A DNA stretch of 64,000 nucleotides from a bacterium (lineage in GTDB: Bacteria; Patescibacteriota; Patescibacteriia; Patescibacteriales; UBA12465), in the NCBI GenBank assembly GCA_021806615.1, contig JAJZRB010000005.1, positions 4,319 to 68,318 on the forward strand. The letters run 5' to 3'. How positions within the stretch are numbered: the first letter of the stretch is position 1; the number at the start of each line of letters is the position of its first letter. Below are positions 1 through 64,000 of the stretch, piece by piece. The notes beneath the pieces were generated by a model. That model saw only the letters and a list, made by a program, of their open reading frames with translations, was not told the origin of the DNA and did not search any database. The translations under genes were made by a program, and so were the position numbers.

Positions 1-49
1 CATAATTTTTCAGATCAATATCTCTATCTAAATTTTCCTTTTTTGACAT
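1..49 (-). CDS. 5' end of an ORF that leaves the window (MSKKENLDRDIDLKNY...)
   Basis: ATG at 49..47 on the minus strand, open to the window edge. Only 16 aa are visible, so no family call is possible. Confidence 0.2.
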   Translation of the reverse strand, partial: MSKKENLDRDIDLKNY

Positions 50-63
50 ATCTATGATATAAT
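43..63 (+). promoter_or_regulatory. candidate extended -10 promoter for the aldolase gene
   Basis: TGATATAAT (55..63) matches the extended -10 consensus TGnTATAAT, about 25 nt upstream of the ATG at 89. A TTGACA at 43..48 is too close to serve as its -35. Confidence 0.4.
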
Positions 64-88
64 ATTCTTATTATAATCATAACATAAT

Positions 89-1039
89 ATGTTAGAAATA
101 AAAATCCCTTTAAGCGTGCCGAGGCGCCGCTATAGCGAATATCGCCATAACTATCGGATCCTGACGAATGGCTCAGGACGCCTTTTGCTCGTCGCCGGAG
201 ATCAAAAGGTAGAACATCTTAATGACGATTTTTACGGAAGAAATATCAACCCCGAAGATAAACATCCGGAGCATCTTTTCAAAATCGCCGCGGCCGCTCA
301 TGGCGGAGTCTTGGCTACCCATTTGGGATTCATCGCCCGCTATGGAGCGAACTACAGATCGGTTCCCTATCTAGTCAAACTGAACGGTAAGACCAATCTC
401 GGAGCCAACGAAGAAAAAAATTCCAGTCGCCTCTGGTGGACGGTAGCGGATGTCGTCAAGTTCAAGCAGGATAGCGGCTTAAAAATAGCGGGCATCGGCT
501 ATACTCTTTACTTAGGCGGAAAATATGAGGCGGAGATGGCGGCCGAGGCGGCTAAAGCCATTTACGAGGCGCACCAAGCCGGACTGACAGCCGTCTTATG
601 GGTTTACCCGCGCGGCAGAAATATCAAGGAAGAAGATATCCATACTATCGCCGGCGGAGCCGGCATCGCCGCGTCCCTAGACGCTGATTTTGCCAAAGTG
701 AAATACCCTTATGGAACTAAGGACTTTAAAAAAAATGCGGAAAGATTCCAGGAAGTGAGCGCCGCCGCCGGACGGACTAAGATCATCTGCGTGGGCGGAG
801 AAAAACGGCCGATCAAAGAATTATTAGAGACTTTGGAGGCGCAGATAAAAATATCGGGAACGAACGGTTTGGCTATGGGTCGCAACCTGCACCAACGCTC
901 CCTAGAGGAGGCGGAACGTCTAAGCGCCGCTTTAGGAGCGATAATTTTTCACGATAAAAGCGCCAAAGAAGCGGCAGCCATCTATGCCCGACGCCAGAAG
1001 ACAGGCGCCAGCCATAGTAAATTCTTAGGCTTGTTCTAA
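89..1039 (+). CDS. fbaB: class I fructose-bisphosphate aldolase, DhnA/FbaB (archaeal-type) family
   Basis: Collinear motif matches to E. coli FbaB as I recall it: LVAGDQKVEH (vs LPVDQGVEH), VPYLVKLNGKTNL (vs IPFLVKLNHNETL), IGYTLYLGG, TAVLWVYPRG, and DADFAKVKYP with the Schiff-base Lys region. Confidence 0.75.
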   Translation: MLEIKIPLSVPRRRYSEYRHNYRILTNGSGRLLLVAGDQKVEHLNDDFYGRNINPEDKHPEHLFKIAAAAHGGVLATHLGFIARYGANYRSVPYLVKLNGKTNLGANEEKNSSRLWWTVADVVKFKQDSGLKIAGIGYTLYLGGKYEAEMAAEAAKAIYEAHQAGLTAVLWVYPRGRNIKEEDIHTIAGGAGIAASLDADFAKVKYPYGTKDFKKNAERFQEVSAAAGRTKIICVGGEKRPIKELLETLEAQIKISGTNGLAMGRNLHQRSLEEAERLSAALGAIIFHDKSAKEAAAIYARRQKTGASHSKFLGLF

Positions 1040-1070
1040 CTGGCTTGAAAATAGTTCCAATCTAAATAAA

Positions 1071-1097
1071 AACACCTCGGATGTCGGGGTGTTTTTT
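1071..1097. terminator. bidirectional rho-independent terminator between convergent genes
   Basis: Hairpin AACACCTCG-gatgt-CGGGGTGTT (one G-U pair) followed by TTTTT, with an A-run on the other side. Confidence 0.7.
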
Positions 1098-1122
1098 GGG
1101 AATATTTTTTATTTGACCCTGA

Positions 1123-2625
1123 TCATTTGTTGACTATGATGCTTATCCTATCAACCAGACTAGGCGCCTTCTTGATGAAAGAGGGGGAAAAGCTCAAAGT
1201 GTAATCCTTGATTTCCGGCTGTGATTTAAGATAAGTGGCTATCTGCTCGGCGCTTAGATTGACAAGCTGGCTCGGGTTGATGACCTGGGCGTCGCCTTTC
1301 AGAGCCATCACTCCGGTAAAAGTAGCTTTGACCGTCGCTGTCTTAGAGACGGCATCATAATTTTCTAAACTATAAGAAATATTTTCCGGTTTGAATTCAG
1401 TCAGCTCCTTGTCGTCAGGAATAAGGAGATTTAGCTTAGCCGCCGCCAGTTTCGCCGCCTGATCCTTAGGAAAATAGACAGCGACTATCCTTCCGCTAGC
1501 CTTAGCGGTAAATTCATCTTGCTTACTGCCATTTTTGGCATCGATCACCACTGTCGGAGATTCATCGGCCAAATAAAGCCAACTACTGCCGGGCGCGATA
1601 TTCGCGCTGGCCTGCTCCTTGGCCGTACTGAGCAAGGTATCGCTTATATCTTTAGTAGCACGCTCCAAATCGCTCACATTGACATATTTCTGGACTTTTT
1701 GCTCATAGACGAATTTAGCATCGCTTCGGGCATAAATTTTATCTTGCAATCCGAGCCATAAACCGGGGATAGTAAAAGTGGTCGGGTCAATCGCCAGATC
1801 AGCGCTGGGCTTATCGGCGTAGATATCTACCGTGACTTCGCCGCCAGCCGGCACGTTGACGGCATTCTTTATACGGAATAGCTTATGGTCGGGACTTAAA
1901 AGGCGGGTAGTCGCGACTAGGGCCTGGCTTTTATTATAATTATTTATGATTCTGACCTGTCCTATCACTTGATCGCCGAGATAAGTTTCGCCGGAAGCCG
2001 GATAGGTCTTCGCGACATCGGTCTTTATTTCTTTAATGGTACCATAAACAAGCTCGCGCGGGTCGGTCGAAGAACTCGCTAGCGAAGTACTCGTGGCTTG
2101 AGTACTGGCATCGGCTATTTTTAACAACAGGTTATCATTGATAGTCTCACCTTTCAGATCAATGGCGACGGTCAATTTGGAGAAGGAAAAATAAGCGACG
2201 ACGACGGCTAAGATGGCAACGAGAATTATGAATTTTATCACTAAGCGCCGATAAAGGCCTAAGCTCCTTTTAGACTTAGGATTCTTCCGGGCTTCTCCTC
2301 CCCGGCCGGTTGGCGTAGCCTTGGTTTTCATTTCAGAAACTATCTCCGAAAAAAATTTTTTCTGGCGATCAAGCTCTTCATCGGCTTCGGGGCGCATTAA
2401 AAAGACATCATCCTTATCTTTCTTGGAGATCGTTCCTTTCTCCGGATCCTTGAAGTCAGCGCCTAGCCCGGACGACAGATCGCCGTCGGCCGCTAATTCA
2501 TCTTCGATGACATCGACAAGGATAGATTTAGTTTTTTTCTTGGGATGCAAAGTCCGAGGACTGGAACTTCTGGCAGGACGATTCTTTCGGGGAGAGGCTG
2601 TCGGACTTGATTTTATTCTGGGCAT
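1123..2625 (-). CDS. hypothetical membrane-anchored protein (disordered basic/acidic N-terminus, one TM, large extracytoplasmic domain)
   Basis: Long ORF. The probable start is MPRIKSS at 2625; the track start at 2691 adds 22 unlikely residues. There is a single hydrophobic segment, LVIKFIILVAILAVVVAYFSF. I recognise no family motif. Confidence 0.6.
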   Translation of the reverse strand: MPRIKSSPTASPRKNRPARSSSPRTLHPKKKTKSILVDVIEDELAADGDLSSGLGADFKDPEKGTISKKDKDDVFLMRPEADEELDRQKKFFSEIVSEMKTKATPTGRGGEARKNPKSKRSLGLYRRLVIKFIILVAILAVVVAYFSFSKLTVAIDLKGETINDNLLLKIADASTQATSTSLASSSTDPRELVYGTIKEIKTDVAKTYPASGETYLGDQVIGQVRIINNYNKSQALVATTRLLSPDHKLFRIKNAVNVPAGGEVTVDIYADKPSADLAIDPTTFTIPGLWLGLQDKIYARSDAKFVYEQKVQKYVNVSDLERATKDISDTLLSTAKEQASANIAPGSSWLYLADESPTVVIDAKNGSKQDEFTAKASGRIVAVYFPKDQAAKLAAAKLNLLIPDDKELTEFKPENISYSLENYDAVSKTATVKATFTGVMALKGDAQVINPSQLVNLSAEQIATYLKSQPEIKDYTLSFSPSFIKKAPSLVDRISIIVNK

Positions 2626-2719
2626 AACTAAATATAAAAATGATTTTTGATAAACTAGCTTCATTATAACAGAATTTCCAAAAGCCGACAATCAATCGAA
2701 GATTATTCTCGCCTTATCT

Positions 2720-5700
2720 CTAGCCGGCTGGCTTGATTGAATCCGGGAATTTTTGTTTCAGCTCGCTCCGCAGGCCTGGATTGTTAAAAACTTTGAATGC
2801 AGTCTTGATGATCTGATTCTTGCCCGCTACAGTTATGCGGAAATAAACCTCATCAGAGCCCGGATATCCGGCAAAGACGCGGCGTAATTCTTCCAATCCT
2901 TGAGCATCCATTTCTTTCAAAAGAATAAGCCGTAACGGCTGGGGGGACGGTTTGATCGCTTGAGGGACCATGCCGTTCCCGTTGCCGTTTTTAAAATTAC
3001 GTTTAACTGGACCGGCGGCGAGCAATAATTTTTTAAAATCATCAATTGATCTTTGGGGCTCGTTAATGTCAAGCGCGGCCACGCGGTTAACCAGGATCTT
3101 TATTTCCGAATCCTTTTCCGAAATCTTCCCTTCTATTATGAGCGCCTGCCCCTCCCGCCACAGGCTATCAGTTTCCTTGAGGAGCCGCGGGAAAACAAGC
3201 ACTTCCACGGTCGTCGTCGCGTCTTCTATCTTGACGAATAGCATCGATTCCCCGCTTCGCGTGATTATCTTCTTGATCGTAGAAATAATGCCGGCTGTGA
3301 TTATCTGATCATCGCCTTTGTGTCCGCCGAGTTGCGCGAGAGGAATGGCATAGCCCGTTAGATAAGGACGGAAGATATTATAAGGATGTTCGCTGACATA
3401 CAGGCCGAGGAGCTCCTTTTCCCAATTCAGTTTCTCATTCTGTCCGGCGGGCGCCGCTTCCGACAGATTAAGGCGGCTTACTTCGGCTGACGGCAGATCC
3501 GCGAACAGGCTGCTCTGTTTATTCTCCTTATTCTTAGCAGATTCCTTATTAAAGCTGAGCAGACGTTCCATATTCGCTAAAAGCTGTCCGCGTTCGCCGA
3601 AACCGTCTAAAGCGCCGCTCTTAGCCAAGCTCTCCAAAGATTTCTTGTTCAGGTCTTTATCGGTTATTCTGGCTAAAAGATCAAAAATATCCTGATAGGG
3701 GCCATTGGCCTTGCGCTCCCTGATGATTTCTTCCACGATATGCTCGCCGACATTCTTTATCGCTTTCAAGCCGAAACGGATAGTATCCAGCTTGATAGAG
3801 CCGCTCACGGCTTGATTCTTCTTGGTGCCGGCGGTCACGACCGTGAATGTCCCGAAAGATTCATTAATATCCGGCGCCATTATTTTCAAACCCATATTGC
3901 GGCACTCCTCTATTTCAATCGCGGCTCTATCCGTATCCCCTTGGTCGGAAGTTAAAAGAGCGGCCATGAATTCCACGGGCCAATGAGCTTTTAAGTAAGC
4001 GGTCTGGTAGCCGATCATGGCGTAACAGGCGGCATGGCTGCGGTTAAAACCGTAGCCGGCGAAAGGCTCGATGAAGGAAAAGACCTTTTCGCCTAATTCT
4101 TTATAAACGCCATTTTTGACACAGCCTTCAATGAATTTTTCCTTCTGTTCCGCGAGAAGAGAGGCGATCTTCTTACCCATGGCTTTCCTCAAGACATCGG
4201 CCTGCCCCATGCTGAAACCGGCTAAATCGCGGGCGATCTGCATAACTTGTTCCTGATAGATCGCGACGCCATAGGTCTTTTCCAAAATAGGCGCTAGTTT
4301 CGGGTGGAGATAAGCGACTTTTTTCAAATGGTGTTTGCCGGCGATATAATCCGGGATCCATTCCATCGGACCCGGGCGATAGAGAGCGACCATGGCGATG
4401 ATATCTTCAAAGACCGTCGGCTTGAGTTCGCGCAGATACCGCTTCATGCCTGATGATTCAAACTGGAAGACGCCTGTCGTTTCCGCTTCTTGGAAGAGCT
4501 TGTAAGTCTTAGCGTCATCCAAGGGGATCTGATCGATATCTATTTCCAGGCCGCGAGTATTCTTGATTATTTTCAGGGCGGATTCAATAATAGTCAAATT
4601 TTTCAGTCCTAAAAAGTCCATCTTCAGAAGGCCGAGATCCTCAATCGGATGCAGGGAGTATTGGGAGATGATGCTTTGGTCGGAAGAAGACGCGTATTGG
4701 ATTGGAACATATTCGGTCAGAGGATCTTTGGTTATCAGGACGCCGCAAGCGTGCGTCGAGGCGTGTCTGGCTACGCCTTCTAAGCGTTTCGCATAGTCCA
4801 ATATCCGCTTGGCTGCCGGCTCTTGGCTATACATCTCTCTTAATTCCGGTACGCTTTTCAAAGCTTCGCCGAGTTTCATGAACATCGGGATGCTTTTAGA
4901 GATCTTGTCACAATAGTCATAAGGCTCGTCCAAGACGCGCCCGACATCGCGCACTGCGGCACGCGCCGCCATGGTTCCGAAAGTAATAATCTGGGCGACG
5001 TGATCCTTCCCGTATTTTTCTTCCACATAATTCAAGACTTCGCCGCGCCTGATATCGGCGAAATCCATATCGATATCGGGCATGGAGATGCGATCAGGAT
5101 TTAGGAAACGCTCGAATAACAGATCATACTTCAAGGGATCCAGATTAGTGATCCCCGCCAGATAGCAGACCAGAGACCCGGCAGCCGAACCGCGCCCCGG
5201 ACCGACAACGATCTTGTTGTCCTTCGCCCATTTGATAAAATCCGCGACGATCAAGAAATACGACGGCCAGCCCATTTTAGCGATAACTGATAATTCGTAG
5301 TCCAACCGTTCATGGACCTTGGCCAATTCTTCGGCTTTCGCCTCCGGATAGCGCTTCTCTATCCTCGTTTCGCACCACTCTCTTAAGTAAGAGTTGCCGT
5401 CATAACCGGCCGGAACCTCAAAGTGCGGCAATTGGATATTCCCTAATTCAATCTCTACGTTGCACATATCCGCGATTTTGAGGGTGTTGGCTATCGCTTC
5501 CGGCGTCTTACTAAAGGCGGCGATCATCTCCGCGTTAGAGCGCATGGAATAATCTCCGTAGCCTAGCATCTTCATCCGATCCGTGTCGGATATCTTCTTC
5601 TTATTCTGGAGGCAAAGCAGGATGTCTTGAGCCTCCGCGTCTTCTTTCTTGAAATAATGTATGTCATTGGTCGCGACCAGCGGAATGCCCAATTTTTTAG

Positions 5701-6280
5701 AAAATTCTATCAGCTGCCGGTTGACTTTTTCTTGGCCGGATAACTCGGGGTGGTCCTGAATTTCTAAATAAAAATTGCCTTGGCCGAAAAGCGCGTTATA
5801 TTCTAGAATCCTCTTTTCAGCTTCTTCCAACTTATCACCACTAATCAAGCGCGGTATTTCTCCGCCGAGACAAGCCGTAGAAGCGATGATCCCCTCATGA
5901 TGTTCTTTTAATATCTCCCAGTCTATCCGCGGTTTATAATAAAAACCCTCTACATGGGCCGCGGAAACCAGCCTGATAAGATTCTGATAGCCGATATTGT
6001 TCTTGGCCAATAAGATAAGATGGTAGCCGCGTCCGTCGTCGCGAGTATTCTTGTCAAAACGCGAGCCGGGCGCTAGATAGGTTTCTACGCCGATAATCGG
6101 CTTGATACCAGCCTTTTTAGCCTTCTGATAAAAATCTATTATGCCATACATCGCTCCATGGTCGGTCAGGGCTACGGCTGGAGACCCCTGTTCTTTAGCA
6201 TAATTAATAAGCTCATCAAGCTTGGTAAGGCCGTCCAGCAAGGAATAGTGGCTATGATTGTGAAGATGGACAAAAGACAT
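2720..6280 (-). CDS. dnaE: DNA polymerase III alpha subunit
   Basis: N-terminal PHP domain (HLHNHSHYSLLDG), polymerase core (PGRGSAAGSLVCYLAGIT, PDIDMDF, GLLKMDFLGL), length 1186 aa, C-terminal OB-fold region. Confidence 0.95.
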   Translation of the reverse strand: MSFVHLHNHSHYSLLDGLTKLDELINYAKEQGSPAVALTDHGAMYGIIDFYQKAKKAGIKPIIGVETYLAPGSRFDKNTRDDGRGYHLILLAKNNIGYQNLIRLVSAAHVEGFYYKPRIDWEILKEHHEGIIASTACLGGEIPRLISGDKLEEAEKRILEYNALFGQGNFYLEIQDHPELSGQEKVNRQLIEFSKKLGIPLVATNDIHYFKKEDAEAQDILLCLQNKKKISDTDRMKMLGYGDYSMRSNAEMIAAFSKTPEAIANTLKIADMCNVEIELGNIQLPHFEVPAGYDGNSYLREWCETRIEKRYPEAKAEELAKVHERLDYELSVIAKMGWPSYFLIVADFIKWAKDNKIVVGPGRGSAAGSLVCYLAGITNLDPLKYDLLFERFLNPDRISMPDIDMDFADIRRGEVLNYVEEKYGKDHVAQIITFGTMAARAAVRDVGRVLDEPYDYCDKISKSIPMFMKLGEALKSVPELREMYSQEPAAKRILDYAKRLEGVARHASTHACGVLITKDPLTEYVPIQYASSSDQSIISQYSLHPIEDLGLLKMDFLGLKNLTIIESALKIIKNTRGLEIDIDQIPLDDAKTYKLFQEAETTGVFQFESSGMKRYLRELKPTVFEDIIAMVALYRPGPMEWIPDYIAGKHHLKKVAYLHPKLAPILEKTYGVAIYQEQVMQIARDLAGFSMGQADVLRKAMGKKIASLLAEQKEKFIEGCVKNGVYKELGEKVFSFIEPFAGYGFNRSHAACYAMIGYQTAYLKAHWPVEFMAALLTSDQGDTDRAAIEIEECRNMGLKIMAPDINESFGTFTVVTAGTKKNQAVSGSIKLDTIRFGLKAIKNVGEHIVEEIIRERKANGPYQDIFDLLARITDKDLNKKSLESLAKSGALDGFGERGQLLANMERLLSFNKESAKNKENKQSSLFADLPSAEVSRLNLSEAAPAGQNEKLNWEKELLGLYVSEHPYNIFRPYLTGYAIPLAQLGGHKGDDQIITAGIISTIKKIITRSGESMLFVKIEDATTTVEVLVFPRLLKETDSLWREGQALIIEGKISEKDSEIKILVNRVAALDINEPQRSIDDFKKLLLAAGPVKRNFKNGNGNGMVPQAIKPSPQPLRLILLKEMDAQGLEELRRVFAGYPGSDEVYFRITVAGKNQIIKTAFKVFNNPGLRSELKQKFPDSIKPAG

Positions 6281-6393
6281 GAATTATGTTCTTATATTAA
6301 GCAAAATACAACTTTAAATAGAATGATAATAATTTAATTTTACCTTATCATTTTAGTATAAGAAATTAAGGATGGCAAACCTTTCTTTAGCTA

Positions 6394-6422
6394 TTGACAA
6401 ATTTCAAAAAAAAGGATAAACT
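6394..6422 (+). promoter_or_regulatory. candidate sigma70-type promoter for the MutS-like gene
   Basis: TTGACA (6394..6399), a 17-nt spacer, then TAAACT (6417..6422). Confidence 0.5.
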
Positions 6423-6479
6423 TAAATGTTATTTTGTTCTTACATAATTCACTATCAACCAATAAACCTTGAGGTTCAC

Positions 6480-8516
6480 ATGACAAATCTTAATCTGCCG
6501 GACGGAGCTATTTATCTAGATAATCCCGAATTAACTTTTTGGGAAAAAAATAGAGAAAAAATAGGCCGTTTAAACGTCATCAATCCGGAAGACCTGGGAA
6601 TAGAGGGCCTACTGTCCACTACCCTGGATCTTGATGAGTTCGATCTTTCAGATAGCTTCGGAATTAGCAACCCCGAAGAAATAGAAAGCCGCGGACGCAT
6701 CATGGAGTTCATCTATAAGAATAAAGATTTCCGCGATTTAATCGCAGGCACTGAACAGGATTTCAGCATACCTAGCGGTCAAGATGCTTTTTTGGATTAC
6801 TTCAATCCGAAATTAAAGCATAACCCGTTCTTCGATAAAGTATATATGCTGTTAAACTGCCTATATTCTAAGGAAGATCTGCCGCACCGCTTGCTAGAAT
6901 TCCGCAATTTCCTATCCAAGATAACTGCGCTGGAAAAGCCCGAACAGGAACTGATGCTCCAGCTGGCTGAGATACTCCAGAAATCGGCTTCCATAGAAGC
7001 AATCCTGAACTTCGATCTGACTTTGAACTATGATCCAGAAGAATTCGTCCAATTGAAAGAATTGAAGGACGATGCTTTCAAGATCGCGTTAAATCCGGAC
7101 AGCATGGTTTACGGACAAACCATGTTTTCATTCGCTCTGAGCAGACACAGCTTAGAACGTTATCCCGCCTGGACGCAAAAATCCATCCGCGCGATGCTAT
7201 TCCCACGCTTGGCTGCCAGAAAGAAGAAAGAAGTAGATGCCTTCAACAAGGAGTATAAGAAAAAAGCTAATACAGCCAGATTTATCCGTTCAGCTGACGG
7301 CGCCTTGGCCCAGGATGTGCTCAAAGCTCTAAAGCCTGAAATAAAAAAAGTATTTTGGCCGGATATCATAAAAAGTCTTGACTGCCGAAAATATTTTAGA
7401 TTAAAAGTCCATGTAATCTATGGTGCTACCGGGCTTACTCTGAAGATGATCTGCATGAATGTGTGCGAAGGCGATCCCAAGCTGGCCAATACCGGCTTAG
7501 ACCCGAACTATTTTCCTAAAGCCGATCAAGAAACATATTATGAAATGAGGGCTAAGGTCAACGGAGAGTTAAAGAGCAATAAGGACGCGGACAGTTGGCA
7601 GAAGATCTTAGGGCTTATCAAGGCACAGGAAAACGGAAGCAGATTAGCCGCCGATGGTTATTTTTTAATAAAGTCACCGGAGTGCGATAAAAACTACAAA
7701 TGGTTTGCTCTGAACAATTTGTTCTACAGGCCAGAAATAGAAAAATTCGTAGAACAAGCCAAAGGACTGAGGACTTTCTTAATGAACCGTCTCGACGAAT
7801 TGAAAAACATGTCCTTGCTTCTTAGCCGAATGGAGAATCTCTCCCGCAGGATAAAAGCTCCTTTGAGCCGACCGATAATAGCAGCTAAAAACGAACATGT
7901 GATCTCTTTTTCCAGCTTGTATCCTATACATCTGCTCAACGGTGATGATGACAACACGGGGAAAAAACAGGGCCCGATAGTAGCTTTAAGCAATTTACCG
8001 CCAATAAACGGCCGTCTGATTTGCTTGACTGGTACGCATGGCGGAGGGAAATCAACCGCTGGGCTGACATTACTCGTCAATCTCTATTTGGCGCAAAGCG
8101 GCTTGCTGATATTCGGAGAAAATTTTCACTTCAATATTAAGAAAGCTATCGGCGCCGTACTCAGCGATGACGGTCAGGGATCGACCGCCACCGTTTTGGT
8201 CACAAAGCTAAAAAATCTGCTGGCTGCCCTGGACAAGCTACCGGTCAATGAAGTTTTTGTCTTCATTGACGAATTAGGAAAAGGAACCCAGGAATATGCC
8301 GGCTTAGAGCTCGGCGTCGATGTCTTGAAGAAACTTTCGGCCATCAAAGCCAGCGTCGTATATAATACCCAGATCATGTCGCTGGCTGAAGCGTCTCGCG
8401 ACAGGTTAGGAGCTCTATGTTTCCAGGTTGATAAAAAACACGCTTTCCAGGCTGGAATCTCCGACGGCGATATGCATAGCCTGCGCAAATCCGTTGGCAT
8501 CGATAAATATTTATAA
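6480..8516 (+). CDS. MutS-family ATPase (domain V only) with a large uncharacterised N-terminal region
   Basis: The C-terminal ~200 aa carry Walker A LTGTHGGGKSTAGLT and Walker B VFVFIDELGKGTQ, arranged as in MutS domain V. The N-terminal ~480 aa have no motif I recognise. I prefer the start at 6480 (GAGG 6 nt upstream) over the track start at 6426. Confidence 0.65.
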   Translation: MTNLNLPDGAIYLDNPELTFWEKNREKIGRLNVINPEDLGIEGLLSTTLDLDEFDLSDSFGISNPEEIESRGRIMEFIYKNKDFRDLIAGTEQDFSIPSGQDAFLDYFNPKLKHNPFFDKVYMLLNCLYSKEDLPHRLLEFRNFLSKITALEKPEQELMLQLAEILQKSASIEAILNFDLTLNYDPEEFVQLKELKDDAFKIALNPDSMVYGQTMFSFALSRHSLERYPAWTQKSIRAMLFPRLAARKKKEVDAFNKEYKKKANTARFIRSADGALAQDVLKALKPEIKKVFWPDIIKSLDCRKYFRLKVHVIYGATGLTLKMICMNVCEGDPKLANTGLDPNYFPKADQETYYEMRAKVNGELKSNKDADSWQKILGLIKAQENGSRLAADGYFLIKSPECDKNYKWFALNNLFYRPEIEKFVEQAKGLRTFLMNRLDELKNMSLLLSRMENLSRRIKAPLSRPIIAAKNEHVISFSSLYPIHLLNGDDDNTGKKQGPIVALSNLPPINGRLICLTGTHGGGKSTAGLTLLVNLYLAQSGLLIFGENFHFNIKKAIGAVLSDDGQGSTATVLVTKLKNLLAALDKLPVNEVFVFIDELGKGTQEYAGLELGVDVLKKLSAIKASVVYNTQIMSLAEASRDRLGALCFQVDKKHAFQAGISDGDMHSLRKSVGIDKYL

Positions 8517-8537
8517 GATTAGCCGACAAAGATAAGC

Positions 8538-8570
8538 GAAAATCCCGCGATAAGATCACGGGATTTTTTA
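8538..8570. terminator. bidirectional terminator between the MutS-like gene and parB
   Basis: Hairpin AATCCCG-cgataagatca-CGGGATT flanked by an A-run and a T-run. Confidence 0.7.
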
Positions 8571-8602
8571 ATTCAAGTTATTGAATATTCTATCAGGCGA
8601 TC

Positions 8603-9481
8603 TTATCTTATCTTCTTTACGATCTCGCCTAATTCTTCTTCGCTATAAAAATCAATTATGAGCTTGCCGCCCTTCCCTTGCCTCTTGATCTCTACTTTCG
8701 TGCTGAAATATTCACCCAATTCCTCTTCTTTCGCGCGATCAAAATAGTCTTTGGGCTTAGCCGCCTTAGTGCCGCCTAAGCGCTTGATTTCCTTATCCGT
8801 CTCGGCGACGGTCAGATTCTGGCGCATAATCTTCTTCAGCATGTTAAGTTGTCTGGCCTCGCCTTCCAAGCCGAGAAGATATTTGGCGTGGGCCTCGGTG
8901 ATCTTGCCGCTAGCTAAAGCTTCCTGGGCGGCTGAGGGGAGGGATAAGAGGCGTAAAGCGTTAGCGACGCTGGAGCGGGCCTTACCGAGCTTTTTCGCCG
9001 CTTCTTCCTGGGTAATATTGAATTCATCTATCAGGCGCTTATAGGCACGCGCTGATTCTAATGGATTAAGGTCCTCGCGCTGTAGATTCTCGATCAAGGC
9101 TAATTCTAATTTCCGCTGTTCCTTTTCTTCGCGGATTATCGCCGGCACCTCTTTCAATCCGATAAGCTTAGCGCTGCGCAAGCGCCGCTCTCCGGCGATA
9201 AGCTCAAAACGATCGCCGTTTTTAGTGACGATGAGCGGGGAGATTATCCCGTGTTGCCGGATAGATTCCGCGAGATCATTCAAGGCGCTCTCGTTGAAAT
9301 TCGTGCGCGGCTGCTGCGGATTGATATCTATTTTATCCGGGCTGATCTTAAATACCCGGTCGCCGTCATGCATGACTACCGTCTCTTCATCGGAAGGCAA
9401 GGCGGCAAACGGATTGCGGCCGTAAGTAACGGTTTTTTTGGGAATTAAGGAGCCGAGCCCCCGACCTAAACCTTGAGGCAT
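8603..9481 (-). CDS. parB: chromosome partitioning protein ParB/Spo0J
   Basis: ParB box IAGERRLRSAKL, an HTH region (QEEAAKKLGKARSSVANALRLL), and position immediately downstream of parA. Confidence 0.92.
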   Translation of the reverse strand: MPQGLGRGLGSLIPKKTVTYGRNPFAALPSDEETVVMHDGDRVFKISPDKIDINPQQPRTNFNESALNDLAESIRQHGIISPLIVTKNGDRFELIAGERRLRSAKLIGLKEVPAIIREEKEQRKLELALIENLQREDLNPLESARAYKRLIDEFNITQEEAAKKLGKARSSVANALRLLSLPSAAQEALASGKITEAHAKYLLGLEGEARQLNMLKKIMRQNLTVAETDKEIKRLGGTKAAKPKDYFDRAKEEELGEYFSTKVEIKRQGKGGKLIIDFYSEEELGEIVKKIR

Positions 9482-9502
9482 ATTGTATAGCGTTAAAAGA
9501 TT

Positions 9503-10273
9503 TTATAATTTCCTTTCTAAACTCAAAATTTCTTTAGCCAAGCCTTCGTAGGCGCGGCCGCCTTTCGATTTCGGATCATAATGGAAGATAGAGCGGCCGT
9601 AACTCGGAGCTTCGGCCAGGCGCACGCTGCGCGGTATGACCGACCGGAAGATGCGATTCGGGAAATACTGGTATAATTCGGACATCACGGACTCGGAAAG
9701 CTTATTACGGCGGTCAAACATCGTTATCACCGCTCCCATGATACCCAGGCTCGGCTTTAAATTATTCTGGACCAGGCTAATCGTTTCTAAAAGCTGGCTC
9801 AAACCCTCTAAAGCATAATATTCGCTTTGGATAGGGATAAGGACTTCGTCGGCGGCTACCAAGCTATTTATGGTCAATAAACCGAGCGATGGCGGCCCGT
9901 CGATAATAATATAATCGTAATCCCCTTTCACTTCTTCCAAGATATTAGCCAAGCGGAATTCGCGGTTATCCAGATTAACCATCTCTACTCCGGCGCCAGC
10001 CAGCGAAATTGTCGCCGGTGCGACTTTCAGGCCTGATTGGACGGTCCGCCTGATGACTTCCGGCAGATTCTTCGCTCCTAAAAGAGCTTCATATACTCCC
10101 GCTTCCAGATTACGATGATCCAAGCCTAGGCCAGAAGTCGCGTTGGCCTGCGGGTCAACATCGATTAGAAGGACCTGCTGGCCCAGATGCGCCAAATATG
10201 CTCCGAGGTTAACAGCAGTCGTCGTTTTACCGACTCCGCCTTTCTGGTTGACAATAGCGATGACTTTACCCAT
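9503..10273 (-). CDS. parA: chromosome partitioning ATPase ParA/Soj
   Basis: Deviant Walker A NQKGGVGKTTTAVNLG, IIIDGPPSLG, 256 aa. Confidence 0.93.
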   Translation of the reverse strand: MGKVIAIVNQKGGVGKTTTAVNLGAYLAHLGQQVLLIDVDPQANATSGLGLDHRNLEAGVYEALLGAKNLPEVIRRTVQSGLKVAPATISLAGAGVEMVNLDNREFRLANILEEVKGDYDYIIIDGPPSLGLLTINSLVAADEVLIPIQSEYYALEGLSQLLETISLVQNNLKPSLGIMGAVITMFDRRNKLSESVMSELYQYFPNRIFRSVIPRSVRLAEAPSYGRSIFHYDPKSKGGRAYEGLAKEILSLERKL

Positions 10274-10406
10274 AAATAAATTGGCTATCAGAGAATTTTT
10301 CTATTTCAATTATAGCGGAAAGCGGCTGCTTTGACAATTAAAATTTATTTTATTATACTAAAATTCGTAATCAAAGCTTAACGTCCTAGCCTGGCTGTTC
10401 AAACTG

Positions 10407-10490
10407 GCCGCGGTGGCGGAACTGGCAGACGCGCACGACTCAAAATCGTGTGGAGGCGACTTCATGCGGGTTCGATTCCCGCCCGCGGCA
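10407..10490 (+). tRNA. tRNA-Leu (anticodon CAA), class II with a long variable arm; no encoded CCA
   Basis: Manual fold: acceptor GCCGCGG/CCGCGGC, anticodon stem CACGA/TCGTG with loop CTCAAAA, variable hairpin GGAG-gcga-CTTC, T-arm GCGGG-TTCGATT-CCCGC, discriminator A. Confidence 0.9.
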
Positions 10491-10493
10491 CAT

Positions 10494-10528
10494 AAAAACA
10501 GACCGTAATCATCAAAGGTCTGTTTTTT
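10494..10528. terminator. terminator after tRNA-Leu, also downstream of the convergent 117-aa ORF
   Basis: Hairpin AAACAGACC-gtaatcatcaaa-GGTCTGTTT followed by TTTT. Confidence 0.75.
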
Positions 10529-10541
10529 ATATTTCCGCGCT

Positions 10542-10895
10542 TCAGATTTTTTTGAATCTGACCGTAAAGACCGGTTCATATTCTATCTTATTTTCATCTA
10601 CTATCTTCACCGGCTCTCCGCTCGTCAGTTGCGTTATCGCCAGATCGCTCAGAAGCTGATTGTCTCCGGCGATATTAAGCTTTAATCCTTCTAATTTATT
10701 GAATTCATCCTTAAAATCGGCTTGCACTCCGGCTTCGATCTTTTTCTTCTTGACTTTCAAATCGGCTAATTCTTCCAATATCTTCTGATATCCGCCGTTG
10801 ACTGACAAGGCGTCGCGATACATAGCCTTTAATTCACGCTGTTCTTTTTTCCTGTCTTGGATCCGTTTGAAGATATCCGGGAGCTGTTGAGGCAT
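10542..10895 (-). CDS. hypothetical coiled-coil protein
   Basis: 117-aa ORF rich in K/E heptad-like sequence (KKEQRELKAMYRD, LADLKVKKKKIEAG). No recognised family. Confidence 0.55.
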   Translation of the reverse strand: MPQQLPDIFKRIQDRKKEQRELKAMYRDALSVNGGYQKILEELADLKVKKKKIEAGVQADFKDEFNKLEGLKLNIAGDNQLLSDLAITQLTSGEPVKIVDENKIEYEPVFTVRFKKI

Positions 10896-10946
10896 AATGT
10901 TTTTCGTAAATTATTTTTTTAATACGAAGAACATTATAGCATACAT

Positions 10947-11795
10947 TCAAGCGGCGGCTAAATCATCCGCCGGCTGGCGTCCGTAGCCGCTCAGCTCGCG
11001 CAGAGAATCCAGGCGATCGTTCTGCTCTTTCTTGACGGATTCCTGCTGGCGGCGCGGATTGCTGATCAGATGGGGATCAAGGACGACTAGATGATCTTGG
11101 CCGTTTATATCTATGACAGACAGGTTCTTCGGCCCGATAAGATCTATGATATCGCCGTTTTCTCGCAGACGGCCCTCGCTGATCCTGATAAAATTAAAAA
11201 TCTCATCCTTGAGCTGGGGATTATCCTTAAAAATACGCTCCGCCCCGCCGCCTTCCAGTTCTTTGAATAGATCCCTAATCTCTTGCCCGTAATATTTCTG
11301 CAAGGTGACGATAGCCGGTTTCTTATCACGCGGATCTTCCATGATCATATTATATTCTTCTGGAACTAGCCCGGGCATATCCTGGAACCAGCTTTTTACT
11401 TCCTTATATTCGCTATTTATTTCTTTGGCCTTAGCGGTCAGCTCTTTAACATCACCGCCATAAAGACGGTTTATTTTCATCGCCCAGGACGGGATATTTT
11501 CTTTCTTGGCGCTTAGTTCATAGACGTCGTTTTCTCCGCCGCCGCCGACCATGCCGTTGAATTCATAATCTGCAGGATGAAAAGGCAGATTATCCGTAGC
11601 ATACTGCGAGCTATCAGCCGGCAGAAAGTTTTGTACGATGCTCAAAAAGGCCGTCAAACGTTCAAATTTGCTGGCTTTGGCATTGAACAGGCCCCGCCAG
11701 CTATCATTTAGCTTGCGATCCTTGAATTCTCGGCCGCTACGAGCTACTTCCTGGGCTTGACTGATCTTTTTTTGATATTCACAAAATTCTCTCAT
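10947..11795 (-). CDS. hypothetical protein with weak protein-kinase-like motif order
   Basis: The motif order resembles kinase subdomains: Gly-rich loop GGGGENDVYE, then AMKIN (A-x-K), then IIDLIGPKNLSV (D-x4-N type) and VVLDPH. This is pattern inference only. Confidence 0.35.
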   Translation of the reverse strand: MREFCEYQKKISQAQEVARSGREFKDRKLNDSWRGLFNAKASKFERLTAFLSIVQNFLPADSSQYATDNLPFHPADYEFNGMVGGGGENDVYELSAKKENIPSWAMKINRLYGGDVKELTAKAKEINSEYKEVKSWFQDMPGLVPEEYNMIMEDPRDKKPAIVTLQKYYGQEIRDLFKELEGGGAERIFKDNPQLKDEIFNFIRISEGRLRENGDIIDLIGPKNLSVIDINGQDHLVVLDPHLISNPRRQQESVKKEQNDRLDSLRELSGYGRQPADDLAAA

Positions 11796-11805
11796 ATCAA
11801 TATCG

Positions 11806-12906
11806 TTATTTTATTATTCCTCCGCCTAATACTTGATTTTTATCATAAAAAACGACGCTTTGTCCAGGTGTTACGGCGCGTTGCGGCTGGCGGAACGTGA
11901 CGATGTAATCAGTCTTATTCTTGGGCCTGACTTCGCACGGTACGGCCGGGTGGCCATAGCGGATAACCGCTCCGCACCGGAAAGGGCGCCGTGGCGCAAG
12001 GCCGGAAAGCCAGTTAACTCTAGCCGCGATCAGCCCATCGGCGTAAAGGATATCTTCATTCCAATTCCTGACGACATAAAGGATATTCTTCCGATAATCA
12101 AAGCGGGCGACATAATAAGGACCCGTACCCCCGACCAGTCCCCGCCGTTGGCCGATAGTATAGAGAGGCAGGCCCTGATGTTCGCCGATTTTTTCATTCG
12201 TATCCAGAAGCCTGATTTCGCCCGGCGTCAATTTCAAATATTTTTTCAAGAAATCATTATGATCTCCGGACAAGAAACAGATATCCTGGCTTTCCGCTTT
12301 ACCGGCCACTTTCAACTTAAATTTTTCCGCCAATTTCCTGACTTGCGGCTTTAAGTAAGCGCCTAAGGGGAATAAAAGATGTTTTAATTCATCCGGCCGG
12401 AAAGTATAAAGAAAATAGGATTGATCCTTATTCTTATCTTGAGCCTTGAATAGACGATATTGCCGTCCGACTTTTTTCAAATTCAAATAATGGCCGGTAG
12501 CGACATAATCGAACCCGAGAGCCAAGGCGTGCCGTAATAATAAGCCGATTTTTATCTGACGGTTACAGACGACGCAGGGATTCGGCGTCCGCCCGGCTTC
12601 ATATTCGCTTAGAAAATTATCTACGACCGCCTCTTTGAAGCGTTCGGAGAAATTAAAAGTATAAAATGGGATGCCTATTTTAGCGGCTACCGCCTTCGCG
12701 TCTGACAGAGATTCCAAAGAACAACAGCGGTTCTCCGCTAGAGCGCCCGCCGTTTCATCCTTCCAAAAATGCAAGAAAACGCCAGCTACTTCATAGCCTT
12801 GGTTCTTTAAAAGCTGGGCCGCGACCGATGAATCGACTCCGCCCGACATAGCGACTAAGACCCGTCCGCGTCTTGTCTGTTTCTTTTGTTTAATCTTTGC
12901 CGGCAT
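11806..12906 (-). CDS. mnmA: tRNA-specific 2-thiouridylase MnmA
   Basis: PP-loop VAMSGGVDSSVAA, conserved NPCVVCN, ATGHY, DQSYFL. The gene overlaps the upstream GT4 gene by 17 nt. Confidence 0.93.
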   Translation of the reverse strand: MPAKIKQKKQTRRGRVLVAMSGGVDSSVAAQLLKNQGYEVAGVFLHFWKDETAGALAENRCCSLESLSDAKAVAAKIGIPFYTFNFSERFKEAVVDNFLSEYEAGRTPNPCVVCNRQIKIGLLLRHALALGFDYVATGHYLNLKKVGRQYRLFKAQDKNKDQSYFLYTFRPDELKHLLFPLGAYLKPQVRKLAEKFKLKVAGKAESQDICFLSGDHNDFLKKYLKLTPGEIRLLDTNEKIGEHQGLPLYTIGQRRGLVGGTGPYYVARFDYRKNILYVVRNWNEDILYADGLIAARVNWLSGLAPRRPFRCGAVIRYGHPAVPCEVRPKNKTDYIVTFRQPQRAVTPGQSVVFYDKNQVLGGGIIK

Positions 12907-14071
12907 GCGTTTCTTGAAAAATTTTCAAATATTCTTTAGCCGCCTTATCCCAGTCAAATAATCTTGCCTGTTCATAACCGCGAGCGATAAGCCTGGAGCG
13001 CAGGTCCTTATCATCAAGTATCAGGCCCATCGCCGTCGCGATCTCCTCCGGCTTGAAAGGATTGATAAGCAGGGCCGCGCCGCCTAATACCTCGGGCAAG
13101 CTAGAAACATTAGAAGCGACAACCGGAAGACCGTAAGTCATAGCTTCTAGAGGCGGAAATCCAAAACCCTCATAATATGACGGGTAGACGAAAATGGCTG
13201 CTTGGCTATATAAAATTTCCTTATCTTTTTTACTAATATAACCTAAAAATTTAATATCATGACAATAAGGAGAATCTTTCCAGGCTTCATATATCTTCTT
13301 ATTTTTCCAGCCGGAAGCGCCAGCTAAAACCAATTGCAAGCCGTCCGCCTTTACTCCGGACGTTTCGGTCTTGGCTTTTAAGAGATTAAAAGCCGCGAGC
13401 AAGCCGCAAATATTCTTGCGCGGTTCGATGTTCCCTAAGTATAAGATGAAGGGCCTAGCTAATTTATGGCGGCTCAAGAATTCCTGGGCTTCCGAGGGAG
13501 CAATTTCCCTTTTAGACAAGTTATTGCCGGAATAAACTACCCTGACCTTATCTGGCGCGATACCGGCCAATTCCACGATATCATTCTTAGTATTTTCTGA
13601 AACTGCGATTATCATATCCGCCGTCCGCAACGTCTTCTTGACTCGCAAGGATAAATGCCATAGATTCTTGCGGCTGCTAAAGAATTCCGGATAACGGAGA
13701 AAGGATAGGTCGTGAACCGTGATCACCTTTTTCGGACCGGACTGGCCGGCGCTCAAACGAGTGAAATTGAAATGCGGCGACCAAAAGATATCAACTCCGC
13801 CTAAAATGCGATCTATCTTAGGCCAAGATAAAAATTTCTGAAGCAAATAATTAAATATTTTATTCGGCCAATGCGTGCCGATGACCCGGACCCGTCCGGC
13901 ATTCAAATGATTAAAGCGGCCGTCTAAATTATGGAAAGAATTATAAAACAGCTTATACTCATCCGAGCTCTTGTCTTGGCGCCAGAGCGCCTCTAATAAA
14001 TTAGCGGTATATTCCGATACACCGCTATAATATTTATCCATCAAAACCCTGATATCAATTCCGATCTTCAT
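12890..14071 (-). CDS. glycosyltransferase family 4 (GT-B, retaining)
   Basis: C-terminal E-x7-E signature YYEGFGFPPLEAMTYGLPVV, 393 aa. Confidence 0.85.
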   Translation of the reverse strand: MKIGIDIRVLMDKYYSGVSEYTANLLEALWRQDKSSDEYKLFYNSFHNLDGRFNHLNAGRVRVIGTHWPNKIFNYLLQKFLSWPKIDRILGGVDIFWSPHFNFTRLSAGQSGPKKVITVHDLSFLRYPEFFSSRKNLWHLSLRVKKTLRTADMIIAVSENTKNDIVELAGIAPDKVRVVYSGNNLSKREIAPSEAQEFLSRHKLARPFILYLGNIEPRKNICGLLAAFNLLKAKTETSGVKADGLQLVLAGASGWKNKKIYEAWKDSPYCHDIKFLGYISKKDKEILYSQAAIFVYPSYYEGFGFPPLEAMTYGLPVVASNVSSLPEVLGGAALLINPFKPEEIATAMGLILDDKDLRSRLIARGYEQARLFDWDKAAKEYLKIFQETHAGKD

Positions 14072-14079
14072 AATTTATC

Positions 14080-15192
14080 TTATGGTTTTACCTGCGCGAT
14101 GAATTCCTGCATCCGGCGCTTGAAATTAGCCACTGAAAATTGTTCCGCGTGGCGGCGGATATCGGCCGGCGAAAAATCGGCGCTTTTAAAGCTCTTAATG
14201 GCCGCCGCCAAGGCGGCTGCGCTTTGTTCGGAGAAAAACAGGCCGGTCTTGCCGGCGATGACCGTTTCGGTGGCTCCGCCTTTCTGATAGGCTATTACCG
14301 GCCGGCCGCTGGCCATCGCCTCGACGACGGTAATGCCGAAATCTTCTTCTTGAGGATTGATGAAGGCCTGGGCGCCCGCGAAGAGACGAGCTTTCTCCTC
14401 TTCGCTTATGCGGCCTAAAAATTCGATATTCTCCCTGCCGGCCGCTAAATTTTTAAGCCGCGGCAGATCAATCCCGTCGCCGAATATCTTCAGACGATAA
14501 TCCGGACCCAATCCTTTAAAGGCTTCTATGACCAAGTCTATCCTTTTATAAGGCGCGAGGCGGCAGCCGGCCAAGAAATAACGTTCGGCCGGAGCCTGCC
14601 GGCTCAGGTCGCTCAGGCTGAATCTCTCCGTTTCTACCGGCGGATAGATGATGGCCGAATCGCGTCGATAATACTTCTTGATACGAGCGGCGACCGTCCG
14701 GGAATTGGCGATGAAATAATCGACGCGCTGAGCCGCGCTATAATCCCAAAGGCGCAGGCGCCCGAGAACTAAAGAGATTATCTTTTTCAACCATTTATTA
14801 TAAGGCAATTCATTCAAGTATTCGTGAGCATCGCTCCAGAGATAGCGCGTCGGCGTATGGCAATAGCAGATATGGATCGTATCCGGCGCCGTTATCACTC
14901 CCTTGCTGAAAGCGCTGGCGTCAGAGATCACTAGATCATAAGGCCGTAAATCAAAAAATTCCACAGCCATCGGCATGAAATATAAGTACCATTTATAATG
15001 GCGTATGCCGCCAGGAAGCTTCTGGATGATAGAAGTCTCTATATGCCGGCCGGAAAAATTCTTCGCGACGTTATCCGGTTCATATAAAAGAGTATAAATC
15101 GGCGCCGCCGGAAACATCTCCGCCAGGACTTTCAGGACTTTTTCCGCGCCGCCGTCCTGAGCTAAATGATCATGGATCAAAGCCGCTTTCAT
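14080..15192 (-). CDS. glycosyltransferase family 4
   Basis: EEDFGITVVEAMASGRPVIAY signature, 370 aa. Confidence 0.85.
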   Translation of the reverse strand: MKAALIHDHLAQDGGAEKVLKVLAEMFPAAPIYTLLYEPDNVAKNFSGRHIETSIIQKLPGGIRHYKWYLYFMPMAVEFFDLRPYDLVISDASAFSKGVITAPDTIHICYCHTPTRYLWSDAHEYLNELPYNKWLKKIISLVLGRLRLWDYSAAQRVDYFIANSRTVAARIKKYYRRDSAIIYPPVETERFSLSDLSRQAPAERYFLAGCRLAPYKRIDLVIEAFKGLGPDYRLKIFGDGIDLPRLKNLAAGRENIEFLGRISEEEKARLFAGAQAFINPQEEDFGITVVEAMASGRPVIAYQKGGATETVIAGKTGLFFSEQSAAALAAAIKSFKSADFSPADIRRHAEQFSVANFKRRMQEFIAQVKP

Positions 15193-15210
15193 GGATTAAA
15201 AGATTTAATT

Positions 15211-16626
15211 TTATTCCGCTTGCCGATGCTTGAGCACCGCAAAGGGGGTCTTAAATAAAATAGACAGGTCTAAGAGCAGCGACCAATTCTCGATATAATA
15301 GACATCAAGTTTCGCTTCTTCTTCAAATAAGAGATCGCTACGGCCGGAAACTTGCGCCAAACCGGTGATTCCCGGCTTTATAGTCAGGGTCTTCTTATGA
15401 TAATTTTCATATTTTGCGACCTCCTCTGGCAAATGCGGCCGCGGTCCGACCAAGCTCATCCGGCCGATGAAGACCAAGAACAATTCGGGGAGTTCATCGA
15501 TAGACCAGCGGCGCATGAATTTCCCGACTCTCGTCACGCGCGGATCATCTTTTATCTTGACCATCGGCCCGTCCGTACGCAGATTGCGATCGGCCAGCTC
15601 ATTATAGCGCATGCTGTCGGTATTCGGCGTCATGGAACGGAATTTAAAATATTTGAACGGCATCCCGCCTTCGCCGATACGGGTCACGTATGATCCGTCA
15701 TCGCGACGGGAAAAGAAGATCGGACCGCCGGAATCCAGCAGAATGGCCAGGATAGCCAATAAGATAATCGGGGAGAAGATGATTATGAGCAAGCCGGAGA
15801 CGACGATATCAAAGATACGTTTCAAGATGCGCCCCCAACCTTCCAGGGTGGTCCTCTTCACCTCCACTATCGGGATACCGATGACCTCGGTGACCTCGGT
15901 CTGCAACACTTTTACTTCCAGGAGGTCGGCGACATATTTGAAAGTAATATGGTTTTCATTAGCAAAATCATAGAGGCGTAACGTTTCCGCCTTGCTGAGA
16001 TTCGGGTCGCTTTGGATGATCTCATCTATTTCCCGATCGGCGATGAATTCCGCTAGCTCCTGCGCCGTCTCCAAAGTGAAATCACGCACTCTTTTAACGA
16101 CTGAAAAACCCCCTTTGGTATTCTTGGAAAACTCGGCCAGAAGATTTTCTGTCGTCTTGGAATTCCCGACCAGGATCACCTTATGGACGCCGACGCCGTA
16201 TCGGAATAAAAAGCGTTGGAACCAACGGATAAAGGCGTGGCCCAAGCTGACGTAAATGACCGCGAAAGCCCAACCTATCAAAACGATAAAACGCGAATCA
16301 AATAATTCGCGTTGGAAAAAAATCAAGATCGCTACTAAAGCCAACCCGGTAGAACAAGCGAAAAAGATCTTCTGGATTTCTTGGGCCAATTGCCGCGCCG
16401 TCCTGATCTGGTAAAGGCCGGCAAGCATAAAAATGATTATCCATAAGACGGCGATGAATAAGACTGACTGGAAATATTCCGTAAAAGGCAAGCTAAAAAC
16501 CACGGGCCGGACAGTTACCGACCAATGGGAAAAACGTAAGTAATAAGCCGATATGCCGGCTAAGACAACTAAGAAAAAATCAACCGGCACGAAGAGGGCG
16601 GAAAAAAACGACTCAATTTTTTTCAT
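15211..16626 (-). CDS. polyprenyl-phosphate glycosylphosphotransferase (WbaP/bacterial sugar transferase family)
   Basis: N-terminal multi-TM region followed by the C-terminal catalytic domain: RIFDIVVSGLLIIIFSPI, KFRSM, DELPELFLVFIGRMSLVGPRP. Confidence 0.88.
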   Translation of the reverse strand: MKKIESFFSALFVPVDFFLVVLAGISAYYLRFSHWSVTVRPVVFSLPFTEYFQSVLFIAVLWIIIFMLAGLYQIRTARQLAQEIQKIFFACSTGLALVAILIFFQRELFDSRFIVLIGWAFAVIYVSLGHAFIRWFQRFLFRYGVGVHKVILVGNSKTTENLLAEFSKNTKGGFSVVKRVRDFTLETAQELAEFIADREIDEIIQSDPNLSKAETLRLYDFANENHITFKYVADLLEVKVLQTEVTEVIGIPIVEVKRTTLEGWGRILKRIFDIVVSGLLIIIFSPIILLAILAILLDSGGPIFFSRRDDGSYVTRIGEGGMPFKYFKFRSMTPNTDSMRYNELADRNLRTDGPMVKIKDDPRVTRVGKFMRRWSIDELPELFLVFIGRMSLVGPRPHLPEEVAKYENYHKKTLTIKPGITGLAQVSGRSDLLFEEEAKLDVYYIENWSLLLDLSILFKTPFAVLKHRQAE

Positions 16627-16656
16627 ATTGTCGCCTAAATTTTAGAAAACTAAGGT

Positions 16657-17040
16657 TATTGGGGCAGCCGTAAGCCGGATTCTGTTCTAGCGATCATTTA
16701 TCTAGGCTCGTCATTGCTGACGGGCTCGAGCGAGCTACTTGTCTTTTAGCCGCGACACCTCGCCAAAGGGCCGGACGGCGCGACTAAAGTTTGCTCTTGC
16801 TTCCGATAGGGTTTGCCAGGGTTTCTCCGTCACCGGAGGCTCAAACCGGTAGCCCCGTTAAGGACATCCGGTTTCTTTTCACCTTTTATTCTGTTAAATA
16901 TCCCAGAATTAGTATTGTCTCTGTGGCACTTTCCCTATCCGCCGAAGCGGACGGTGGGCATTACCCACTATCGTTTTTTATGAAGTCCGGACTTTCCTCC
17001 CCGTTTAATAACGAGGCGATCGCCCACTTACCCCAATAAC
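16657..17040 (-). ncRNA. rnpB: RNase P RNA (bacterial)
   Basis: The minus strand contains GGAGGAAAGUCCGGACUUC (universal CR-I). It also contains CCUAGAUAAAUGAUCGCUAGAACAGAAUCCGGCUUAC, which matches E. coli ...CCUAGAUGAAUGACUGUCCACGACAGAACCCGGCUUAUC. The termini pair (UUGGGGUAAG / CUUACGGCUGCCCCAA). Ends are approximate. Confidence 0.92.
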
Positions 17041-17151
17041 GCCATTTATAGTACAATAAAAGATTAAAAAAAGCAAATAAATCAAAAAATTTTATTAAAT
17101 ATTAACTAAAAAATAAAAACTACCACAATTTAATGCGGTAGTTTTATAGGC

Positions 17152-20100
17152 TTATTTAGTCTGGAGGTAAATCTCTTCCACTTGCGCCGGGCTCAAAGCT
17201 CCTTCATAAATTCCTAAGTCGTCTATTTCGGAACTCGCATTATCAGTAAATATCTTCAGATAATTGATATTATCTCCCTCTTTTATCCAAATGAGCGATG
17301 AACTGGCTTTCTCGCCACCATCTACATAAAAGCGTAATTTATAACGATAAGAATCATAGACTAAGGCTAAGTGATGCCAGGCGCTATCATTCGGTATCGC
17401 CTTATCAACTCCTTCCGCTAGAATCCCGTAACTGCCATTAAACCAGAATCCCGGGCGATAAGAATTAACTAAGAAAGCGAGACGATTAGCGCCTCCCGCC
17501 GCCGTACCGTCCAGATAAATATTAGCTCGGCCCTCCCCTGGATAAGCGCTATTGTGCCACCAGAAAGCCAGAGAAATATCGCGCGACTTTATTTCGTCCA
17601 GGTTCGAGGTAAAATCATGGCCGTTGATCGTCTGGATAGCATAATTACCGTGGCTGCGCCCGACCCAAGCTTCAGGCATGATATTAAGAGCCGCATTAGA
17701 TATACTATCCATAGCCATTCCGCCCGCGTCTTCGCTGAAATCCCAGAAATGGATCAAACGCGCTTCCTGCTGCGGTTCACGTCCGGTAAGCGGGCTATAT
17801 GGCGCCTCACGCAGATAATCAGCTAGGATTTCTCCGGCAGAAAGCGGCCTATCCCAAATAGCTGCTTCATCAATAAGCACAGGATCACAGTCTCCATAAA
17901 TTTCCCAAGAATCCATCAGCGGTAAATCAGCCAAGAAATCTTCATGCACTACTTTCTGGCCGTCAATATAAACTTCCCAATAATCCAGAGCCTGGCTTAC
18001 CACCAAAGATACTTGATGCCAGTTTCCGTCAAATTTTGTATCTTTATAATAACGCCAATCAGAATTAGGTAACCCTTCAATAGTCATCATCCCAGGCTCC
18101 AAGATAAGCCGCATCTCATCCCCGTCCGCGTTAGACAGGCTGGAAATAACTCTCGGGAAATTTAGAGATTTTTTATAATAAAAACTCAAAGAAAAACTGT
18201 TCAGATCAGAAGGAGGATTAAGGGGGCCTGAAAATCGGCCGGCGGCCGGACCGACTACCCGAGAGCAATCCCATTTCCCAACTGCCCACTCACCTTCCCC
18301 ATAACACTCGGAAAAATGCCATAGGCCGGCAAGACCGCTGGAAATGATAGGGTCGGGCGGCACGAATAAATCTAAATTCATATCAACGACCGGCTCGGAA
18401 CTGGTAGCTATATTTGGATCATCGGATAATAATAAATCAAAATCGCTTTGATTATCATTATTAAAACCGATGCGATTTAAAAAATAATTATCGCTTATGG
18501 CCGGCGCCGGACCGCTGCCCAGAAAATAAGTCGCGTCCGGACCGAAGCCGACGGCATCCACGATATCAGGATCCGTGCTGGAGCTTATCGCGCCTTTTCC
18601 TAAATAAAAAGTATAACCAGAATCAGCCCAGACAAATTCCGGCCGCGTGGCAATCGCGTCAGCTTGGTCTTGGAAATAATTGTTCGCTTCATCACGGACG
18701 ACTAAATAGTTGCCATGCGCCTTAACTACCGTGCCCCCCGGATAAGAGCCGTCATTCGGATTGCCGAAACGCATCATCAGGCTCGGTTCCTCTGCGGTTT
18801 TTGTCTTAGATAAATGAAAATCAAAAGCGGATAAATCAAGATCATAATCGGTCGGATTATTTATCTCCAGCCAATCGTTGTCGCCGGTCGCGTAAATCTT
18901 ATTGATTAGCGCCAGAATACTGGAGCTAGAAGTCGCCGCTTCTTCCGTAGAAGTCGCTATTTCTCCTGTAGAGGTGGCAACTTCTTCTGTGGAGGTTCCT
19001 ATTCCTTCCGTAATCGTTTCTTCGGTGGTAGTAGCGACTTCGTCGCTGGTTGTCGCTATCTCCTTGGTCGTCGTAGCGGCTTCTTCGGTCGTCGTAGCTA
19101 TTTCTTCAGTCGTCGTAGCTTCATCGCTGCCGATTATTTCCATGGTGGAACTGGCGTTTTCTGACATAAGCGCCGCTCGGGCCGCTACGGCGGACGGATC
19201 AGCGGACGGGAACAAGCGGAAATCAAGCTGATTATTCTCGCTATTATCTTTCCTATCCAAAAAATAATTATCGCTTATGGCCGGCGCCGGACCGCTGCCC
19301 AGAAAATAAGTCGCGTCCGGACCGAAGCCGACGGCATCCACGATATCAGGATCCGTGCTGGAGCTTATCGCGCCTTTTCCTAAATATATGGTATAGCCTG
19401 AACCGGTCCAAGTGAATTCCGTCCGCGTAGCTATGGCATCAGCCTTAGCTTGATAATAAGCATCGGCCGTAGCCCGGACAATCAGGTAATAACCGTGCGC
19501 TTTGATTATCGTGCCGCCCGGGTAAGAGCCGTCAGCGGGGTCACCGAGGCGCATCAATAAAGTAGGATCCTCGGCGGTTTTGGCTCTCTCTAGGCGATAA
19601 CCGGCGGCGGCCAAATCAAAATCATTATCGCCGGGATTGAATAATTCAATAAAATCATTGTCTAGGGTGGCATAAATTTTATTCAATATAGCGATCTTAG
19701 GCTGACCGTCTGCGGCTAGATTAGAGGCCCCGGAGCTGGCCGGAGCAGTAAAATTATTATAGACTACGGGCGGATAATAAGCCGGCGGCGAGGCTTGGCT
19801 ATCGGCCCGTTTATTTTCGGTAGCGGCTTTATTCCCGCTGGCCGCGACTGCAGTATCTTGAGGGCGGCTCAAGACTGAAGAGGGTCGTTTTGAAGAGGCG
19901 GTTTTTCCGGCTACGTTTTTAGGAATGACATCCCCCTGACCGGCGTTATCCTGATGAGATTTAGACGGCACAACTCCAGCTTTCTTGACCGTTACTGAGG
20001 GCGCCGAAGCGACGCTTATCTTGGAAGCCGTGCTTTTAGGGGCTTTAGTCTTGGCGGAGCTTGTCTTGGCGGCGGCTGTTTTTTGAGCCGATTGTGCTCG

Positions 20101-21120
20101 ACGCGGCGGCAGATCACCGGCATTCAACACTATTCCGCCATCACCATTACCGCCAAAAATCTTAGTTCCGATATTAGCCGCTATTTCTTTACCTTCATTG
20201 ATCATCCTCGCTACTGAATTCTTAACGGAAACACTAATATGCTTAAGGCTGGAAAGCGGATTATTTATGAGGCTCCACCGCAGAACCAAGGCCGTCTTAT
20301 CAATCGTCCCGCGTATATCTGATCCAGAAAAGGAAGAAAAAATTTCCACATCCGCGGCCACTGCTTCTAAAGACGGCTGCAAGAACTGGGTATAGGGCAG
20401 GAACATATAGCGGCCGCCATCATGCTCCCGGCCGACATCATATCCGAAAATTTCCGGGGCGGGAATGAGCAAATCTCGGCGCGGCGCTATTTTTGAAAAT
20501 TCCTGATCGCGCGAAAAACAGTCGCCATAGATATCCGGAGCGCTACAAGGCGCAAAGCCGTCCGGAGTGATATCAACGGCATAATAAGAAGGGTCGTATT
20601 CCAAAGCGTCTAGATTATTAGGGTTAGAAATATTAGAACTTTCATATACTTTCTCGGTCAAGCCGACGCAGGTCCATTCGCCGCTCGCCGGTCCTTTCTG
20701 ATCCTTAAAATCAAAATCATAAGCTAAATCTCGCCCGACCAGGCTCTTCGCGATGGCCACGGCTTTAGCCCGCTGCAGTTCCGTAGCTTTCCGGGGAATA
20801 CGCGCGCCTAAAAAAGTCTCATTTTCAGCCCGATTAACAAAGTATTTCGCGGGCGTCTTGATTATGCCGCTTCCCATAGCCTCCACTATATAATCTATCC
20901 CGTTTTCTCGCCCGATATAGATAGCCGCGTGGCCGGCATAGATGTCTTTCACTATTCCCTTTTCGGAAAAGACTAAAGAATCCTGGCTATAACCATACAT
21001 CTTGCCGTCTCTGGAAGTACGGTACAAGAGAGTGCCGGGCGGCATCGCGCTGCAAAAAAGCGGCAAAGAAAAAAATAATAAGCACAAGCTAGAGCATAGA
21101 ATCTTAATTTTCATATCCAT
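17152..21120 (-). CDS. giant secreted modular surface protein: permuted-papain (YiiX/C92-like) amidase + S/A/K-rich linker + 2 lamin-tail (LTD) domains + 2 LamG-like lectin-fold domains
   Basis: Signal peptide: MDMKIKILCSSLCLLFFSLPLFCSA. Amidase motifs: GHAAIYIG...IVEA then YDFDF...EWTCVGLTEKVYE (His before Cys, i.e. permuted NlpC/P60). LTD motifs occur twice (DNDFIELFNPGDNDFDL and DNDWLEINNPTDYDLDL). LamG-like motifs occur twice (WHQVSLVVS...WEVYIDGQKV and WHHLALVYDSYRYKLRFYVDGGEK). Confidence 0.75.
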   Translation of the reverse strand: MDMKIKILCSSLCLLFFSLPLFCSAMPPGTLLYRTSRDGKMYGYSQDSLVFSEKGIVKDIYAGHAAIYIGRENGIDYIVEAMGSGIIKTPAKYFVNRAENETFLGARIPRKATELQRAKAVAIAKSLVGRDLAYDFDFKDQKGPASGEWTCVGLTEKVYESSNISNPNNLDALEYDPSYYAVDITPDGFAPCSAPDIYGDCFSRDQEFSKIAPRRDLLIPAPEIFGYDVGREHDGGRYMFLPYTQFLQPSLEAVAADVEIFSSFSGSDIRGTIDKTALVLRWSLINNPLSSLKHISVSVKNSVARMINEGKEIAANIGTKIFGGNGDGGIVLNAGDLPPRRAQSAQKTAAAKTSSAKTKAPKSTASKISVASAPSVTVKKAGVVPSKSHQDNAGQGDVIPKNVAGKTASSKRPSSVLSRPQDTAVAASGNKAATENKRADSQASPPAYYPPVVYNNFTAPASSGASNLAADGQPKIAILNKIYATLDNDFIELFNPGDNDFDLAAAGYRLERAKTAEDPTLLMRLGDPADGSYPGGTIIKAHGYYLIVRATADAYYQAKADAIATRTEFTWTGSGYTIYLGKGAISSSTDPDIVDAVGFGPDATYFLGSGPAPAISDNYFLDRKDNSENNQLDFRLFPSADPSAVAARAALMSENASSTMEIIGSDEATTTEEIATTTEEAATTTKEIATTSDEVATTTEETITEGIGTSTEEVATSTGEIATSTEEAATSSSSILALINKIYATGDNDWLEINNPTDYDLDLSAFDFHLSKTKTAEEPSLMMRFGNPNDGSYPGGTVVKAHGNYLVVRDEANNYFQDQADAIATRPEFVWADSGYTFYLGKGAISSSTDPDIVDAVGFGPDATYFLGSGPAPAISDNYFLNRIGFNNDNQSDFDLLLSDDPNIATSSEPVVDMNLDLFVPPDPIISSGLAGLWHFSECYGEGEWAVGKWDCSRVVGPAAGRFSGPLNPPSDLNSFSLSFYYKKSLNFPRVISSLSNADGDEMRLILEPGMMTIEGLPNSDWRYYKDTKFDGNWHQVSLVVSQALDYWEVYIDGQKVVHEDFLADLPLMDSWEIYGDCDPVLIDEAAIWDRPLSAGEILADYLREAPYSPLTGREPQQEARLIHFWDFSEDAGGMAMDSISNAALNIMPEAWVGRSHGNYAIQTINGHDFTSNLDEIKSRDISLAFWWHNSAYPGEGRANIYLDGTAAGGANRLAFLVNSYRPGFWFNGSYGILAEGVDKAIPNDSAWHHLALVYDSYRYKLRFYVDGGEKASSSLIWIKEGDNINYLKIFTDNASSEIDDLGIYEGALSPAQVEEIYLQTK
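18479..18606. repeat. copy 1 of a 128-bp perfectly identical direct repeat inside the giant gene
   Basis: Identical base for base to 19259..19386 at a 780-bp (260-codon) offset. The flanks are only roughly two-thirds identical. Confidence 0.95.
18925..19130. repeat. imperfect 21-nt (7-aa) tandem repeat array encoding (A/I/V)ATTTEE-like units
   Basis: Protein: EATTTEEIATTTEEAATTTKEIATTSDEVATTTEETITEGIGTSTEEVATSTGEIATSTEEAATSS. DNA units look like gtcgtcgtagcggcttcttcg / gtcgtcgtagctatttcttca. Confidence 0.85.
19259..19386. repeat. copy 2 of the 128-bp perfect repeat
   Basis: See 18479..18606. Both copies encode GKGAISSSTDPDIVDAVGFGPDATYFLGSGPAPAISDNYFL. Confidence 0.95.
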
Positions 21121-21130
21121 AGAATATAAG

Positions 21131-22051
21131 TTAATTATTATAATATCGCTCCCATTGCGCCGCGCTGATTTCCGGGAGCGGCAATTTCCTGCCGGCCAGA
21201 TTATTCAGGGTATCCGCCGCGAAAGCCCGGCTAATATCATCGCCGCCTGTTTTATCAGAATAAATTTCTTGCAAATCTTTTCCGACTTCTTCAGGAAAGG
21301 ATAGATAATGATCAGCTAGCAATAAAACGAGAGAGGATCGCAGATGATTATCCGTGGACGGATCACGCGCGAGCCCGGCGATATCTCCCAGCTGCTTGAG
21401 AGAAAGCGCCGATGCTCGGCCATGATCACCGCCGGATCCGGCTCCATGGCTGCTCAGGGCTTGGACGGCCGCTTCTTTGACTAGCGGATCTTCGCCGCTC
21501 GTTAGGAGAGAAAGATAAAAATCATTTCCTGTTTGTTTAGACCCGGGCGGCGCTTTTTTATCGGAAGATAAGGCCTCCGGGCTGAAATAGGAGATGATTC
21601 CGGCTCGTAATTCCGCCCGGCCGGAAGTATTAGATAGATATTCACGGATATACGGAGGCGGATTGTCCGCATAAGCTGAAGATAATATACGTATCAATTC
21701 AACACGGAATCCCGTTTCTAGTCCTTCATCTAAAAAATAACTCCGCAAAAGGTTTTTTAGCCGGTAAGAAGGGCTGGAGGCTAGGTCGCCGATAAGCTCT
21801 TGAACCGCGACGCGCCGGAAAGAGAGACAATCTTCATGGCAAAGCTTCTCTTTCTCCCAAGAATTCCTCAATTCCGCTAACTTAAGAACTGGCCGGTCAA
21901 AGCTGAAAAAAACCAAGGATACGTAGCCGGCGATTAAAACTAACGCGATAGCCGCTCCGCCTAAAAATAATCTTTTTTTAAAGCTGGCGCTTCTACGCCA
22001 CTGGCCGGCGGCGGCCAAAAACATCTTCAACTTGCTTTTCAATTTGTCCAT
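21131..22051 (-). CDS. hypothetical membrane-anchored protein (one N-terminal TM; helical-repeat-like ectodomain)
   Basis: 306-aa ORF with TM segment LFLGGAAIALVLIAGYVSLVFF. It ends 10 nt before the giant gene, so it is probably co-transcribed. Confidence 0.55.
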   Translation of the reverse strand: MDKLKSKLKMFLAAAGQWRRSASFKKRLFLGGAAIALVLIAGYVSLVFFSFDRPVLKLAELRNSWEKEKLCHEDCLSFRRVAVQELIGDLASSPSYRLKNLLRSYFLDEGLETGFRVELIRILSSAYADNPPPYIREYLSNTSGRAELRAGIISYFSPEALSSDKKAPPGSKQTGNDFYLSLLTSGEDPLVKEAAVQALSSHGAGSGGDHGRASALSLKQLGDIAGLARDPSTDNHLRSSLVLLLADHYLSFPEEVGKDLQEIYSDKTGGDDISRAFAADTLNNLAGRKLPLPEISAAQWERYYNN

Positions 22052-22225
22052 AAGATTAAAAAAAATTAATAATATTTCCTTCTATTTCCCGGCCGGCCGC
22101 TAGGCTGCATTCTCCGGCTTTTCCACTATAACAAAAGAGGGCTGATGGCCCTTTAAATTTTTCCTAAAATAATAAATGCTCCAATACCTGCAGAAAACCA
22201 GATAAACAAATCTTTTTCCCCGCCA

Positions 22226-22254
22226 TTAAAAAATCAGACCGTCTGGCCTGATTT
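22226..22254 (-). terminator. terminator downstream of the Wzy_C/TPR gene
   Basis: Minus-strand RNA: AAUCAGGCC-agac-GGUCUGAUU followed by UUUUU. Confidence 0.65.
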
Positions 22255-22278
22255 TCATGGGGATACCTATCTTTTTTT

Positions 22279-24576
22279 CTAGTTCGCTTTCTTCAGTGCC
22301 GGACTGCTCGTAGCTTTGGTCTTTTCCACGGTCTTTAAGAAATCGGCCCAATCCGTCTCTGACTTCGGATACAACAAGACCGCCCGCCGGTGTGCCGTTT
22401 CTGCTCCGGCCTGATTGCCGGATAGAAGATAAAGCTTGCCTAAGTTAAGCCAGACTTCGGCGGAATCGCTGTTTAAAATACTCAGCCGTTCGGCTAATTT
22501 CAAAGCCCTAGCGTAATCGCTGTTAGCCGTAAAATATGACAGAGCGCTGACTAGCAGGCTATTAGAATTGATAGTATCTACGCCGCCTAAATCAACGCAT
22601 CGGCCTAAAGAATTTCCCAGCTTCTTATCATCTTTCATGGCCGCCTTGTTCTGGCTATCCATGAATACATAGAACTGGGCCAAGCGGCAATAAGCTTCAG
22701 AATAATCCGGATTAAGGCTGATAGCATAATCTATGGTACTGAGCGCTTCCTCCTTTTCGCCGCGGACAAGCTGCATCTGCGCCTTAACCAGATAGACAGG
22801 CACCCGTCCCGGGCTCGCTTCTATGGAACGGTCTATAGCCTCAATCGCCTGCCTGGAGTAATAATTGAATTTATCTAAATCCTGATAATAATGCCGCGCG
22901 GCGGTATCCAATATCTGAGCGAGCTGCATCTGCATCAAGCTGTCCTGCGGGTTGTAAGATACGTTCTCCTGCGCCAAGGAAATCGTATAGTCTAGGGTCG
23001 CTTGCGCCTGGCTAGACGTCAGAGAATCTAGCATGTTAGGATCTATCGTTATCAAATTGATAAGGGTCGTCCGGCCGTCGCGATCTAAGGGGGTGCCGAC
23101 TAAGGCTTTCTGGTAAGCTAAGACTCCATCCGCTAAATTGCCGTCCACGATATCGCTATAGCCGACAATGACGCCTTGGAACATCTTCCAGACCCTAATA
23201 TTATAATTATAAGCGAAAAGATAAGCGCCAAAAATTAAGATGATAAGGGTTACCCATTCCCATTGGCGGCTTAAAACAAGAATATGCCTGACATCATCGC
23301 CTTCCTCTGTTCCTGCCGGTTCTTCAATCAGCCAATATATGAAACCGAGCATGACCATTAATCCGACATAAGTGACTAAAGAGTCAAAAACGGCCAGATT
23401 CTGGATAAAATACGCGGCCATCAAGGCGAGGAGGACTAGAATCTCCAAATTCTTCTTAGAGCTTTCCTCGCCGGTTCCCGCTCGGCCGCCGTTCTTCTTG
23501 AACTCTGAAGCTAAATAATATAAAGCCGCGGCGAAGATGCTCAGATAAGCTGCTAAACCGAACAATCCGGTCGTGGAAGCGATATCTATAAGATTATTAT
23601 GCGCCCGATCAAAATAAGTCTCGGTCCGGGCGTAATTAAAAAATTTAGGATCAAAATGACGATCGAAGATAATGGCGTAATTGCCGAAACCCGTGCCGAA
23701 AAGCGGATGATATTTGAAATCAAGAGCCGCGCTTTTCCAAGAGATGAGCCTAGTCTGGAAAGTGCTTTTTTCAAAAGTCAGATTCCTTAAAAAACTATTC
23801 TGGAACCAAGCGGCCTGATATTGGGAAAAAACGAAGATGACAGCCAAGACCGCTAATAAGAAAATAAGTAATGAGGATCGCCTTAACGCCCTATTCCTAT
23901 GGCTGAGCCCCAGAAAGAATAATAAGAGCAAGAAGCTCAGGAATAAGCCGATAATGGCGCCCGAGGTGTGGCAACGCCAGAATTCTAGCAGCATGACGAT
24001 TATCGGCAGGAGATAAAGCGAGCGGCGGCCGAAGCTCTGGCTGCGCCCGAATAAGATCAAGGCGAAGAAGATATTGAAAATGAGGTAACCGCTCACATAA
24101 GCGGTATTCCCTATCGTAGCGTAAACTTCCCCCTGTCCGCTCAAGCCTATGAAGCTGATGATGGTAGCGATAAGGACCGAAGAGAATAATAAGGACCGCC
24201 ACTGCGCCCAAGTGCGGAAAACCGTAACCAATATGAAATAAAAGATCAAAAAGTGCAGAAGATGGAAAAGCCCGAGCATGCGTTCAGCGTCTCCCCAGAA
24301 GCTCAGGTTCTTATCTACGCTGACGAGATAAGAAGCGATAATGGCCGCGAAAAATACCAATAAGCCGTAGCTGATATAGTTCTTCTTCGGGCGATAAGCG
24401 GGATAACGCATGATAAAAACGAGCCAAACCGCCAATAAGAATTCCATCAGGATATTAAAACTCAGCTGTTTGGAGGTAATGAACGGAAAAAGAAGGTCTT
24501 TGAAGACGAAAAAAATGATGAGGAGAGAGGCTAATAATCCCCCCTGGAGTATCCTTAGATAAGCTTTTGCGGGCAT
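22279..24576 (-). CDS. O-antigen-ligase-like (Wzy_C) polytopic membrane protein with a C-terminal TPR domain
   Basis: About 11 hydrophobic segments, Wzy_C-type loop (FDRAHNNLIDIASTTGLFGLAAY), and a C-terminal ~300 aa of TPR-like repeats (AISLNPDYSEAYCRLAQFY, AEVWLNLGKLYLLSGNQAGAETAHRRAVLLYP). The start is taken at MPAKAYL (24576); the track start is 24639. Confidence 0.75.
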   Translation of the reverse strand: MPAKAYLRILQGGLLASLLIIFFVFKDLLFPFITSKQLSFNILMEFLLAVWLVFIMRYPAYRPKKNYISYGLLVFFAAIIASYLVSVDKNLSFWGDAERMLGLFHLLHFLIFYFILVTVFRTWAQWRSLLFSSVLIATIISFIGLSGQGEVYATIGNTAYVSGYLIFNIFFALILFGRSQSFGRRSLYLLPIIVMLLEFWRCHTSGAIIGLFLSFLLLLFFLGLSHRNRALRRSSLLIFLLAVLAVIFVFSQYQAAWFQNSFLRNLTFEKSTFQTRLISWKSAALDFKYHPLFGTGFGNYAIIFDRHFDPKFFNYARTETYFDRAHNNLIDIASTTGLFGLAAYLSIFAAALYYLASEFKKNGGRAGTGEESSKKNLEILVLLALMAAYFIQNLAVFDSLVTYVGLMVMLGFIYWLIEEPAGTEEGDDVRHILVLSRQWEWVTLIILIFGAYLFAYNYNIRVWKMFQGVIVGYSDIVDGNLADGVLAYQKALVGTPLDRDGRTTLINLITIDPNMLDSLTSSQAQATLDYTISLAQENVSYNPQDSLMQMQLAQILDTAARHYYQDLDKFNYYSRQAIEAIDRSIEASPGRVPVYLVKAQMQLVRGEKEEALSTIDYAISLNPDYSEAYCRLAQFYVFMDSQNKAAMKDDKKLGNSLGRCVDLGGVDTINSNSLLVSALSYFTANSDYARALKLAERLSILNSDSAEVWLNLGKLYLLSGNQAGAETAHRRAVLLYPKSETDWADFLKTVEKTKATSSPALKKAN

Positions 24577-24649
24577 AAAATTACAATATTCATAGATTAT
24601 AAGGAAATTATAACACAGCCTTTCATCGGCTGTCGACATTCATCAAAAA

Positions 24650-24684
24650 AAATAATAAAAAAACAGCCCGAAAAGGCTGTTTTA
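24650..24684 (-). terminator. terminator downstream of the ferritin gene
   Basis: Minus-strand RNA: AAAACAGCC-uuuucg-GGCUGUUU followed by a U-run. Confidence 0.7.
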
Positions 24685-24709
24685 TCCCAAAGCTATGCTA
24701 GACCAGAAC

Positions 24710-25231
24710 TTAAGCCTTGGCCGCATAAGGGCCGGAGGGGACGTAAGCGCGCGCGCCCAGCTCCTGATCTAAGATATAGAGGGCGGAGCCGTCGTTACCG
24801 ATGAGCTTTATTTTCTCAATAACCGCAGTCGCGTTAGCCTCTTCTTCCACCTGTTCATCAATATACCATTTGATAAAAGACTCTAAAGCATAGTCTTTCT
24901 CTTCTCTCGCTACTTCATAAATCTTGCCGATAAGAGCGGTGATATGCTTTTCATGCGCTAAGCCAGAGGCGAATATTTCGCCGATGGTCTTGGCCGATCC
25001 TAAATCCGGCTCACTAATGGCTAAGAGCTTCGGTTCTTCATTCCTGTCCACTAAGAATCGGAAAAAACCCAAAGCATGGTCATTTTCTTCCTTAGCCTGG
25101 ACTTGCATCCAATTCGCGGCGCCTTTTAAATTCATATTCTCCAGCCGGGCGGCGAGAGCGATATAGAGATAGAAAGAATAGAATTCTTCCTGGATCTGCT
25201 TATTCAAGATATTTTTGACAGTATCTTTCAT
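24710..25231 (-). CDS. ftn: ferritin (non-heme, Ftn-like)
   Basis: Ferritin-like four-helix pattern with ferroxidase ligand regions: QIQEEFYSFYLY, QAKEENDHALGFFRFL, HEKHIT, DEQVEEE. 173 aa. Confidence 0.85.
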   Translation of the reverse strand: MKDTVKNILNKQIQEEFYSFYLYIALAARLENMNLKGAANWMQVQAKEENDHALGFFRFLVDRNEEPKLLAISEPDLGSAKTIGEIFASGLAHEKHITALIGKIYEVAREEKDYALESFIKWYIDEQVEEEANATAVIEKIKLIGNDGSALYILDQELGARAYVPSGPYAAKA

Positions 25232-25286
25232 ATATTTAATACTTAATAATTAGTAGAGTCCAGTATAGCACAATTCAAACCAACAG

Positions 25287-25312
25287 AAAAGGACCCCCGA
25301 AGGGGTCCTTTT
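25287..25312. terminator. terminator downstream of the S-layer-like gene
   Basis: Perfect hairpin AAAAGGACCCC-cgaa-GGGGTCCTTTT. Confidence 0.75.
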
Positions 25313-25356
25313 GCTGTTCCGATTTATGTTTAGGAAATCGGGAAAACTGGAATTCC

Positions 25357-28300
25357 TTAGTAGTTGAAGGAATAGCCGTTAACCGGCAAATTCTTTACTA
25401 AGTAGCCATTTCCGTAAGAAGCGGAAGTGGTATCGTTCCATTGCCAGTCAGTACCAGAAGCTAACGCATCAGCTGAAGTTAAGTTCAAGGCTAAATTGTT
25501 AGAATTCAAGGCACCAAGGGCTCCAACGCTAACCTTAACGACATAGGTCTTGCTGCTACCAGAAGAGATTAAAGAATCAGAGCTGAAAGCAACAGCGGCC
25601 GGCGTGTTAGTAGTGGTTAGAGAAACCGGAGCGGCAATCAAGTTAGTAGCCATATCGTTGATGTCATAGACACCGGCGACAGCTACCGTGCTAGCGCCGT
25701 TGAATAACGGAGTAACAGTGAAGGTCTTGAAATTAACCGGGCCGTTAGAAGCGGCGACAGTAAATCTCATCACTTCCTGAGTACCGACATTCAAAGTGCG
25801 GCTAGTCGGAACGTAATCCGACAAGGAAACAGTCGGTTTAGCAGCGACAACTAACATGGTGTTAGCAGCGACAGTCAAACCGGTCTTTTCCGCCGGGGTG
25901 TTGGAACCGATCTGGTATTTAACGTAAGTGGCCGTTAACTTAGACTGGGTTCTAGTCGCCGTAGCGTTAGTACCGACAGTGTTGTAGTTAGCAGTCACAG
26001 TGACGTTAGTACCGACCGTGTTGACCGGAACATCGATATTCAATGTGCCATCAAAGAAAGCGACGTAATCAGAGCCCGATAATACAACCGGGGCGCTTAC
26101 GGTTCCGATGGTCAAAGAATTGACGGAAGTTCCTTCAGCCGTACCGGCATTGTTGGTAACTTTGAACTTCAAGCTGGTAATCTTAGCCGCGCCGTTGGTA
26201 GCTACAAATTTGTAGACAGCCGCAGTCGCGCTAGTGCCACCGACCACCAAAGCGGACGGAGCATCTGAAGAGACCAAAGTCGGATCAGATAAAGTACCAG
26301 TCAAGAAAGTCAAGACCTGACCAGCGGTGTTAGCATCAGCCGTTAAGTTGGTGCTGACCGTTCTAGCCGAGACCTTCAAGTCACTGACAGTCAAAGTGCT
26401 GTTATCGTTGACTTGAGCTACATCAGCATAGATATCAATGGTCTTGGTCTGACCAGGTTGCAAGGTGAAGTTAACCGGGAAGTTGTTAACGCCGGCTATC
26501 GGATTACCAATAACGTTGGTCGGATCTTCAGAAGTATAAAGATTGGAGACGTTAGTGATAACGATGTTACCGCCGCTTACAGCTAAAGTAGCCGCTAAAT
26601 TGGTCGCTCTAACAGCCTCAGAAGAACCAGCCTGGAATGTGAAGGAACCGATCTTCTGTTTCTGGACATTCGGAGAGATGTTCTGAGCTGAAGCGAAAGC
26701 GTTGTTCTTAGACAGGCTGGATAAGCCAGTAGAAACAATCGTCAAAGCTTTAGTCGCGTAAGTTGTTCCGCCGGAAGTGGCGAAAGAAGTCACGCCCTGG
26801 AAAGCTCCGGCAACCGAAGCCGCATTAGTCGTAATTGTGGTAGAGGTGGTTGAACCGCTGTTCATAACTAAATCACCTTTGATTTCCACGGTGGCAGTAG
26901 AGCCAGCCGGGACGGTGAATAAGTTAGTGGTCCCGTAGGTCTTAGTAGCGGTGTAACCGGTCACAGTAGCGCCGGAAACAACGGCATTCTGAGAACTACC
27001 AACCTGAGAGCCGTTAACGTAGATAGCCAGGTTGTTAACACCATCGCCAGAAGCGGTATTCCCGTTGAAGAGAACAGTCGCGTTTAACGTGGTAACCTTC
27101 ATGTCTTCGCCATAAGCTTTCATGGTGTATTTCGCTAAGGTCACATTAGAAGCGCCCTTAACTACTTGGGTAGCGGCAAAAGTCGGGTCAGCCGCAATCA
27201 CCAAAGAACCAACGTTAATATTGGCTGAAGTGGTGGTTTGCGGTAAGCCAGTCGCAGCGACATTAACGTTGTAGTTGGTATCAACTAAAACGATATCGGA
27301 AGCGGTCTGGATGGAGAAGCTGAAATTGGTATTAGAGCCCTTGATGATATCGCCTCTCAATTCTACGGTCCTGTTGCCAGTGCTCAATAGATAAGGAGCG
27401 GCGGATAAATCAAAGTTAACTCTATTATCGCTATTGACGGAAGAAGCCGAACCGACTTGGGTTCCATCAACATATAATTTCAGATTCTGGATAGCATCGC
27501 TAGCTACTGAACCGATCTGTCTGAAGCTGACATACTTTAAATTAACAGCTTTGTTGCTGATAGTTAAAGGAGCGGACCAAAGAGTCGCGTTCATCGTACC
27601 GGCATTGACATTACCAGAACTGGTAACAGTACCGGCGACGACAGTCGCTAAATCAGTCGCAGTCACAACAGACATTAAATTACCAGTAAGCGGGAAAGAG
27701 CCAGTTACGCTAGCGCCAGTGGAAGTAACATCGGAAGCGGCGTTAACCGAGAAACCGACATTACCAGTGGCATTAGCCGCGACATCAGCTTTCACAGTGA
27801 TCGCTCTGGTCTGACCAGCGTTAACAGTAAATAATCCATTGTTATTAGAGAAAGTAACTACGCCGTTAGATAAGGAACCGGCGTCAGTCAATTTGGTATT
27901 TCCATCATAAAGATAGATAGACGATAAAGTGCTATCGGAAGAAATACCAACTCTCTTCAATTTTAAGGTCTTAACCGTAACTGCACCGTCATTAGCGGCG
28001 GTGAAGTTAAAGGTAGCCATATCAGCGATTGATTGGCCACCGCCAGAGGTAGTAACAACGTTAGAAGCCGCTGCGGTAGAAGAGCTTAAAGAAACCATCA
28101 AGCCGGAACCGGTGACAACCGGACCGGAGCCGCCATTCTGGGCAACATTGACTAAGGCAGTTTCCGCGGCGCTAACTTCAGTTCCGCCGGCCGTAACGGT
28201 CGTAGCAGAAGTGATAACGTTAGCTAATTGGAATCTGTTAGCAGTCAAAGCCGCTTCGTTGGCAACTTTTCTGTAGTTAGTACCATCATAGTAATAAACG

Positions 28301-28818
28301 TCAGCACCGCTGGCATTTTTTACTAAGGAACCGACCGGAGTAGCGCCATTAGCTAAAACAGCGCCGACAGTGTAGTTGGTGAAGAAAGCATCCGGAACGT
28401 CAACTACTCTCTTGTTCCAGTTAGTACCGTATAGAGCAGCCGCTTGCGCTTCGCTCTGGATCTTTCTGAGAGTGCCGTTAGGTTCAACAGCATAGACAGA
28501 AGGATCGGTAGTGATCTTCACTAACTTCGTACCCGGTCTCATGGTCACATTGCCGCCCAATGGGTAGCTTTGTAATTCAGCTGACGGGATGGTTACCACG
28601 CCGCTGAAATCAGGGTACCAGGAGAAATAAGTAGTGGAGTTAGGGAAGACATATCTCTTGCCATCGGAGCCAAGGTAATATACGGAGGAGTTGCCGGCCA
28701 TTTTGATCAAGTCGCCAGCCGAAGCGGCGGCCGAAGCCGGAGAAACAACGATACCGCTCATCGCGATAACCGATAATACCATTACGCCGATAACTAAGAG
28801 TTTGCGTAATTTTTTCAT
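25357..28818 (-). CDS. S-layer-like / major cell-surface protein, Thr/Ser/Val/Ala/Asn-rich, with repeated beta-sandwich-like modules
   Basis: Signal peptide: MKKLRKLLVIGVMVLSVIAMSGIVVSPASA. I could find no Cys in 1153 aa. Module motifs recur: IYLYDGNTKL, LKLYVDGTQVGS, LAIYVNGSQVGS. The N-terminal repeat occurs twice (GDLIKMAGNSSVYYLGSDGKRYVF and GSLVKNASGADVYYYDGTNYRKV). Confidence 0.65.
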   Translation of the reverse strand: MKKLRKLLVIGVMVLSVIAMSGIVVSPASAAASAGDLIKMAGNSSVYYLGSDGKRYVFPNSTTYFSWYPDFSGVVTIPSAELQSYPLGGNVTMRPGTKLVKITTDPSVYAVEPNGTLRKIQSEAQAAALYGTNWNKRVVDVPDAFFTNYTVGAVLANGATPVGSLVKNASGADVYYYDGTNYRKVANEAALTANRFQLANVITSATTVTAGGTEVSAAETALVNVAQNGGSGPVVTGSGLMVSLSSSTAAASNVVTTSGGGQSIADMATFNFTAANDGAVTVKTLKLKRVGISSDSTLSSIYLYDGNTKLTDAGSLSNGVVTFSNNNGLFTVNAGQTRAITVKADVAANATGNVGFSVNAASDVTSTGASVTGSFPLTGNLMSVVTATDLATVVAGTVTSSGNVNAGTMNATLWSAPLTISNKAVNLKYVSFRQIGSVASDAIQNLKLYVDGTQVGSASSVNSDNRVNFDLSAAPYLLSTGNRTVELRGDIIKGSNTNFSFSIQTASDIVLVDTNYNVNVAATGLPQTTTSANINVGSLVIAADPTFAATQVVKGASNVTLAKYTMKAYGEDMKVTTLNATVLFNGNTASGDGVNNLAIYVNGSQVGSSQNAVVSGATVTGYTATKTYGTTNLFTVPAGSTATVEIKGDLVMNSGSTTSTTITTNAASVAGAFQGVTSFATSGGTTYATKALTIVSTGLSSLSKNNAFASAQNISPNVQKQKIGSFTFQAGSSEAVRATNLAATLAVSGGNIVITNVSNLYTSEDPTNVIGNPIAGVNNFPVNFTLQPGQTKTIDIYADVAQVNDNSTLTVSDLKVSARTVSTNLTADANTAGQVLTFLTGTLSDPTLVSSDAPSALVVGGTSATAAVYKFVATNGAAKITSLKFKVTNNAGTAEGTSVNSLTIGTVSAPVVLSGSDYVAFFDGTLNIDVPVNTVGTNVTVTANYNTVGTNATATRTQSKLTATYVKYQIGSNTPAEKTGLTVAANTMLVVAAKPTVSLSDYVPTSRTLNVGTQEVMRFTVAASNGPVNFKTFTVTPLFNGASTVAVAGVYDINDMATNLIAAPVSLTTTNTPAAVAFSSDSLISSGSSKTYVVKVSVGALGALNSNNLALNLTSADALASGTDWQWNDTTSASYGNGYLVKNLPVNGYSFNY

Positions 28819-29308
28819 AAGTAATGATTAGGATCATTTTAATCGTCCCGGACATTAGAGTCGGAACTAATTATAAATGATATGTGTTCAGTCTGCCGCG
28901 CTAAGACGATCAATCTTTAGGTCGACCGTAAATCAGTCGGAATCCCGCTTCACCAGCTCGCTTTGAGCTTAAGGCGAAGGCCGGCTGATCTTAAAGTCAT
29001 AAGTTCTGCCAGCCGAGCGCGTGTTGCCCGCCAGCTGGAGAAAAGCTTAACCGATTTACCGTTGAAATAAACGAGATCGTTCAAGCGTTTTAGACTGAAA
29101 ATTTAATTTATAAGGGACAAACCCATCTCGTTTCACCGAGACTCGACCCTTTACGCGGTTCGCCAATTCGCAAACGCGAATTTGTTAATTTATCTCTCGC
29201 GGTCTTGTCCAGAGTAGAGGACGGATCTTCTGGCTCGGATCAACCGGTACAGGAGATAAACTAACAAATTAGCGCTTCAACTTATATTTTGAAAATTTAA
29301 TGAAAGAT
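28819..29308 (-). other. 490-bp ORF-free, non-AT-rich spacer upstream of the S-layer-like gene (long leader or unclassified RNA)
   Basis: No ORF of 60 aa or more on either strand. TATAAT on the minus strand lies at about 28876..28871. Several stems are present: AATTCGC-aaac-GCGAATT (~29165..29182), and AAACGAGAT (~29069) pairing with ATCTCGTTT (~29124). Confidence 0.35.
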
Positions 29309-30211
29309 CTATTTGATTATCTCGTCTACTTCCTTGAGCTTGTCGACGGCTTTCGTATAATCTTTCTGATTGAATAACTGGGTCGCTTCATCTAGGATCT
29401 TATCGGCGGCTGAAGGATTATTGACGGCGGCATCAGGCGTAGAACTAGCTTTTTCCAGGCTAGTCGTCGCTCCCTCATCAACCGTCGTCTTATCGGTACT
29501 AGTCGCTTCATCCTTTACAGACGCTTTCTCCACTAAGGATTTAACCGTTCCGGTCGCCTCCTTTACGTCAGGAGCCAAGGCGATATCGGACTTTTCCATC
29601 AGTTTGATTCCCTGTTCATCCTTAGAATTCTCGGCAATCATCACGTCGTCAGTATTGGTCCCCGCTACAGCGCTAGCTGGAGCCGCTTTAGGAGCGGCGG
29701 CCAAACGTCCGATATGGTTCTTAACCGTATTTACTTCCTGCTTGAAACTATCATTCAATTTAGCGACCTGATCTTTATTCGCTTCTGTATTAAAAGCCGG
29801 ATCAGCTAAGACGGCGCTGATATCCTGCGCGTGCTCGCTCGCGAACTGTACGGCGAGCTTATCGCGCTCTTCGGGATTAAAAGTCGTATTTATCTTCACT
29901 TTCTCGGAAATCACCCGAGCGATATATAAAGAATCGTTAGGTTTCGCTTTAGCTAAGATCTGCTGGCTGAATAAACTGCCGGACAGCAAGAGCATCACAA
30001 AAATGCCAAGCGCATAAGCCGGCTGTGAAATGGCTTTCATGGAACTGGAAAAATCAATTAAAAATATTTTCCAAGCCGGCAAATCTACCGCGCCGGAATT
30101 TGATATTTGGGATAATAAAAGAGCCCGATTGCTTTCCAGCCAATTTTTATCGGGGCCTAATTTTTTCAGACTATTTAATTTAGCGATTAGCTCTTGGTCA
30201 GTCATACACAA
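29309..30211 (-). CDS. single-pass membrane protein downstream of the sigma factor (anti-sigma-like / DUF5667-like)
   Basis: One TM segment (AYALGIFVMLLLSGSLF) about 60 aa from the N-terminus. Stop-to-start distance from the sigma gene is 26 nt. The anti-sigma role is inferred from position only. Confidence 0.5.
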   Translation of the reverse strand: MCMTDQELIAKLNSLKKLGPDKNWLESNRALLLSQISNSGAVDLPAWKIFLIDFSSSMKAISQPAYALGIFVMLLLSGSLFSQQILAKAKPNDSLYIARVISEKVKINTTFNPEERDKLAVQFASEHAQDISAVLADPAFNTEANKDQVAKLNDSFKQEVNTVKNHIGRLAAAPKAAPASAVAGTNTDDVMIAENSKDEQGIKLMEKSDIALAPDVKEATGTVKSLVEKASVKDEATSTDKTTVDEGATTSLEKASSTPDAAVNNPSAADKILDEATQLFNQKDYTKAVDKLKEVDEIIK

Positions 30212-30237
30212 TAGTATACGTATAATTAGCTGAAATG

Positions 30238-30846
30238 TTACAGTTTTCCTTCTTTTTCTACGAGTTCTTTAAGGGCGCTTAAAGCCCGATGTAGCGTTAC
30301 CCGGATACTGCCATTGCTTTTTCCGCTAATATCGGCTATTTCTTCTATTGACAAATCATTTATGAATTTCATTATAATGAGTTCCCGATACTCTTCTTTA
30401 AGCTTGGGCATGAGCTTTTTAATCAGGCTCAAGTTAGCTTCCTGGTCTAAGCGTTCCGAAGGGCTTTGCGCTTCATCAATAACATCTATTGGGCGTTCTT
30501 CATTATCTAAAGAAACGGTAATTTTATTGCCTGTTTCGCGGTAATAATCAATAATTGATGTCCTGGCTATCTTATACAAAAGAGACCGCAAAGTTTTAGC
30601 GTCCTCTAAAGTTTTATTCTGGATATAGTTCCAGGTCTTTAAAAAGATAATGGAAGTCAGATCATTAGCCTCTTCGCGCTTCCCTATCTTAAAATAAACG
30701 AAACGATGGATTTCGGCCACGTTTTCGTCATAAATCTTAATGAAAGCCTGTTTGTCTCTATTTTTCAGACGGCTTAGAATCTGCTTATTTTTAAATTTTT
30801 TTATCGGGTTAAGAGCCATGTTGTCAGATATTTTTTCTTTTAACAA
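30238..30846 (-). CDS. RNA polymerase sigma-70 family factor (ECF-like)
   Basis: Region 2 (IHRFVYFKIGKREEANDLTSIIFLKTW) and region 4 HTH (LSIEEIADISGKSNGSIRVTLHRALSALKEL). Confidence 0.85.
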   Translation of the reverse strand: MLKEKISDNMALNPIKKFKNKQILSRLKNRDKQAFIKIYDENVAEIHRFVYFKIGKREEANDLTSIIFLKTWNYIQNKTLEDAKTLRSLLYKIARTSIIDYYRETGNKITVSLDNEERPIDVIDEAQSPSERLDQEANLSLIKKLMPKLKEEYRELIIMKFINDLSIEEIADISGKSNGSIRVTLHRALSALKELVEKEGKL

Positions 30847-31051
30847 AAAATAACGGGAGTCATTTCACCCGCCGCCAACCATAGAAATCAATGTTAAATT
30901 CTGCTGTTTATCCTATCATAATAGGCCCTAAAAAGCAAGTAAATATTGTTAATATTAGGTACGCAAATAAATCTTAAAATGATCATCGCGCAACTATCTT
31001 ATTTTAAAATGACTAATTTATTTATTCTTTTAAATTATATAGCCTACTCTC

Positions 31052-31080
31052 TTGACTTTATTTTATTAAATGAATAATAT
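31052..31080 (+). promoter_or_regulatory. candidate promoter P1 in the AT-rich region
   Basis: TTGACT (31052..31057), a 17-nt spacer, then TAATAT (31075..31080). The predicted TSS falls inside the palindrome at 31085..31096. Confidence 0.45.
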
Positions 31081-31084
31081 AGTA

Positions 31085-31096
31085 AGACTTAAGTCT
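31085..31096. promoter_or_regulatory. 12-bp perfect palindrome AGACTTAAGTCT (operator-like)
   Basis: Self-complementary. It shares the AGACT/AGTCT half-site with the downstream inverted repeats. Confidence 0.5.
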
Positions 31097-31199
31097 AAAT
31101 AAATATGGACTTAAAGATGATTTTTTATCTTGATATATTTCTTTCCCACCAAAATTTTTATAAATTACCGAGCTTGGCTAATTTATAAATTATGTAAAT

Positions 31200-31227
31200 T
31201 TGACATAATTCAATAAATATATACTAT
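31200..31227 (+). promoter_or_regulatory. candidate promoter P2 for the HTH gene
   Basis: TTGACA (31200..31205), a 16-nt spacer, then TACTAT (31222..31227). Confidence 0.35.
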
Positions 31228-31230
31228 TTT

Positions 31231-31250
31231 AGTCTAATATAATATAGACT
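31231..31250. promoter_or_regulatory. inverted repeat AGTCTA-N8-TAGACT (operator-like)
   Basis: 6-bp arms with the same 8-nt spacing as the stronger repeat at 31285..31320. Confidence 0.45.
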
Positions 31251-31284
31251 TAAATAATTATTTTATTTTTTATTAGCATATTTA

Positions 31285-31320
31285 TATATTTAAGTCTAAA
31301 ATAGTCTAGACTTAAATATA
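31285..31320. promoter_or_regulatory. 14-bp perfect inverted repeat TATATTTAAGTCTA-N8-TAGACTTAAATATA, 15 nt upstream of the HTH gene ATG
   Basis: The arms at 31285..31298 and 31307..31320 are exact reverse complements. A nested 10-bp palindrome AGTCTAGACT lies at 31303..31312. AGTCTA half-sites start at 31293 and 31303, 10 bp apart. Confidence 0.7.
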
Positions 31321-31335
31321 TAAATTAACATAAAA

Positions 31336-31602
31336 ATGACACCAGAAGCAAACTTTCCAATTAAAGAAGTGGGCTTCCCTATTTGGGTCTCTGTCTCGGA
31401 AGCCGCTGATCTTGGCGGCGTCCAAGGAAAAACGATCAGACGGGCTATCAAGGCTGATCCTAATTTACGATATAAGATAGTGAAAAATCGTTATCAGATT
31501 GAGCTCGGTTCCCTCCTAACTTTCCTCCATAAGAATACTAAACTCAGAAATAAGCTGGAAAGTTCCGGTTTGGGGCAATACGTATCCGCCTGGAAAGCAT
31601 AA
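31336..31602 (+). CDS. small helix-turn-helix DNA-binding protein (excisionase/MerR-type HTH)
   Basis: VSVSEAADLGGVQGKTIRRAIKA fits the HTH_17-like pattern (xxxxEaAxxLgvsxxTixRxik). 88 aa, followed by a strong terminator. Confidence 0.6.
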   Translation: MTPEANFPIKEVGFPIWVSVSEAADLGGVQGKTIRRAIKADPNLRYKIVKNRYQIELGSLLTFLHKNTKLRNKLESSGLGQYVSAWKA

Positions 31603-31603
31603 A

Positions 31604-31636
31604 AAAAACACTCCGGATTCCGTCGGAGTGTTTTTT
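31604..31636 (+). terminator. rho-independent terminator of the HTH gene
   Basis: ACACTCCG-gattccgt-CGGAGTGT followed by TTTTT. Confidence 0.8.
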
Positions 31637-31662
31637 ATATAGTTTTTTCTAACTGCCTGAAA

Positions 31663-31697
31663 CTGATTACTGATTACTGATTACTGATTACTGATTA
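31663..31697. repeat. (CTGATTA)x5 perfect heptanucleotide tandem repeat
   Basis: 35 nt, five exact units. The last TTA is the HU stop codon (TAA on the minus strand). Confidence 0.95.
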
Positions 31698-31976
31698 AAG
31701 AACCGCATCTTTTACAACCTTGGCTAAACGGAATTTTACTACAGTTTTTGCCGGGATCTTAATGGTTTCACCGGTCGCCGGATTACGGCCTTCTCTGGCC
31801 TTTCTGTGTGCTTTGACTAATTTGCCGAAACCAGGAAGAACGCATTCACCGCTCTTTTTAGCCTCTTTATACACGAAACCGGCTAAAGTATCCATAAAAC
31901 CAGCGGTTTCCTTCTTGCTTAATCCGGTCGCTTCCGCTAAAGCGGCAATCATCTGCGATTTTGTCATTTTTGACAT
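31695..31976 (-). CDS. hup: DNA-binding protein HU
   Basis: LPGFGKLVKAHRKAREGRNPATGETIKIPAKTVVKFR is the canonical HU/IHF arm. 93 aa. Confidence 0.93.
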   Translation of the reverse strand: MSKMTKSQMIAALAEATGLSKKETAGFMDTLAGFVYKEAKKSGECVLPGFGKLVKAHRKAREGRNPATGETIKIPAKTVVKFRLAKVVKDAVL

Positions 31977-32184
31977 AATTTTAGCATGGGGCTTATTAAT
32001 AAATAGTCATAAAGACCGTTTAATAATAATGTCCTTTAATAATTACTATTAAAAATTAATTAATATTTCTTAATATCTAACGGGTGATTTTTAAACAACT
32101 TAGTAAAAGCTCAATGTTTATATAGACATTATAGCACACCTTATAAAATATGCCAATAAACACGGGGGCTTTCAATAACTAGGC

Positions 32185-33087
32185 CTAGTCCTCTCCTTTA
32201 TGGAAGTAATACTGCGGGATCTTATCCAGATGCCAGGCTTCTTTCCATTGGCAATCGCCCAGGCCGGCGTCCCAATGCTTCGCCCCGAGCTCCATGGCTC
32301 TTTCTAAGTTTATTTTATTCAAATATTTCCCTAAGCCAGGGACGGCCGTCTTATTGGCGCCATTTATCAAATACAGATAATTGTCCTTATACAGGACGGA
32401 AAGAGATGCGGCTTGTACCGAGCCACTAACCTCAATGCCGACTATCTGCCAGGAAAAAGGCAGAGACAGCAGATCTCTCCAGCCGTCGCGATCTTCCTTG
32501 AATTGCAGATAAGAATCATTGAACTGAGCGGCGTTAAGCTTGAATAAAAAATCAATATCGGCCTGCCGCCCATAGAATATTTTCGGACTAGCCGCCTCAA
32601 CTTTGCGAAAATCGCTCCGAAAATTACGCTGCTTCTTCGGCGACAAGCGGGCTTTCAAATAATCCTCCCAGCTATTAAGCCCGGCGAGGGGCAGGACATA
32701 TATATAATCTTCAATCGGGAGAGAGCGCGTAAATTCGTCATCGCCGGAAATATCATCACATTTAACCAGCCCGCTCGCGGCTTCATATAATTTAGGAATA
32801 ATGTCTTCTCTCCCGGCCTTGATAAAAGGCCGGCTCTCTTCGCAATGCTCCTCAGCAAAAAACTCCCAGCCGCCCCAGGACTCATTATATTCTAGCGGCA
32901 ATAATCCGACAGCCTCTCGCCGCCCTGATCCGCCCTCCTCTTCGGCCGCTAAAAAAGAGATAGGATACGGCTTATGCTTATAAAAAGAATAGCGAAAATC
33001 CCATTCGTCAAAGATGGTGGCATTAGGAGTAAGGGCGCGCCAGAGGGATTCCGCCTCTTTTAAGTCTGTAACTTTTCGGATGATCAT
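32185..33087 (-). CDS. FemAB/CelD-like GNAT-fold acyl/aminoacyl transferase (Acetyltransf_6-like)
   Basis: 300 aa. The C-terminal pattern LYLINGANKTAVPGLGKYL...GLGDCQWKEAWHL resembles the CelD/BcsL-FemAB type. Its ATG lies 2 nt after the ATP-grasp stop codon. Confidence 0.5.
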   Translation of the reverse strand: MIIRKVTDLKEAESLWRALTPNATIFDEWDFRYSFYKHKPYPISFLAAEEEGGSGRREAVGLLPLEYNESWGGWEFFAEEHCEESRPFIKAGREDIIPKLYEAASGLVKCDDISGDDEFTRSLPIEDYIYVLPLAGLNSWEDYLKARLSPKKQRNFRSDFRKVEAASPKIFYGRQADIDFLFKLNAAQFNDSYLQFKEDRDGWRDLLSLPFSWQIVGIEVSGSVQAASLSVLYKDNYLYLINGANKTAVPGLGKYLNKINLERAMELGAKHWDAGLGDCQWKEAWHLDKIPQYYFHKGED

Positions 33088-33089
33088 AA

Positions 33090-35558
33090 TTACATTATGT
33101 TCGGCTGGAGATGATAGTAAGGCGGGTTATCCTTATAGCGCTTGATGGCCAGGCGGATTATTTCCTCAAGAAAATCCCCGTAGTCCAGGCCGACGACTTC
33201 CGCCGAAGCGGAGAAAGTCCCTTCCGCGTCTAAAGAAGGATTGGGATTAAGCTCTAAAACGTAAGGATTATTATTCTTATCAACCCGTATTTCCACGCGT
33301 CCGTAGTCATGGCAATCCAGTATATTATAGGTATCCAAGGCGATCTCCCCTAAGAGCGTCTCTAATTTCTTATTAATATTCTTCGGCGGACGCTGGACTA
33401 AGATCTTATTATACTCGCCGCCATCCGTATATTTCGCCTCAAAAGGATAAATATGCCATAAATTTTCCGGCAGGGCGTCAAAGATAGAACGAGCGAGCGG
33501 CAAAACGCGCAGATCGTCTTCTTCGCTTCCGATTATCGGGACATCATATTCGTCACCATCTATATATTCTTCTATCAAGGCGGGGCGCCGCACTTCTTTC
33601 AGGACTCTCTCTAACTGGCGATAGAGTTCTTCCTTATTCCTGACTACCGAGTCATTAGTGATGCCGATAGAATTATCGGTATTAGCCGGCTTGACGATGA
33701 GGGGATATTTCAAATCATCTCGGATATCATCATCCAGCGAATAGACATAATCCCATTCCGGGGTCGGAATCTTGTGATAGCTCAACAATTTCTTGACCCT
33801 TATCTTATCGATGCACAGGCCCAGAGTAAAAGGATTGGAACCGGTATAAGGAATCTGCAAGGTATCGAAGATAGCGGCGGCATGCGGCTCTAATAAGCTG
33901 GAATTATTTATCCGTTCGCAAACATTAAAAATCAGGTCAACATCGCTGTTTTTAAGCTCATTAAAAGCTTTGGGCAGATCATTAAAATCAAAAAAGCTTA
34001 TCTTATACCCCCGCTCACGCAAGGTTTTTTCAATATCCCGGCCGATGACGGTCAGATCGTTTTCTACGGCCGTCTCCTGATCGGCGGCCGCTTCTTCATA
34101 CAGATTACAGGCGATGCCCACGTGCAGGTTGCGCTGGCTGGTGATAGCCATGCGCCTTATCTTCTCGATCTTGGAGCGGCGCTTGAGAATATCCACGTTT
34201 ATCGCCGAAACGGAAAATGGCGAACGGCGCGTCGTCTTGCCGATAGAAGAGGCCGGGTGGAATTTCGCGACTTCATAGCTCACCATCTTTTCCACTTCGC
34301 GCAGGTTATCTTGAGCGTCCAGAGCGTTGCTGCCGGTAACCAGTATCCAACCCAGATATTCATAGCCGTCGGGCGGGGATAGGACGGAGTCTCCGATTTT
34401 CTTTTCAAACTGGAATTCCCTGACATAAGGCTGGCGCTTCAGATCCTCGGCTATTTCCAGCTGGACCACGATGCCGGAATAGTTAGCCGAGAAAGTGTCC
34501 GCGATCAAATATTCATAGGGACCGTTCGGAAATTCAAATTTCGGGATATAGATGCCGCAGGCGATCTTAAGGAGATTTTCTATCAGATCGACATGCCAAG
34601 CGGCTTTTACGCTCGGATAGACCTCGTCTCCTCCGAGGCGTAAATTTATCTCTAAGGGCACCGGGCCGCGAGGCGTAGACTTGGCTTCAAAATGGATGCA
34701 GCCGTTCAAGACTCCTAATTTTTCCAAGCTTTCATCAGCCATGGCCAGAAGTTCGGCCTGATTTTTCAGCGGCAAGCTGGAGGGCGTCGTCCGCGTCGTC
34801 TCAATGAAAAACGGCTCCTTAGTCTTGCCATTATCGGAAATAGCATAAAATTTTATCTTGCCGTTCTGGATAAGGATGTCCAAGTCCACTTCGTCGCCGT
34901 CGATATATTCCTCCACGAAAACCTCCAAGCCGTCGTTCAAGGCCGACTCTATCTTAGGCGAAATGTCTTTCTTGATATAGTTATAGCTTTCGCGCAATTC
35001 TTCTTCATTATTTACTTTGACCACAAAAGCGCTCGCCGCGCCGTAAGCCGGCTTGACCACGAGCGGAAACTTGAATGTTTTCACTACCTCGTCAAGATCT
35101 TTCGGCCCTTTCAGTTCGCGAAAACGGACAGCCGGCAGATGATTAGCAGCGCAAAATTCCCGTAAAGCATATTTATTACGGACGCGGTTGGCGACTTTAT
35201 AAGGCGTACCGATCAATTTATACCTATCGGCTATCTTAGCCGTCAAAAGGACGTCATCTTCTAAGAATGTGATGACCCCATCCAGCTTTATGTCCGGATT
35301 ATTCTTTAGAAAAACATCTAGCGCTTCCAGCGCTTCCGCGTAGTTGAGGGTATTGGCGGTCACGCTATAGTCTACATAAGGCTGGAAGCTGCTGGCTTCC
35401 CGGCTCAAGACGATAACCCGAAGACCAAGGCTTTTTACCTTGCGAATGAAAGATTTTTTAGAGTGGAGAGGGTCGTTGGCTCCGGCCGTATTAACGACCA
35501 GGACCGTCTTATCTATCAGCGAACTGCGGTGCGAATCCGGGTTCCCATTGCCGTTCAT
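33090..35558 (-). CDS. fusion of two ATP-grasp ligase modules (N-terminal carboxylate-amine-ligase-like + C-terminal D-Ala-D-Ala-ligase-like)
   Basis: Module 1: FPLVVKPAYGAASAFVVKV, VEEYIDGDEVDLD, LEINLRLGGD. Module 2: LQIPYTGSNPFTLGLCIDKIRVKKLL, YPLIVKPANTDNSIGI, LIEEYIDGDEYDVPIIG, YGRVEIRVDKNNNPYVLELNPNPSL. Confidence 0.8.
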   Translation of the reverse strand: MNGNGNPDSHRSSLIDKTVLVVNTAGANDPLHSKKSFIRKVKSLGLRVIVLSREASSFQPYVDYSVTANTLNYAEALEALDVFLKNNPDIKLDGVITFLEDDVLLTAKIADRYKLIGTPYKVANRVRNKYALREFCAANHLPAVRFRELKGPKDLDEVVKTFKFPLVVKPAYGAASAFVVKVNNEEELRESYNYIKKDISPKIESALNDGLEVFVEEYIDGDEVDLDILIQNGKIKFYAISDNGKTKEPFFIETTRTTPSSLPLKNQAELLAMADESLEKLGVLNGCIHFEAKSTPRGPVPLEINLRLGGDEVYPSVKAAWHVDLIENLLKIACGIYIPKFEFPNGPYEYLIADTFSANYSGIVVQLEIAEDLKRQPYVREFQFEKKIGDSVLSPPDGYEYLGWILVTGSNALDAQDNLREVEKMVSYEVAKFHPASSIGKTTRRSPFSVSAINVDILKRRSKIEKIRRMAITSQRNLHVGIACNLYEEAAADQETAVENDLTVIGRDIEKTLRERGYKISFFDFNDLPKAFNELKNSDVDLIFNVCERINNSSLLEPHAAAIFDTLQIPYTGSNPFTLGLCIDKIRVKKLLSYHKIPTPEWDYVYSLDDDIRDDLKYPLIVKPANTDNSIGITNDSVVRNKEELYRQLERVLKEVRRPALIEEYIDGDEYDVPIIGSEEDDLRVLPLARSIFDALPENLWHIYPFEAKYTDGGEYNKILVQRPPKNINKKLETLLGEIALDTYNILDCHDYGRVEIRVDKNNNPYVLELNPNPSLDAEGTFSASAEVVGLDYGDFLEEIIRLAIKRYKDNPPYYHLQPNIM

Positions 35559-35561
35559 AAA

Positions 35562-36380
35562 TTATTTGATATTATATGTCACTCCGATTTCAATTATCAC
35601 TTCCCGGTCGCCGGACGGAATCTGCGGAGCGCTAGCGGCTCCGGCTCCCATGCCGCCCTTGCCGTAATCGGCGGTCATATACGGAGTCGGGCCGATCAGA
35701 TTTTCATACCAGCCGGTAATATCTCCCAAGCGGACGCCGGCTGTCGCGGCTAAAGCGCTGCTTTTCGCCTTTGCGTCCGCAATGGCCGCCAGCCGCGCCT
35801 GCTGCTTCAGATCATTCATGTTGGAAGCGTCAAAGCTTAGATTATTGACCTGGTTGGCTCCGGCCTTAGAGGCGGCCGCGATCACCTGGCTTAAACGATT
35901 CGGATCCTTGTCGTAGCCGTTTACTTTGATTACCAGCTGTTCATTGGCGTTATAGCCGGAAACAGAGGAAATATTATCCTTATAATCATATTGCGGATAT
36001 AAGGAATAATTCTGGGTTTGGATATCTTCCGGATTGACTCCGGTGGCCTTTACTTCCTTGATTATGTTAGCCACTTTAGCATTAAGCTGGTTCAAGGCGT
36101 CTTCCGGCTTAGCGACCTTATCGATCTGCACGCCGAGCGTCACGATGGCGATATCCGGAGTATAAGCGATCTTTCCCTGTCCGGTTACAGTCACGTTCTT
36201 AAATTGCTGATTGACGATGCGATCGCGCAAAATAGCGGTGATAACTATCGCCGTGATCAATACGAGGCCGACGATCATAACGGCGATATGCGGCTTCTTA
36301 GAACAGCAGTGGGTGCAGCCGGATTCGCAACAGTCTTTCTTAGCGGCGCCATTGGCGCCGATATTTTTTTCTTCGGGCAT
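35562..36380 (-). CDS. SIMPL (DUF541/BP26-like) domain membrane-anchored protein with an N-terminal Cys cluster
   Basis: VTVTGQGKIAYTPDIAIVTLGV and a C-terminal EVIIEIGVTYNIK are typical of SIMPL. The N-terminus carries DCCESGCTHCC followed by one TM segment. Confidence 0.7.
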   Translation of the reverse strand: MPEEKNIGANGAAKKDCCESGCTHCCSKKPHIAVMIVGLVLITAIVITAILRDRIVNQQFKNVTVTGQGKIAYTPDIAIVTLGVQIDKVAKPEDALNQLNAKVANIIKEVKATGVNPEDIQTQNYSLYPQYDYKDNISSVSGYNANEQLVIKVNGYDKDPNRLSQVIAAASKAGANQVNNLSFDASNMNDLKQQARLAAIADAKAKSSALAATAGVRLGDITGWYENLIGPTPYMTADYGKGGMGAGAASAPQIPSGDREVIIEIGVTYNIK

Positions 36381-36460
36381 AAAAATGCTTAATTATTATT
36401 TAGTGCTTATTATTATATCACTTCCTTAAAAAACTACAATAAAAACCTGCAAAAACCGGG

Positions 36461-37198
36461 TTAAAGACGCAGGGACAATTTTCCTCCTGACAGGTAGCTC
36501 CGCTTTTCGGCCGGGCTTAGGCGTTCGATAGCATATCGCAAAGCCGTACGCGGCATGGTTTTATGGTGTTTGTCCAAGAATCTCTTCAATCGGTCGGCAC
36601 CGGTCCGCTTTCCAGCTTCTCTCAGCATCCAGCCCGTCGCCTTATGGATCAAATCGTGCTTATCTTCCAATAATTTCCCTGCTATCAAGAAAACCTCCTT
36701 AGTCCGGCCGGCTTTTATAAAAGCATAGGTGGCGACTACGGCCATGCGTCTTTCCCAAAGATTAGAGGAGCGGGCCAGCTTATATAAGATTATCGGGTTC
36801 GCTTGGAAGCGGAGCAGAAAATCGCCCAAGATCTTATAGGCGGACAAGTCTACCAGATCCCAATTATTTATAAACCGCGTATTCTTTAAATAGAATCCCA
36901 CTATTTTCTTTTTCGCATCCAGACTGATGGCTGATTCATACTGCGCCGTCAAGATAAGGAGGGCGACCAAGCGGAATTCATGGATCTTGCTCTTTAAAAG
37001 GGAGTGCAGGCATAACCTGGATAAATGACTGTATTTCTTGGCTATCTGGCGCTGGAGCGGTACCGGCAAACCCAAAAAAATATCGCCCGCGCCGTATTCG
37101 CCCGGGCCGGTCTTGAAAAAACGCTGTAAGATAGCGGCCTTTCTCTTGTCGGCTCGCGATCTTAATTCCCTTTGTATTTTCTGCAATCCGGTCGCCAT
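36461..37198 (-). CDS. DNA alkylation repair protein (AlkD/AlkC-like HEAT-repeat glycosylase family)
   Basis: N-terminal pattern LRSRADKRKAAILQRFFKTGPGEYGAGDIFLGLPVPLQRQIAKKY and WDLVD are characteristic of the DNA_alkylation family. Confidence 0.75.
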   Translation of the reverse strand: MATGLQKIQRELRSRADKRKAAILQRFFKTGPGEYGAGDIFLGLPVPLQRQIAKKYSHLSRLCLHSLLKSKIHEFRLVALLILTAQYESAISLDAKKKIVGFYLKNTRFINNWDLVDLSAYKILGDFLLRFQANPIILYKLARSSNLWERRMAVVATYAFIKAGRTKEVFLIAGKLLEDKHDLIHKATGWMLREAGKRTGADRLKRFLDKHHKTMPRTALRYAIERLSPAEKRSYLSGGKLSLRL

Positions 37199-37200
37199 AC

Positions 37201-37671
37201 TTAATAATGATATTCTTTTTTATTTATCAGGGTGGCGGCCCGATAAAGCTGTTCTAAGAGCACGATGCGTGCCAATTCGTGAGGAAAAGTCAAAGGAGAT
37301 AAGGAAATCTGCTTATAACTCCTATACAGGTCATCGCTAAAACCGAGCGCTCCTGCCATGACTAGAATAAGCGGGCGCGGCTTGTCCAGCCAAGCGGCTA
37401 ATTCCGGCGAGGTAAAGGCGCGGCCTCTTTCAGCGAGAAGATAAACGGACGATCTTTCCCGCCCTTCTTTTTTTCTATTTAAAAAATCTAAGATCCGGCC
37501 GCTCTCTAGCTCTTTGGCTCGCTCTTTAGCGTTCGCTCTAAAAGGCTCGGCCGCCAACTCTATGACTTTCAGGCGGACGAAAGGGCGCAAGCGTTTAAGA
37601 TATTCTGTTGCCAAAGACTGATAATCTTTGTCTTTAAGCCTGCCGATAGCAAGCAAGGTGATGTCTAACAT
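37201..37671 (-). CDS. rlmH: 23S rRNA (pseudouridine1915-N3)-methyltransferase RlmH (SPOUT)
   Basis: MLDITLLAIGRLKDKDY... and the C-terminal AGALGFSDDL...ISLSPLTFPHELARIVLLEQLYRA match RlmH. The start is taken at 37671; the track start at 37710 adds 13 aa. Confidence 0.88.
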   Translation of the reverse strand: MLDITLLAIGRLKDKDYQSLATEYLKRLRPFVRLKVIELAAEPFRANAKERAKELESGRILDFLNRKKEGRERSSVYLLAERGRAFTSPELAAWLDKPRPLILVMAGALGFSDDLYRSYKQISLSPLTFPHELARIVLLEQLYRAATLINKKEYHY

Positions 37672-37825
37672 TTTTATATTATAGCATAAAAATAAGCTAA
37701 TTATCGCCAATAAAGATAGAATAAAATCTATTGACAGAAAAGGTTAATTTATGATAAAGTTTTCTATTAAATAGTTCGTTCAAAAGTTTAAAACATCATT
37801 ACCAAAATAAAACAAAGGCTCAATC

Positions 37826-38671
37826 ATGAAAAAATTAATTGTCTCTGTCACGCTTATCCTGTTCGCTTTTTTAGGAACATCCTACTCCCAGGACAAAAAG
37901 ACTGGTTCTATGAATGATCATCAAGCCGACCTTAAGATCAAAAGAGCCGTCCAGAAGATGGAAATCCAGGAATTAGAAAGGAGCCGCTCCCAAATGTCTT
38001 TTAAAGACTGCTTCTACGAGGATCTTTCCGCTGAAGAGCTTAATCGGCTAGCCGACGGGCAAATGGTCAATAAAAAAAGCGATCCATTTTTCATACCCGT
38101 CAGCTTGAATCCGACTGGCAATATCAGCGAAATACAGAAGATAGATACCTACGTCAATCAAGGCGGAGTGGTATCTAAGACCTCTAAAGTACAGCTGGGA
38201 AAAGTAGAAACGGCGATGGATATTGCCATATTATCCTTTTACCTACCCCTCTTGCTGATGCTATCCATCCTTTTGGTCCACTGCCGGGCTCATTCCTCAA
38301 AAAAGATCGACCTGACTATCTTTGCCGCGATATCGAACCTTTTAGTGCTCGTCTCCTTTATCTTGGGCATGATATTCAGTTCCCTAGCCACTAACGGCAC
38401 AGTATCTTTCATAATCGTCTTAACGCTACTCATCATAGTAGTCATGGATAGCGGCTCAAAGACTGAAAGGACCTTGGCTGTCTCCGGAATAATCGCCGGC
38501 ACTTCGGTCGGAATATTCACCGGGCGCATAATCGAATCAGGCTTTGGCGTTTTCAGTTTCCAAATGGCTCTCATTTGGGAATATGTCGGGCTCTATCTGT
38601 TAGCGAGTATAATCGGGTTAATCTTCATGTGGAAAACGGAATCCACCGAAGAACCGATTTACATCCGTTGA
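37826..38671 (+). CDS. hypothetical membrane protein (signal peptide, ~130-aa soluble region, then ~5 TM segments)
   Basis: ORF with N-terminal MKKLIVSVTLILFAFLGTSYS and multiple C-terminal hydrophobic segments. No family recognised. Confidence 0.55.
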   Translation: MKKLIVSVTLILFAFLGTSYSQDKKTGSMNDHQADLKIKRAVQKMEIQELERSRSQMSFKDCFYEDLSAEELNRLADGQMVNKKSDPFFIPVSLNPTGNISEIQKIDTYVNQGGVVSKTSKVQLGKVETAMDIAILSFYLPLLLMLSILLVHCRAHSSKKIDLTIFAAISNLLVLVSFILGMIFSSLATNGTVSFIIVLTLLIIVVMDSGSKTERTLAVSGIIAGTSVGIFTGRIIESGFGVFSFQMALIWEYVGLYLLASIIGLIFMWKTESTEEPIYIR

Positions 38672-38726
38672 TCACAAAAGCGCTTATCTTTGAATAAGCG
38701 CTTTTTTCATTGTACAATATTTATTT

Positions 38727-39656
38727 TCACCAACCGCCTGATGACCCGCCGCCGCCGGATGACCCGCCGCCGAATCCTCCAAAGCCGCCGCCGCCGAATC
38801 CACCGCCGGATGACCCGCCGCCGAATCCGCCCGGACCGCCGAAAAACCAAAAACCGCCGCCGCGCCGGCCGCTTGGCCCTTTAGGCTTGGGTAAGATACG
38901 AGACACCAGAAAATCTAAAAATAGACCTAAGCCGCCGATTAAAATCGGCAGAATGACCAATAAAAGCAAGGTTCTGAAAAATATCAGGGCGACTAACAGC
39001 CCTAAACCGCCGCCGATAGCGCCACCCTCCCACCAGCTCTGGCTCTTAGCCAAATGACGCCATAAAGCCATGATCAGATTGAAAATGGCGAAAAGAATGA
39101 AAATAACGAAACCGAAATCTACATGTCCAAAACTAATATTGCTGGAGCTAGGCGGCGCGGCTTGATATTCTCCTTTAGTGGCCGAAATGATCTGATCACT
39201 CGCCGAGTCTATTCCTGCATAATAATTTCCGGCCTGGAAAGAGGGCCGCAGGGTCTGAGTAATTATCTGGTTGGCGGTGGCATCCGGCAGAGCGCCTTCT
39301 AAGCCATAACCGACTTCAAGGCGCATCTTACGGTCATCTACGGCGATAAGGAGCAAAACGCCGTTATCCTTTTTGGCTTTCCCGATTTTCCAATCAGCGA
39401 AAAGCTTATTGGCGAAATTATCAATAGTATCTCCCGCTAAGCTTTTAATGGTTACGATCGCTATCTCGTTCGTAGAACTGGCGTTAAACCGCGTCAATTT
39501 ATCATTCAAGGTGCTTATCTCTTGAGAGGTTAAAACGCCGGCATAATCATTAACAAAGCCGGTCGGCTGTCCCGGGTTATAATAAGCCCGAGCCGCCTGA
39601 CCGGCCGAAAGAAACAAAAGGCAACTAAAAATTACGATGGATAAGCGTCGCGGCAT
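38727..39656 (-). CDS. TPM-domain (YgcG-like) membrane protein with a Gly-rich C-terminal tail
   Basis: FVNDYAGVLTSQEISTLNDKLTRFNASSTNEIAIVTI is a TPM signature. TM segments are followed by a (GGGF/GGSS)n tail. It lies downstream of LemA, a frequent pairing. Confidence 0.8.
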   Translation of the reverse strand: MPRRLSIVIFSCLLFLSAGQAARAYYNPGQPTGFVNDYAGVLTSQEISTLNDKLTRFNASSTNEIAIVTIKSLAGDTIDNFANKLFADWKIGKAKKDNGVLLLIAVDDRKMRLEVGYGLEGALPDATANQIITQTLRPSFQAGNYYAGIDSASDQIISATKGEYQAAPPSSSNISFGHVDFGFVIFILFAIFNLIMALWRHLAKSQSWWEGGAIGGGLGLLVALIFFRTLLLLVILPILIGGLGLFLDFLVSRILPKPKGPSGRRGGGFWFFGGPGGFGGGSSGGGFGGGGFGGFGGGSSGGGGSSGGW

Positions 39657-39668
39657 CCGGTTGGATTA

Positions 39669-40238
39669 TTATTTGTTGAGCTCTAGATTGACCTGCGGGG
39701 CATTCGCCGCAACCGGAGCGACTTGGAAATAAGTCTTTTCCGTAAAACCGTACAGCCCAGCGAGCATATTCATAGGAAAACGCTTGATCATGACATTAAA
39801 ATTCTTTACTTCATCATTGAAGCGTCCGCGCTCTACGCTTATTCTATTTTCCGTGCCCTCTAATTGGGCCATCAGGGTCTGGACGGTATCAATAGACTTA
39901 AGTTGAGGGTAAGCTTCCATAATCGCGAGTAAACGTCCGAAAGCGCTTTCTACCTGGCTGGCGGCAGCGGCTTTCTCATTGACTGTCTGAGCTCCGCTAT
40001 AGTTTGCCCGCGCCTGGGCTAATTCTCCGAAAACCGTCTGTTCCTGCCCCATGGCGCCCTTGACAGCGGCGACGAGATTAGGAATAAGGTCAAAACGCCT
40101 CTGATATTGGGTCTCTACTTGAGCCCATTGATTATCCACCGCTTCGTTCGCGGTCACTAGAGAATTGTAAGAAGTCCAAAACCAAGCGCCGATTATCAGC
40201 ACGAGAGCGATAATAATCAGCCAAATTGTTTTTTTCAT
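39669..40238 (-). CDS. lemA: LemA family protein
   Basis: N-terminal TM plus NSLVTANEAVDNQWAQVETQYQRRFDLIPNLV and ENRISVERGRFN motifs. Confidence 0.88.
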   Translation of the reverse strand: MKKTIWLIIIALVLIIGAWFWTSYNSLVTANEAVDNQWAQVETQYQRRFDLIPNLVAAVKGAMGQEQTVFGELAQARANYSGAQTVNEKAAAASQVESAFGRLLAIMEAYPQLKSIDTVQTLMAQLEGTENRISVERGRFNDEVKNFNVMIKRFPMNMLAGLYGFTEKTYFQVAPVAANAPQVNLELNK

Positions 40239-40280
40239 AGTTTTTTATTTATTATCTGATCATTATAGCATGAAAAAACC

Positions 40281-41075
40281 TTAGAATTCAAACGATAGCC
40301 AATGGGCGAAAACCGCGCCCGAGCGATCTCCGGGACGCAATCGCCTGATAAGCCATAGATTGCTCCGGCTCTCATTGCTGCCCGGATGGACAGAAACTGC
40401 CCCGAGATAAGTACTGGAAACGATGTCCAAGTCTTCCGGCTTAAAATAGCCGTAGGGATAGGCGAACGTCAAAACCGGCTGGCCGCTGATTCTAGCGAGG
40501 ACCGCTCGGCTGTCCTTTATTTCAAAGATCGCGTCTTTTATCTTTTTGCTACGCAGATCGGGATGATTAAAAGTATGGGAGCCGATTTCAACCAGGCCGC
40601 TCGCGGCTATCTCCTTGAGCTGGCTCTTAGTCAGATAGCCAGGCTTATCAAGGGCGTTGACGATAATATAAATGGTGCTCTTGATCTGATATTTCTTGAG
40701 CAAAGGAAAGGCGTTCTGATAAAAATCTTCATAGCCGTCATCAAAAGTCAAAGCTAAAGAACATCGCGCCAATCTTTTGTTCTGGCGCAGGCTGTCGGCT
40801 AATTCCGAAACGAAAATGCTGTGGTAATCATTCTTTTTGATTTCTGCCAGCTGGCTGGCGAAGATATCCGGCTCAAGATATAAGCCGGCTAGAGCGGTTT
40901 CCTTCGGCGCCGATTCAATATAATGGTACATCAGGACCGGAACCTTTTCGGAAAAATCACTGGCCGCGGCTACTGGATATATATCGGCTATGAATAATGA
41001 AAAACAGACCGTAAAAATTCCGGCCAAGAATTTGATGAGAATAAAAAGCGAGCCGGGTTGAGGCGAACTTTTCAT
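40281..41075 (-). CDS. polysaccharide deacetylase (NodB homology domain, CE4)
   Basis: LTFDDGYEDFY (the TFDDG motif) and GSHTFNHPDL (H-x-x-x-H region), with an N-terminal anchor. Confidence 0.85.
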   Translation of the reverse strand: MKSSPQPGSLFILIKFLAGIFTVCFSLFIADIYPVAAASDFSEKVPVLMYHYIESAPKETALAGLYLEPDIFASQLAEIKKNDYHSIFVSELADSLRQNKRLARCSLALTFDDGYEDFYQNAFPLLKKYQIKSTIYIIVNALDKPGYLTKSQLKEIAASGLVEIGSHTFNHPDLRSKKIKDAIFEIKDSRAVLARISGQPVLTFAYPYGYFKPEDLDIVSSTYLGAVSVHPGSNESRSNLWLIRRLRPGDRSGAVFAHWLSFEF

Positions 41076-41089
41076 AAATGATTTAAATT

Positions 41090-42874
41090 TTAGCGTTTAG
41101 CTCTTACCCTTTCGTTTTCAGTCAGATATTGCTTGCGCAGACGGACGCTCTTCGGCGTTATTTCCAAATATTCGTCCTCATTCATCACGCTTAAAGCGTT
41201 TTCTAAGCTCAATTCTAAGGGTGGAGTCAAGATGATAGCTTCGTCCGAGCCGGAAGCGCGGACATTGGTCAGCTGCTTGCCTTTGATAGGATTGACGGCC
41301 ATATCGTTGCCTTTAGCGACATTGCCGATAACCATACCCTCATAAACCTCCGTATTGGGCTTGATATATAATACGCCGCGGTCCTGCAAATTCCACAAAG
41401 AATAGGCGAGCGATTTACCGCTCATCATAGAGACCATGGCGCCCAGGCGGTTCTTCTCAATTTCACCGGCAAAAGGCTTAAATCCCACGAAATGCGTGCA
41501 TAATATGCCCTCGCCGCGAGTATCAACGATAAAATCGTTGCGATAGCCTAGAAGCCCGCGAGTCGGGATCTCGAAGATCAAGCGGGATTGGGCGTTATGG
41601 GTCTTGAGATCCTTCAGCTGGCCGCGCCGCTTGGAAATCTTTTCCATAATGACTCCGGTCATCGCTTCAGGAATATCTATCGTAATCTCTTCAAAAGGCT
41701 CTAGCTTCTGGCCGTTTTCCTCTTTTATGATAACCTGTGGCTGGGAAACTTGCAGTTCATAGCCTTCGCGTCGCAGATTTTCAAGGAGGATGGCGATATG
41801 CAATTCCCCGCGTCCGAATACTTTATAAGCGTTCGCATCAGAAAAATCTATTTTTAATCCGACGTTGACTTCTAATTCTTTTTCCAGGCGCTCCTTTATC
41901 TGCCGATTCGTAACATATTTTCCTTCCCGGCCGGCCAGCGGAGAATTATTTACTAAAAAATTCAAGGAAATCGTCGGCTCATCTATCTTAATAGCCGGAA
42001 GCGGACCCTGCTCCGGCGCTTCGGCGATAGTTTCTCCTATATAAATGTCGGCTAAACCAGCGACCATCACGATATCGCCCGCCGAAGCTTCACTGATTTC
42101 TTCCCGGCTCAATCCTTTGAAGGTAAAGAGCTTGGTAGTCTTGCGCTGCCTGGTTTCGCCATTCAGATTTTCCACATAGACCGTGCTCGCTGATCTTATC
42201 TTGCCTTTATAAACGCGGCAAATGGCCAAGCGGCCCAAAAAATTATCATAGGCCAGATTGAAGGGCTGGGCTAAAAGCTGTTCGCCTTCTAATTCGGGGC
42301 TGGAAGCCGGCGAAACATGTTCTAAAATCAAATCTAAAAGCGGATCAAGATTATTAGCTTCATCATCCAGATTCTTTTTCGCGATCCCTTGTTTAGAGGC
42401 CGCGTAAATCACCGGGAAATCTAGTTGCTCGTCGCTTGCTCCTAGATCAAGGAAAAGCTCGTAGACCATCTCATTGACCTCGGCCGGACGAGCCGCCGGC
42501 TTATCAATCTTATTGATAACGACTATCGGCTTCAGGCCCAGCTCCAGGGATTTCTTCAAGACGAATTTGGTCTGCGGCATCGGCCCTTCCTGAGCGTCAA
42601 CTAACAGGAGAACGCAATCTATGGAACGTAAAATACGCTCCACCTCCGAACTGAAATCGGCGTGTCCGGGAGTATCGACGATATTTATTTTCGTATCACG
42701 GTAAAAGACCGAGGTATTCTTGGAATAAATCGTGATTCCCCGCTCTTTCTCCAAATCGTTAGAATCCATGCTGACGCCGGCCTCGGACATCCCGGTCTGG
42801 CGCATCAAGGCGTCAGTCAAAGTCGTTTTGCCGTGATCAACGTGGGCAATGATGGCAATATTCCTGATTTCCAT
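41090..42874 (-). CDS. typA: translational GTPase TypA/BipA
   Basis: IAIIAHVDHGKTTLTD, DTPGHADF, NKID, and EF-G-like domains. 594 aa. Confidence 0.93.
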   Translation of the reverse strand: MEIRNIAIIAHVDHGKTTLTDALMRQTGMSEAGVSMDSNDLEKERGITIYSKNTSVFYRDTKINIVDTPGHADFSSEVERILRSIDCVLLLVDAQEGPMPQTKFVLKKSLELGLKPIVVINKIDKPAARPAEVNEMVYELFLDLGASDEQLDFPVIYAASKQGIAKKNLDDEANNLDPLLDLILEHVSPASSPELEGEQLLAQPFNLAYDNFLGRLAICRVYKGKIRSASTVYVENLNGETRQRKTTKLFTFKGLSREEISEASAGDIVMVAGLADIYIGETIAEAPEQGPLPAIKIDEPTISLNFLVNNSPLAGREGKYVTNRQIKERLEKELEVNVGLKIDFSDANAYKVFGRGELHIAILLENLRREGYELQVSQPQVIIKEENGQKLEPFEEITIDIPEAMTGVIMEKISKRRGQLKDLKTHNAQSRLIFEIPTRGLLGYRNDFIVDTRGEGILCTHFVGFKPFAGEIEKNRLGAMVSMMSGKSLAYSLWNLQDRGVLYIKPNTEVYEGMVIGNVAKGNDMAVNPIKGKQLTNVRASGSDEAIILTPPLELSLENALSVMNEDEYLEITPKSVRLRKQYLTENERVRAKR

Positions 42875-43036
42875 ATTTTCTAATTTAACAATAAATAAAA
42901 GTTAATAGCAATAAATAACGGTAATAAAAAAATTACGCGCTTCTGACGTAATTTTTGATTAAGTCGCTAATATAATAACCTTTTTTTAAACAGTAGTCAA
43001 GCTAAATCAATATTTATTAGATATATTAGCTAACTA

Positions 43037-43065
43037 TTGACATAATTTAAAAAATTTGCTAAAGT
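43037..43065 (+). promoter_or_regulatory. candidate promoter for the 52-aa ORF
   Basis: TTGACA (43037..43042), a 17-nt spacer, then TAAAGT (43060..43065). This implies a ~105-nt leader. Confidence 0.5.
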
Positions 43066-43176
43066 AATCTGTTAAGTTCTTTACAAGGTTAGCACCCAGC
43101 CGAGCCCGAACCTCAAAGTTAATAAATAACTAAGAGGCCCGGGAATTGAAAACTCGGGCTGTTTAATTTTAAACAT

Positions 43177-43335
43177 ATGTTTAAGACTTTAAACGGCTTT
43201 CTGGCAGTGATCGTCTTGATCGTTGTCTTAAAGTGGGCGCTTCCGCAAGAGGCAGTTGATTTGGCTTCTCAGATCTTAGTTAAGGTCTTAACCTTAATCA
43301 GAGACCTGCTGCAGCAAGTCAACGTTCCTCAATAA
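43177..43335 (+). CDS. small (52 aa) hydrophobic protein, absent from the ORF track
   Basis: ATG..TAA encodes MFKTLNGFLAVIVLIVVLKWALPQEAVDLASQILVKVLTLIRDLLQQVNVPQ. A promoter lies upstream and a perfect terminator lies 8 nt downstream. Confidence 0.5.
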   Translation: MFKTLNGFLAVIVLIVVLKWALPQEAVDLASQILVKVLTLIRDLLQQVNVPQ

Positions 43336-43342
43336 CAATTTT

Positions 43343-43370
43343 AAAAGGATTCTAAAAAAGAATCCTTTTT
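43343..43370. terminator. bidirectional terminator
   Basis: AAAAGGATTC-taaaaaa-GAATCCTTTT, a perfect 10-bp stem. Confidence 0.75.
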
Positions 43371-43402
43371 AATTTTCTATTATCCGCCTTATTTTTCCCG
43401 GA

Positions 43403-43843
43403 TCAACTATTTTTCTGCAGATTATCCAAACGGGCGATTATCTCACTAAGCTTTTCATTCTCGATCCGGGCCAGCGCTCTCTGCAATTCTTCAATCTCTT
43501 GCTTGGCTTTGACGTTAGTCTTGAAATCTTCGGCGGCGTGGATGCGGTCCCGTTCATTCTGACGGTTCTGCGACATCATGATAACCGGAGCGGCATAGGC
43601 GGCCTGGGTAGAAAAAAGCAGGTTAAGAAGGATAAAAGGATAAACGTCCCAATGATAAAACCAGCCGACCAAATTGAAAGAAATCCAGAGAGCGACAAAA
43701 ATAGATTGGGCGATGATGAAAGTCCAAGAGCCCATGCCATCAGCGACGAAATCGGCAATCTTCTGTCCTGGGGTCAGACGTTCCTCGTGTTTTTGATGCC
43801 AATTTTTAGCTTCAACCGATGGCGGATTAGCGGGATTGACCAT
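43403..43843 (-). CDS. DUF1003 family membrane protein
   Basis: GSWTFIIAQSIFVALWI...YPFILLNLLFSTQAAYAAPVIMMSQNRQ matches the DUF1003 pattern as I recall it. Confidence 0.7.
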   Translation of the reverse strand: MVNPANPPSVEAKNWHQKHEERLTPGQKIADFVADGMGSWTFIIAQSIFVALWISFNLVGWFYHWDVYPFILLNLLFSTQAAYAAPVIMMSQNRQNERDRIHAAEDFKTNVKAKQEIEELQRALARIENEKLSEIIARLDNLQKNS

Positions 43844-43893
43844 AAATTTAAAAAATTAATAATAACTAAATATAATAGTTTTTCGACTTCTGT

Positions 43894-46467
43894 TCAATCC
43901 GTTAATTCTGTCCGGTGAAAAACTTTCATAATCTCAAAGATTGATAGGGATAAAAGAGCCGCCGCGAAAGCTAGTAAGACTATCTCCCAGCCTAAACGGG
44001 CGAAACTGAAAATATCCCTGAAAAACGGGGTATAAATAGTCAGGGCGAGAAATAATAAAGCGCCGCCGACTATCGGCCACAGGGCTTTATTCTGCCTGAA
44101 TAGGATGATGAAGGTATTGCTGCGCCAAGAACGGTTAGTGAGTATTAAGAGCAGATTAGCGAAGATCAAGGTCGTAAAGGCCGTAGTCCGCGCGCTCGCG
44201 TCGTCAAAGCCGAATATCAAGCAATATTTATAAACGGCTAGGACGACAGCCAAGATGCTTAGTCCTTGGATAAAACTGATGAATAGATTGCTGCGATTCA
44301 GGATAGACTGGCGGGAGTTGCGCGGCCGGCGTTTCATGATATTAAGATCGGCTGGTTCAGCTTCAAACACTACCGAACAGGACGGATCAATGATCAGCTC
44401 TAAGAACATGATATGGGCGGGAAAAAGTATTATCGGCCAGCCGAGGATGAGAGGAATAAGCGTTAAGCCGGCAATCGGGATATGGACCGCTAAAGTATAG
44501 ACTATGGCCCTTTTTAAATTATCAAAAATTCGTCGTCCCTCTTTAATGCCTTTTACCAAGGAAGAAAAATCATCATCTAAGAGAACGATGTCGGCCGCTT
44601 CGCGAGCGACATCAGTTCCGCGGCTTCCCATAGCCACGCCGATATCGGCCGCCTTCAAGGCCGGGCCGTCATTGACGCCGTCGCCGGTCATCACGACTAC
44701 ATGCCGGCTCTTTTGCAAGGCTCTTATGATCTGCAATTTATTTTCCGGAACCATCCGGGCAAAAACGTTTATATGCTTAACGGCGCGGCTTAATTCTTTA
44801 TCGCTGAGGGACTGGAGCTCCGCGCCGGTCAAAGCTTCTTCGGGATTAGCCAGGCCGATCTGTCCGGCGATATTCTTGCCGGTTTCTGGATAATCGCCGG
44901 TAATCATCTTGACCGTAATCCCGGCTTCATAGCATTCTTGAATCGCATCCGCGGCATGGGCGCGGACCGGGTCCATGAAACCTAAGAGGCCGACAAGCTT
45001 GAAAGTAAAACTCCGCGGCGATTCAGGCAGATCCTGGGCTGGAGCGATCGCGGCCGCAACCGCTAAAACCCGCAAGCCGTCCTGAGCCATCTTTTTCACT
45101 TGAGCATGCAAATCATCCTTTTGATCATCTGCCAAGCGGCAAAGTTCCATGATCGCTTCCGGCGCGCCTTTAGAGGCGACGAGCCATCCTTCATCCTGAT
45201 TTTCCCAGACATTAGTCTCCGCCAATAAAGATGAGCTGAGCGGATATTCGCGCTGATGGCGCCAACCATGATAAATGTTTTCTTTCAAAAAAACCTGGCG
45301 TTTCAATTCCTTAATCGCCTTTTCCAAGGGATCGAAAGTTTCCTGATGAGAAGCTAAGGCCGCTATCTTCAAAATCTCGCGCAAAGCGCTATTATCTGCC
45401 GGCGCGATATCATAGATCCTCTCCATAAGAGCGCCTCGGTTAAGATCGCTATCTGCCTCATCATCCGCGAGCCAAATCTGCTTTATCTTCATCTTATTCA
45501 TAGTCAAGGTGCCGGTCTTATCCACGCACAAGACCGTGGCCGCGCCTAAGCTCTCAACAGCGCTCAATTTCCTGATAAGAACCTGGCGCCGCGACATCCG
45601 CCAAGCGCCGATAGATAAGAAGATGGCGAGAACGACCGGAAATTCTTCCGGCAAAATAGACATCGCCAAAGTTAATCCGGATAAAAAACTGCGCAATAAA
45701 TTTCCGGAAAACATGAAGCTAACGGCTATGACAGCCAGACAGAAAGATAATCCGATTATCGATACATATTTGATAAGCCTCTTAATATCCTTCTGGAGCA
45801 AGGTGTTTTCCGTCTTTATGCCGCCGAGCAATTGCCCGATACGGCCCATTTCTGTCGCCGTAGCTACGGCTTTAATAAAAGCCAACCCTTGGCCGGAGAC
45901 GACCATGGTTCCTGAATAGACGCAAATCTGGCTCTCCTCGCCGGGGCGACGCATATCAGAATCCTGATGGCCGGCTTCTTTCTGGACAGAAAGGGCTTCG
46001 CCGGTCAGAAGCGACTCATTAACCGCTAAGTTATTGTTCCAGATCAAGATACCGTCAGCCGGCACCCGGTCGCCTTCATTCAGAAAGACCAAATCCCCCC
46101 TGACTACTTCCCGACCGGCTATTCTCTGATAATGGCTATCTCTCAATACTAGAGCGCGCGGACTAGCCAAGCTCTTTAAAGCCGCGAGAGCTTTCTCTGT
46201 CTTACTCTCCTGATAAATAGTGATGAATATAATGACGAACACAAAAAACAAAAGAACTAAGGCTTCCCGCAGATCTCCAAGTACGACATAAATCAGACCG
46301 CAAGCCAATAAAAGGAGCAACATCGGCTCTTGTATGATATTCCAGGCTAATTGCCAAAAATGACGCTCTTTCTCCCGAGGCAATTCATTATAACCTTCGG
46401 CCATAAGCCGTTCGCGCGCCTGACCGCTAGTGAGGCCGGATAGGCTGGGCGGAATGATATTAGACAT
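43894..46467 (-). CDS. cation-transporting P-type ATPase (P2-type, Ca2+/Mg2+-like)
   Basis: Phosphorylation site CVDKTGTLT, MITGDYPETG, hinge MTGDGVNDGPALKAADIGVAMG, TM4 motif PEEFP. 857 aa. Ion specificity is not determinable by eye. Confidence 0.88.
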   Translation of the reverse strand: MSNIIPPSLSGLTSGQARERLMAEGYNELPREKERHFWQLAWNIIQEPMLLLLLACGLIYVVLGDLREALVLLFFVFVIIFITIYQESKTEKALAALKSLASPRALVLRDSHYQRIAGREVVRGDLVFLNEGDRVPADGILIWNNNLAVNESLLTGEALSVQKEAGHQDSDMRRPGEESQICVYSGTMVVSGQGLAFIKAVATATEMGRIGQLLGGIKTENTLLQKDIKRLIKYVSIIGLSFCLAVIAVSFMFSGNLLRSFLSGLTLAMSILPEEFPVVLAIFLSIGAWRMSRRQVLIRKLSAVESLGAATVLCVDKTGTLTMNKMKIKQIWLADDEADSDLNRGALMERIYDIAPADNSALREILKIAALASHQETFDPLEKAIKELKRQVFLKENIYHGWRHQREYPLSSSLLAETNVWENQDEGWLVASKGAPEAIMELCRLADDQKDDLHAQVKKMAQDGLRVLAVAAAIAPAQDLPESPRSFTFKLVGLLGFMDPVRAHAADAIQECYEAGITVKMITGDYPETGKNIAGQIGLANPEEALTGAELQSLSDKELSRAVKHINVFARMVPENKLQIIRALQKSRHVVVMTGDGVNDGPALKAADIGVAMGSRGTDVAREAADIVLLDDDFSSLVKGIKEGRRIFDNLKRAIVYTLAVHIPIAGLTLIPLILGWPIILFPAHIMFLELIIDPSCSVVFEAEPADLNIMKRRPRNSRQSILNRSNLFISFIQGLSILAVVLAVYKYCLIFGFDDASARTTAFTTLIFANLLLILTNRSWRSNTFIILFRQNKALWPIVGGALLFLALTIYTPFFRDIFSFARLGWEIVLLAFAAALLSLSIFEIMKVFHRTELTD

Positions 46468-46597
46468 AGACAGTTTTCGCTAAAACTATGGGTTATTTAT
46501 TTATTATAACATAAATTAACAAAAAGCCACCGCTTAGCGGCAGCTTTTAAAGCCTAGGTGGGGTTCTTAAACTATCTACACTGTCAATCCGGCGATT

Positions 46598-46975
46598 TTA
46601 TTGCCCCGGCGTAGGAACGGGGGCTCCGGCCGGCCAAGCCTGTCCATTGGGAGCGGTATTCATCATGCTACCCGGGATAAAATTTACAGGAGGATTATCC
46701 GGCTGGATTCCTCGGTCTTGGAAACGCTGGAAATCCTGGCCACAGCCTCCAGACCATCGGCCATCAAAATATGATCTTGAGAATTCCCCTCCTCTTCCGC
46801 CATAATAATGGCTATAACTGTTTTCCCGGTAGCGGCCAGCTTCAAAGCCGATAACCACTCCGACAGATAATAGAGCCACGGTAATGGCGAAAGCCAGCAT
46901 GATTCTAGTCAAACTGCCGCCGCATATTCCATGGCAGCTGCCCCAAGCATGGTCCTTGTAATTTTTTTCTTCCAT
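46598..46975 (-). CDS. hypothetical small membrane protein (Cys/Gly N-terminus, one TM, Gly/Pro-rich tail)
   Basis: 125-aa ORF with GSCHGICGG followed by the TM segment IMLAFAITVALLSVGVVIGF. Confidence 0.5.
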   Translation of the reverse strand: MEEKNYKDHAWGSCHGICGGSLTRIMLAFAITVALLSVGVVIGFEAGRYRENSYSHYYGGRGGEFSRSYFDGRWSGGCGQDFQRFQDRGIQPDNPPVNFIPGSMMNTAPNGQAWPAGAPVPTPGQ

Positions 46976-47001
46976 AAAATTCTTTGATTTAAATTAATTT
47001 A

Positions 47002-47457
47002 TTATTGGACAATATAACCTTGGCTATCTACGACGACGGCCGCATCATCGCGCAAACCCAATTCTTTATCTTCTTTATCGTCTCCCAGGAAGCTCTCTTT
47101 AAAATATAGTTCTTCGCCGGGCTTCAAGACATACTGCTGATTCTTGTATTCTGGATTAGTGGAACTTAAATCTATCTGGGTCGTACCGTCCGGCAAGGAC
47201 TGCTTAGCCATGGCGAACCCGGTAAGCGCGGTCTTAGCCTCCGGAGTCAAACTGCTTCCGGAAATCAAATAATAGTATTGATAGTCTGGCTGATCGGCTA
47301 ATTTAACGCGAGCGTTAACCGCCGGGCCGGCCTCAGGACTAGCCGCCGCTGGGACAGAATTAGCGCCGTTAGGGGTATAATCGCTATTTACGGCCGGCGA
47401 GCTGCAGCCTGCGGCCAATAATAAGACTGCTGGCAAAACCAAATATATTTTTCTCAT
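47002..47457 (-). CDS. putative lipoprotein
   Basis: Lipobox LLAAGCSS after the signal sequence MRKIYLVLPAVL. Confidence 0.65.
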   Translation of the reverse strand: MRKIYLVLPAVLLLAAGCSSPAVNSDYTPNGANSVPAAASPEAGPAVNARVKLADQPDYQYYYLISGSSLTPEAKTALTGFAMAKQSLPDGTTQIDLSSTNPEYKNQQYVLKPGEELYFKESFLGDDKEDKELGLRDDAAVVVDSQGYIVQ

Positions 47458-47490
47458 AAATTTTATGATTATTATAAGTTAGCTAATGAA

Positions 47491-47718
47491 TTATTCCGCC
47501 AAATCTCGCTTCATTTCCTTATACTGTTCTTTAGAGATTTCGCCCTTAGCATACCGCTCTTGCAAAATAACCAGGGCATGATGCCGGCCATGGACATGAT
47601 CAGATTTATCGTGATAATGGCGAGGTTTCAGCAAAGACACTATGGCCCAGATGATCAGGGACCAAAAAACGATCATGAACACCCAGCCAAAACCGAAAAA
47701 TGGATAATAATACATCAT
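47491..47718 (-). CDS. SHOCT-domain small membrane protein
   Basis: N-terminal TM plus C-terminal LQERYAKGEISKEQYKEMKRDL (SHOCT pattern). Confidence 0.7.
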   Translation of the reverse strand: MMYYYPFFGFGWVFMIVFWSLIIWAIVSLLKPRHYHDKSDHVHGRHHALVILQERYAKGEISKEQYKEMKRDLAE

Positions 47719-47811
47719 ATTTTTTTATTAATAAGTTATTCTTAAAATATTTTTTCATTGACTTAGGGGCTATTCCCGCGGTAAAATATAATAAATTCCT
47801 AGCAAAACCAT

Positions 47812-49422
47812 ATGATCAACCCGCGTCTCCTCATAATCGTCCTCGGCTTAGCTATATCCGCCGTTTTTTATCTTATTATCTATGTCCTGATAAAATACGG
47901 GCCGAAATTTTATCGCTTTACTAAATCCATCGCCGCTTCTCTCGGACTAGCCTTAATAAAGAATGAATATATCGCCGGATTCCTGTCCACCCATCAACAA
48001 ATAGCTATCTTCTTGAAAAAGCGTTCCAATCGACGGTCATTTTGGGGCTTGAACGCCACTGTGCTCGGCTTGGCTTTCTTATATACGCTCTTCGCTTTTT
48101 TGGGCTTGATAGAGGATTTCATCACTTCCGCCCCGATCGTCGCGGCTGACGTCCGTCTCAATAACCTCTTACTCTTATTCCGTTCGGATTATTATGTCAG
48201 GATATTCCTAGCTATTACTACGCTTGGCCGAGCAGAAATCATCATCAGCTTAACAGCCATTATTAGCCTATTATTCTGGCTTTGGCACCAAAAAAGCTAT
48301 ATCTTGCCTCTCTGGCTCTCTTTGATAGGTTCCAGCTTATTAAGCTTCTTAAGCAAATTAGCTTTTGAACGTCCTCGGCCGCCCCTAGCGGTCTATACGG
48401 AGACTAGTTTTTCTTTCCCGAGCGGACATGCGACGGCGGCCGTCGCTTTCTATGGTTTTCTTATCTATTTTTTATTGCGCCATACTAGAAGATTACTGAA
48501 TAAGACTTTTATCCTACTCATAGGATTGGCCCTGATACTCGCGCTGGGATTCTCGCGGCTATATTTAGGTGTCCACTATTTAAGCGATGTCTTAGCCGGC
48601 TATCTTCTAGGCGCTCTCTGGCTCATCTTAGGCATAAGCTTCAGCGAGTGGCAATTAGACCGCAAACAAAAATCGGCCGCGACAAGAGACGTCCCGGACA
48701 AGACAAAAGCAAACCTCCGCATAAAACTCATCACGATCATCTTATTGCTCGCCGAAATGGGTTTCTCCCTTTATTTTGCCCTCCATTATCGCCCGGCGCG
48801 ACCGGAAATCGCGGCCGAAAGCCCGGTCTTCGTCGCTGATATTTTCAGCCTGCCCGCCCGATTCACCCTGCCACATTATACAGAAACTATCACCGCCGCC
48901 AGCCAAGAACCTTTGAGCTTTATGGTCTCCGCGCCAAGCGATGAGAGCTTGGTCGCCGATTTCCGCCAAGCCGGCTGGCTTTTGGCCGATCCTATAAACG
49001 ACGAATCGCTAGGCAAGGCCGCGCGGGCCGCTCTCTTCAACCAGCCTTATCCGGACGCTCCTATGACGCCCTCCTTCTGGAATGGTGAAACCCATACGTT
49101 CGGCTTTGAAAAAGCCACTAGAGATAACAGCATCCGGGAGAGGAACCATGCGCGCTTCTGGAAAACCAATATCAAGACTGGCTCAGGAAATACTATTTAT
49201 GTCGGAACCGTCAGCCTGGATACGGGGCTGAAATGGGGCGTCACTCACCGCATAGCGCCGGACATAGACACCGAACGGGAACGTTTATTCCAAGACCTGG
49301 AAAGCTCCGGGAAAATCATGGATTACAGGAAAGAAAACTTCGTACCGCCACTCCTCGGACGAAATTTTACCGGCGACCAATTCTTTACCGACGGCCAGAT
49401 TTACATGCTTATCTTAAAATAA
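47812..49422 (+). CDS. PAP2-family lipid phosphatase fused to an LssY-like C-terminal domain
   Basis: PAP2 motifs KLAFERPRP, PSGH and SRLYLGVHYLSD. The C-terminal ~220 aa (NHARFWKT...TIYVGTVSLD) resemble the LssY_C type. Confidence 0.75.
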   Translation: MINPRLLIIVLGLAISAVFYLIIYVLIKYGPKFYRFTKSIAASLGLALIKNEYIAGFLSTHQQIAIFLKKRSNRRSFWGLNATVLGLAFLYTLFAFLGLIEDFITSAPIVAADVRLNNLLLLFRSDYYVRIFLAITTLGRAEIIISLTAIISLLFWLWHQKSYILPLWLSLIGSSLLSFLSKLAFERPRPPLAVYTETSFSFPSGHATAAVAFYGFLIYFLLRHTRRLLNKTFILLIGLALILALGFSRLYLGVHYLSDVLAGYLLGALWLILGISFSEWQLDRKQKSAATRDVPDKTKANLRIKLITIILLLAEMGFSLYFALHYRPARPEIAAESPVFVADIFSLPARFTLPHYTETITAASQEPLSFMVSAPSDESLVADFRQAGWLLADPINDESLGKAARAALFNQPYPDAPMTPSFWNGETHTFGFEKATRDNSIRERNHARFWKTNIKTGSGNTIYVGTVSLDTGLKWGVTHRIAPDIDTERERLFQDLESSGKIMDYRKENFVPPLLGRNFTGDQFFTDGQIYMLILK

Positions 49423-49452
49423 AAAAGCCCGATTTTTATCGGACTTTTAAAA
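49421..49452 (+). terminator. probable terminator after the PAP2 gene
   Basis: AAAAGCCCGAT-tttt-ATCGGACTTTT with one mismatch. Confidence 0.5.
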
Positions 49453-49471
49453 AATAAACTTTTCCTTTTAA

Positions 49472-49720
49472 TCACCAGAAGCTCATGCATAAAGCACTGG
49501 CTTCTTTTTCTTCCGCGCTGCCGTCTAAGGCGACGCGATAAAGCAATTCCGCTGACATCACATCTTTCAAGATATCCCTGGACAAGCGGCAGGCCAGATA
49601 AAATGACTGCCGGCCGACTTTCCAATTAGGAAAGAATTGGTAAGCTTTCAATGATATTAAAAATGAAAATGTCGGGTGGACGGCTAAAAAAATATTAAAG
49701 AAAAAAGAGAGTCTCTTCAC
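49472..49720 (-). CDS. hypothetical 82-aa protein with a hydrophobic N-terminus
   Basis: GTG start preceded by a perfect AGGAGG 5 nt upstream, and abutting the stop of the upstream 95-aa ORF. Confidence 0.45.
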   Translation of the reverse strand: MKRLSFFFNIFLAVHPTFSFLISLKAYQFFPNWKVGRQSFYLACRLSRDILKDVMSAELLYRVALDGSAEEKEASALCMSFW

Positions 49721-49729
49721 TTTTACCTC

Positions 49730-50017
49730 CTATTGGTTAAAAGAACTTTTCCTAACGTCGGTCTCGGCGAATAATTCGTCGAATAAATCATCCGGAGACT
49801 GCGTTCGGCTTGTGACCTTGCTTTCATCAACCACCCCTTCATAAACTATGACGGAATCGAGAAAACGTTGGGTGGAAACGTCTCCGATGGGCTGGCGACT
49901 ATTGAATTCTTCGCCATTATAGAATTTTCTGACGACCAGGCCGTCAGGGTTCCAGTTATCAGGATTATCAATACAGCTTACTAACTGGTTCAAAGAGAAA
50001 GATAATACTTCGTTCAT
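49730..50017 (-). CDS. hypothetical 95-aa acidic protein
   Basis: ATG preceded by AAGGAGA. The upstream region is AT-rich with a TTGACA. No family recognised. Confidence 0.5.
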   Translation of the reverse strand: MNEVLSFSLNQLVSCIDNPDNWNPDGLVVRKFYNGEEFNSRQPIGDVSTQRFLDSVIVYEGVVDESKVTSRTQSPDDLFDELFAETDVRKSSFNQ

Positions 50018-50176
50018 CTGGTCTCCTTACTTTGTAATTAGTGGATAATGATTTTTTATTGATTAATCTTATTTAATTGTTAATAAAAGAATATATCATA
50101 ATTTATCTATTATTGTCAATAGCCAATAACGCTCTATAAATCACGATATATTCTCTAAAATTACCAATATCTATAT

Positions 50177-50878
50177 CTATTTCCCATACCGCCTCCCTCG
50201 TCGGCCATAGCTTTCCAAGGCTTGAGACAGGTCGCCGCTATCAAATTCCGGCCAATGCTTCTGAGTAAAATATAATTCGCTATAGACTGACTGCCAGGTG
50301 AGAAAGCCGGATAAACGCTGTTCGCCGGAAGTACGGATGATCAAATCAGGATCCGGCCAAGCGGCCAAGTCTAAATTAGCGCTGATTGATTCTTCGGTAA
50401 TGTCTCGGGGAGCTACTTTCTTGGCCGCTAATTTCCTGACAGCGCGGACGATCTCATCCCGGCCGCCATAACTCAGACAAATATTAAGCACTCCTTTCCT
50501 ATTGCCTTTAGTCCTCCGTTCGATCTGCTTCATGCCGTCTTGCAAGCTTTTGTCAAAATCTTGGCGTCTTCCGAAAAAATTAATCCGCACGCCTTTTTTC
50601 ATCAAGAGATCAGCTTCCCTATCAACCAGCAATCGGAATAGCTTCAGCAAATATTCTACTTCCCTTTTTTCCCGCCGCCAATTTTCCGTAGAGAAAGCAT
50701 AGACCGTCAAGATTTCTACGCCGCTCTTAAAAGCGCTGAGAGCGATTCTCTTAATATTCTGGTAGCCGCGGCGATGACCTTCTAAAGTCGGCAGATCGCG
50801 GGCTCTCGCCCAACGCCGGTTGCCGTCCATGATTATTCCGATGTGGCGCGGCACGATTTTTTTATTGTCTGGAGCCAT
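50177..50878 (-). CDS. uppS: undecaprenyl diphosphate synthase (cis-isoprenyl transferase)
   Basis: HIGIIMDGNRRWA, FSTENWRR, IRTSGEQRLSGFLTWQ. Confidence 0.93.
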   Translation of the reverse strand: MAPDNKKIVPRHIGIIMDGNRRWARARDLPTLEGHRRGYQNIKRIALSAFKSGVEILTVYAFSTENWRREKREVEYLLKLFRLLVDREADLLMKKGVRINFFGRRQDFDKSLQDGMKQIERRTKGNRKGVLNICLSYGGRDEIVRAVRKLAAKKVAPRDITEESISANLDLAAWPDPDLIIRTSGEQRLSGFLTWQSVYSELYFTQKHWPEFDSGDLSQALESYGRRGRRYGK

Positions 50879-50913
50879 AATTTAAATCTATAGCCGATCT
50901 TAGAGATAAACAA

Positions 50914-52188
50914 CTAAGCTAAAGCCGCTAAATCGCGCTTTATCGCTTCTTGCAAGAGTTCGGGACTCGCGAATTTTTGGACATCGCGCAATTTCCGCTT
51001 GACTATTATCCTTACTTTTTCGCCATAAATATCCGCCGAAAAATCTTTGATAAAGACCTCTAAAGAAGGCGGCTCATTAAAGACATCCTTGAAGCCGAAA
51101 TGCAATAATCCGGCGTATTCTTTGTCTCTAACCATGGCCGAAACAATATAGACGCCGTGCGGAATATCTAAATCGACCTTGTCTAGATTCGCTGTCGGAA
51201 AACCGAGAGCTTTTCCTCTTCCCTGGCCGTGGACGACTTTCGCCACAAAAGAGGTTTTCGGCTTATCTAAAGACGAGACTTTGAAGAAAGCTAGAAGCAG
51301 GACCAAGGCGGCAAGAATCTGGATCGGGGTCAGATAGTTCTTATTGAAGACATAATCCAAGACTAAGGCGGAAAAAGGCCAGAAGAGCTCTAGAATGGTC
51401 GCGGCCGAGGCTGAAACGCGCCGCAGACCGAAATAATAGATGAACATCGCGCCGGCGCCACTCGTAAAGACAATCAGGACGAGAAGCCACCAATGCCGGA
51501 GATCAATCTGATGGAACTGTAAAATGGCGCCATCCGCCCAAATCAGGATAAAGACCAGGACGGCAGTCAGGCCGAACCGCAGAGCCGCTACAGCCTTATA
51601 GTCTAAATGGTTAGCGACGCGCTTGCCGAAAACCGTGGAAGAGCCGAAGGCAAAAGCGGCTAAGAAAGCGAATAAAGCGGCATTATGCTGCCAATTTATG
51701 GCGCTGATGTCTAGGCCGGTCTTGGCAAAAGCGATGAAATAACTGGCGATTATCGCTAAAGCGGTCCAAAAATAGAAACGGCGCGGCAATTTTTCCTTTA
51801 AAACCAGGCGCGCGAGAAACAGGGCAAAAATCGGCTGGAGCTTTTGCAAAATAACGACCGTGGCAAAAGTCACCTCTCCATTAACAGCGGCGAAAAAGGC
51901 CTTAGTGATCATTATCGTCCCCAAAAGTCCGCCAAATAGGCTGACCCAGAGGACTGAACCCCAGCTCTTATAGCTTAATGATTTGATCTTTTCCCAATCG
52001 TAGAAGATAAAAGGCGCCAGAACCATGAACCCTAAGGCATGTTCACAAAAAACCACTAATTCCGCCGGCAATAAGTAGAATTGCGGCCTGATAAACAAGC
52101 CATCAATGCTCCACAATAGAGCGGCAAGCATGATTGCCGCCGCACCGGCTAAAGTATAGGGATTAAATCTGGATAATATTTTTTTCAT
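50914..52188 (-). CDS. fusion protein: EamA/DMT-family 10-TM permease + riboflavin kinase domain
   Basis: Residues ~1-300 are hydrophobic EamA-like halves. Residues ~305-424 carry VVHGQGRGKALGFPTANL, HGVYIV, LEVFIKDFSADIYGEKVRI and DVQKFASPELLQEAIKRD (RibF C-terminal-type kinase). Confidence 0.75.
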   Translation of the reverse strand: MKKILSRFNPYTLAGAAAIMLAALLWSIDGLFIRPQFYLLPAELVVFCEHALGFMVLAPFIFYDWEKIKSLSYKSWGSVLWVSLFGGLLGTIMITKAFFAAVNGEVTFATVVILQKLQPIFALFLARLVLKEKLPRRFYFWTALAIIASYFIAFAKTGLDISAINWQHNAALFAFLAAFAFGSSTVFGKRVANHLDYKAVAALRFGLTAVLVFILIWADGAILQFHQIDLRHWWLLVLIVFTSGAGAMFIYYFGLRRVSASAATILELFWPFSALVLDYVFNKNYLTPIQILAALVLLLAFFKVSSLDKPKTSFVAKVVHGQGRGKALGFPTANLDKVDLDIPHGVYIVSAMVRDKEYAGLLHFGFKDVFNEPPSLEVFIKDFSADIYGEKVRIIVKRKLRDVQKFASPELLQEAIKRDLAALA

Positions 52189-52382
52189 CCCTTAATTATA
52201 GCGTAATCGCCCTGATTTCCGCAATAAGCTTCAAAAGAGACGGAGTTATCAACTTGTGCTTAGTCTCATATTATTAGATAATGGAGATAACAATAATAAA
52301 AAGGAGTTATTATTGTTTAAAAGGACTTTAACATTCCAAAACATAATACCTATTCACCAACCACAAATATTGAGGCAGACAT

Positions 52383-53954
52383 ATGGATACCTTACTCAGC
52401 GTGCAATTCTTGGGAGGGGTCGCTAGCGGCGATAACTTAACCGGCTCAGCGATTCTCTTGATTATTGAGCAAGAAAAAAGAGTAATAAGGATTTTAATCG
52501 ATGCCGGCTTGGTCCAGACGAATTTCAAGGAATTTTTTGAAAAAAACCGAGAAATTCTCCAACAATTGAAGCCGGAGCGCCTGGATGCCATTGTCCTGAC
52601 GCATTCCCACCTTGACCATATCGGCCGCTTGCCATTCCTAGTCAGAAATGGCTTCGGCAAGCAAGGACGCGTCATCTGCACGGAAGCAACGGCTGGACTA
52701 TTGCGCGTCATGTTAGAAGACAGCGCCAAGATCCAGGCCATTGAATCCTCTCATCTTAAAGCCAAACTCGCCAAAGAAGGCGGTCAACCCGACCTTCATG
52801 GACGAGGCCGCGACCATTTTACCCGAGGCAATTATGACCGTCTAAAGAATTTCAACAAGAACAAAAAGCGCTCTCCTAACGGAGCAACGGAACCGCTCTA
52901 TGACATGAACGATGTGGAAATCGCTTGCAACTTAGTAAAAAACGGCGGTTCTCCCTATCACTCTTGGATAAGATTAGCTAAGGGGATAAACCTGAAATTC
53001 TACGCTTCTGGGCATGTCTTAGGAGGAGCCATCGCCGTTATCAGAGTAGAGACTAAGAACGGCGATATCCATTTAGGCTTCAGCGGCGATCTAGGAAGAC
53101 GGGACGGCATCATCCTGCCGCCGCCGGAAATAGTAGAGGAACCTCTAGACTATTGGTTTTCAGAGTCTACTTACGGCGGGAAATTCCATCCCGAAAGACA
53201 AACGGAAATTGATGACTTGCTTAAAGTAGTCAGGAAAGCGGCTGATAAGAAACAAAAGATAATAATCCCTTCTTTCGCCTTAGAGCGGACGCAGGAGATT
53301 GTCTATCTATTGTCTTATTACATGTCAGTCCGCAAAATACCGCGCATGAATATGTATTTAGATGCTCCCATGGCGACGAGAATCACCAAAGTCTTCAGTC
53401 AAAACTGGGATCTGCAAATGTTCAGCGGGCAAGACATCATAAATTTCAATCCTTTCAGTACCGAAGAAAATCATTTTTTAAAGACCGTCAATGACAAAAA
53501 ATCATCCCTGGAATTACTTAAGGAGCCAGGACCATACATTGTCATCGCCGGATCCGGCATGTGCGATGCCGGACGAGTCCGCGATCATTTGCGCGCCGGC
53601 TTGAGCCATAAACAAACAGTCGTCTGCCTGGTCGGCTACATGGCTAAGAACAGTTTGGGACGCAAGCTGAAAGAAGGGTTCCCGATCGTCAAGATGAACG
53701 GCGATGAAATAATCATAAAGGCTGAAATCGTCAATTTTGAAAGTTTCTCAGCCCACGCCGACAGTTCCTTCCTCGTTTCTTATACTGAAAACATAGCCGC
53801 TCCCGGAAAATTGAAGAAAATCTTCTTAGTCCACGGCGAAGAAGAAAGCGCCACTTATCTTAAATCGGAATTGCTAAAAGTTCTTCCCGATGAAAATAAA
53901 TGGCTGAAAAACATTTTAATACCAAAATTAGGACAGGAGGTAAAACTATTATAA
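52383..53954 (+). CDS. beta-CASP family metallo-beta-lactamase-fold ribonuclease (CPSF/RNase J-like)
   Basis: HxHxDH motif (LTHSHLDHIGRLP), 523 aa, and a C-terminal SAHAD motif (the beta-CASP motif C / His region). Confidence 0.75.
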   Translation: MDTLLSVQFLGGVASGDNLTGSAILLIIEQEKRVIRILIDAGLVQTNFKEFFEKNREILQQLKPERLDAIVLTHSHLDHIGRLPFLVRNGFGKQGRVICTEATAGLLRVMLEDSAKIQAIESSHLKAKLAKEGGQPDLHGRGRDHFTRGNYDRLKNFNKNKKRSPNGATEPLYDMNDVEIACNLVKNGGSPYHSWIRLAKGINLKFYASGHVLGGAIAVIRVETKNGDIHLGFSGDLGRRDGIILPPPEIVEEPLDYWFSESTYGGKFHPERQTEIDDLLKVVRKAADKKQKIIIPSFALERTQEIVYLLSYYMSVRKIPRMNMYLDAPMATRITKVFSQNWDLQMFSGQDIINFNPFSTEENHFLKTVNDKKSSLELLKEPGPYIVIAGSGMCDAGRVRDHLRAGLSHKQTVVCLVGYMAKNSLGRKLKEGFPIVKMNGDEIIIKAEIVNFESFSAHADSSFLVSYTENIAAPGKLKKIFLVHGEEESATYLKSELLKVLPDENKWLKNILIPKLGQEVKLL

Positions 53955-53957
53955 AAC

Positions 53958-53989
53958 AACAATCCCGATCGATTTGACCGGGATTTTTA
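53958..53989 (+). terminator. terminator after the beta-CASP gene
   Basis: AATCCCG-atcgatttgac-CGGGATT followed by TTTT. Confidence 0.7.
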
Positions 53990-54021
53990 TTTATATCTAT
54001 ACAGCTAGATAAGAGCCAACG

Positions 54022-54369
54022 TCAATTCACTCGTCTCCTATTGACGCTTCGCGCGCCCTTTTTCTTCCCGGCATCGTTTCTCCCCCGCTCAAGAATCTCG
54101 GGATTTTCTTGGGCCACCCGCTTCCAGTTCTTCCGACCGACCGAATAGCCGCCCGCTATACCGACGACAAGGAGAGCGATCTTGACTAAAGGAGACAGGT
54201 AGGAATTTACCCCCAAGAAACGATAGGTCGGCGGCACGAGTCCCTGGTCCAGGATCTCCTTGATATAGAAAGCCTCCAAAAGGCTCTGCAGAATAGCGAT
54301 GATTAATAAGGTCAAAAAGATAAAGAATAAAAAATAATTTACTTTATCGATTTTTAGATCTTTAAACAT
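54022..54369 (-). CDS. hypothetical membrane protein (2 TM, basic tail)
   Basis: 115-aa ORF with two hydrophobic segments and a C-terminal KKKGARSVNRRRVN. Confidence 0.45.
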   Translation of the reverse strand: MFKDLKIDKVNYFLFFIFLTLLIIAILQSLLEAFYIKEILDQGLVPPTYRFLGVNSYLSPLVKIALLVVGIAGGYSVGRKNWKRVAQENPEILERGRNDAGKKKGARSVNRRRVN

Positions 54370-54424
54370 ATATAGAATTTATAATTCAATAATAGCAGAA
54401 ATAATTTTAAAGCTCAAATCCTAT

Positions 54425-54453
54425 TTGACAAAATAATTTAAATGTATTATTGT
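54425..54453 (+). promoter_or_regulatory. candidate promoter for hpt
   Basis: TTGACA (54425..54430), a 17-nt spacer, then TATTGT. An AGGAGA RBS precedes the ATG at 54520. Confidence 0.45.
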
Positions 54454-54519
54454 TAAACGATTATAAAAATCAATAATTATCGTCCTTAAACAATAAAAAA
54501 ATATAGGAGAAGCGGAAAA

Positions 54520-55083
54520 ATGGAAAAAATTTTAAGAATCAACGGCGACAGATATCAGATCCTGTTCAGTAAAAAAATGATATCTAAAAAAATTTCTGAA
54601 CTCGCGGCGAGAATCAAGTCTGATTACGCCGGGAAAGACCAGGAACCAATACTAATATACGTGCTGACCGGCGCCATATTCTTCGGCGCTGACATGTCTA
54701 AAAAATTGGATAAGATCAAATTCCGCCACCATATAGACAGCATCGGATTAAAAAGATTCAGTAAAGACGAAGTCGGCGGCGCAGTAGAAATAGTCAGTCG
54801 GCCTCACGCTAATTTCCGGAATCGCGACGTCATCGTGGTAGAAGACGTGGTGGATAATGGCGCCACCATGAATTTCCTGAACGATCTGTTGATAAACGGC
54901 GATAATCCGCCGCGATCGATTGAATACTGCATCTTGGGGCTAAAAAATAGCCATGGCCCTCTTAATTTTTCTATCAGATACCTCGGTTTTGACAATCTGG
55001 GCCCTGAATGGATAGTGGGCTACGGATTAGACTCCAACCAGGCCTACCGCGGACTGGAAGACATCTGGGTCAAAATCGACTAA
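54520..55083 (+). CDS. hpt: hypoxanthine(-guanine) phosphoribosyltransferase
   Basis: PRPP-binding motif VIVVEDVVDNGATM, 187 aa, and a C-terminal GYGLD motif. Confidence 0.88.
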   Translation: MEKILRINGDRYQILFSKKMISKKISELAARIKSDYAGKDQEPILIYVLTGAIFFGADMSKKLDKIKFRHHIDSIGLKRFSKDEVGGAVEIVSRPHANFRNRDVIVVEDVVDNGATMNFLNDLLINGDNPPRSIEYCILGLKNSHGPLNFSIRYLGFDNLGPEWIVGYGLDSNQAYRGLEDIWVKID

Positions 55084-55116
55084 GCTCTCTTCTCTGCCCC
55101 CACCGGTATTTTTCTC

Positions 55117-55143
55117 AAACCCTCGTTCGCCGAGGGTTTTTTA
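55117..55143. terminator. bidirectional terminator
   Basis: AAACCCTCG-ttcgc-CGAGGGTTT followed by TTTT. Confidence 0.75.
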
Positions 55144-55187
55144 TTTGCAGAATAAACGCCGAACGATCAAAACATCCAATTTGATCA

Positions 55188-56138
55188 TCAACCCTTATAG
55201 AAAGAAAAGAACAGATACGCGAAATAGAGAGCGACAAAGAATGCCCCCTGCCATCTGTTAAGGACATGCCGTTTCCCGATAAACATGAATAAGAACAGGA
55301 GCACTAAAACACCGGCGCAAACATAGAGGTCAAACAATAAAAGAGGCGAGAACTCCACCGGCCGGATGATTGCTGATAAGCCGAGGATAAGGGAGATGTT
55401 AAAAATATTAGAGCCGATAACGTTGCCCACGGCTATATCGTTATCGCGCTTGAAGGCGGCGACCAAGGATGTGGCCAATTCCGGCAAAGAAGTCCCGACG
55501 GCGACAAGCGTCAATCCGACAAGAGATTGGCTTATCTTAAATAAGCCGGCTAAAGCAAGGGCGCTATCAACGACCAGCTTGGCTCCGAACGTCAAGCCGG
55601 CAATCCCTAGAATAAGCATGAATACAGAATGCGGCCATTGATACTCGCGAATCTTCTCTAGACCGATATCGCGAGGGGATTTGGTAATGGAGAATACATA
55701 ATAAAGGAAAAGGAAGAAAAGCAATAGGAGGATCATGCCGCCGCGCCAAGAAATTTCGCCTTGGCTGCTAGTGAAAGACGTCGCGATAATGGCAATCAAG
55801 ACGGTTAAAAACAGGGTGAAAGGAATTTCGCGCCAAACCGTATGCCGTTTAATAGCCAAAGGATAAACCAGGGCGGCTGACCCCAGAATCAAAAGGACAT
55901 TAGCGATATTACTGCCTAAAATATTACCGAGTAATAAGCCGCCCGCTCCTTGGAATGATGAGGTCAGGCTGACAAACAATTCCGGCGCCGAAGTCCCTAC
56001 CGAGACGACGGTCAAGCCGATGACTAAGCTAGATACTCCCCAATGGATCGCTAAAGACGAGGCTCCTTTTACTAAAAAATCGGCGCCGGCTATCAAGATG
56101 ACGAAACCGGCCAACAATAAAAATATTTCCATGACCAT
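55188..56138 (-). CDS. Ca2+/Na+ antiporter (CaCA family, YrbG-like)
   Basis: Two alpha-repeats, GTSAPELFVS and GTSLPELATS, and about 10 TM segments. Confidence 0.88.
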   Translation of the reverse strand: MVMEIFLLLAGFVILIAGADFLVKGASSLAIHWGVSSLVIGLTVVSVGTSAPELFVSLTSSFQGAGGLLLGNILGSNIANVLLILGSAALVYPLAIKRHTVWREIPFTLFLTVLIAIIATSFTSSQGEISWRGGMILLLLFFLFLYYVFSITKSPRDIGLEKIREYQWPHSVFMLILGIAGLTFGAKLVVDSALALAGLFKISQSLVGLTLVAVGTSLPELATSLVAAFKRDNDIAVGNVIGSNIFNISLILGLSAIIRPVEFSPLLLFDLYVCAGVLVLLFLFMFIGKRHVLNRWQGAFFVALYFAYLFFSFYKG

Positions 56139-56162
56139 AAAAGACGGATTTATAAAAATGTT

Positions 56163-56579
56163 TTAGTCTTTTTTCGCCAGGCTGAAGCTAGCGTAAGCCA
56201 GGAAAGCGGTGACGATTGCTCCCAAGCCATTCAGCCAATAAGGCATAGCCCAGGAACCAAGCACGAAGCTCCAACCGAATAAAATACGGGAGAGATGGAG
56301 CAGGGCGACGAGAGTGAAGACTATCCCGGCCAATAAATGGAATTTCTGCTCCTGGCCAGTACGAGGACGATCGCCCAAGCGCCAACCGTAATGCACCAAA
56401 AAGGCCAGCAGAAGGATATCGAAGACCAGCCAAGCGACTACGGCCTGGACATTGAAGGTAAGGCCGAAGAAGGTCATCGGCAGATAACCGCCGAAATAAA
56501 ACCATAGTCCGCAAAGAAAATCGCCCATGACCAAGCCGGATGTGAATTTTGATATTTCCCGCAAAGTAGTTCTATGCAT
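56163..56579 (-). CDS. hypothetical 4-TM membrane protein
   Basis: 138-aa hydrophobic ORF. No family recognised. Confidence 0.5.
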   Translation of the reverse strand: MHRTTLREISKFTSGLVMGDFLCGLWFYFGGYLPMTFFGLTFNVQAVVAWLVFDILLLAFLVHYGWRLGDRPRTGQEQKFHLLAGIVFTLVALLHLSRILFGWSFVLGSWAMPYWLNGLGAIVTAFLAYASFSLAKKD

Positions 56580-56638
56580 AGCAAAAAAAAAATTAAAAAT
56601 TTAGTCATTACACTATATTCATCACACGCCCAATATAC

Positions 56639-57025
56639 TTATAAAATAAAATAGCCGATATAAGCCAAGATAATCCCCAGGATGGAAGCGACAAGGCCAT
56701 AAAAACCCATCTGCCTCTCGGCGATCCTTAAAGATCTATAAATCCGGACCGATCCCTCAGGAACGAATAGGATCATCAAGCCTTTTAAGACGGCCACCCA
56801 GCCGATGACAGTTATCACTACCGGCCAGCCGCCCGCCCAGACATGGTGATAAGCGACCAACAGATAACCTAAAATAAAGACTAAGATGCCGGTTATGAAA
56901 AGAATCGCTTCGTTATCCATCATTTTGATCAGCGCCTCCTTATAGAAACGAGGGCTGACCAACATGCCGAGCCCAATGAACAAATAAACCAGGCCCAGGA
57001 CTTGGAAAATGTTCGCGTCAGTCAT
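56639..57025 (-). CDS. hypothetical 4-TM membrane protein
   Basis: 128-aa hydrophobic ORF. No family recognised. Confidence 0.5.
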   Translation of the reverse strand: MTDANIFQVLGLVYLFIGLGMLVSPRFYKEALIKMMDNEAILFITGILVFILGYLLVAYHHVWAGGWPVVITVIGWVAVLKGLMILFVPEGSVRIYRSLRIAERQMGFYGLVASILGIILAYIGYFIL

Positions 57026-57125
57026 AATTTTGATTATTAATTTATTAAATTCCGACCTTTATTCTATTATAACAAAAAATCACCTCAAAATAAAGGCGAT
57101 TTTTAAGATCTTCACATTCCCTGAT

Positions 57126-58613
57126 TTAATCTATGAATATTTCCACCTCTTTATCATTATGCTCTACCTTGATCAGGAGCGCCAAGGCGGCGCCGATAAG
57201 GATGATCAGAGCGGAAATCTGGAAAACAGTAGAATAAGCCAGTATCTGGGCTTTAAGTATGATAAGAGAAATGAACTGACCGATAACCGCCGGGTCGTGG
57301 GAGCGCAAGACGCTATTATGAGCTAAGCTCAGGACATGGCTTTCCGTGGAGCTGGACAAAATAGTTCCAAAAAGGGCAATACCAAAAGCACCGGCGATAT
57401 TACGGACTAAAGCCAATATAGAGGAAGCGATACCGACTTCATGCTCGGGAACGATAGAAGCGATGAGACTGGTGCGCTGAGCCATGCCGAAACCTAGCCC
57501 GAAAGCCATGACGCTGAGCGGTATGATTATATCCCAGACAGTTGACTTGGGATCAAGGAAGGAAAACAGGAATAGACCCAAAGCGGCGACCAGGGTGCTG
57601 AGAGCGATAATATAGCGCGGCTGCACTTTTCCGGCGAAATGGCCGCCTAAAGGGGACGAGACCATCATCATGAAGGCCATGGGCATAAACAGCAAACCGG
57701 TTTCCGTGGCGTCCAGGCCCAGATAAGTAGAGGCGAAAATCGGGATCAAGAATATCCCGCCCATCATGCCCATGAAGACCACGAAATTATTTATTAGAGT
57801 ATTGACGAAAGTGCCGATTTTGAAAAATTTAAAATCAATGATCGGTTCCGAAATCTTCTTCTCCACTTTATAAAAAATACCGAAAAATAATAACATGCAA
57901 GCATAGGCCAGGAAACTATTGAGCGACAGCCAGCCCCAATCCATGCCCCGATCTAAGACCAGGACTAAGGCCGAAAGCGAGATTCCCAGGGTGATCGCGC
58001 CCCACCAGTCAAAAATGACCGATTTCTTCTCAGAGACCGACTCTTTGACAAAGATAATAGCCATGACCAAACCGATGATGCCGACTGGCAGATTTATCAA
58101 AAAGACTGAGCGCCAGCTGAAATTATCGATTAGAGGCCCGCCGATAAGAGGCCCGAAAACAGCCGCGGCGGCAAAAGAGGCCGACCATAAGCCGAGAGCC
58201 TGAGTCCGCGGCCGGCCGGCAGGAAAGGTCACGGCGATGATAGCCATGGCCGTCGGGTAGTCGGCCGAACCGGCTATCGCCTGGATTATCCTAAAGATAA
58301 TCATGGAGCCGAGATTCCAGGATAAGCCGGCTAAGACTGAGCCGAAAATGAAAATAATAAAACCCAAGATATAGACTTTCTTGCGGCCGATAGTATCTCC
58401 CAATTTTCCCCAGATCGGCACGAAGATAGCGTTGGCTAAAATATAGGCGGTCGCTATCCAGCCGGCCGAAGAGACGGTAATCCCGAAATCCTGGATTATC
58501 TTGGGCAAGGCTAAATTGACGATCGTCTGATCCAGGCGGCCGAGGAAAGTACCGACGATAACAGTTATCAAAACCAGCCACTCACTGGCTGGCGTCGCGC
58601 TACGGTTTGGCAT
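57126..58613 (-). CDS. MFS transporter, DHA2 (EmrB/QacA-like, 14-TMS) family
   Basis: 495 aa with about 14 hydrophobic segments and motif A-like GKLGDTIGRKK. Its ATG lies 2 nt after the HlyD stop. Confidence 0.85.
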   Translation of the reverse strand: MPNRSATPASEWLVLITVIVGTFLGRLDQTIVNLALPKIIQDFGITVSSAGWIATAYILANAIFVPIWGKLGDTIGRKKVYILGFIIFIFGSVLAGLSWNLGSMIIFRIIQAIAGSADYPTAMAIIAVTFPAGRPRTQALGLWSASFAAAAVFGPLIGGPLIDNFSWRSVFLINLPVGIIGLVMAIIFVKESVSEKKSVIFDWWGAITLGISLSALVLVLDRGMDWGWLSLNSFLAYACMLLFFGIFYKVEKKISEPIIDFKFFKIGTFVNTLINNFVVFMGMMGGIFLIPIFASTYLGLDATETGLLFMPMAFMMMVSSPLGGHFAGKVQPRYIIALSTLVAALGLFLFSFLDPKSTVWDIIIPLSVMAFGLGFGMAQRTSLIASIVPEHEVGIASSILALVRNIAGAFGIALFGTILSSSTESHVLSLAHNSVLRSHDPAVIGQFISLIILKAQILAYSTVFQISALIILIGAALALLIKVEHNDKEVEIFID

Positions 58614-58615
58614 AT

Positions 58616-59305
58616 TTATTTATAGATCCAGGCCTTAGCGGACATGCCATTGAATAATTCGGGGTAATTGCTATATTTTACTTTAATAGAAAAATTCTTC
58701 TCATCCCTCTTGTCTGATATAGAAAATACGACCGAAGATTGGTCGGCGGTCTGAGAAATGTCTTCTACTACGCCCTGGAATTCCTTAGAACCGAAAGCAT
58801 CTACGGTAAAGATGACTTTCTGCCCGACGCTCACCGAACTTAAACCCTTGTTTTCCGGAATATGGACGATAAGGCGCAGATCTTCCGGGTTGATCATAGT
58901 CACTATCGGCTCCCCCGGAGAAAACAGCTTCCCGACCTGGTCATTCAGACTGACGACCAAGCCGTCCTGCTTCGCGTAGACGAAATTAGCGCGGTCCATC
59001 CTGGCGACCGCCTGGTTGGCGGCCACCCGATCGCCTTCTTTGACCAAGATTTTCTGCAAGACGCTGGGCTGTTCAGCGCTCAGTGTGATAAGCGGAGCGA
59101 AGATTTCGGCCTTATCGCTGTAAACCCTCTGACTGATAACATGCCAATAATAAAAACCGGCGCCCAGACCTAAAGCGGCTAAGATAATAACCGCATATTT
59201 TATCCGGCGAGGAGTGATTTTCAAGCGCGCGAAGATATTTGGCGCATGGGAAGAAACGGGCGCGGACGCTTTGTCCGGAGCGATAGTCTCCTTATTTCCA
59301 TCCAT
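58616..59305 (-). CDS. HlyD/EmrA-like membrane-fusion (adaptor) protein, short form
   Basis: N-terminal TM, a lipoyl-like/beta-barrel pattern (ILVKEGDRVAANQAVARMD ... VHIPE ... GQKVIFTVDAF ... GVV). The long coiled-coil hairpin is absent (229 aa). Confidence 0.7.
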   Translation of the reverse strand: MDGNKETIAPDKASAPVSSHAPNIFARLKITPRRIKYAVIILAALGLGAGFYYWHVISQRVYSDKAEIFAPLITLSAEQPSVLQKILVKEGDRVAANQAVARMDRANFVYAKQDGLVVSLNDQVGKLFSPGEPIVTMINPEDLRLIVHIPENKGLSSVSVGQKVIFTVDAFGSKEFQGVVEDISQTADQSSVVFSISDKRDEKNFSIKVKYSNYPELFNGMSAKAWIYK

Positions 59306-59312
59306 AAAAAAA

Positions 59313-59546
59313 TTAATTAGCTTTCTTAATATATTGTCTGACCTTATTTATCTTCTTCTCTAAATGGCTGGCGAATTCTTTCAGCTTATCTAATTTCGTG
59401 ACGACCACTACGCCATTCGACAGGCCGAAGACCAGCAATTTATCGCCTTCTTTCCAGCGCATGGCCCTCCTGGTCTCCATCGGCACTACGACCTGGCCCT
59501 TCTTCCCAATAGTCGTCGAGCCGAAAAAAGTATCAGTCTTTTTCAT
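59313..59546 (-). CDS. AbrB/SpoVT-type DNA-binding protein
   Basis: GKKGQVVVPMETRRAMRWKEGDKLLVF is a SpoVT-AbrB swapped-hairpin motif. The start is taken at MKKTDTF (59546). Confidence 0.7.
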   Translation of the reverse strand: MKKTDTFFGSTTIGKKGQVVVPMETRRAMRWKEGDKLLVFGLSNGVVVVTKLDKLKEFASHLEKKINKVRQYIKKAN

Positions 59547-59690
59547 ATTGTCAATATTAAATATCCTACAAGTAGGAATTTGTAATAGAAGCATTATATA
59601 CTTAATCCGCCTGGCAGTCAATAAGCCTAATAAAAATAGGCTGGTTCAGCCTAATTATTATCTAATAGTCTTAAAACGCCACAAAATCCA

Positions 59691-60656
59691 CTATCTTAAC
59701 ACGGCATTAAACAAATAACCGGTAAAAACAATACCGACGCCTACGATCAAGGCGAAGATGGCTATCAGTCTAGTCTTCATGACTTTCTTCAGGATCATAA
59801 ACTCTGGCAGCGATAGGGCGGTGACTGCCATCATGAAAGCTAAAGTGGTCCCTAGGGCGACGCCCTTCTCGGTCAAAGCGCTGACTAAAGGAATAACTCC
59901 GGCGGCGTTAGAATAAAGTGGAATACCAATAAGAGTAGCTAATGGTACGGCATACCATTTATCGGCTCCGGCATATAAAGCCAGAAAATCAGCGGGAACA
60001 TATCCATGGATCCAGGCGCCAAGGCCGACGCCGATAATAATATATAGCCAGACCTTCTTAACGATATCTAGAGCATAATCCCTGGAATAAGCCAGCCGCT
60101 CTTTGAATGTCATCTTAGAAATCAAGGATGAATCAGCGATCTGGCTATGCCCCCAAACGAAATCAGCTACCAAATATTCAACTTTCAAGCGGCTGATGAT
60201 CAATCCGGAAACAATGGCAATAAGCAAACCGCTAACGATATAAATCGCGGCTATCTTCCAGCCGAAAAGACCTATCAATAACACAAGGGCGACTTCATTA
60301 ATCATCGGAGAAGAGACGAGAAAGGAAAAGGTTACGCCCAGAGGCACGCCGGCCTCGACGAACCCCAGGAATAAAGGCACGGCCGAGCAGGAACAGAAAG
60401 GAGTGATGATCCCGAATAACGAAGCCAGAACATAACCGACTAGCTTATTCCGCTTGACTAGAAATAATCGAACTTTTTCCGGCGGCAAATAGGTCCTGAT
60501 GAAAGATATGATGAAAATAATCACCAATAAGAGAATAGCGATCTTCATCGTATCAAGAATAAAAAAATCGACCGCACTGGCAAGCAAAGTCCCGGGAATG
60601 ATCTTGAAAAAAGAATAAGTCAACCAATCAGCTAATAATTGGAGAGGATAAAACAT
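59691..60656 (-). CDS. DUF318/ArsP-like permease
   Basis: Polytopic protein with the vicinal-Cys motif TPFCSCSAVPLF typical of this permease family. It is paired with a thioredoxin-like protein. Confidence 0.7.
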   Translation of the reverse strand: MFYPLQLLADWLTYSFFKIIPGTLLASAVDFFILDTMKIAILLLVIIFIISFIRTYLPPEKVRLFLVKRNKLVGYVLASLFGIITPFCSCSAVPLFLGFVEAGVPLGVTFSFLVSSPMINEVALVLLIGLFGWKIAAIYIVSGLLIAIVSGLIISRLKVEYLVADFVWGHSQIADSSLISKMTFKERLAYSRDYALDIVKKVWLYIIIGVGLGAWIHGYVPADFLALYAGADKWYAVPLATLIGIPLYSNAAGVIPLVSALTEKGVALGTTLAFMMAVTALSLPEFMILKKVMKTRLIAIFALIVGVGIVFTGYLFNAVLR

Positions 60657-60659
60657 AAT

Positions 60660-60965
60660 TTAGCATCGGCCGCCGCAAGAACAGCCACGATGAGATTCTT
60701 CTACGGACGGCTGGCCATTAACGCTCAATAGCTCCTTGAGCTTTTCAATGCTAGGCAAGTTCCCCGCCCAAACCGGCTGGCCGTTGATAACGAGAACAGG
60801 CGAAGACATCATTCCAGTATCTAATAGTTTCTGTATATCCGCACTATATTCTACTTCAGCAGTTATATTCAGCTGGCTCGCCGCTTCCTTAGCCAATTCG
60901 TAGAGCTTCTTACAGGTCGGACAATTTGAGCCGAAAACCTGGATTGATCTGATATCAGTTTTCAT
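60660..60965 (-). CDS. thioredoxin-fold protein (redox-active disulfide protein 2 / TM0996-type)
   Basis: CPTC active site near the N-terminus, SPVLVING pattern, and an extra C-terminal HRGCSCGGRC. Confidence 0.75.
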   Translation of the reverse strand: MKTDIRSIQVFGSNCPTCKKLYELAKEAASQLNITAEVEYSADIQKLLDTGMMSSPVLVINGQPVWAGNLPSIEKLKELLSVNGQPSVEESHRGCSCGGRC

Positions 60966-60999
60966 AGTTATGTCGATTTTAAAATTTATTCTATTTTTT

Positions 61000-61442
61000 T
61001 TAATCTTCTAGTCTTACTTCTTCGCCCTCCCCCGCAAAAATACAAGAATTATCATTGATAAGAAAAGCTTGGTTATCTTTCAGCACTCTCAATGGGTATT
61101 TTAAGGCCTTCATCTTTTTCATGACTTTTTCTTTAGCATCATCGGTATAATGGCACTTGATTAGAAAAGGAACATATCCAAGCGCAGTAAAGTCGGTAAC
61201 CCCATATCTATTGCGAGTAAGCTTCCATCCGCCGACTTCTACTGTCGGGCACATGACATACGAGCCTGAGCTGCAGCCGACATAGCACAAACCGTCCTTC
61301 AATAAATCTTTCAGAACCCCATCAAAACCACTTTCAGGGCGGTATTTATATAGCCGATCCTCAGCTTATCTTGCGGTATACCCAATAAACCATACCCCTT
61401 CTTAATTAAGAACTTTTCTTTGGATGCTAAAAGTAATTTCAT
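61000..61442 (-). pseudogene. decayed peptidase S51 (PepE)/class I glutamine-amidotransferase-like gene: frameshift plus internal deletion
   Basis: Frame A (61442..61311) reads MKLLLASKEKFLIKKGYGLLGIPQDKLRIGYINTALKVVLMGF*. Frame B, open from 61365, reads AEDRLYKYRPESGFDGVLKDLLKDGLCYVGCSSGSYVMCPTVE... The IxTA and GxSxG(S) blocks of PepE-like proteins sit about 10 aa apart rather than the ~60 aa I expect, and in different frames. Confidence 0.55.
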
Positions 61443-61465
61443 ATCACATTAATCTTTTAATCCTA

Positions 61466-62032
61466 TTATTTATCATTTAAATCATTAACAGCCCGCTCCA
61501 ATTCAGACAAAAGCTTAGGGAACAGCTTCTTGCCCTGCGGCGTCTTGATCCGGTTTGTCAGCTCGGCCTTAAACAGATTAATTACCTTGGAATAACTTTC
61601 AGGTTGATATTTTTGCTGCAAATGTTCAAGGCACAGCTTGCTCAGACTATCTGCGTCAACAATTATAGCTTCGTCATCGTTGAAGGATTTATGCTTGTCG
61701 GCCGCGCTTACCAATCTATTGACTGTCTGAATTTCTTTCTCAGTAAATTGCAATCTGGCGAGAACTTCAGAAATTAATTTTGAAGAATTATCGTTGGCTT
61801 TAGACTCTAATTTAATCATCTCGTCTAAGTCTATCTTCCCTTTAGGAGCTACTCCCGACCAACCAATGTCATGGATATAGGCGGCAGTAACTAACAAATC
61901 TAGATCAACTCGGCCACTTCCGAGTTCTTTTACCCATCTGACAACCCGGAGAGCATGTTCCCAGTCACCAGCACGAGCAGAATCAAAATATGGCTTGGCT
62001 GTTTCTTCCAGTTTTTTTTCGTTGAATTTCAT
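61466..62032 (-). CDS. HD-domain metal-dependent phosphohydrolase
   Basis: H...HD pattern: WEHALRVVRWV and AAYIHDIGW. Confidence 0.75.
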   Translation of the reverse strand: MKFNEKKLEETAKPYFDSARAGDWEHALRVVRWVKELGSGRVDLDLLVTAAYIHDIGWSGVAPKGKIDLDEMIKLESKANDNSSKLISEVLARLQFTEKEIQTVNRLVSAADKHKSFNDDEAIIVDADSLSKLCLEHLQQKYQPESYSKVINLFKAELTNRIKTPQGKKLFPKLLSELERAVNDLNDK

Positions 62033-62089
62033 ACTAAATTGTCCTTTCGCTTATACTCACACGAAAGTATGCTTATTTTATTCATATAA

Positions 62090-62596
62090 TTATATTTTGG
62101 CATCTTTGGCTGACTGAAGCAGCACAATATCTCTTGGCACAATATATAATCTACCTTCATCATTCCGCGCTTTGTCATTTTTTAAGAGTTCAATGGCTTC
62201 ATCGATATCAAGCCATTGAACGCCGAATCCTCCCTCAGTTTCCTCGGGGGTATACGCCGGGATCCCTTTTGTTCCAATTACTTTGGCCAAATATACGTAG
62301 GATATCTGTTTCAACTGGAATATCTTTCTATATTCAACTATTTGGCCAACTTCATCGTAGGCCTCTATATTGCAACCCAACTCTTCCTGACATTCCCGTT
62401 TTAGTGCCTCTAAAATATCTTCACCTTTTTCGACGCCTCCTCCTGGAAGCTTATGATAATTTTCATTCGAAACATGGAGAATACCTATTTTACCGTTTTG
62501 ATCATAAACGATGGCTCGAGCGCATTCTCTAAATTGATATTTGGCAATCTCTTCCTCTAACGCGTTTTCTGGATTAAGAATTCCTAAAGATTTCAT
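62090..62596 (-). CDS. NUDIX hydrolase
   Basis: Nudix box GGGVEKGEDILEALKRECQEELG (G-x5-E-x7-REUxEExGU). Confidence 0.88.
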   Translation of the reverse strand: MKSLGILNPENALEEEIAKYQFRECARAIVYDQNGKIGILHVSNENYHKLPGGGVEKGEDILEALKRECQEELGCNIEAYDEVGQIVEYRKIFQLKQISYVYLAKVIGTKGIPAYTPEETEGGFGVQWLDIDEAIELLKNDKARNDEGRLYIVPRDIVLLQSAKDAKI

Positions 62597-62677
62597 AGTA
62601 AATTATTTATCTAATTTTATTTATTGTGCATTAAACTATGTATTTTAATTATATCTTAAATGTATTAAATATAAAAA

Positions 62678-62707
62678 CCAGGAGTAGGATTCGAACTAAC
62701 AACCTCC
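62678..62707 (-). other. tRNA-like 3' fragment (T-loop plus acceptor-like remnant)
   Basis: The minus strand reads GGAGGTTGTTAGTTCGAATCCTACTCCTGG and contains a canonical TTCGAAT T-loop. The T-stem is imperfect and there is no D-arm or anticodon arm upstream. Confidence 0.3.
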
Positions 62708-62998
62708 TTTATTTACGGCGCTTTTCTTCATCCTTGACTCCAACAAAAAAACTCAGCCTAAACTGAGTTATTTTGATTTTTTGCTGATATTAAAGGATAT
62801 ATCTCGGTCAATAACACAAAAAATGTGATGGCTCCCCACTCCTGTCCTATACCGCCAGCATGGGGGTTTCTAAAAGATTTCCGGAGATCTTTTTTGTAGG
62901 AATAAGGACGCGGATCGGTCGGGGTCTAAAATAAATGAGACAAATGGGGCACTAAAATGGGCTTATTTTTTACTGAATATTGACAAATATCAATATAT

Positions 62999-63439
62999 AT
63001 GATATTATTCAAAATCAGTAAAAATATGCTTTATTCGCTAATCATACTATCTGGCGTCGCAATATTTGTAGGATCTCTTCTCTCCCCTATCACGGGGAGA
63101 AATAATACTGATATTAATTTCCTGCGCCCTGGCCAGAAACAATTTAATAAATCGAAGGATAGCGAAAACAATTATAAATCAGGGCGAACCGGCATTACAT
63201 ATATAAATGAAAATGGTTATCGCTGCTTTAAGGATAGTAATATACTATTTCACCGCTGGATGATGGAAAAACATTTAGGTAGAAAGCTGCGACCGGGAGA
63301 AGTGGTCCACCATACTGATGGCAATAAGCTGAATAACTATGCTTATAATCTGATGGTATTCCCTAGCCAGGAGGCGCACGATAGCTATCACCGTTATAAC
63401 TTTCATTATCGCGGGACCTGGCGGACTTCTATATTATAA
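62999..63439 (+). CDS. HNH endonuclease with an N-terminal membrane anchor or signal
   Basis: HNH motif VVHHTDGNKLNNYAYNLMVFPSQEAHDSYH and hydrophobic N-terminus LYSLIILSGVAIFVGSLL. The real start may be ATG 63026, because TTGACA (62980..62985), a 17-nt spacer and TATTAT (63003..63008) overlap the first ATG. Confidence 0.7.
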   Translation: MILFKISKNMLYSLIILSGVAIFVGSLLSPITGRNNTDINFLRPGQKQFNKSKDSENNYKSGRTGITYINENGYRCFKDSNILFHRWMMEKHLGRKLRPGEVVHHTDGNKLNNYAYNLMVFPSQEAHDSYHRYNFHYRGTWRTSIL

Positions 63440-63539
63440 TAAATGACAGACTACTCTTGCTAAAAAATAGCCTTAAAGAGGTTATTTTTTATTAAAAAGG
63501 CATGTCATAAATATTGACACGCCTTCAATCTACTTAAAT

Positions 63540-63974
63540 CTAATACCTTTCACTTAACATTCGGTGATATTCTTCTTCTGGAACTAAATGCTCTTTTAAC
63601 AGTTCCCATCCGGTTACGCCCCGGTTCCTCGTGTCTTCGGCCATATCTTGGTTATTCTTATCACCCTCGACATAAAAGTGATCGGCATCGTCTGGCAGAA
63701 TCTTAAGCTTGTCGAACCCTAAAAGGAATAAGACAAATAATCTATTGTTGCCATCAACAGTAGAATATTTGTATTTTAAATTATCACTTTTAGTAATGGA
63801 AATTTTTTCATCAAAAATTCTTTCCGGATTTGCCAAGAAATAATCAACCGACTCCTTCTTGAGAATATCCTCTGTCGGTTGTATATCATGAATACTAACA
63901 ACTTCAAACCCTTGGTCTATTTCATTTTTGACTACTATAAAATTTCGTTCCGGGTCACTGAATATTTTCAGCAT
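63540..63974 (-). CDS. hypothetical protein (weak ParB/Srx-like DGNNR motif)
   Basis: 144-aa ORF with a GGAGGAGGG RBS upstream. STVDGNNRLFVLFLLG faintly resembles the DGxxR motif of the ParB-like nuclease fold. Confidence 0.4.
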   Translation of the reverse strand: MLKIFSDPERNFIVVKNEIDQGFEVVSIHDIQPTEDILKKESVDYFLANPERIFDEKISITKSDNLKYKYSTVDGNNRLFVLFLLGFDKLKILPDDADHFYVEGDKNNQDMAEDTRNRGVTGWELLKEHLVPEEEYHRMLSERY

Positions 63975-64000
63975 TTGCCCTCCTCCAGTAAGTGGATAGA
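63968..64000 (-). CDS. 3' end of an ORF entering from beyond the window (…SIHLLEEGKC*)
   Basis: The stop TGA at 63970..63968 overlaps the ATG of the next gene (ATGCTGA), suggesting translational coupling. Only 10 codons are visible. Confidence 0.25.
   Translation of the reverse strand, partial: SIHLLEEGKC

Follow-up and report, generated by a model that had tools for sequence, protein, structure and literature searches.

In monoderm bacteria, S-layer glycosylation combines a WbaP-like initiating transferase (PGT) with a Wzy_C O-oligosaccharyltransferase, the gene of the target protein being monocistronic and in some cases a neighbour (PMC2943079). The slg systems of Geobacillus stearothermophilus NRS 2004/3a and Paenibacillus alvei (WsaP/WsfP, glycosyltransferases, WsaB/WsfB) are among the closest described counterparts of the locus considered here, which lies in a 64,000-nucleotide stretch of DNA (the window) from an ultra-small Patescibacteria (CPR) bacterium. 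In these systems, too, the envelope is monoderm, the WbaP-type PGT has five TM helices and its catalytic domain at the C-terminus, and the glycosyltransferases are cytoplasmic (PMC2943079). As judged from the published description, the transferases are also alike, the Wzy_C enzyme either bearing a C-terminal TPR motif (WsfB) or having a neighbouring TPR protein (WsaA beside WsaB); moreover, both wsfB and the gene of the surface-protein target are monocistronic, the latter lying near the cluster in Geobacillus (PMC2943079). In contrast, the block studied here holds neither an ABC or Wzx exporter nor nucleotide-sugar genes, and its glycan genes are conserved at the housekeeping level rather than being strain-variable. 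Its 1153-aa surface protein (giant2) lacks an SLH domain and is at most a candidate S-layer glycoprotein.

The PglL/PglS general O-oligosaccharyltransferases of Neisseria, Burkholderia, and Acinetobacter have, as here, an Arg and a His conserved within the Wzy_C core; through published equivalences with E. coli WaaL, R298 and H349 of PglL correspond to R297 and H347 of the present enzyme (PMC3643930, PMC12645811). They transfer glycan en bloc from Und-PP-glycan, as would the system proposed below, and prefer disordered Ala/Ser/Pro-rich regions, to which the linkers of the second giant protein (giant1) are similar (PMC3643930, PMC12645811). However, the PglL_A (PF15864) and Wzy_C_2 (PF11846) domains that mark PglL/PglS (PMC12645811) were not detected by Pfam search in the Wzy_C/TPR protein, where Ser stands in place of the first conserved Arg, a TM helix and a TPR domain of ~290 residues are added, and the host is monoderm.

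Two further relatives act on acceptors other than proteins. TacL, the lipoteichoic acid ligase of Streptococcus pneumoniae, is a Wzy_C ligase of a monoderm without LPS and joins an Und-PP-linked glycopolymer to a glycolipid, giving an envelope-anchored product bound by surface proteins; it differs in its length of 397 aa, the lack of TPRs, and the glycolipid acceptor, and it is not reported beside a giant surface-protein gene (PMC5727136). The O-antigen ligase WaaL of Cupriavidus metallidurans (CmWaaL, 7TPG) is the best structural match among membrane proteins, with the same 12-TM topology, a large outer loop, and conserved R265 and H313. Its lipid A-core acceptor is, however, not expected in Patescibacteria, the equivalent of its R191 is Ser here, and TM13 and the TPR domain are additions of the present enzyme.

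Finally, the genes of TfpW and TfpO/PilO of Pseudomonas aeruginosa resemble the present case in lying immediately downstream of the target gene (bioRxiv 10.1101/2020.04.19.049825; PMC12645811), and the genes of TfpO, TfpM, and PglS have those of their substrates close by (PMC12645811). TfpW, a membrane glycosyltransferase encoded beside its pilin target, also carries a TPR domain in its C-terminal, periplasmic part, which can be modelled on the OGT TPR, but its GT-C core is another one (ArnT/Emb-like, DDX motif) (bioRxiv 10.1101/2020.04.19.049825). The TfpW and TfpO targets are pilins (bioRxiv 10.1101/2020.04.19.049825; PMC12645811), whereas no pilin gene adjoins the Wzy_C/TPR gene.

Gene content and transcription units

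The first-pass annotation described an envelope block consisting of a PGT, two GT4 enzymes, a Wzy_C/TPR protein, and two signal-peptide giants. All of these were recovered on the minus strand at the coordinates given. The features of the locus, with the corrected start of the Wzy_C/TPR gene, are as follows:

12890..14071, minus strand: GT4 glycosyltransferase GT4a (Glycos_transf_1 and Glyco_transf_4)
14080..15192, minus strand: GT4 glycosyltransferase GT4b (Glycos_transf_1 and Glyco_transf_4)
15211..16626, minus strand: initiating polyprenyl-phosphate hexose-1-phosphate transferase (PGT, WbaP/WcaJ type; Bac_transf and CoA_binding_3)
16656..17035, minus strand: RNase P RNA gene (RF00010, 207 bits), conserved directly upstream of the PGT operon
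17152..21120, minus strand: giant1, secreted protein of 1322 aa (Pfam: C92 permuted-papain amidase, two LTD, two ConA-like LamG)
21131..22051, minus strand: 306-aa protein, N-terminal TM helix and helical-repeat ectodomain
22279..24576, minus strand: Wzy_C/TPR protein (765 aa), predicted 12-TM WaaL-like core, 13th TM helix, and extracytoplasmic TPR superhelix
24607..24636, minus strand: promoter-like site of the Wzy_C/TPR gene (TCGACA-18-TATAAT with upstream TG)
24710..25231, minus strand: ferritin gene (Ferritin, 120 bits), with its own terminator at 24660-24683
25287..25312, minus strand: terminator-like hairpin after giant2 (11-bp stem with 6 GC pairs, then a T run)
25357..28818, minus strand: giant2, secreted surface protein of 1153 aa (signal peptide, N-terminal alpha/beta region, ~9 Ig-like beta-sandwich domains)
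29309..30211, minus strand: DUF5667-like protein (DUF5667 24.1 bits, below the cut-off of 27)
30238..30846, minus strand: ECF-type sigma-70 factor (Sigma70_r2 and r4_2)

The block is, however, no uninterrupted unit, since it includes three genes that had gone unmentioned (RNase P RNA, ferritin, and the 306-aa protein). Terminator-like hairpins follow the 1153-aa, ferritin, and 1322-aa genes, and the promoter-like site of the Wzy_C/TPR gene (11/12 matches) is the top-scoring one in 19.5 kb; the block is therefore not one operon but is divided by strong terminators into at least four transcription units. The hairpin at 25287..25312 implies that the giant2 gene is monocistronic. The ferritin gene, which occupies this place in only 4/29 related loci, is an interposed gene outside the proposed system, while the RNase P RNA gene keeps its position in L003, L004, L005, L007, L056, and L070.

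The PGT scores 206 bits for Bac_transf and 381 bits for TIGR03025 (cut-off 295) and contains DELPELFLVFIGRMSLVGPRP. GT4b and GT4a reach 105 and 117 bits, respectively, for Glycos_transf_1, and the E-x7-E motifs ascribed to the two GT4 enzymes are indeed present (EDFGITVVE and EGFGFPPLE). Median identity to orthologues is 79% for the PGT and 73% for GT4b; for GT4a, whose 3′ end shares a 17-nt overlap with the start of mnmA by ORF coordinates, it is 62%.

The ECF-type sigma factor is the first gene of a conserved module of sigma factor, DUF5667-like protein, giant protein, and Wzy_C/TPR protein. Among the 29 loci with enough flank, 25 keep it upstream of the giant-protein gene, as do the distant loci L092, L097, and L099, whose DUF5667-like homologues match DUF5667 outright. 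The DUF5667-like protein may be a partner of the sigma factor, either as an anti-sigma factor or in the envelope.

The Wzy_C/TPR protein and its possible acceptors

The ORF was first listed as 22279-24639; its start was corrected to Met22 (at 24576, giving 765 aa) because this Met is invariant in homologues, is used by other gene callers, and has the best promoter match just upstream. The protein contains RAHNNLIDIASTTGLFG and matches the Wzy_C profile with 59 bits (cut-off 31.7) and several TPR families at residues 595-766. Two of its regions are as follows:

23542..23967, minus strand: Wzy_C domain, which includes the outward loop with invariant R297 and the motif D344-R-A-H347-N-N
22282..23172, minus strand: TPR domain (ORF residues 490-786), predicted outside the membrane

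In the AF2 model (pLDDT 84, pTM 0.80), 12 TM helices with a large TM9-TM10 loop are followed by TM13 (residues 458-485), which places the TPR domain outside the cell; it is thus predicted to face outward. The sole membrane-protein match in a Foldseek search of the PDB was WaaL 7tpg (TM-score 0.64 normalised to WaaL, 16% identity), while the TPR domain matched consensus TPR proteins and the substrate-binding TPR domains of OGT and SPY. R297 and H347 align with R265 and H313 of CmWaaL in a closely similar motif (AHNNLIDIASTTGLFGL here, AHNDIVEAASTTGIPGL in CmWaaL). Of the two donor-binding Arg, one is thus retained along with the ligase-type His; the residue aligned to the other, Arg191, is Ser throughout the subfamily, in which C651 and C681 of the TPR domain are invariant. 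The modelled fold and two of the three catalytic residues show the enzyme to be a WaaL-type inverting ligase.

Polymerases of the same clan bear Asp or Glu where ligases carry His (PMC10920833), so the His at the CmWaaL His313 position and the WaaL match bear out the earlier assignment of a ligase rather than a polymerase. A Wzy-type polymerase, for which the PGT and the two GT4 enzymes would supply trisaccharide repeats and whose product would be a capsule-like or teichuronic-acid-like polymer, is highly improbable. Pfam Wzy_C does span polymerases and ligases, a PGT with two glycosyltransferases corresponds to a repeat-unit-sized glycan, and TPR proteins scaffold several polysaccharide export systems, according to a reference cited in PMC2943079. 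However, the acceptor-activating position is His, not Asp/Glu, in 17/18 family members (criterion of PMC10920833), Wzz/PCP, Wzx, and LCP genes are absent from the window, and the family is 54-70% identical over >120 protein clusters, whereas published Wzy polymerases can fall to 16% between serotypes (PMC10920833).

It had also been argued that the organism lacks LPS, making a WaaL-like role unlikely. The premise agrees with the host being a CPR bacterium, since a published CPR genome analysis reported its organism to be without lipid A/LPS genes and called the envelope of all CPR studied unclear (PMC5220378). The conclusion was wrong: TacL acts on a glycolipid in a bacterium devoid of LPS (PMC5727136), so the lack of LPS does not imply a protein acceptor. 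By analogy, a TacL/WaaL-like ligase might use a glycolipid of the membrane (a lipoglycan or LTA analogue), or some other wall component, as the acceptor for the PGT/GT4 glycan or polymer, the TPR domain scaffolding the assembly with no part in substrate selection. This has a real chance of being correct, albeit clearly below an even one. Aside from the TacL precedent (PMC5727136), GT121 ligases have been reported from many Gram-positive bacteria (PMC10920833), and the conservation of the PGT and GT4b is at the level of housekeeping genes (MnmA, 80%), which suggests an invariant structural glycan. On the other hand, neither TacL nor WaaL has a TPR domain, and reports of fused or adjacent TPRs concern enzymes that modify proteins (PMC2943079; bioRxiv 10.1101/2020.04.19.049825).

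The giant2 protein and its gene neighbourhood

giant2 matches no Pfam family above cut-off. Its AF2 model (pLDDT 84) is all-beta beyond residue 235, and Foldseek returned generic Ig arrays only. The family is Patescibacteria-wide and always annotated as hypothetical. Both giants had been called Ser/Thr-rich, which is true of giant2 (S+T 23.9%, 0 Cys, pI 5.9) but not of giant1 as a whole (15.0%). The best-conserved part of the giant2 family is a short N-terminal module in which invariant aromatic residues abound:

28363..28725, minus strand: portable 120-aa aromatic-rich module (giant2 residues 32-152), putative envelope or wall-binding anchor

Related sequences occur at the C-terminus of a Peptidase_M23 protein (60% identity) and at the N-terminus of a cupredoxin protein (54%); by sequence the module looks like a wall anchor. 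Such position independence in unrelated proteins, together with invariant aromatics, is typical of wall or glycan anchors and speaks for the glycolipid or wall acceptor, since giant2 and other proteins with the module could then bind the invariant glycan non-covalently. The module fits a wall-anchored, glycan-binding giant2 as well as a glycosylated one, and the gene adjacency could mean an anchor polymer and its anchored protein. S-layer genes adjoin anchor-polymer synthesis genes in Clostridioides difficile (slpA, AP locus) and Bacillus anthracis (csaB, sap), which counts for the same reading.

The new evidence is comparative. A giant2 homologue lies upstream of the Wzy_C/TPR gene in 26/29 non-redundant clade loci. 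The proposed link between the two holds further out, where a homologue directly precedes the ligase gene in five of the eight distant lineages sampled (L092, L094, L095, L097, and L099), the ligase being only 26-36% identical and the other neighbours different. The PGT is found downstream of the Wzy_C/TPR gene in 31/36 loci; in L004 and L056, which lack giant1, nothing but the RNase P RNA gene, alone or with one small ORF, separates the ligase gene from the PGT operon downstream. Differing glycan genes adjoin the ligase in L053, L071, L077, L090, L092, L096, L097, and L098, e.g., PGT, NeuB, and CMP-sugar synthetase genes in L090 or Wzx, GT4, and GT2 genes in L098.

The clade syntenic block also includes MnmA, ParAB, RNase P RNA, and an ATP-grasp ligase; as it covers housekeeping genes, the clade synteny with PGT/GT4, taken alone, amounts to lineage gene order. 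It could thus be supposed that there is no functional system, the genes being neighbours through conserved gene order while each serves an unrelated process. The division into at least four transcription units and the ferritin insertion in some genomes are in keeping with this, as are some family members that have housekeeping genes but no giant protein around them (L053, L061, L085, and L090). In L053, L061, and L085, the ligase gene is surrounded by genes for tRNA synthetase, transporters, translation, Fe-S clusters, or central metabolism, and the 7-10 kb of sequence available downstream contained neither a PGT nor a giant protein. Nevertheless, this explanation is very unlikely, given that the giant2/ligase adjacency persists at 26-36% ligase identity among otherwise changed neighbours and that at least eight loci, rearranged or distant, have glycan genes of varied kinds beside the ligase gene. 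The recurrence supports a genuine functional module, in which a protein acceptor stays a candidate reading. A glycolipid acceptor is also less easily reconciled with the distant lineages, where giant2 rather than the PGT is the tightest partner of the ligase gene, and with the tandem runs of 2-3 His-bearing Wzy_C/TPR paralogues after giant2 in some loci, which are hard to square with a single lipid acceptor.

Proposed mechanism and possible role of giant1

The locus is probably the mark of a system that glycosylates or anchors surface proteins, with more than one candidate for the molecule that receives the sugar. In the mechanism proposed, a Patescibacteria-wide envelope module, the PGT and two GT4 enzymes would, by family membership, work at the cytoplasmic face, building on undecaprenyl phosphate an oligosaccharide that is short and invariant, and a flippase encoded elsewhere (none was found within the window) would carry it outward. 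The catalytic loop with R297 and H347 would then move the glycan en bloc to an acceptor hydroxyl. The 13th helix is predicted to set the TPR superhelix outside the cell beside this loop, where it may dock giant2, the putatively wall-anchored Ig-repeat product of the gene immediately upstream; this is suggested by the conserved gene adjacency and the analogy with WsfB, TfpW, TfpO, and PglS. giant2 is thus a candidate acceptor or partner of the ligase.

That the enzyme is an O-oligosaccharyltransferase devoted to giant2, with the S/T/A-rich giant1 linkers as possible further targets, is put forward tentatively, with slightly less than an even chance of being right. Protein O-glycosylation is weakened by the missing PglL_A/Wzy_C_2, the Ser at the CmWaaL Arg191 position, and the TacL precedent, as well as by the portable giant2 module, the loci without a giant, the several transcription units, and a window without a flippase. 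Of the first-pass interpretation, the ligase type, the outward TPR domain, and the link to giant2 are retained, while the LPS argument is not.

giant1 has a signal peptide and is present in 30/36 loci. Its domains are joined by linkers rich in Ala, Ser, Pro, and Thr, two of them local S/T/A-rich stretches that reach 40% S+T, and its homologues conserve the composition of the linkers but not their sequence. This composition matches the disordered, alanine-rich regions favoured by PglL (PMC12645811). The second linker is a candidate O-glycosylation region:

18931..19203, minus strand: giant1 linker 2, low-complexity Thr/Ser/Glu/Ala, encoded by 21-nt tandem repeats

Its S+T content is 0.40-0.42 per 40 aa, and the tandem repeats span 18927-19119. 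The gene of the 306-aa protein lies 10 nt upstream of the giant1 gene; the protein has no Pfam or PDB sequence match and is found in 28/36 loci with 22-44% identity.

Organization of the envelope locus

Close homologues of the window proteins are found only in MAGs of the "Patescibacteria group", Falkowbacteria, Parcubacteria or Sungbacteria, and the window is, judging from its sequence, part of a Patescibacteria (CPR) genome. Relatives of the organism come from landfill leachate and lakes. The elements recognized on its minus strand by the first-pass annotation, namely an initiating phosphoglycosyl transferase (PGT), two GT4 enzymes (GT4b and GT4a), a Wzy_C-type protein with C-terminal TPR repeats (hereafter the ligase) and two giant secreted proteins, are all confirmed, as are all the motifs quoted for them. 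Four points have been corrected, among them two on the genes themselves: the ligase starts at Met22 and has 765 aa (residues are numbered here on the 786-aa ORF, 22279-24639), and three genes interrupt the block.

Genes of the block in the direction of transcription
30846-30238, minus: ECF-type sigma factor
30211-29309, minus: DUF5667-like protein
28818-25357, minus: giant2, a 1153-aa secreted protein
25231-24710, minus: ferritin
24576-22279, minus: Wzy_C/TPR protein (ligase)
22051-21131, minus: 306-aa protein of unknown function
21120-17152, minus: giant1, a 1322-aa secreted protein with a C92 amidase, two LTD and two LamG domains
17035-16656, minus: RNase P RNA gene (rnpB)
16626-15211, minus: PGT, WbaP-type
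15192-14080 and 14071-12890, minus: two GT4 genes (GT4b, GT4a)
next after the GT4 genes, minus: mnmA

Strong terminator-like hairpins lie 3′ of giant2, ferritin and giant1, and the best promoter match within 19.5 kb is situated immediately upstream of the ligase start; the block is therefore predicted to comprise at least four transcription units. A single operon is ruled out by these terminators, by the ligase's own promoter and by the intervening RNA gene. The 306-aa protein has no Pfam match even at E <= 5, and neither this protein nor giant2 has a match in PDB sequence searches.

At the end of the block, GT4a runs 17 nt into the beginning of mnmA (12890-12906), which is a translational tie of a tRNA-modification gene to the glycan operon. 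At its beginning, the intergenic region upstream of the sigma gene falls within the first of two stretches of markedly low G+C content (30001-32000 and 62001-64000, 0.35-0.36 vs about 0.46 elsewhere), and in related loci small HU-like (Bac_DNA_binding) genes are found upstream of the sigma factor. Further upstream (32185-35558, minus), an 822-aa double ATP-grasp protein (D-Ala-D-Ala-ligase C-terminal, ATP-grasp_4, LAL_C2) is followed by an Acetyltransf_6 protein. This pair is kept upstream of the module (the ATP-grasp protein being 73-97% identical) and may have a role in peptidoglycan peptide-stem chemistry.

The ligase and its place among Wzy_C enzymes

The Wzy_C domain (PF04932) covers residues 225-366 of the ligase and scores 59.1 bits in a Pfam scan against a gathering score of 31.7. 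In an AF2 model built on 33 homologues (pLDDT 84, pTM 0.80), the loop between TM9 and TM10 of a 12-helix membrane core has 77 residues (273-349), and an acidic linker leads from the core to a 13th TM helix, behind which lies a TPR superhelix of ~290 residues. In WaaL both termini are cytoplasmic and the TM9-TM10 loop is outside; since the ligase has an extra helix, its TPR domain is predicted to be extracellular, beside the catalytic loop. The sole membrane protein of the PDB matched, both by sequence (E 4e-6) and by fold, is the WaaL ligase 7TPG from Cupriavidus metallidurans (CmWaaL; Foldseek hit 7tpg_B, E 3.6e-5, TM-score 0.64). Matches of the TPR region are to consensus TPR proteins and to the TPR domains with which OGT and SPINDLY bind their substrates.

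In the HMMER alignment, R297 and H347 of the ligase correspond to R265 and H313 of CmWaaL, and the surrounding motif is very similar. Both residues are invariant in close homologues (33/33 for H347); in a set of 18 more distant members and paralogues, all have R297 and 17 have H347. According to the CAZy classification paper (PMC10920833), GT121 ligases carry His at the acceptor-activating position, and related polymerases carry Asp or Glu. By this criterion, H347 points to a ligase or transferase rather than a Wzy polymerase, and a polymerase function, against which the conserved His speaks, is highly improbable.

The position of CmWaaL R191, a ligand of the donor phosphate, is occupied by an invariant Ser226 (23962-23964) in the window's subfamily. 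Ser is found there in the window and in members from five related loci (L095, L071_a, L077, L053 and L061), and Arg in all distant members; a Cys651/Cys681 pair in the TPR domain is confined to the Ser226 subfamily. In databases, the family is merely labelled "O-antigen ligase family protein". A profile search retrieved, at E <= 1e-30, about 2,600 cluster representatives (50% identity); most of the best 150 are full-length, at about 700-800 aa, and share the architecture of the window ligase, with some shorter fragments among the rest.

Comparison with the described classes places the ligase outside the known protein O-oligosaccharyltransferases (O-OTases), since it lacks PglL_A and Wzy_C_2 and has Ser at the R191 position. 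PglL and PglS enzymes are marked by PglL_A and Wzy_C_2 alongside Wzy_C (PMC3643930, PMC12645811); neither PglL_A (PF15864) nor Wzy_C_2 (PF11846) is matched in the ligase by a Pfam scan at E <= 0.01, which rules out membership of the PglL class. TfpO, PilO and TfpM are recognized by an adjacent type IV pilin gene; no pilin domain was found beside the ligase, whose neighbours are ferritin, giant2, the 306-aa protein and giant1. Unlike the Wzy O-antigen/capsule polymerases (BP-Pol), which have Wzx and Wzz/PCP partners, the ligase has His, not Asp/Glu, and neither Wzx nor Wzz occurs in the window. The set of a WbaP-type initiating PGT, glycosyltransferases and a Wzy_C transferase with TPR agrees with the description of monoderm S-layer glycosylation (slg) clusters (PMC2943079); their export component (Wzx or Wzm/Wzt) has no counterpart in the 64-kb window, in which no Polysacc_synt or ABC-2 protein is encoded among the scanned ORFs. 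The system is of a known kind, Wzy_C-type en bloc glycan transfer, with S-layer/protein O-glycosylation as the closest model. In monoderm S-layer glycosylation, a WbaP-like PGT works with a Wzy_C O-OTase; WsfB has a TPR motif, and the TPR protein WsaA adjoins WsaB (PMC2943079).

The first-pass annotation had argued that, in an organism devoid of LPS, a protein is the likelier acceptor for the ligase. No lpx, kdt or waa gene is present within the 64-kb window, and lipid A genes are missing from a published CPR genome (PMC5220378), but the step from there to a protein acceptor is invalid. It is undercut by TacL of S. pneumoniae, a monoderm without LPS, where a Wzy_C ligase transfers an Und-PP-linked polymer to a glycolipid (PMC5727136). 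That the window ligase acts in the manner of TacL, the main alternative to protein glycosylation, is quite possible, at a probability clearly short of even. Compared by description, the two enzymes have the Wzy_C domain alone in common (PMC5727136), and the absence of TPR from both TacL and WaaL speaks against this assignment.

The giant proteins and a portable 120-aa module

The description of both giants as Ser/Thr-rich holds for giant2 (24% S+T); in giant1, the content is 15% overall and reaches 40% only in linkers. Giant1 homologues retain two S/T/A-rich low-complexity linkers conserved in composition and hypervariable in sequence. In the window, linker 2 is encoded by 21-nt tandem repeats (18927-19119, about 4-5 copies in two adjacent arrays), which specify a 7-aa unit of the ATTTEE[IV] type.

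Giant2 is a secreted protein of pI 5.9 without Cys, and its AF2 model (pLDDT 84) has an alpha/beta region at the N-terminus and about nine Ig-like sandwiches thereafter. A Foldseek search against the PDB returned only generic Ig arrays (hydin, PrgB, alpha-2-macroglobulin), with no S-layer-specific match. The most conserved segment, residues 32-152 (28363-28725, minus), is rich in invariant aromatics and recurs as a 120-aa module in other Patescibacteria proteins, at the C-terminus of a Peptidase_M23 protein (P0514, residues 210-330, 60% identity) and at the N-terminus of a cupredoxin (P0515, residues 30-153, 54% identity). It matches no Pfam family. Being portable, position-independent and constrained, the module has the properties expected of a cell-wall or glycan-binding anchor, for which its sequence makes it a candidate. 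Binding of an anchor glycan by this conserved aromatic-rich module would also fit a TacL-like ligase, as would an invariant anchor glycan, in line with the median identity of PGT (79%) and GT4b (73%) vs MnmA (80%).

Gene neighbourhoods and the candidate acceptor of the ligase

The window proteins were compared with 88 related loci, 78 of them non-redundant; a contig search with a single protein as the query yielded 3 loci only. Of 36 loci with enough flank, 31 have PGT downstream of the ligase, 30 contain giant1 and 28 the 306-aa gene; giant2 is upstream of the ligase in 26 of 29. The gene order as a whole is conserved within the clade. The same block also holds MnmA, ParAB, the ATP-grasp ligase and the RNase P RNA gene, so that clade-level synteny is rejected as functional proof, and rearranged and distant neighbourhoods were therefore sampled.

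In all six related loci tested, as in the window, rnpB immediately precedes the PGT-GT4-GT4-mnmA operon in the same orientation, and the rnpB-PGT adjacency also holds in loci without giant1; co-transcription or a shared strong promoter could be the cause.

RNase P RNA genes in the six related loci
L003: 17216-17550
L004: 13573-13975
L005: 17397-17798
L007: 17237-17618
L056: 12571-12965
L070: 18053-18416

Within the clade, the loci L004 and L056 lack giant1 and the 306-aa gene and still have rnpB-PGT-GT4-GT4 3′ of the ligase, with one small ORF intervening in L004 and none in L056. Where synteny is broken, the ligase lies beside GT4s, UDP-glucose dehydrogenase, an epimerase, GtrA-GT4 and radical SAM genes (L077), beside GT2, the two GT4s and a second Wzy_C/TPR paralogue (L071), or beside two GT4s and GT2 (L053); in L061 and L085 its neighbours are solely housekeeping or metabolic.

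Eight neighbourhoods were sampled in distant lineages, with members 26-36% identical to the window ligase. In five of them (L092, L094, L095, L097 and L099), the ligase is immediately preceded by a giant2 homologue (24-41% identical), ahead of which three of the five (L092, L097 and L099) have the sigma/DUF5667 pair and, before that pair, a small HTH_17 gene. Sigma and DUF5667 may serve specifically to regulate the surface protein. In L092, L094 and L099, two or three Wzy_C paralogues stand in tandem behind the giant2 homologue, and the catalytic His is kept in every Wzy_C(/TPR) paralogue except L071_b.

Sigma/DUF5667(-like) pairs and Wzy_C(/TPR) paralogues
Sigma/DUF5667(-like) pair, window: 29309-30846, minus
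Sigma/DUF5667(-like) pair, L092: 4060-5748
Sigma/DUF5667(-like) pair, L097: 2706-4533
Sigma/DUF5667(-like) pair, L099: 3903-5430
Wzy_C(/TPR) paralogues, tandem or nearby, L092: 10001-14578
Wzy_C(/TPR) paralogues, tandem or nearby, L094: 4309-11512
Wzy_C(/TPR) paralogues, tandem or nearby, L099: 10001-14377
Wzy_C(/TPR) paralogues, L071: 6323-8533 and 14420-16912

Beyond giant2, the distant loci vary in content. In L096, there is an LTD/fn3 giant upstream and three GT4 genes downstream. In L090 (Sungbacteria), which has no giant protein, the ligase is embedded in a glycan cluster with PGT, NeuB, UDP-GlcNAc 2-epimerase and CMP-sugar synthetase. A Wzx flippase, GT4 and GT2 are encoded near the ligase in L098 (8635-12916), which also has a secreted S8/FG-GAP protein, and in L097 (12297-17704) two PMT/PMT_2-type GT-C genes and an ABC exporter follow it; in these two loci, the same ligase family appears to have different export or transfer machinery plugged in. 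Because the rest of the neighbourhoods differs, both recurrent associations of the ligase, that with giant2 and that with the assembly of lipid-linked glycans, appear to be functional and not a matter of inherited gene order, and pure coincidence of the gene grouping is very unlikely. The first-pass interpretation is partly supported: the link between the ligase, the glycan genes and giant2 now has stronger evidence behind it than the first-pass annotation had.

The distant lineages also bear on a TacL-like role, since there the tightest partner of the ligase gene is giant2, not PGT, and the tandem His-bearing paralogues are hard to square with a single lipid acceptor. Gene adjacency of this sort is familiar from protein glycosylation: the TfpO, TfpM and PglS genes adjoin those of their substrates (PMC12645811), TfpW is a membrane glycosyltransferase with a periplasmic OGT-like TPR whose gene lies beside that of its pilin target (bioRxiv 10.1101/2020.04.19.049825), and S-layer genes, which are monocistronic, adjoin the glycosylation cluster in Geobacillus (PMC2943079). 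The reading that we favour, at nearly an even chance, makes the ligase an O-OTase dedicated to giant2 and perhaps also to the giant1 linkers. A short invariant Und-PP-oligosaccharide would be made by PGT and the two GT4s, the ligase would move it en bloc, and the external TPR would dock the protein encoded upstream.

A more far-reaching proposal, which we hold to be rather unlikely in its entirety, concerns a phylum-wide new envelope-assembly module. Giant2 would be an S-layer-like major surface protein of many Patescibacteria, anchored by the new 120-aa aromatic-rich module shared with M23 peptidases and cupredoxins, placed under its own ECF sigma/DUF5667 pair and attended by between one and three TPR-bearing ligases of the WaaL fold, which would be dedicated to it and are encoded immediately downstream; the window-subfamily ligase, having lost the donor-binding Arg, may use a non-canonical lipid-linked donor.

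The structure and formation of the CPR envelope have been called unclear in published genome analyses (PMC5220378). In the full-text literature searched, no paper was found on protein glycosylation, a glycosylated S-layer or Wzy_C/O-antigen ligases in Patescibacteria, and a 2026 preprint on the CPR pilus does not mention glycans. The locus offers as candidates a giant Ig-repeat surface protein, a portable anchoring module, a TPR-bearing ligase family and a glycan operon conserved at the housekeeping level, which make the coat of ultra-small episymbionts, and whether it is glycosylated, accessible to experiment. If the ligase is an O-OTase, it would represent a new class beside PglL, PglS, TfpO and TfpM, possibly useful in glycoengineering.

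Elsewhere in the window, carrier-lipid-related genes encode an undecaprenyl-diphosphate synthase (50177-50878) and a PAP2 phosphatase fused to LssY_C (47812-49422). A 696-aa protein (6426-8516, plus) has a weak match to MutS domain V and no other MutS domains, and an unusual fusion of an EamA transporter with riboflavin kinase is encoded at 50914-52188.

Follow-up and report, generated by a model that had tools for sequence, protein, structure and literature searches.

Vitamin uptake through a facilitating carrier, with phosphorylation in the cytoplasm as the driving step, is known from PnuC, which operates with NadR, and from PnuX (RibM), which operates with RibF; the choline importer LicB works with the choline kinase LicA, and its substrate is phosphorylated after entry. 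For riboflavin, the transporter ImpX, known from Fusobacterium nucleatum among other bacteria and regulated there through an FMN riboswitch, rescues an E. coli riboflavin auxotroph in a complementation assay, and riboflavin transport by this protein has been shown (PMC4418817). The same study reported ImpX only in riboflavin-synthesising Proteobacteria, Firmicutes, and Fusobacteria, and called this distribution puzzling (PMC4418817). The earlier note on the DNA analysed here had named both ImpX and RibN as members of the DMT superfamily, which agrees with the scoring of ImpX as EamA and with the annotation of RibN as a DMT family transporter (PMC10012899). A riboflavin kinase joined to another module is also known from archaea, in which RbkR combines a winged helix-turn-helix domain with a CTP-dependent riboflavin kinase and controls regulons that include uptake transporters (PMC5397151). 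Its binding to DNA is promoted by CTP and inhibited by FMN, and the protein is still catalytically active (PMC5397151). As for the organisms considered below, little biosynthetic capacity has been described in Patescibacteria and DPANN-type archaea (PMC12114108), pathways for riboflavin, FMN, and FAD are present in some Patescibacteria (Gracilibacteria) (PMC9166423), and for the candidate phyla radiation, an under-representation of extracytosolic flavinylation has been reported (PMC8238504).

In the window, that is, the whole stretch of 64,000 nucleotides that was analysed, we find an ImpX-type permease and a riboflavin kinase in one gene (Table 1). The ORF listing of the window gives it as a single uninterrupted frame with an ATG start, as the earlier note had claimed. 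That note had also described ten hydrophobic segments in two EamA-like halves, followed by riboflavin kinase signatures, and both descriptions hold: a hydropathy scan returns exactly ten segments, Pfam finds EamA twice, and all four peptide strings quoted as signatures are present in the translation, in agreement with a Pfam match to the kinase family PF01687.

Table 1. Features of the fusion gene and of the adjoining intergenic region, in positions of the window.
Feature	Position	Strand	Remarks
Complete CDS, ImpX-type DMT permease + riboflavin kinase	50914..52188	-	424 aa; stop codon 50914..50916
Permease half, aa 1-306	51271..52188	-	Ten TM helices, two EamA repeats, ImpX family (supported by sequence comparison); predicted N-in/C-in
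QKLQP motif, aa 115-119, in TM4	51832..51846	-	Strongest family signature
Linker LDKPKTS, aa 307-313	51250..51270	-	7 residues; separates TM10 from first kinase strand
Riboflavin kinase domain, aa 314-424, RibF C-terminal type	50917..51249	-	Pfam PF01687, NCBIfam, PDB, and fold matches
Glycine-rich loop GQGRG, aa 321-325	51214..51228	-	Nucleotide-phosphate-binding loop of riboflavin kinases
PTAN motif, aa 331-334, with catalytic T332 and N334	51187..51198	-	Alignment to solved kinases
E377	51058..51060	-	Counterpart of catalytic base E268, C. ammoniagenes FADS
Intergenic region	52189..52382	.	194 nt, between fusion gene and divergent RNase J/CPSF-like gene

The permease half qualifies as a DMT/EamA protein (PF00892), with two EamA repeats over aa 1-302 that pass the gathering threshold of 28.2 bits by a score of 100.7 bits (E 1e-28) and ten transmembrane helices in a 5+5 arrangement, the last of which extends to aa ~306 (nt 51271). 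An AlphaFold2 model of the whole protein (pLDDT 86.7, pTM 0.86) begins with ten long helices, after which come a small beta-barrel and its C-terminal helix. When this model was compared with PDB structures using Foldseek, the permease half matched YddG (5i20) and, best of all, LicB (7paf, TM-score 0.78), with target TM-scores of 0.6-0.78 across YddG, LicB, TPT, CST, and SLC35B1, and no solved chain covered both halves. LicB (7paf, 7b0k) is, as we propose for the protein of the window, a DMT importer, but its substrate is choline, its sequence is only about 17% identical, and its kinase is a separate and unrelated protein. In the topology obtained from the hydropathy scan, the even-numbered loops hold 16 lysines and arginines and the odd-numbered loops 3, so the positive-inside rule predicts that the kinase-bearing C-terminus is cytoplasmic, on the ATP side of the membrane.

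To which family of DMT proteins the permease belongs can be judged from a comparison with ImpX. Searching PLSDB with the permease half (tblastn) gave a match in Fusobacterium vincentii (NZ_CP084075.1), a 299-aa EamA-scoring gene immediately preceded by an FMN riboswitch (118 bits) and bracketed by both of the impX cloning primers published in PMC4418817, for which the chance expectation is 0.00 matches; the riboswitch and the primers together identify it as the Fusobacterium impX. Aligned end to end with this ImpX, the permease of the window shows 36% identity and 60% similarity over 300 aa (E 7e-62), an identity that is just below the 38% used as the initial orthologue cutoff in PMC4418817, with intermediate members of the family being 44-54% identical to ImpX. 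ImpX itself reaches 360 bits with the profile of the family and, judged by identity, falls inside it, sharing 50-54% with unfused members and 44% with the archaeal fused form. Q115, Q118, and P119 are 100% conserved in the bacterial fused, archaeal fused, and unfused groups, and ImpX carries the same QKLQP motif (LLQKLQPIFAI), which also served as a search pattern when the relatives were gathered. More broadly, the two proteins are 10-TM EamA/DMT permeases with a common signature (W..DG, H, QKLQP, LKE, T..GK, R, YY.GL, E..P). Taken together, these comparisons support the assignment of the transporter half to the ImpX family of riboflavin transporters. As regards RibN, a DMT family of riboflavin transporters from Proteobacteria, none of the named top relatives is proteobacterial. 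In contrast to the protein of the window, ImpX has about 300 aa and lacks a kinase, and it is under FMN-riboswitch control in Fusobacterium, whereas the gene of the window lies in a Patescibacteria-type genome and has no riboswitch.

In the kinase half, Flavokinase (PF01687) covers aa 313-421 with E 3e-28 and 99 bits, the cutoff being 19.6, and the half has the riboflavin-kinase beta-barrel fold in addition to a score above the threshold, which places it in that family. Its sequence matches in the PDB include 3op1 and 1mrz (E 1e-14), and Foldseek returned the riboflavin kinases 3op1, 1mrz, 5a8a, and 1nb0, with 5a8a, 1q9s, and 1n06 superposing at an rmsd of 2.1-3.5 Å. The NCBIfam RibF models match by their C-terminal parts only (model positions ~173-313), and with the bifunctional RibF equivalogs (TIGR00083, PRK05627), the protein scores 58-74 bits where the cutoffs lie at 184-461, which leaves the protein outside that class; Pfam finds no FAD_syn domain in its 424 aa. 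Thus, the statement of the earlier note that this type of kinase domain is the C-terminal half of bifunctional RibF is borne out by the C-terminal matches and by the homology to 3op1 and 1mrz. Compared with RibF from T. maritima (1mrz), S. pneumoniae (3op1), and C. ammoniagenes (2x0k), the protein has a homologous C-terminal kinase module with the same PTAN motif, glycine loop, and catalytic glutamate, but the module, with about 111 aa, is a little shorter, and the position that the N-terminal adenylyltransferase module has in RibF is taken by a membrane permease.

At the level of single residues, PTAN aligns with the PTAN of C. ammoniagenes FADS, T. maritima RibF, and the RFK of S. pombe and trypanosomatids, and GQGRG aligns with the GxGRG loop of the solved kinases. 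E377 was placed by alignment to 5a88 and 2x0k (SLEVF against SVESF), and a PDB entry titled "E268D mutant" was among the matches. Among 192 distinct fused kinase domains, T332 is kept in 191, N334 in 187, G321 in 190, and G325 in 188; E377 is a glutamate in all 188 ungapped sequences, and Y347 and R401 are likewise kept in 187-191 of the 192. The catalytic residues are intact and under purifying selection.

An assembly or sequencing error that merged two neighbouring genes at the junction would explain the fusion trivially, and for this reason an inspection of independent assemblies is informative. We found a nucleotide-identical gene in ENA ERZ27237050 (on a 79.6-kb contig, with 99.995% contig identity over 21.3 kb) and in Logan SRR13189623 (on a 17-kb contig, 100% over 17.2 kb), without any break at the junction that the earlier note had proposed to check. 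The survey of fused versus split genes that it had also suggested is similarly clear. Relatives are encoded in 325 species genomes, mostly of Patescibacteria, and 77 of the 80 best loci at the species level contain the fusion as a single ORF, while both domains are present in all of the best 120 database homologues (60-99% identical). Two long contigs, ERZ21878242 contig_1 (911 kb) and FLOH01000015.1 (831 kb), also harbour the fusion. As the identical gene recurs in two other assemblies and most of these loci are single-ORF, and as the one frame is retained in homologues at 34-77% identity from hundreds of samples, the probability of an artefact, in favour of which nothing was found, is practically negligible. 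Thus, the fusion is real and widespread. A description of this architecture was not found in the literature searched, in which subscription journals are thinly covered, and it is therefore apparently undescribed in searchable papers, the transporter family and the type of kinase being already known.

The relatives also inform us about how the two halves are joined. With the two profile models as the measure, the kinase match begins only about -1 to +6 residues from the end of the permease match in nearly all fused proteins for which this was determined. The loci of the relatives were read with up to 10 kb of flank per side, one example being the complete Falkowbacteria chromosome CP066698.1, and two unfused orthologues from Patescibacteria (L080 and L082, 59% identical) have no kinase within 10 kb, which means that the fusion is not obligatory for the transporter. 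Another locus (L062) contains a tandem second copy with degenerate kinase motifs (GNSG, NTAD). Fused and unfused forms are interleaved in a rough neighbour-joining tree, which is at odds with a single origin of the fusion, an idea that we do not maintain, and which is too crude for counting fusion and fission events.

Ties between this transporter family and riboflavin kinases are not limited to PF01687 fusions. In four diverged proteins, with a mutual identity of 47-49%, a permease of the same family is followed by the CTP-dependent riboflavin kinase (PF01982) or otherwise joined to it in one chain, and one of them lies on a contig with archaeal marker genes. An rbkR-like gene, encoding a winged HTH and a CTP-dependent kinase, is found in seven metagenome loci directly upstream of an unfused ImpX-type gene on the same strand, at a distance of no more than 65 nt, and in one further metagenome locus, this place is occupied by a stand-alone PF01687 kinase gene. 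Two different families of riboflavin kinase are, therefore, recurrent partners of the transporter family, by fusion or as neighbours. RbkR resembles the fusion in that a riboflavin kinase domain is joined to a partner that handles riboflavin supply, but RbkR has a DNA-binding domain in place of a transporter as this partner, and its kinase is of the other family (PF01982). The transporters of its regulons, as published, are RibU and the MFS protein RibT, with no DMT protein among them (PMC5397151).

On these grounds, we consider it probable that this single polypeptide takes up riboflavin in the manner of ImpX and at once phosphorylates it to FMN with ATP, amounting to metabolic trapping. The same proposal had been made in the earlier note, and it gains support from the ImpX membership, the conserved catalytic residues, the ties to kinase families, and the predicted topology. 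The N-terminal 10-helix DMT permease would bring riboflavin across the membrane into the cell, where the RibF-type kinase, hung on its 7-residue linker from the cytoplasmic end of TM10, would turn the incoming vitamin into FMN with ATP. FMN is charged and would find no exit through the carrier, so phosphorylation would trap the vitamin, and the inward gradient of riboflavin would stay steep. In such a scheme, the direction of transport would be import, the kinase would work on freshly imported substrate, and uptake would presumably be driven by trapping rather than by ion coupling, in a host that may depend on external riboflavin. The logic is that of PnuC/NadR and of PnuX (RibM) with RibF, in which, as we propose here for the fusion, the uncharged vitamin is equilibrated by a carrier and then trapped by a kinase as the charged cofactor precursor; the Pnu family is, in contrast, unrelated to DMT, and its transporters and kinases are separate proteins.

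How closely the two activities cooperate is a matter on which more than one view can be taken. The permease could simply import riboflavin while the kinase acts as the general riboflavin kinase of the cell, tethered for the sake of 1:1 expression and with neither channelling nor gating. This is a possibility to be taken seriously, if not one that we favour, given that related genomes have unfused orthologues working alone, that the mixing of both forms in the tree suggests easy gain and loss, and that separate kinase genes exist next to the transporter. Mere convenience fits less well with a very short linker whose length hardly varies, with the entry of two different kinase families into fusions, and with the pTM of the whole-chain AlphaFold2 model, which suggests a defined two-domain arrangement. 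At the other extreme would be true vectorial phosphorylation, resembling group translocation, in which the kinase is docked to the ImpX carrier at its cytoplasmic gate and takes riboflavin directly from the transport path, so that its catalytic cycle drives or gates the carrier and release into the cell occurs only as FMN. Such a non-PTS mechanism, arisen independently with ATP-dependent kinases in bacteria and CTP-dependent kinases in archaea and giving many Patescibacteria and DPANN-type archaea their sole entry to flavin cofactors, seems to us rather unlikely.

It could also be argued that the kinase-like domain is mainly a sensor of riboflavin, FMN, or a nucleotide that gates the permease by feedback, in the way that RbkR senses FMN and CTP. 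RbkR is indeed a precedent for a riboflavin kinase domain that doubles as a regulatory module (PMC5397151), the genes considered here, having no riboswitch, need some other control, and the degenerate motifs of the tandem second copy in L062 would suit such a role. RbkR itself, however, keeps its catalytic activity (PMC5397151), and the near invariance of the catalytic threonine, asparagine, and glutamate and of the glycine loop in the 192 fused domains would be needless in a pure binding module, which makes a sensing role very unlikely. We regard as more improbable still that the system faces outward, secreting flavins for extracellular electron transfer or cross-feeding, or that the permease carries a flavin analogue instead of riboflavin. 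Many DMT proteins do export, including YddG, one of the top structural matches, but in the complementation assay, ImpX works as an importer (PMC4418817), impX of bacteria is under FMN-riboswitch repression like genes for uptake and synthesis, and phosphorylating riboflavin just before its export by a riboflavin carrier would be metabolically senseless. Further points against export are that we find the family in Patescibacteria and DPANN-type archaea, groups of little biosynthetic capacity (PMC12114108), and that extracytosolic flavinylation is reported to be under-represented in the candidate phyla radiation (PMC8238504).

With these relatives, the experimentally validated ImpX family of riboflavin transporters now extends to Patescibacteria and DPANN-type archaea. 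The linkage of a single transporter family, by fusion or adjacency, to two different kinds of riboflavin kinase is a clear Rosetta-stone case, and this makes a function predictable for hundreds of proteins annotated as "EamA family transporter" or "riboflavin kinase". Moreover, the protein offers a compact system for asking whether transport and phosphorylation can couple physically outside the PTS. There is also a hint for cultivation, as these ultra-small organisms would probably need riboflavin in the medium.

Regarding flavin supply and regulation, neither rib genes nor a FAD synthetase domain were found within the 64-kb window, in line with the claim that no riboflavin biosynthesis genes are visible there. 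A tblastn search with the N-terminal domain of E. coli RibF, a single distant query of limited sensitivity, detected no adenylyltransferase in 1.28 Mb of flanks of fusion genes or in 0.68 Mb of flanks of unfused genes. Rfam detected no FMN riboswitch (RF00050), the element through which impX of bacteria had been recognised, in the window, at either gathering or permissive thresholds, nor in 16 related loci, and as a consequence, riboswitch-based support for substrate specificity has to be drawn from the Fusobacterium impX; the riboswitch is a regulatory trait of some lineages and not a property of ImpX-family proteins. The flanks of the fusion gene vary between genomes. A functional link to uppS, which lies 35 nt downstream, was considered and dropped because this neighbourhood is confined to the present lineage. 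On the other side of the gene, a TATAAT box is located 6 nt before the ATG, in the intergenic region listed in Table 1.

The 424-residue protein probably pairs ImpX-type import of riboflavin with tethered, ATP-dependent phosphorylation and thereby traps FMN, which is the best-supported reading and the one proposed in the earlier note. An ImpX-type carrier would bring riboflavin in, the kinase attached to it would use ATP to phosphorylate the vitamin at the inner face of the membrane, and the charged FMN would have no return path through the carrier. The ORF listing gave one uninterrupted frame from ATG to stop, and its translation contains all the peptide strings that had been quoted from it. 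The ten hydrophobic segments in two EamA-like halves and the riboflavin kinase C-terminal part described in the earlier note were also recovered: a hydropathy scan counted exactly ten membrane segments, and Pfam assigned two EamA repeats to residues 1-302 (E 1e-28) and a Flavokinase domain (PF01687) to residues 313-421 (E 3e-28), both far above the curated cutoffs. An AlphaFold2 model (58 homologues; pLDDT 86.7, pTM 0.86) presents ten long helices, then a small beta-barrel, then a terminal helix. According to Foldseek, the first 300 residues resemble the DMT transporters YddG, LicB, TPT, CST, and SLC35B1 (TM-score 0.78 for the choline importer LicB against the permease half) and the last 110 resemble riboflavin kinase modules, and no solved chain among the matches spans both halves. 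The seven-residue linker LDKPKTS leads from permease to kinase, and in nearly all fused proteins measured, the kinase match begins about -1 to +6 residues from the end of the permease match. A perfect TATAAT box lies 6 nt 5′ of the ATG (within 52189..52220), which points to an mRNA with little or no leader.

Features of the 64-kb window
Feature	Position	Strand	Remark
tRNA, 84 nt	10407..10490	+	Rfam
RNase P RNA, bacterial class A	16656..17035	-	Rfam, 207 bits
Very large ORF (1322 aa)	17152..21120	-	
Very large ORF (1153 aa)	25357..28818	-	
822-aa protein	33090..35558	-	two ATP-grasp ligase units
536-aa membrane protein	47812..49422	+	PAP2 phosphatase and LssY_C domains
Fusion CDS, 424 codons	50914..52188	-	ATG start, uninterrupted ORF
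HNH endonuclease gene	62999..63439		adjoins low-GC stretch 62001..64000

An artefact at the junction, which would make two genes look like one, can be excluded. The earlier note had suggested checking the junction in independent assemblies, and it is intact in both contigs that carry an identical gene, namely a 79.6-kb ENA contig (99.995% nucleotide identity to the window over 21.3 kb) and a 17-kb contig assembled in Logan from a different run (100% over 17.2 kb). Moreover, a search of 5.8 billion protein clusters returned homologues of which the best 120, 60-99% identical and about 410-450 aa long, all have both Pfam domains. With each species represented by one genome, 325 species proved to encode a relative, and a survey of fused versus split genes, also proposed in the earlier note, found the fusion as one ORF in 77 of the best 80 loci, with one cut by a contig end. 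Two loci, L077 (labelled SR1) and L072, are in pieces under genetic code 11, and at each of them tblastn covers almost the whole protein; SR1 bacteria decode UGA as glycine, which would explain the splitting at L077. Genuinely unfused genes, in which a stop codon comes immediately past TM10, occur only at L080 and L082. The labels of the relatives (Falkowbacteria, Parcubacteria, SR1, Moraniibacteriota, Roizmanbacteria, and Paceibacterota) are those of Patescibacteria groups; some third-party bin labels were implausible and were not trusted. Four PF01687-type fusions (L035, L036, L039, and L081), 55-59% identical to the window protein, lie on contigs binned as Woesearchaeota, Nanoarchaeota, Methanosarcinales, or "archaeon", and represent either mis-binned Patescibacteria contigs or transfer into archaea. 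One Patescibacteria genome (L062) has tandem fused genes at 9968..11233 and 11242..12519, the second with degenerate kinase motifs (GNSG for GRG, NTAD for PTAN), and this copy is possibly a paralogue whose kinase function has changed or disappeared.

The permease half, searched alone against 1.84 billion cluster representatives, gave 1028 matches at E <= 0.001 and 92 at E <= 1e-30, and, judged by so few matches, it defines a narrow subfamily inside the large EamA superfamily. Fused members of about 420 aa and unfused members of 300-320 aa are intermixed in the match ranking, with a Flavokinase domain in 17 of the top 150 representatives. A tblastn search of PLSDB led to a 2.1-Mb Fusobacterium vincentii record with a 299-aa EamA gene directly 3′ of an FMN riboswitch (RF00050, 118 bits). 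The primer pair used for cloning impX of F. nucleatum (PMC4418817) matches with 3 mismatches each (0.00 chance matches expected), and since both primers bracket the riboswitch and the EamA gene, this gene is impX. ImpX restored the growth of an E. coli riboflavin auxotroph (PMC4418817). It aligns with the window protein from TM1 to TM10 (36% identity, 60% similarity, E 7e-62), scores 360 bits against the permease-family profile, and shares 50-54% of its residues with unfused members and 44% with the archaeal fused form. It also has the signature (W26, D29, G30, H50, T95, Q115-K-L-Q-P119, E132, T185, K189, R204, Y252, G254, E267, and P271) that is near-invariant among unfused members and in both the bacterial and the archaeal fusions. 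By sequence, the permease half belongs to the ImpX family. The PLSDB record (L174, NZ_CP084075.1, "plasmid pSB055A") has one annotated feature, and given its size and chromosomal genes such as impX with its riboswitch, it is evidently an F. vincentii chromosome filed as a plasmid.

The kinase half is of the RibF C-terminal kind, as had been noted earlier: only the C-terminal third of the NCBIfam RibF models matches, with scores far below the cutoffs, and the best solved relatives are the bacterial RibF kinase modules 3op1 and 1mrz (E 1e-14), followed by monofunctional eukaryotic kinases. Alignment to solved kinases places T332 and N334 in the PTAN motif, G321-G325 at the glycine loop, and E377 opposite E268 of C. 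ammoniagenes FADS. T332 is retained by 191 of the 192 distinct fused kinase domains, G321 by 190, G325 by 188, and N334, Y347, and R401 by 187 each, while E377 is present in all 188 that are ungapped there. With catalytic and glycine-loop residues retained in 187-191 of 192, the domain shows the pattern of an enzyme maintained by selection rather than that of a module which is decaying or has a structural role alone. The positive-inside rule (16 Lys and Arg in the N-terminus and even-numbered loops versus 3 in the odd-numbered loops) predicts that both termini, and hence the kinase, are cytoplasmic.

The association of this permease family with riboflavin kinases extends to a second kinase family. 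One of the top representatives, P0138 (428 aa), is an ImpX-type permease fused to PF01982, the archaeal CTP-dependent riboflavin kinase, and three further such fusions from other samples are 47-49% identical to it. The contig of P0138 also carries genes for exosome Rrp4, SBDS, the proteasome alpha subunit, and RNase P Rpp14, which mark it as archaeal. When metagenomes were searched with an alignment built from unfused members, 80 loci were recovered, and in seven of them (L094, L095, L096, L099, L103, L105, and L136), a gene encoding a winged HTH and a CTP-dependent kinase lies directly upstream of the unfused ImpX-type gene, on the same strand and within 65 nt. In their predicted domains, these genes have the architecture of RbkR, the archaeal regulator and kinase for riboflavin synthesis and uptake genes, for which the regulated transporters reported are RibU and the MFS protein RibT, with DMT proteins not listed (PMC5397151). 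At an eighth locus, a 130-aa stand-alone PF01687 kinase occupies the same position, and a ninth locus is fused. Genomes normally have about one riboflavin kinase gene, and on that basis eight adjacencies among the approximately 67 loci with upstream sequence sufficient for scoring are far beyond chance. In a single case, P0210 (574 aa), a permease of the same subfamily has, in place of the kinase, a HAD-family hydrolase at its C-terminus; FMN is a substrate that certain HAD phosphatases hydrolyse, so the pairing could be the inverse of the transporter-kinase fusion.

The main live alternative, which concerns the degree of coupling and not the function, is that the fusion may only ensure co-expression, as the existence of unfused orthologues, the separate kinase genes adjoining permease genes, and the interleaving of fused and unfused forms in a rough neighbour-joining tree would allow. 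Riboflavin may be handed directly from permease to kinase, and either trapping or an ion gradient could power uptake; several conserved charged residues lie within the membrane helices. By analogy with RbkR, the kinase domain might also gate the permease as a sensor; that it serves as a sensor alone is made less likely by its near-invariant catalytic residues. Flavin export is unlikely in view of the function of ImpX, the repression of impX by its riboswitch, and the host lineages. We infer import by analogy, because ImpX behaves as an importer and these lineages are reported to have limited biosynthetic capacity (PMC12114108).

The organism itself presumably depends on external riboflavin. 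The earlier note saw no rib biosynthesis genes in the window, and a Pfam search of 48 ORFs agrees, finding neither rib genes nor an FAD synthetase domain in these 64 kb, which make up only a minor share of the genome; an Rfam search of the window was negative for FMN riboswitches, and no RibF-N-like adenylyltransferase was seen across 1.28 Mb flanking the fusion. Riboflavin, FMN, and FAD pathways are present in some Patescibacteria (Gracilibacteria) (PMC9166423).

Both halves of the fusion are members of known families, ImpX and the RibF-type kinases, and trapping of vitamins by phosphorylation, as proposed here, is already known from PnuC/NadR and PnuX. The literature searched holds no description of the transporter-kinase architecture, and databases label the fused proteins "riboflavin kinase" or "EamA family transporter". 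As far as we found, it is new that the two halves are physically joined, that such fusions recur with two kinase families, and that ImpX has relatives in Patescibacteria and DPANN-type archaea; ImpX had been found only in riboflavin-synthesising Proteobacteria, Firmicutes, and Fusobacteria, a distribution that the authors of that study suspected to be an underestimate (PMC4418817). The prediction is solid, easily tested, and useful for annotation, and its surprise to a specialist is real but moderate.

Elsewhere in the window, the RNase P RNA and the tRNA are the only Rfam matches. The 822-aa protein is L-amino-acid-ligase-like in its N-terminal part and a D-Ala-D-Ala ligase in its C-terminal part. 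The 1322-aa ORF, with Peptidase_C92, lamin-tail, and Laminin_G_3 domains, probably encodes a surface protein, and the 1153-aa ORF has no Pfam match. Two stretches, 30001..32000 and 62001..64000, have a GC content of 35-36% versus about 46% elsewhere in the window, and the latter may be foreign or mobile DNA.
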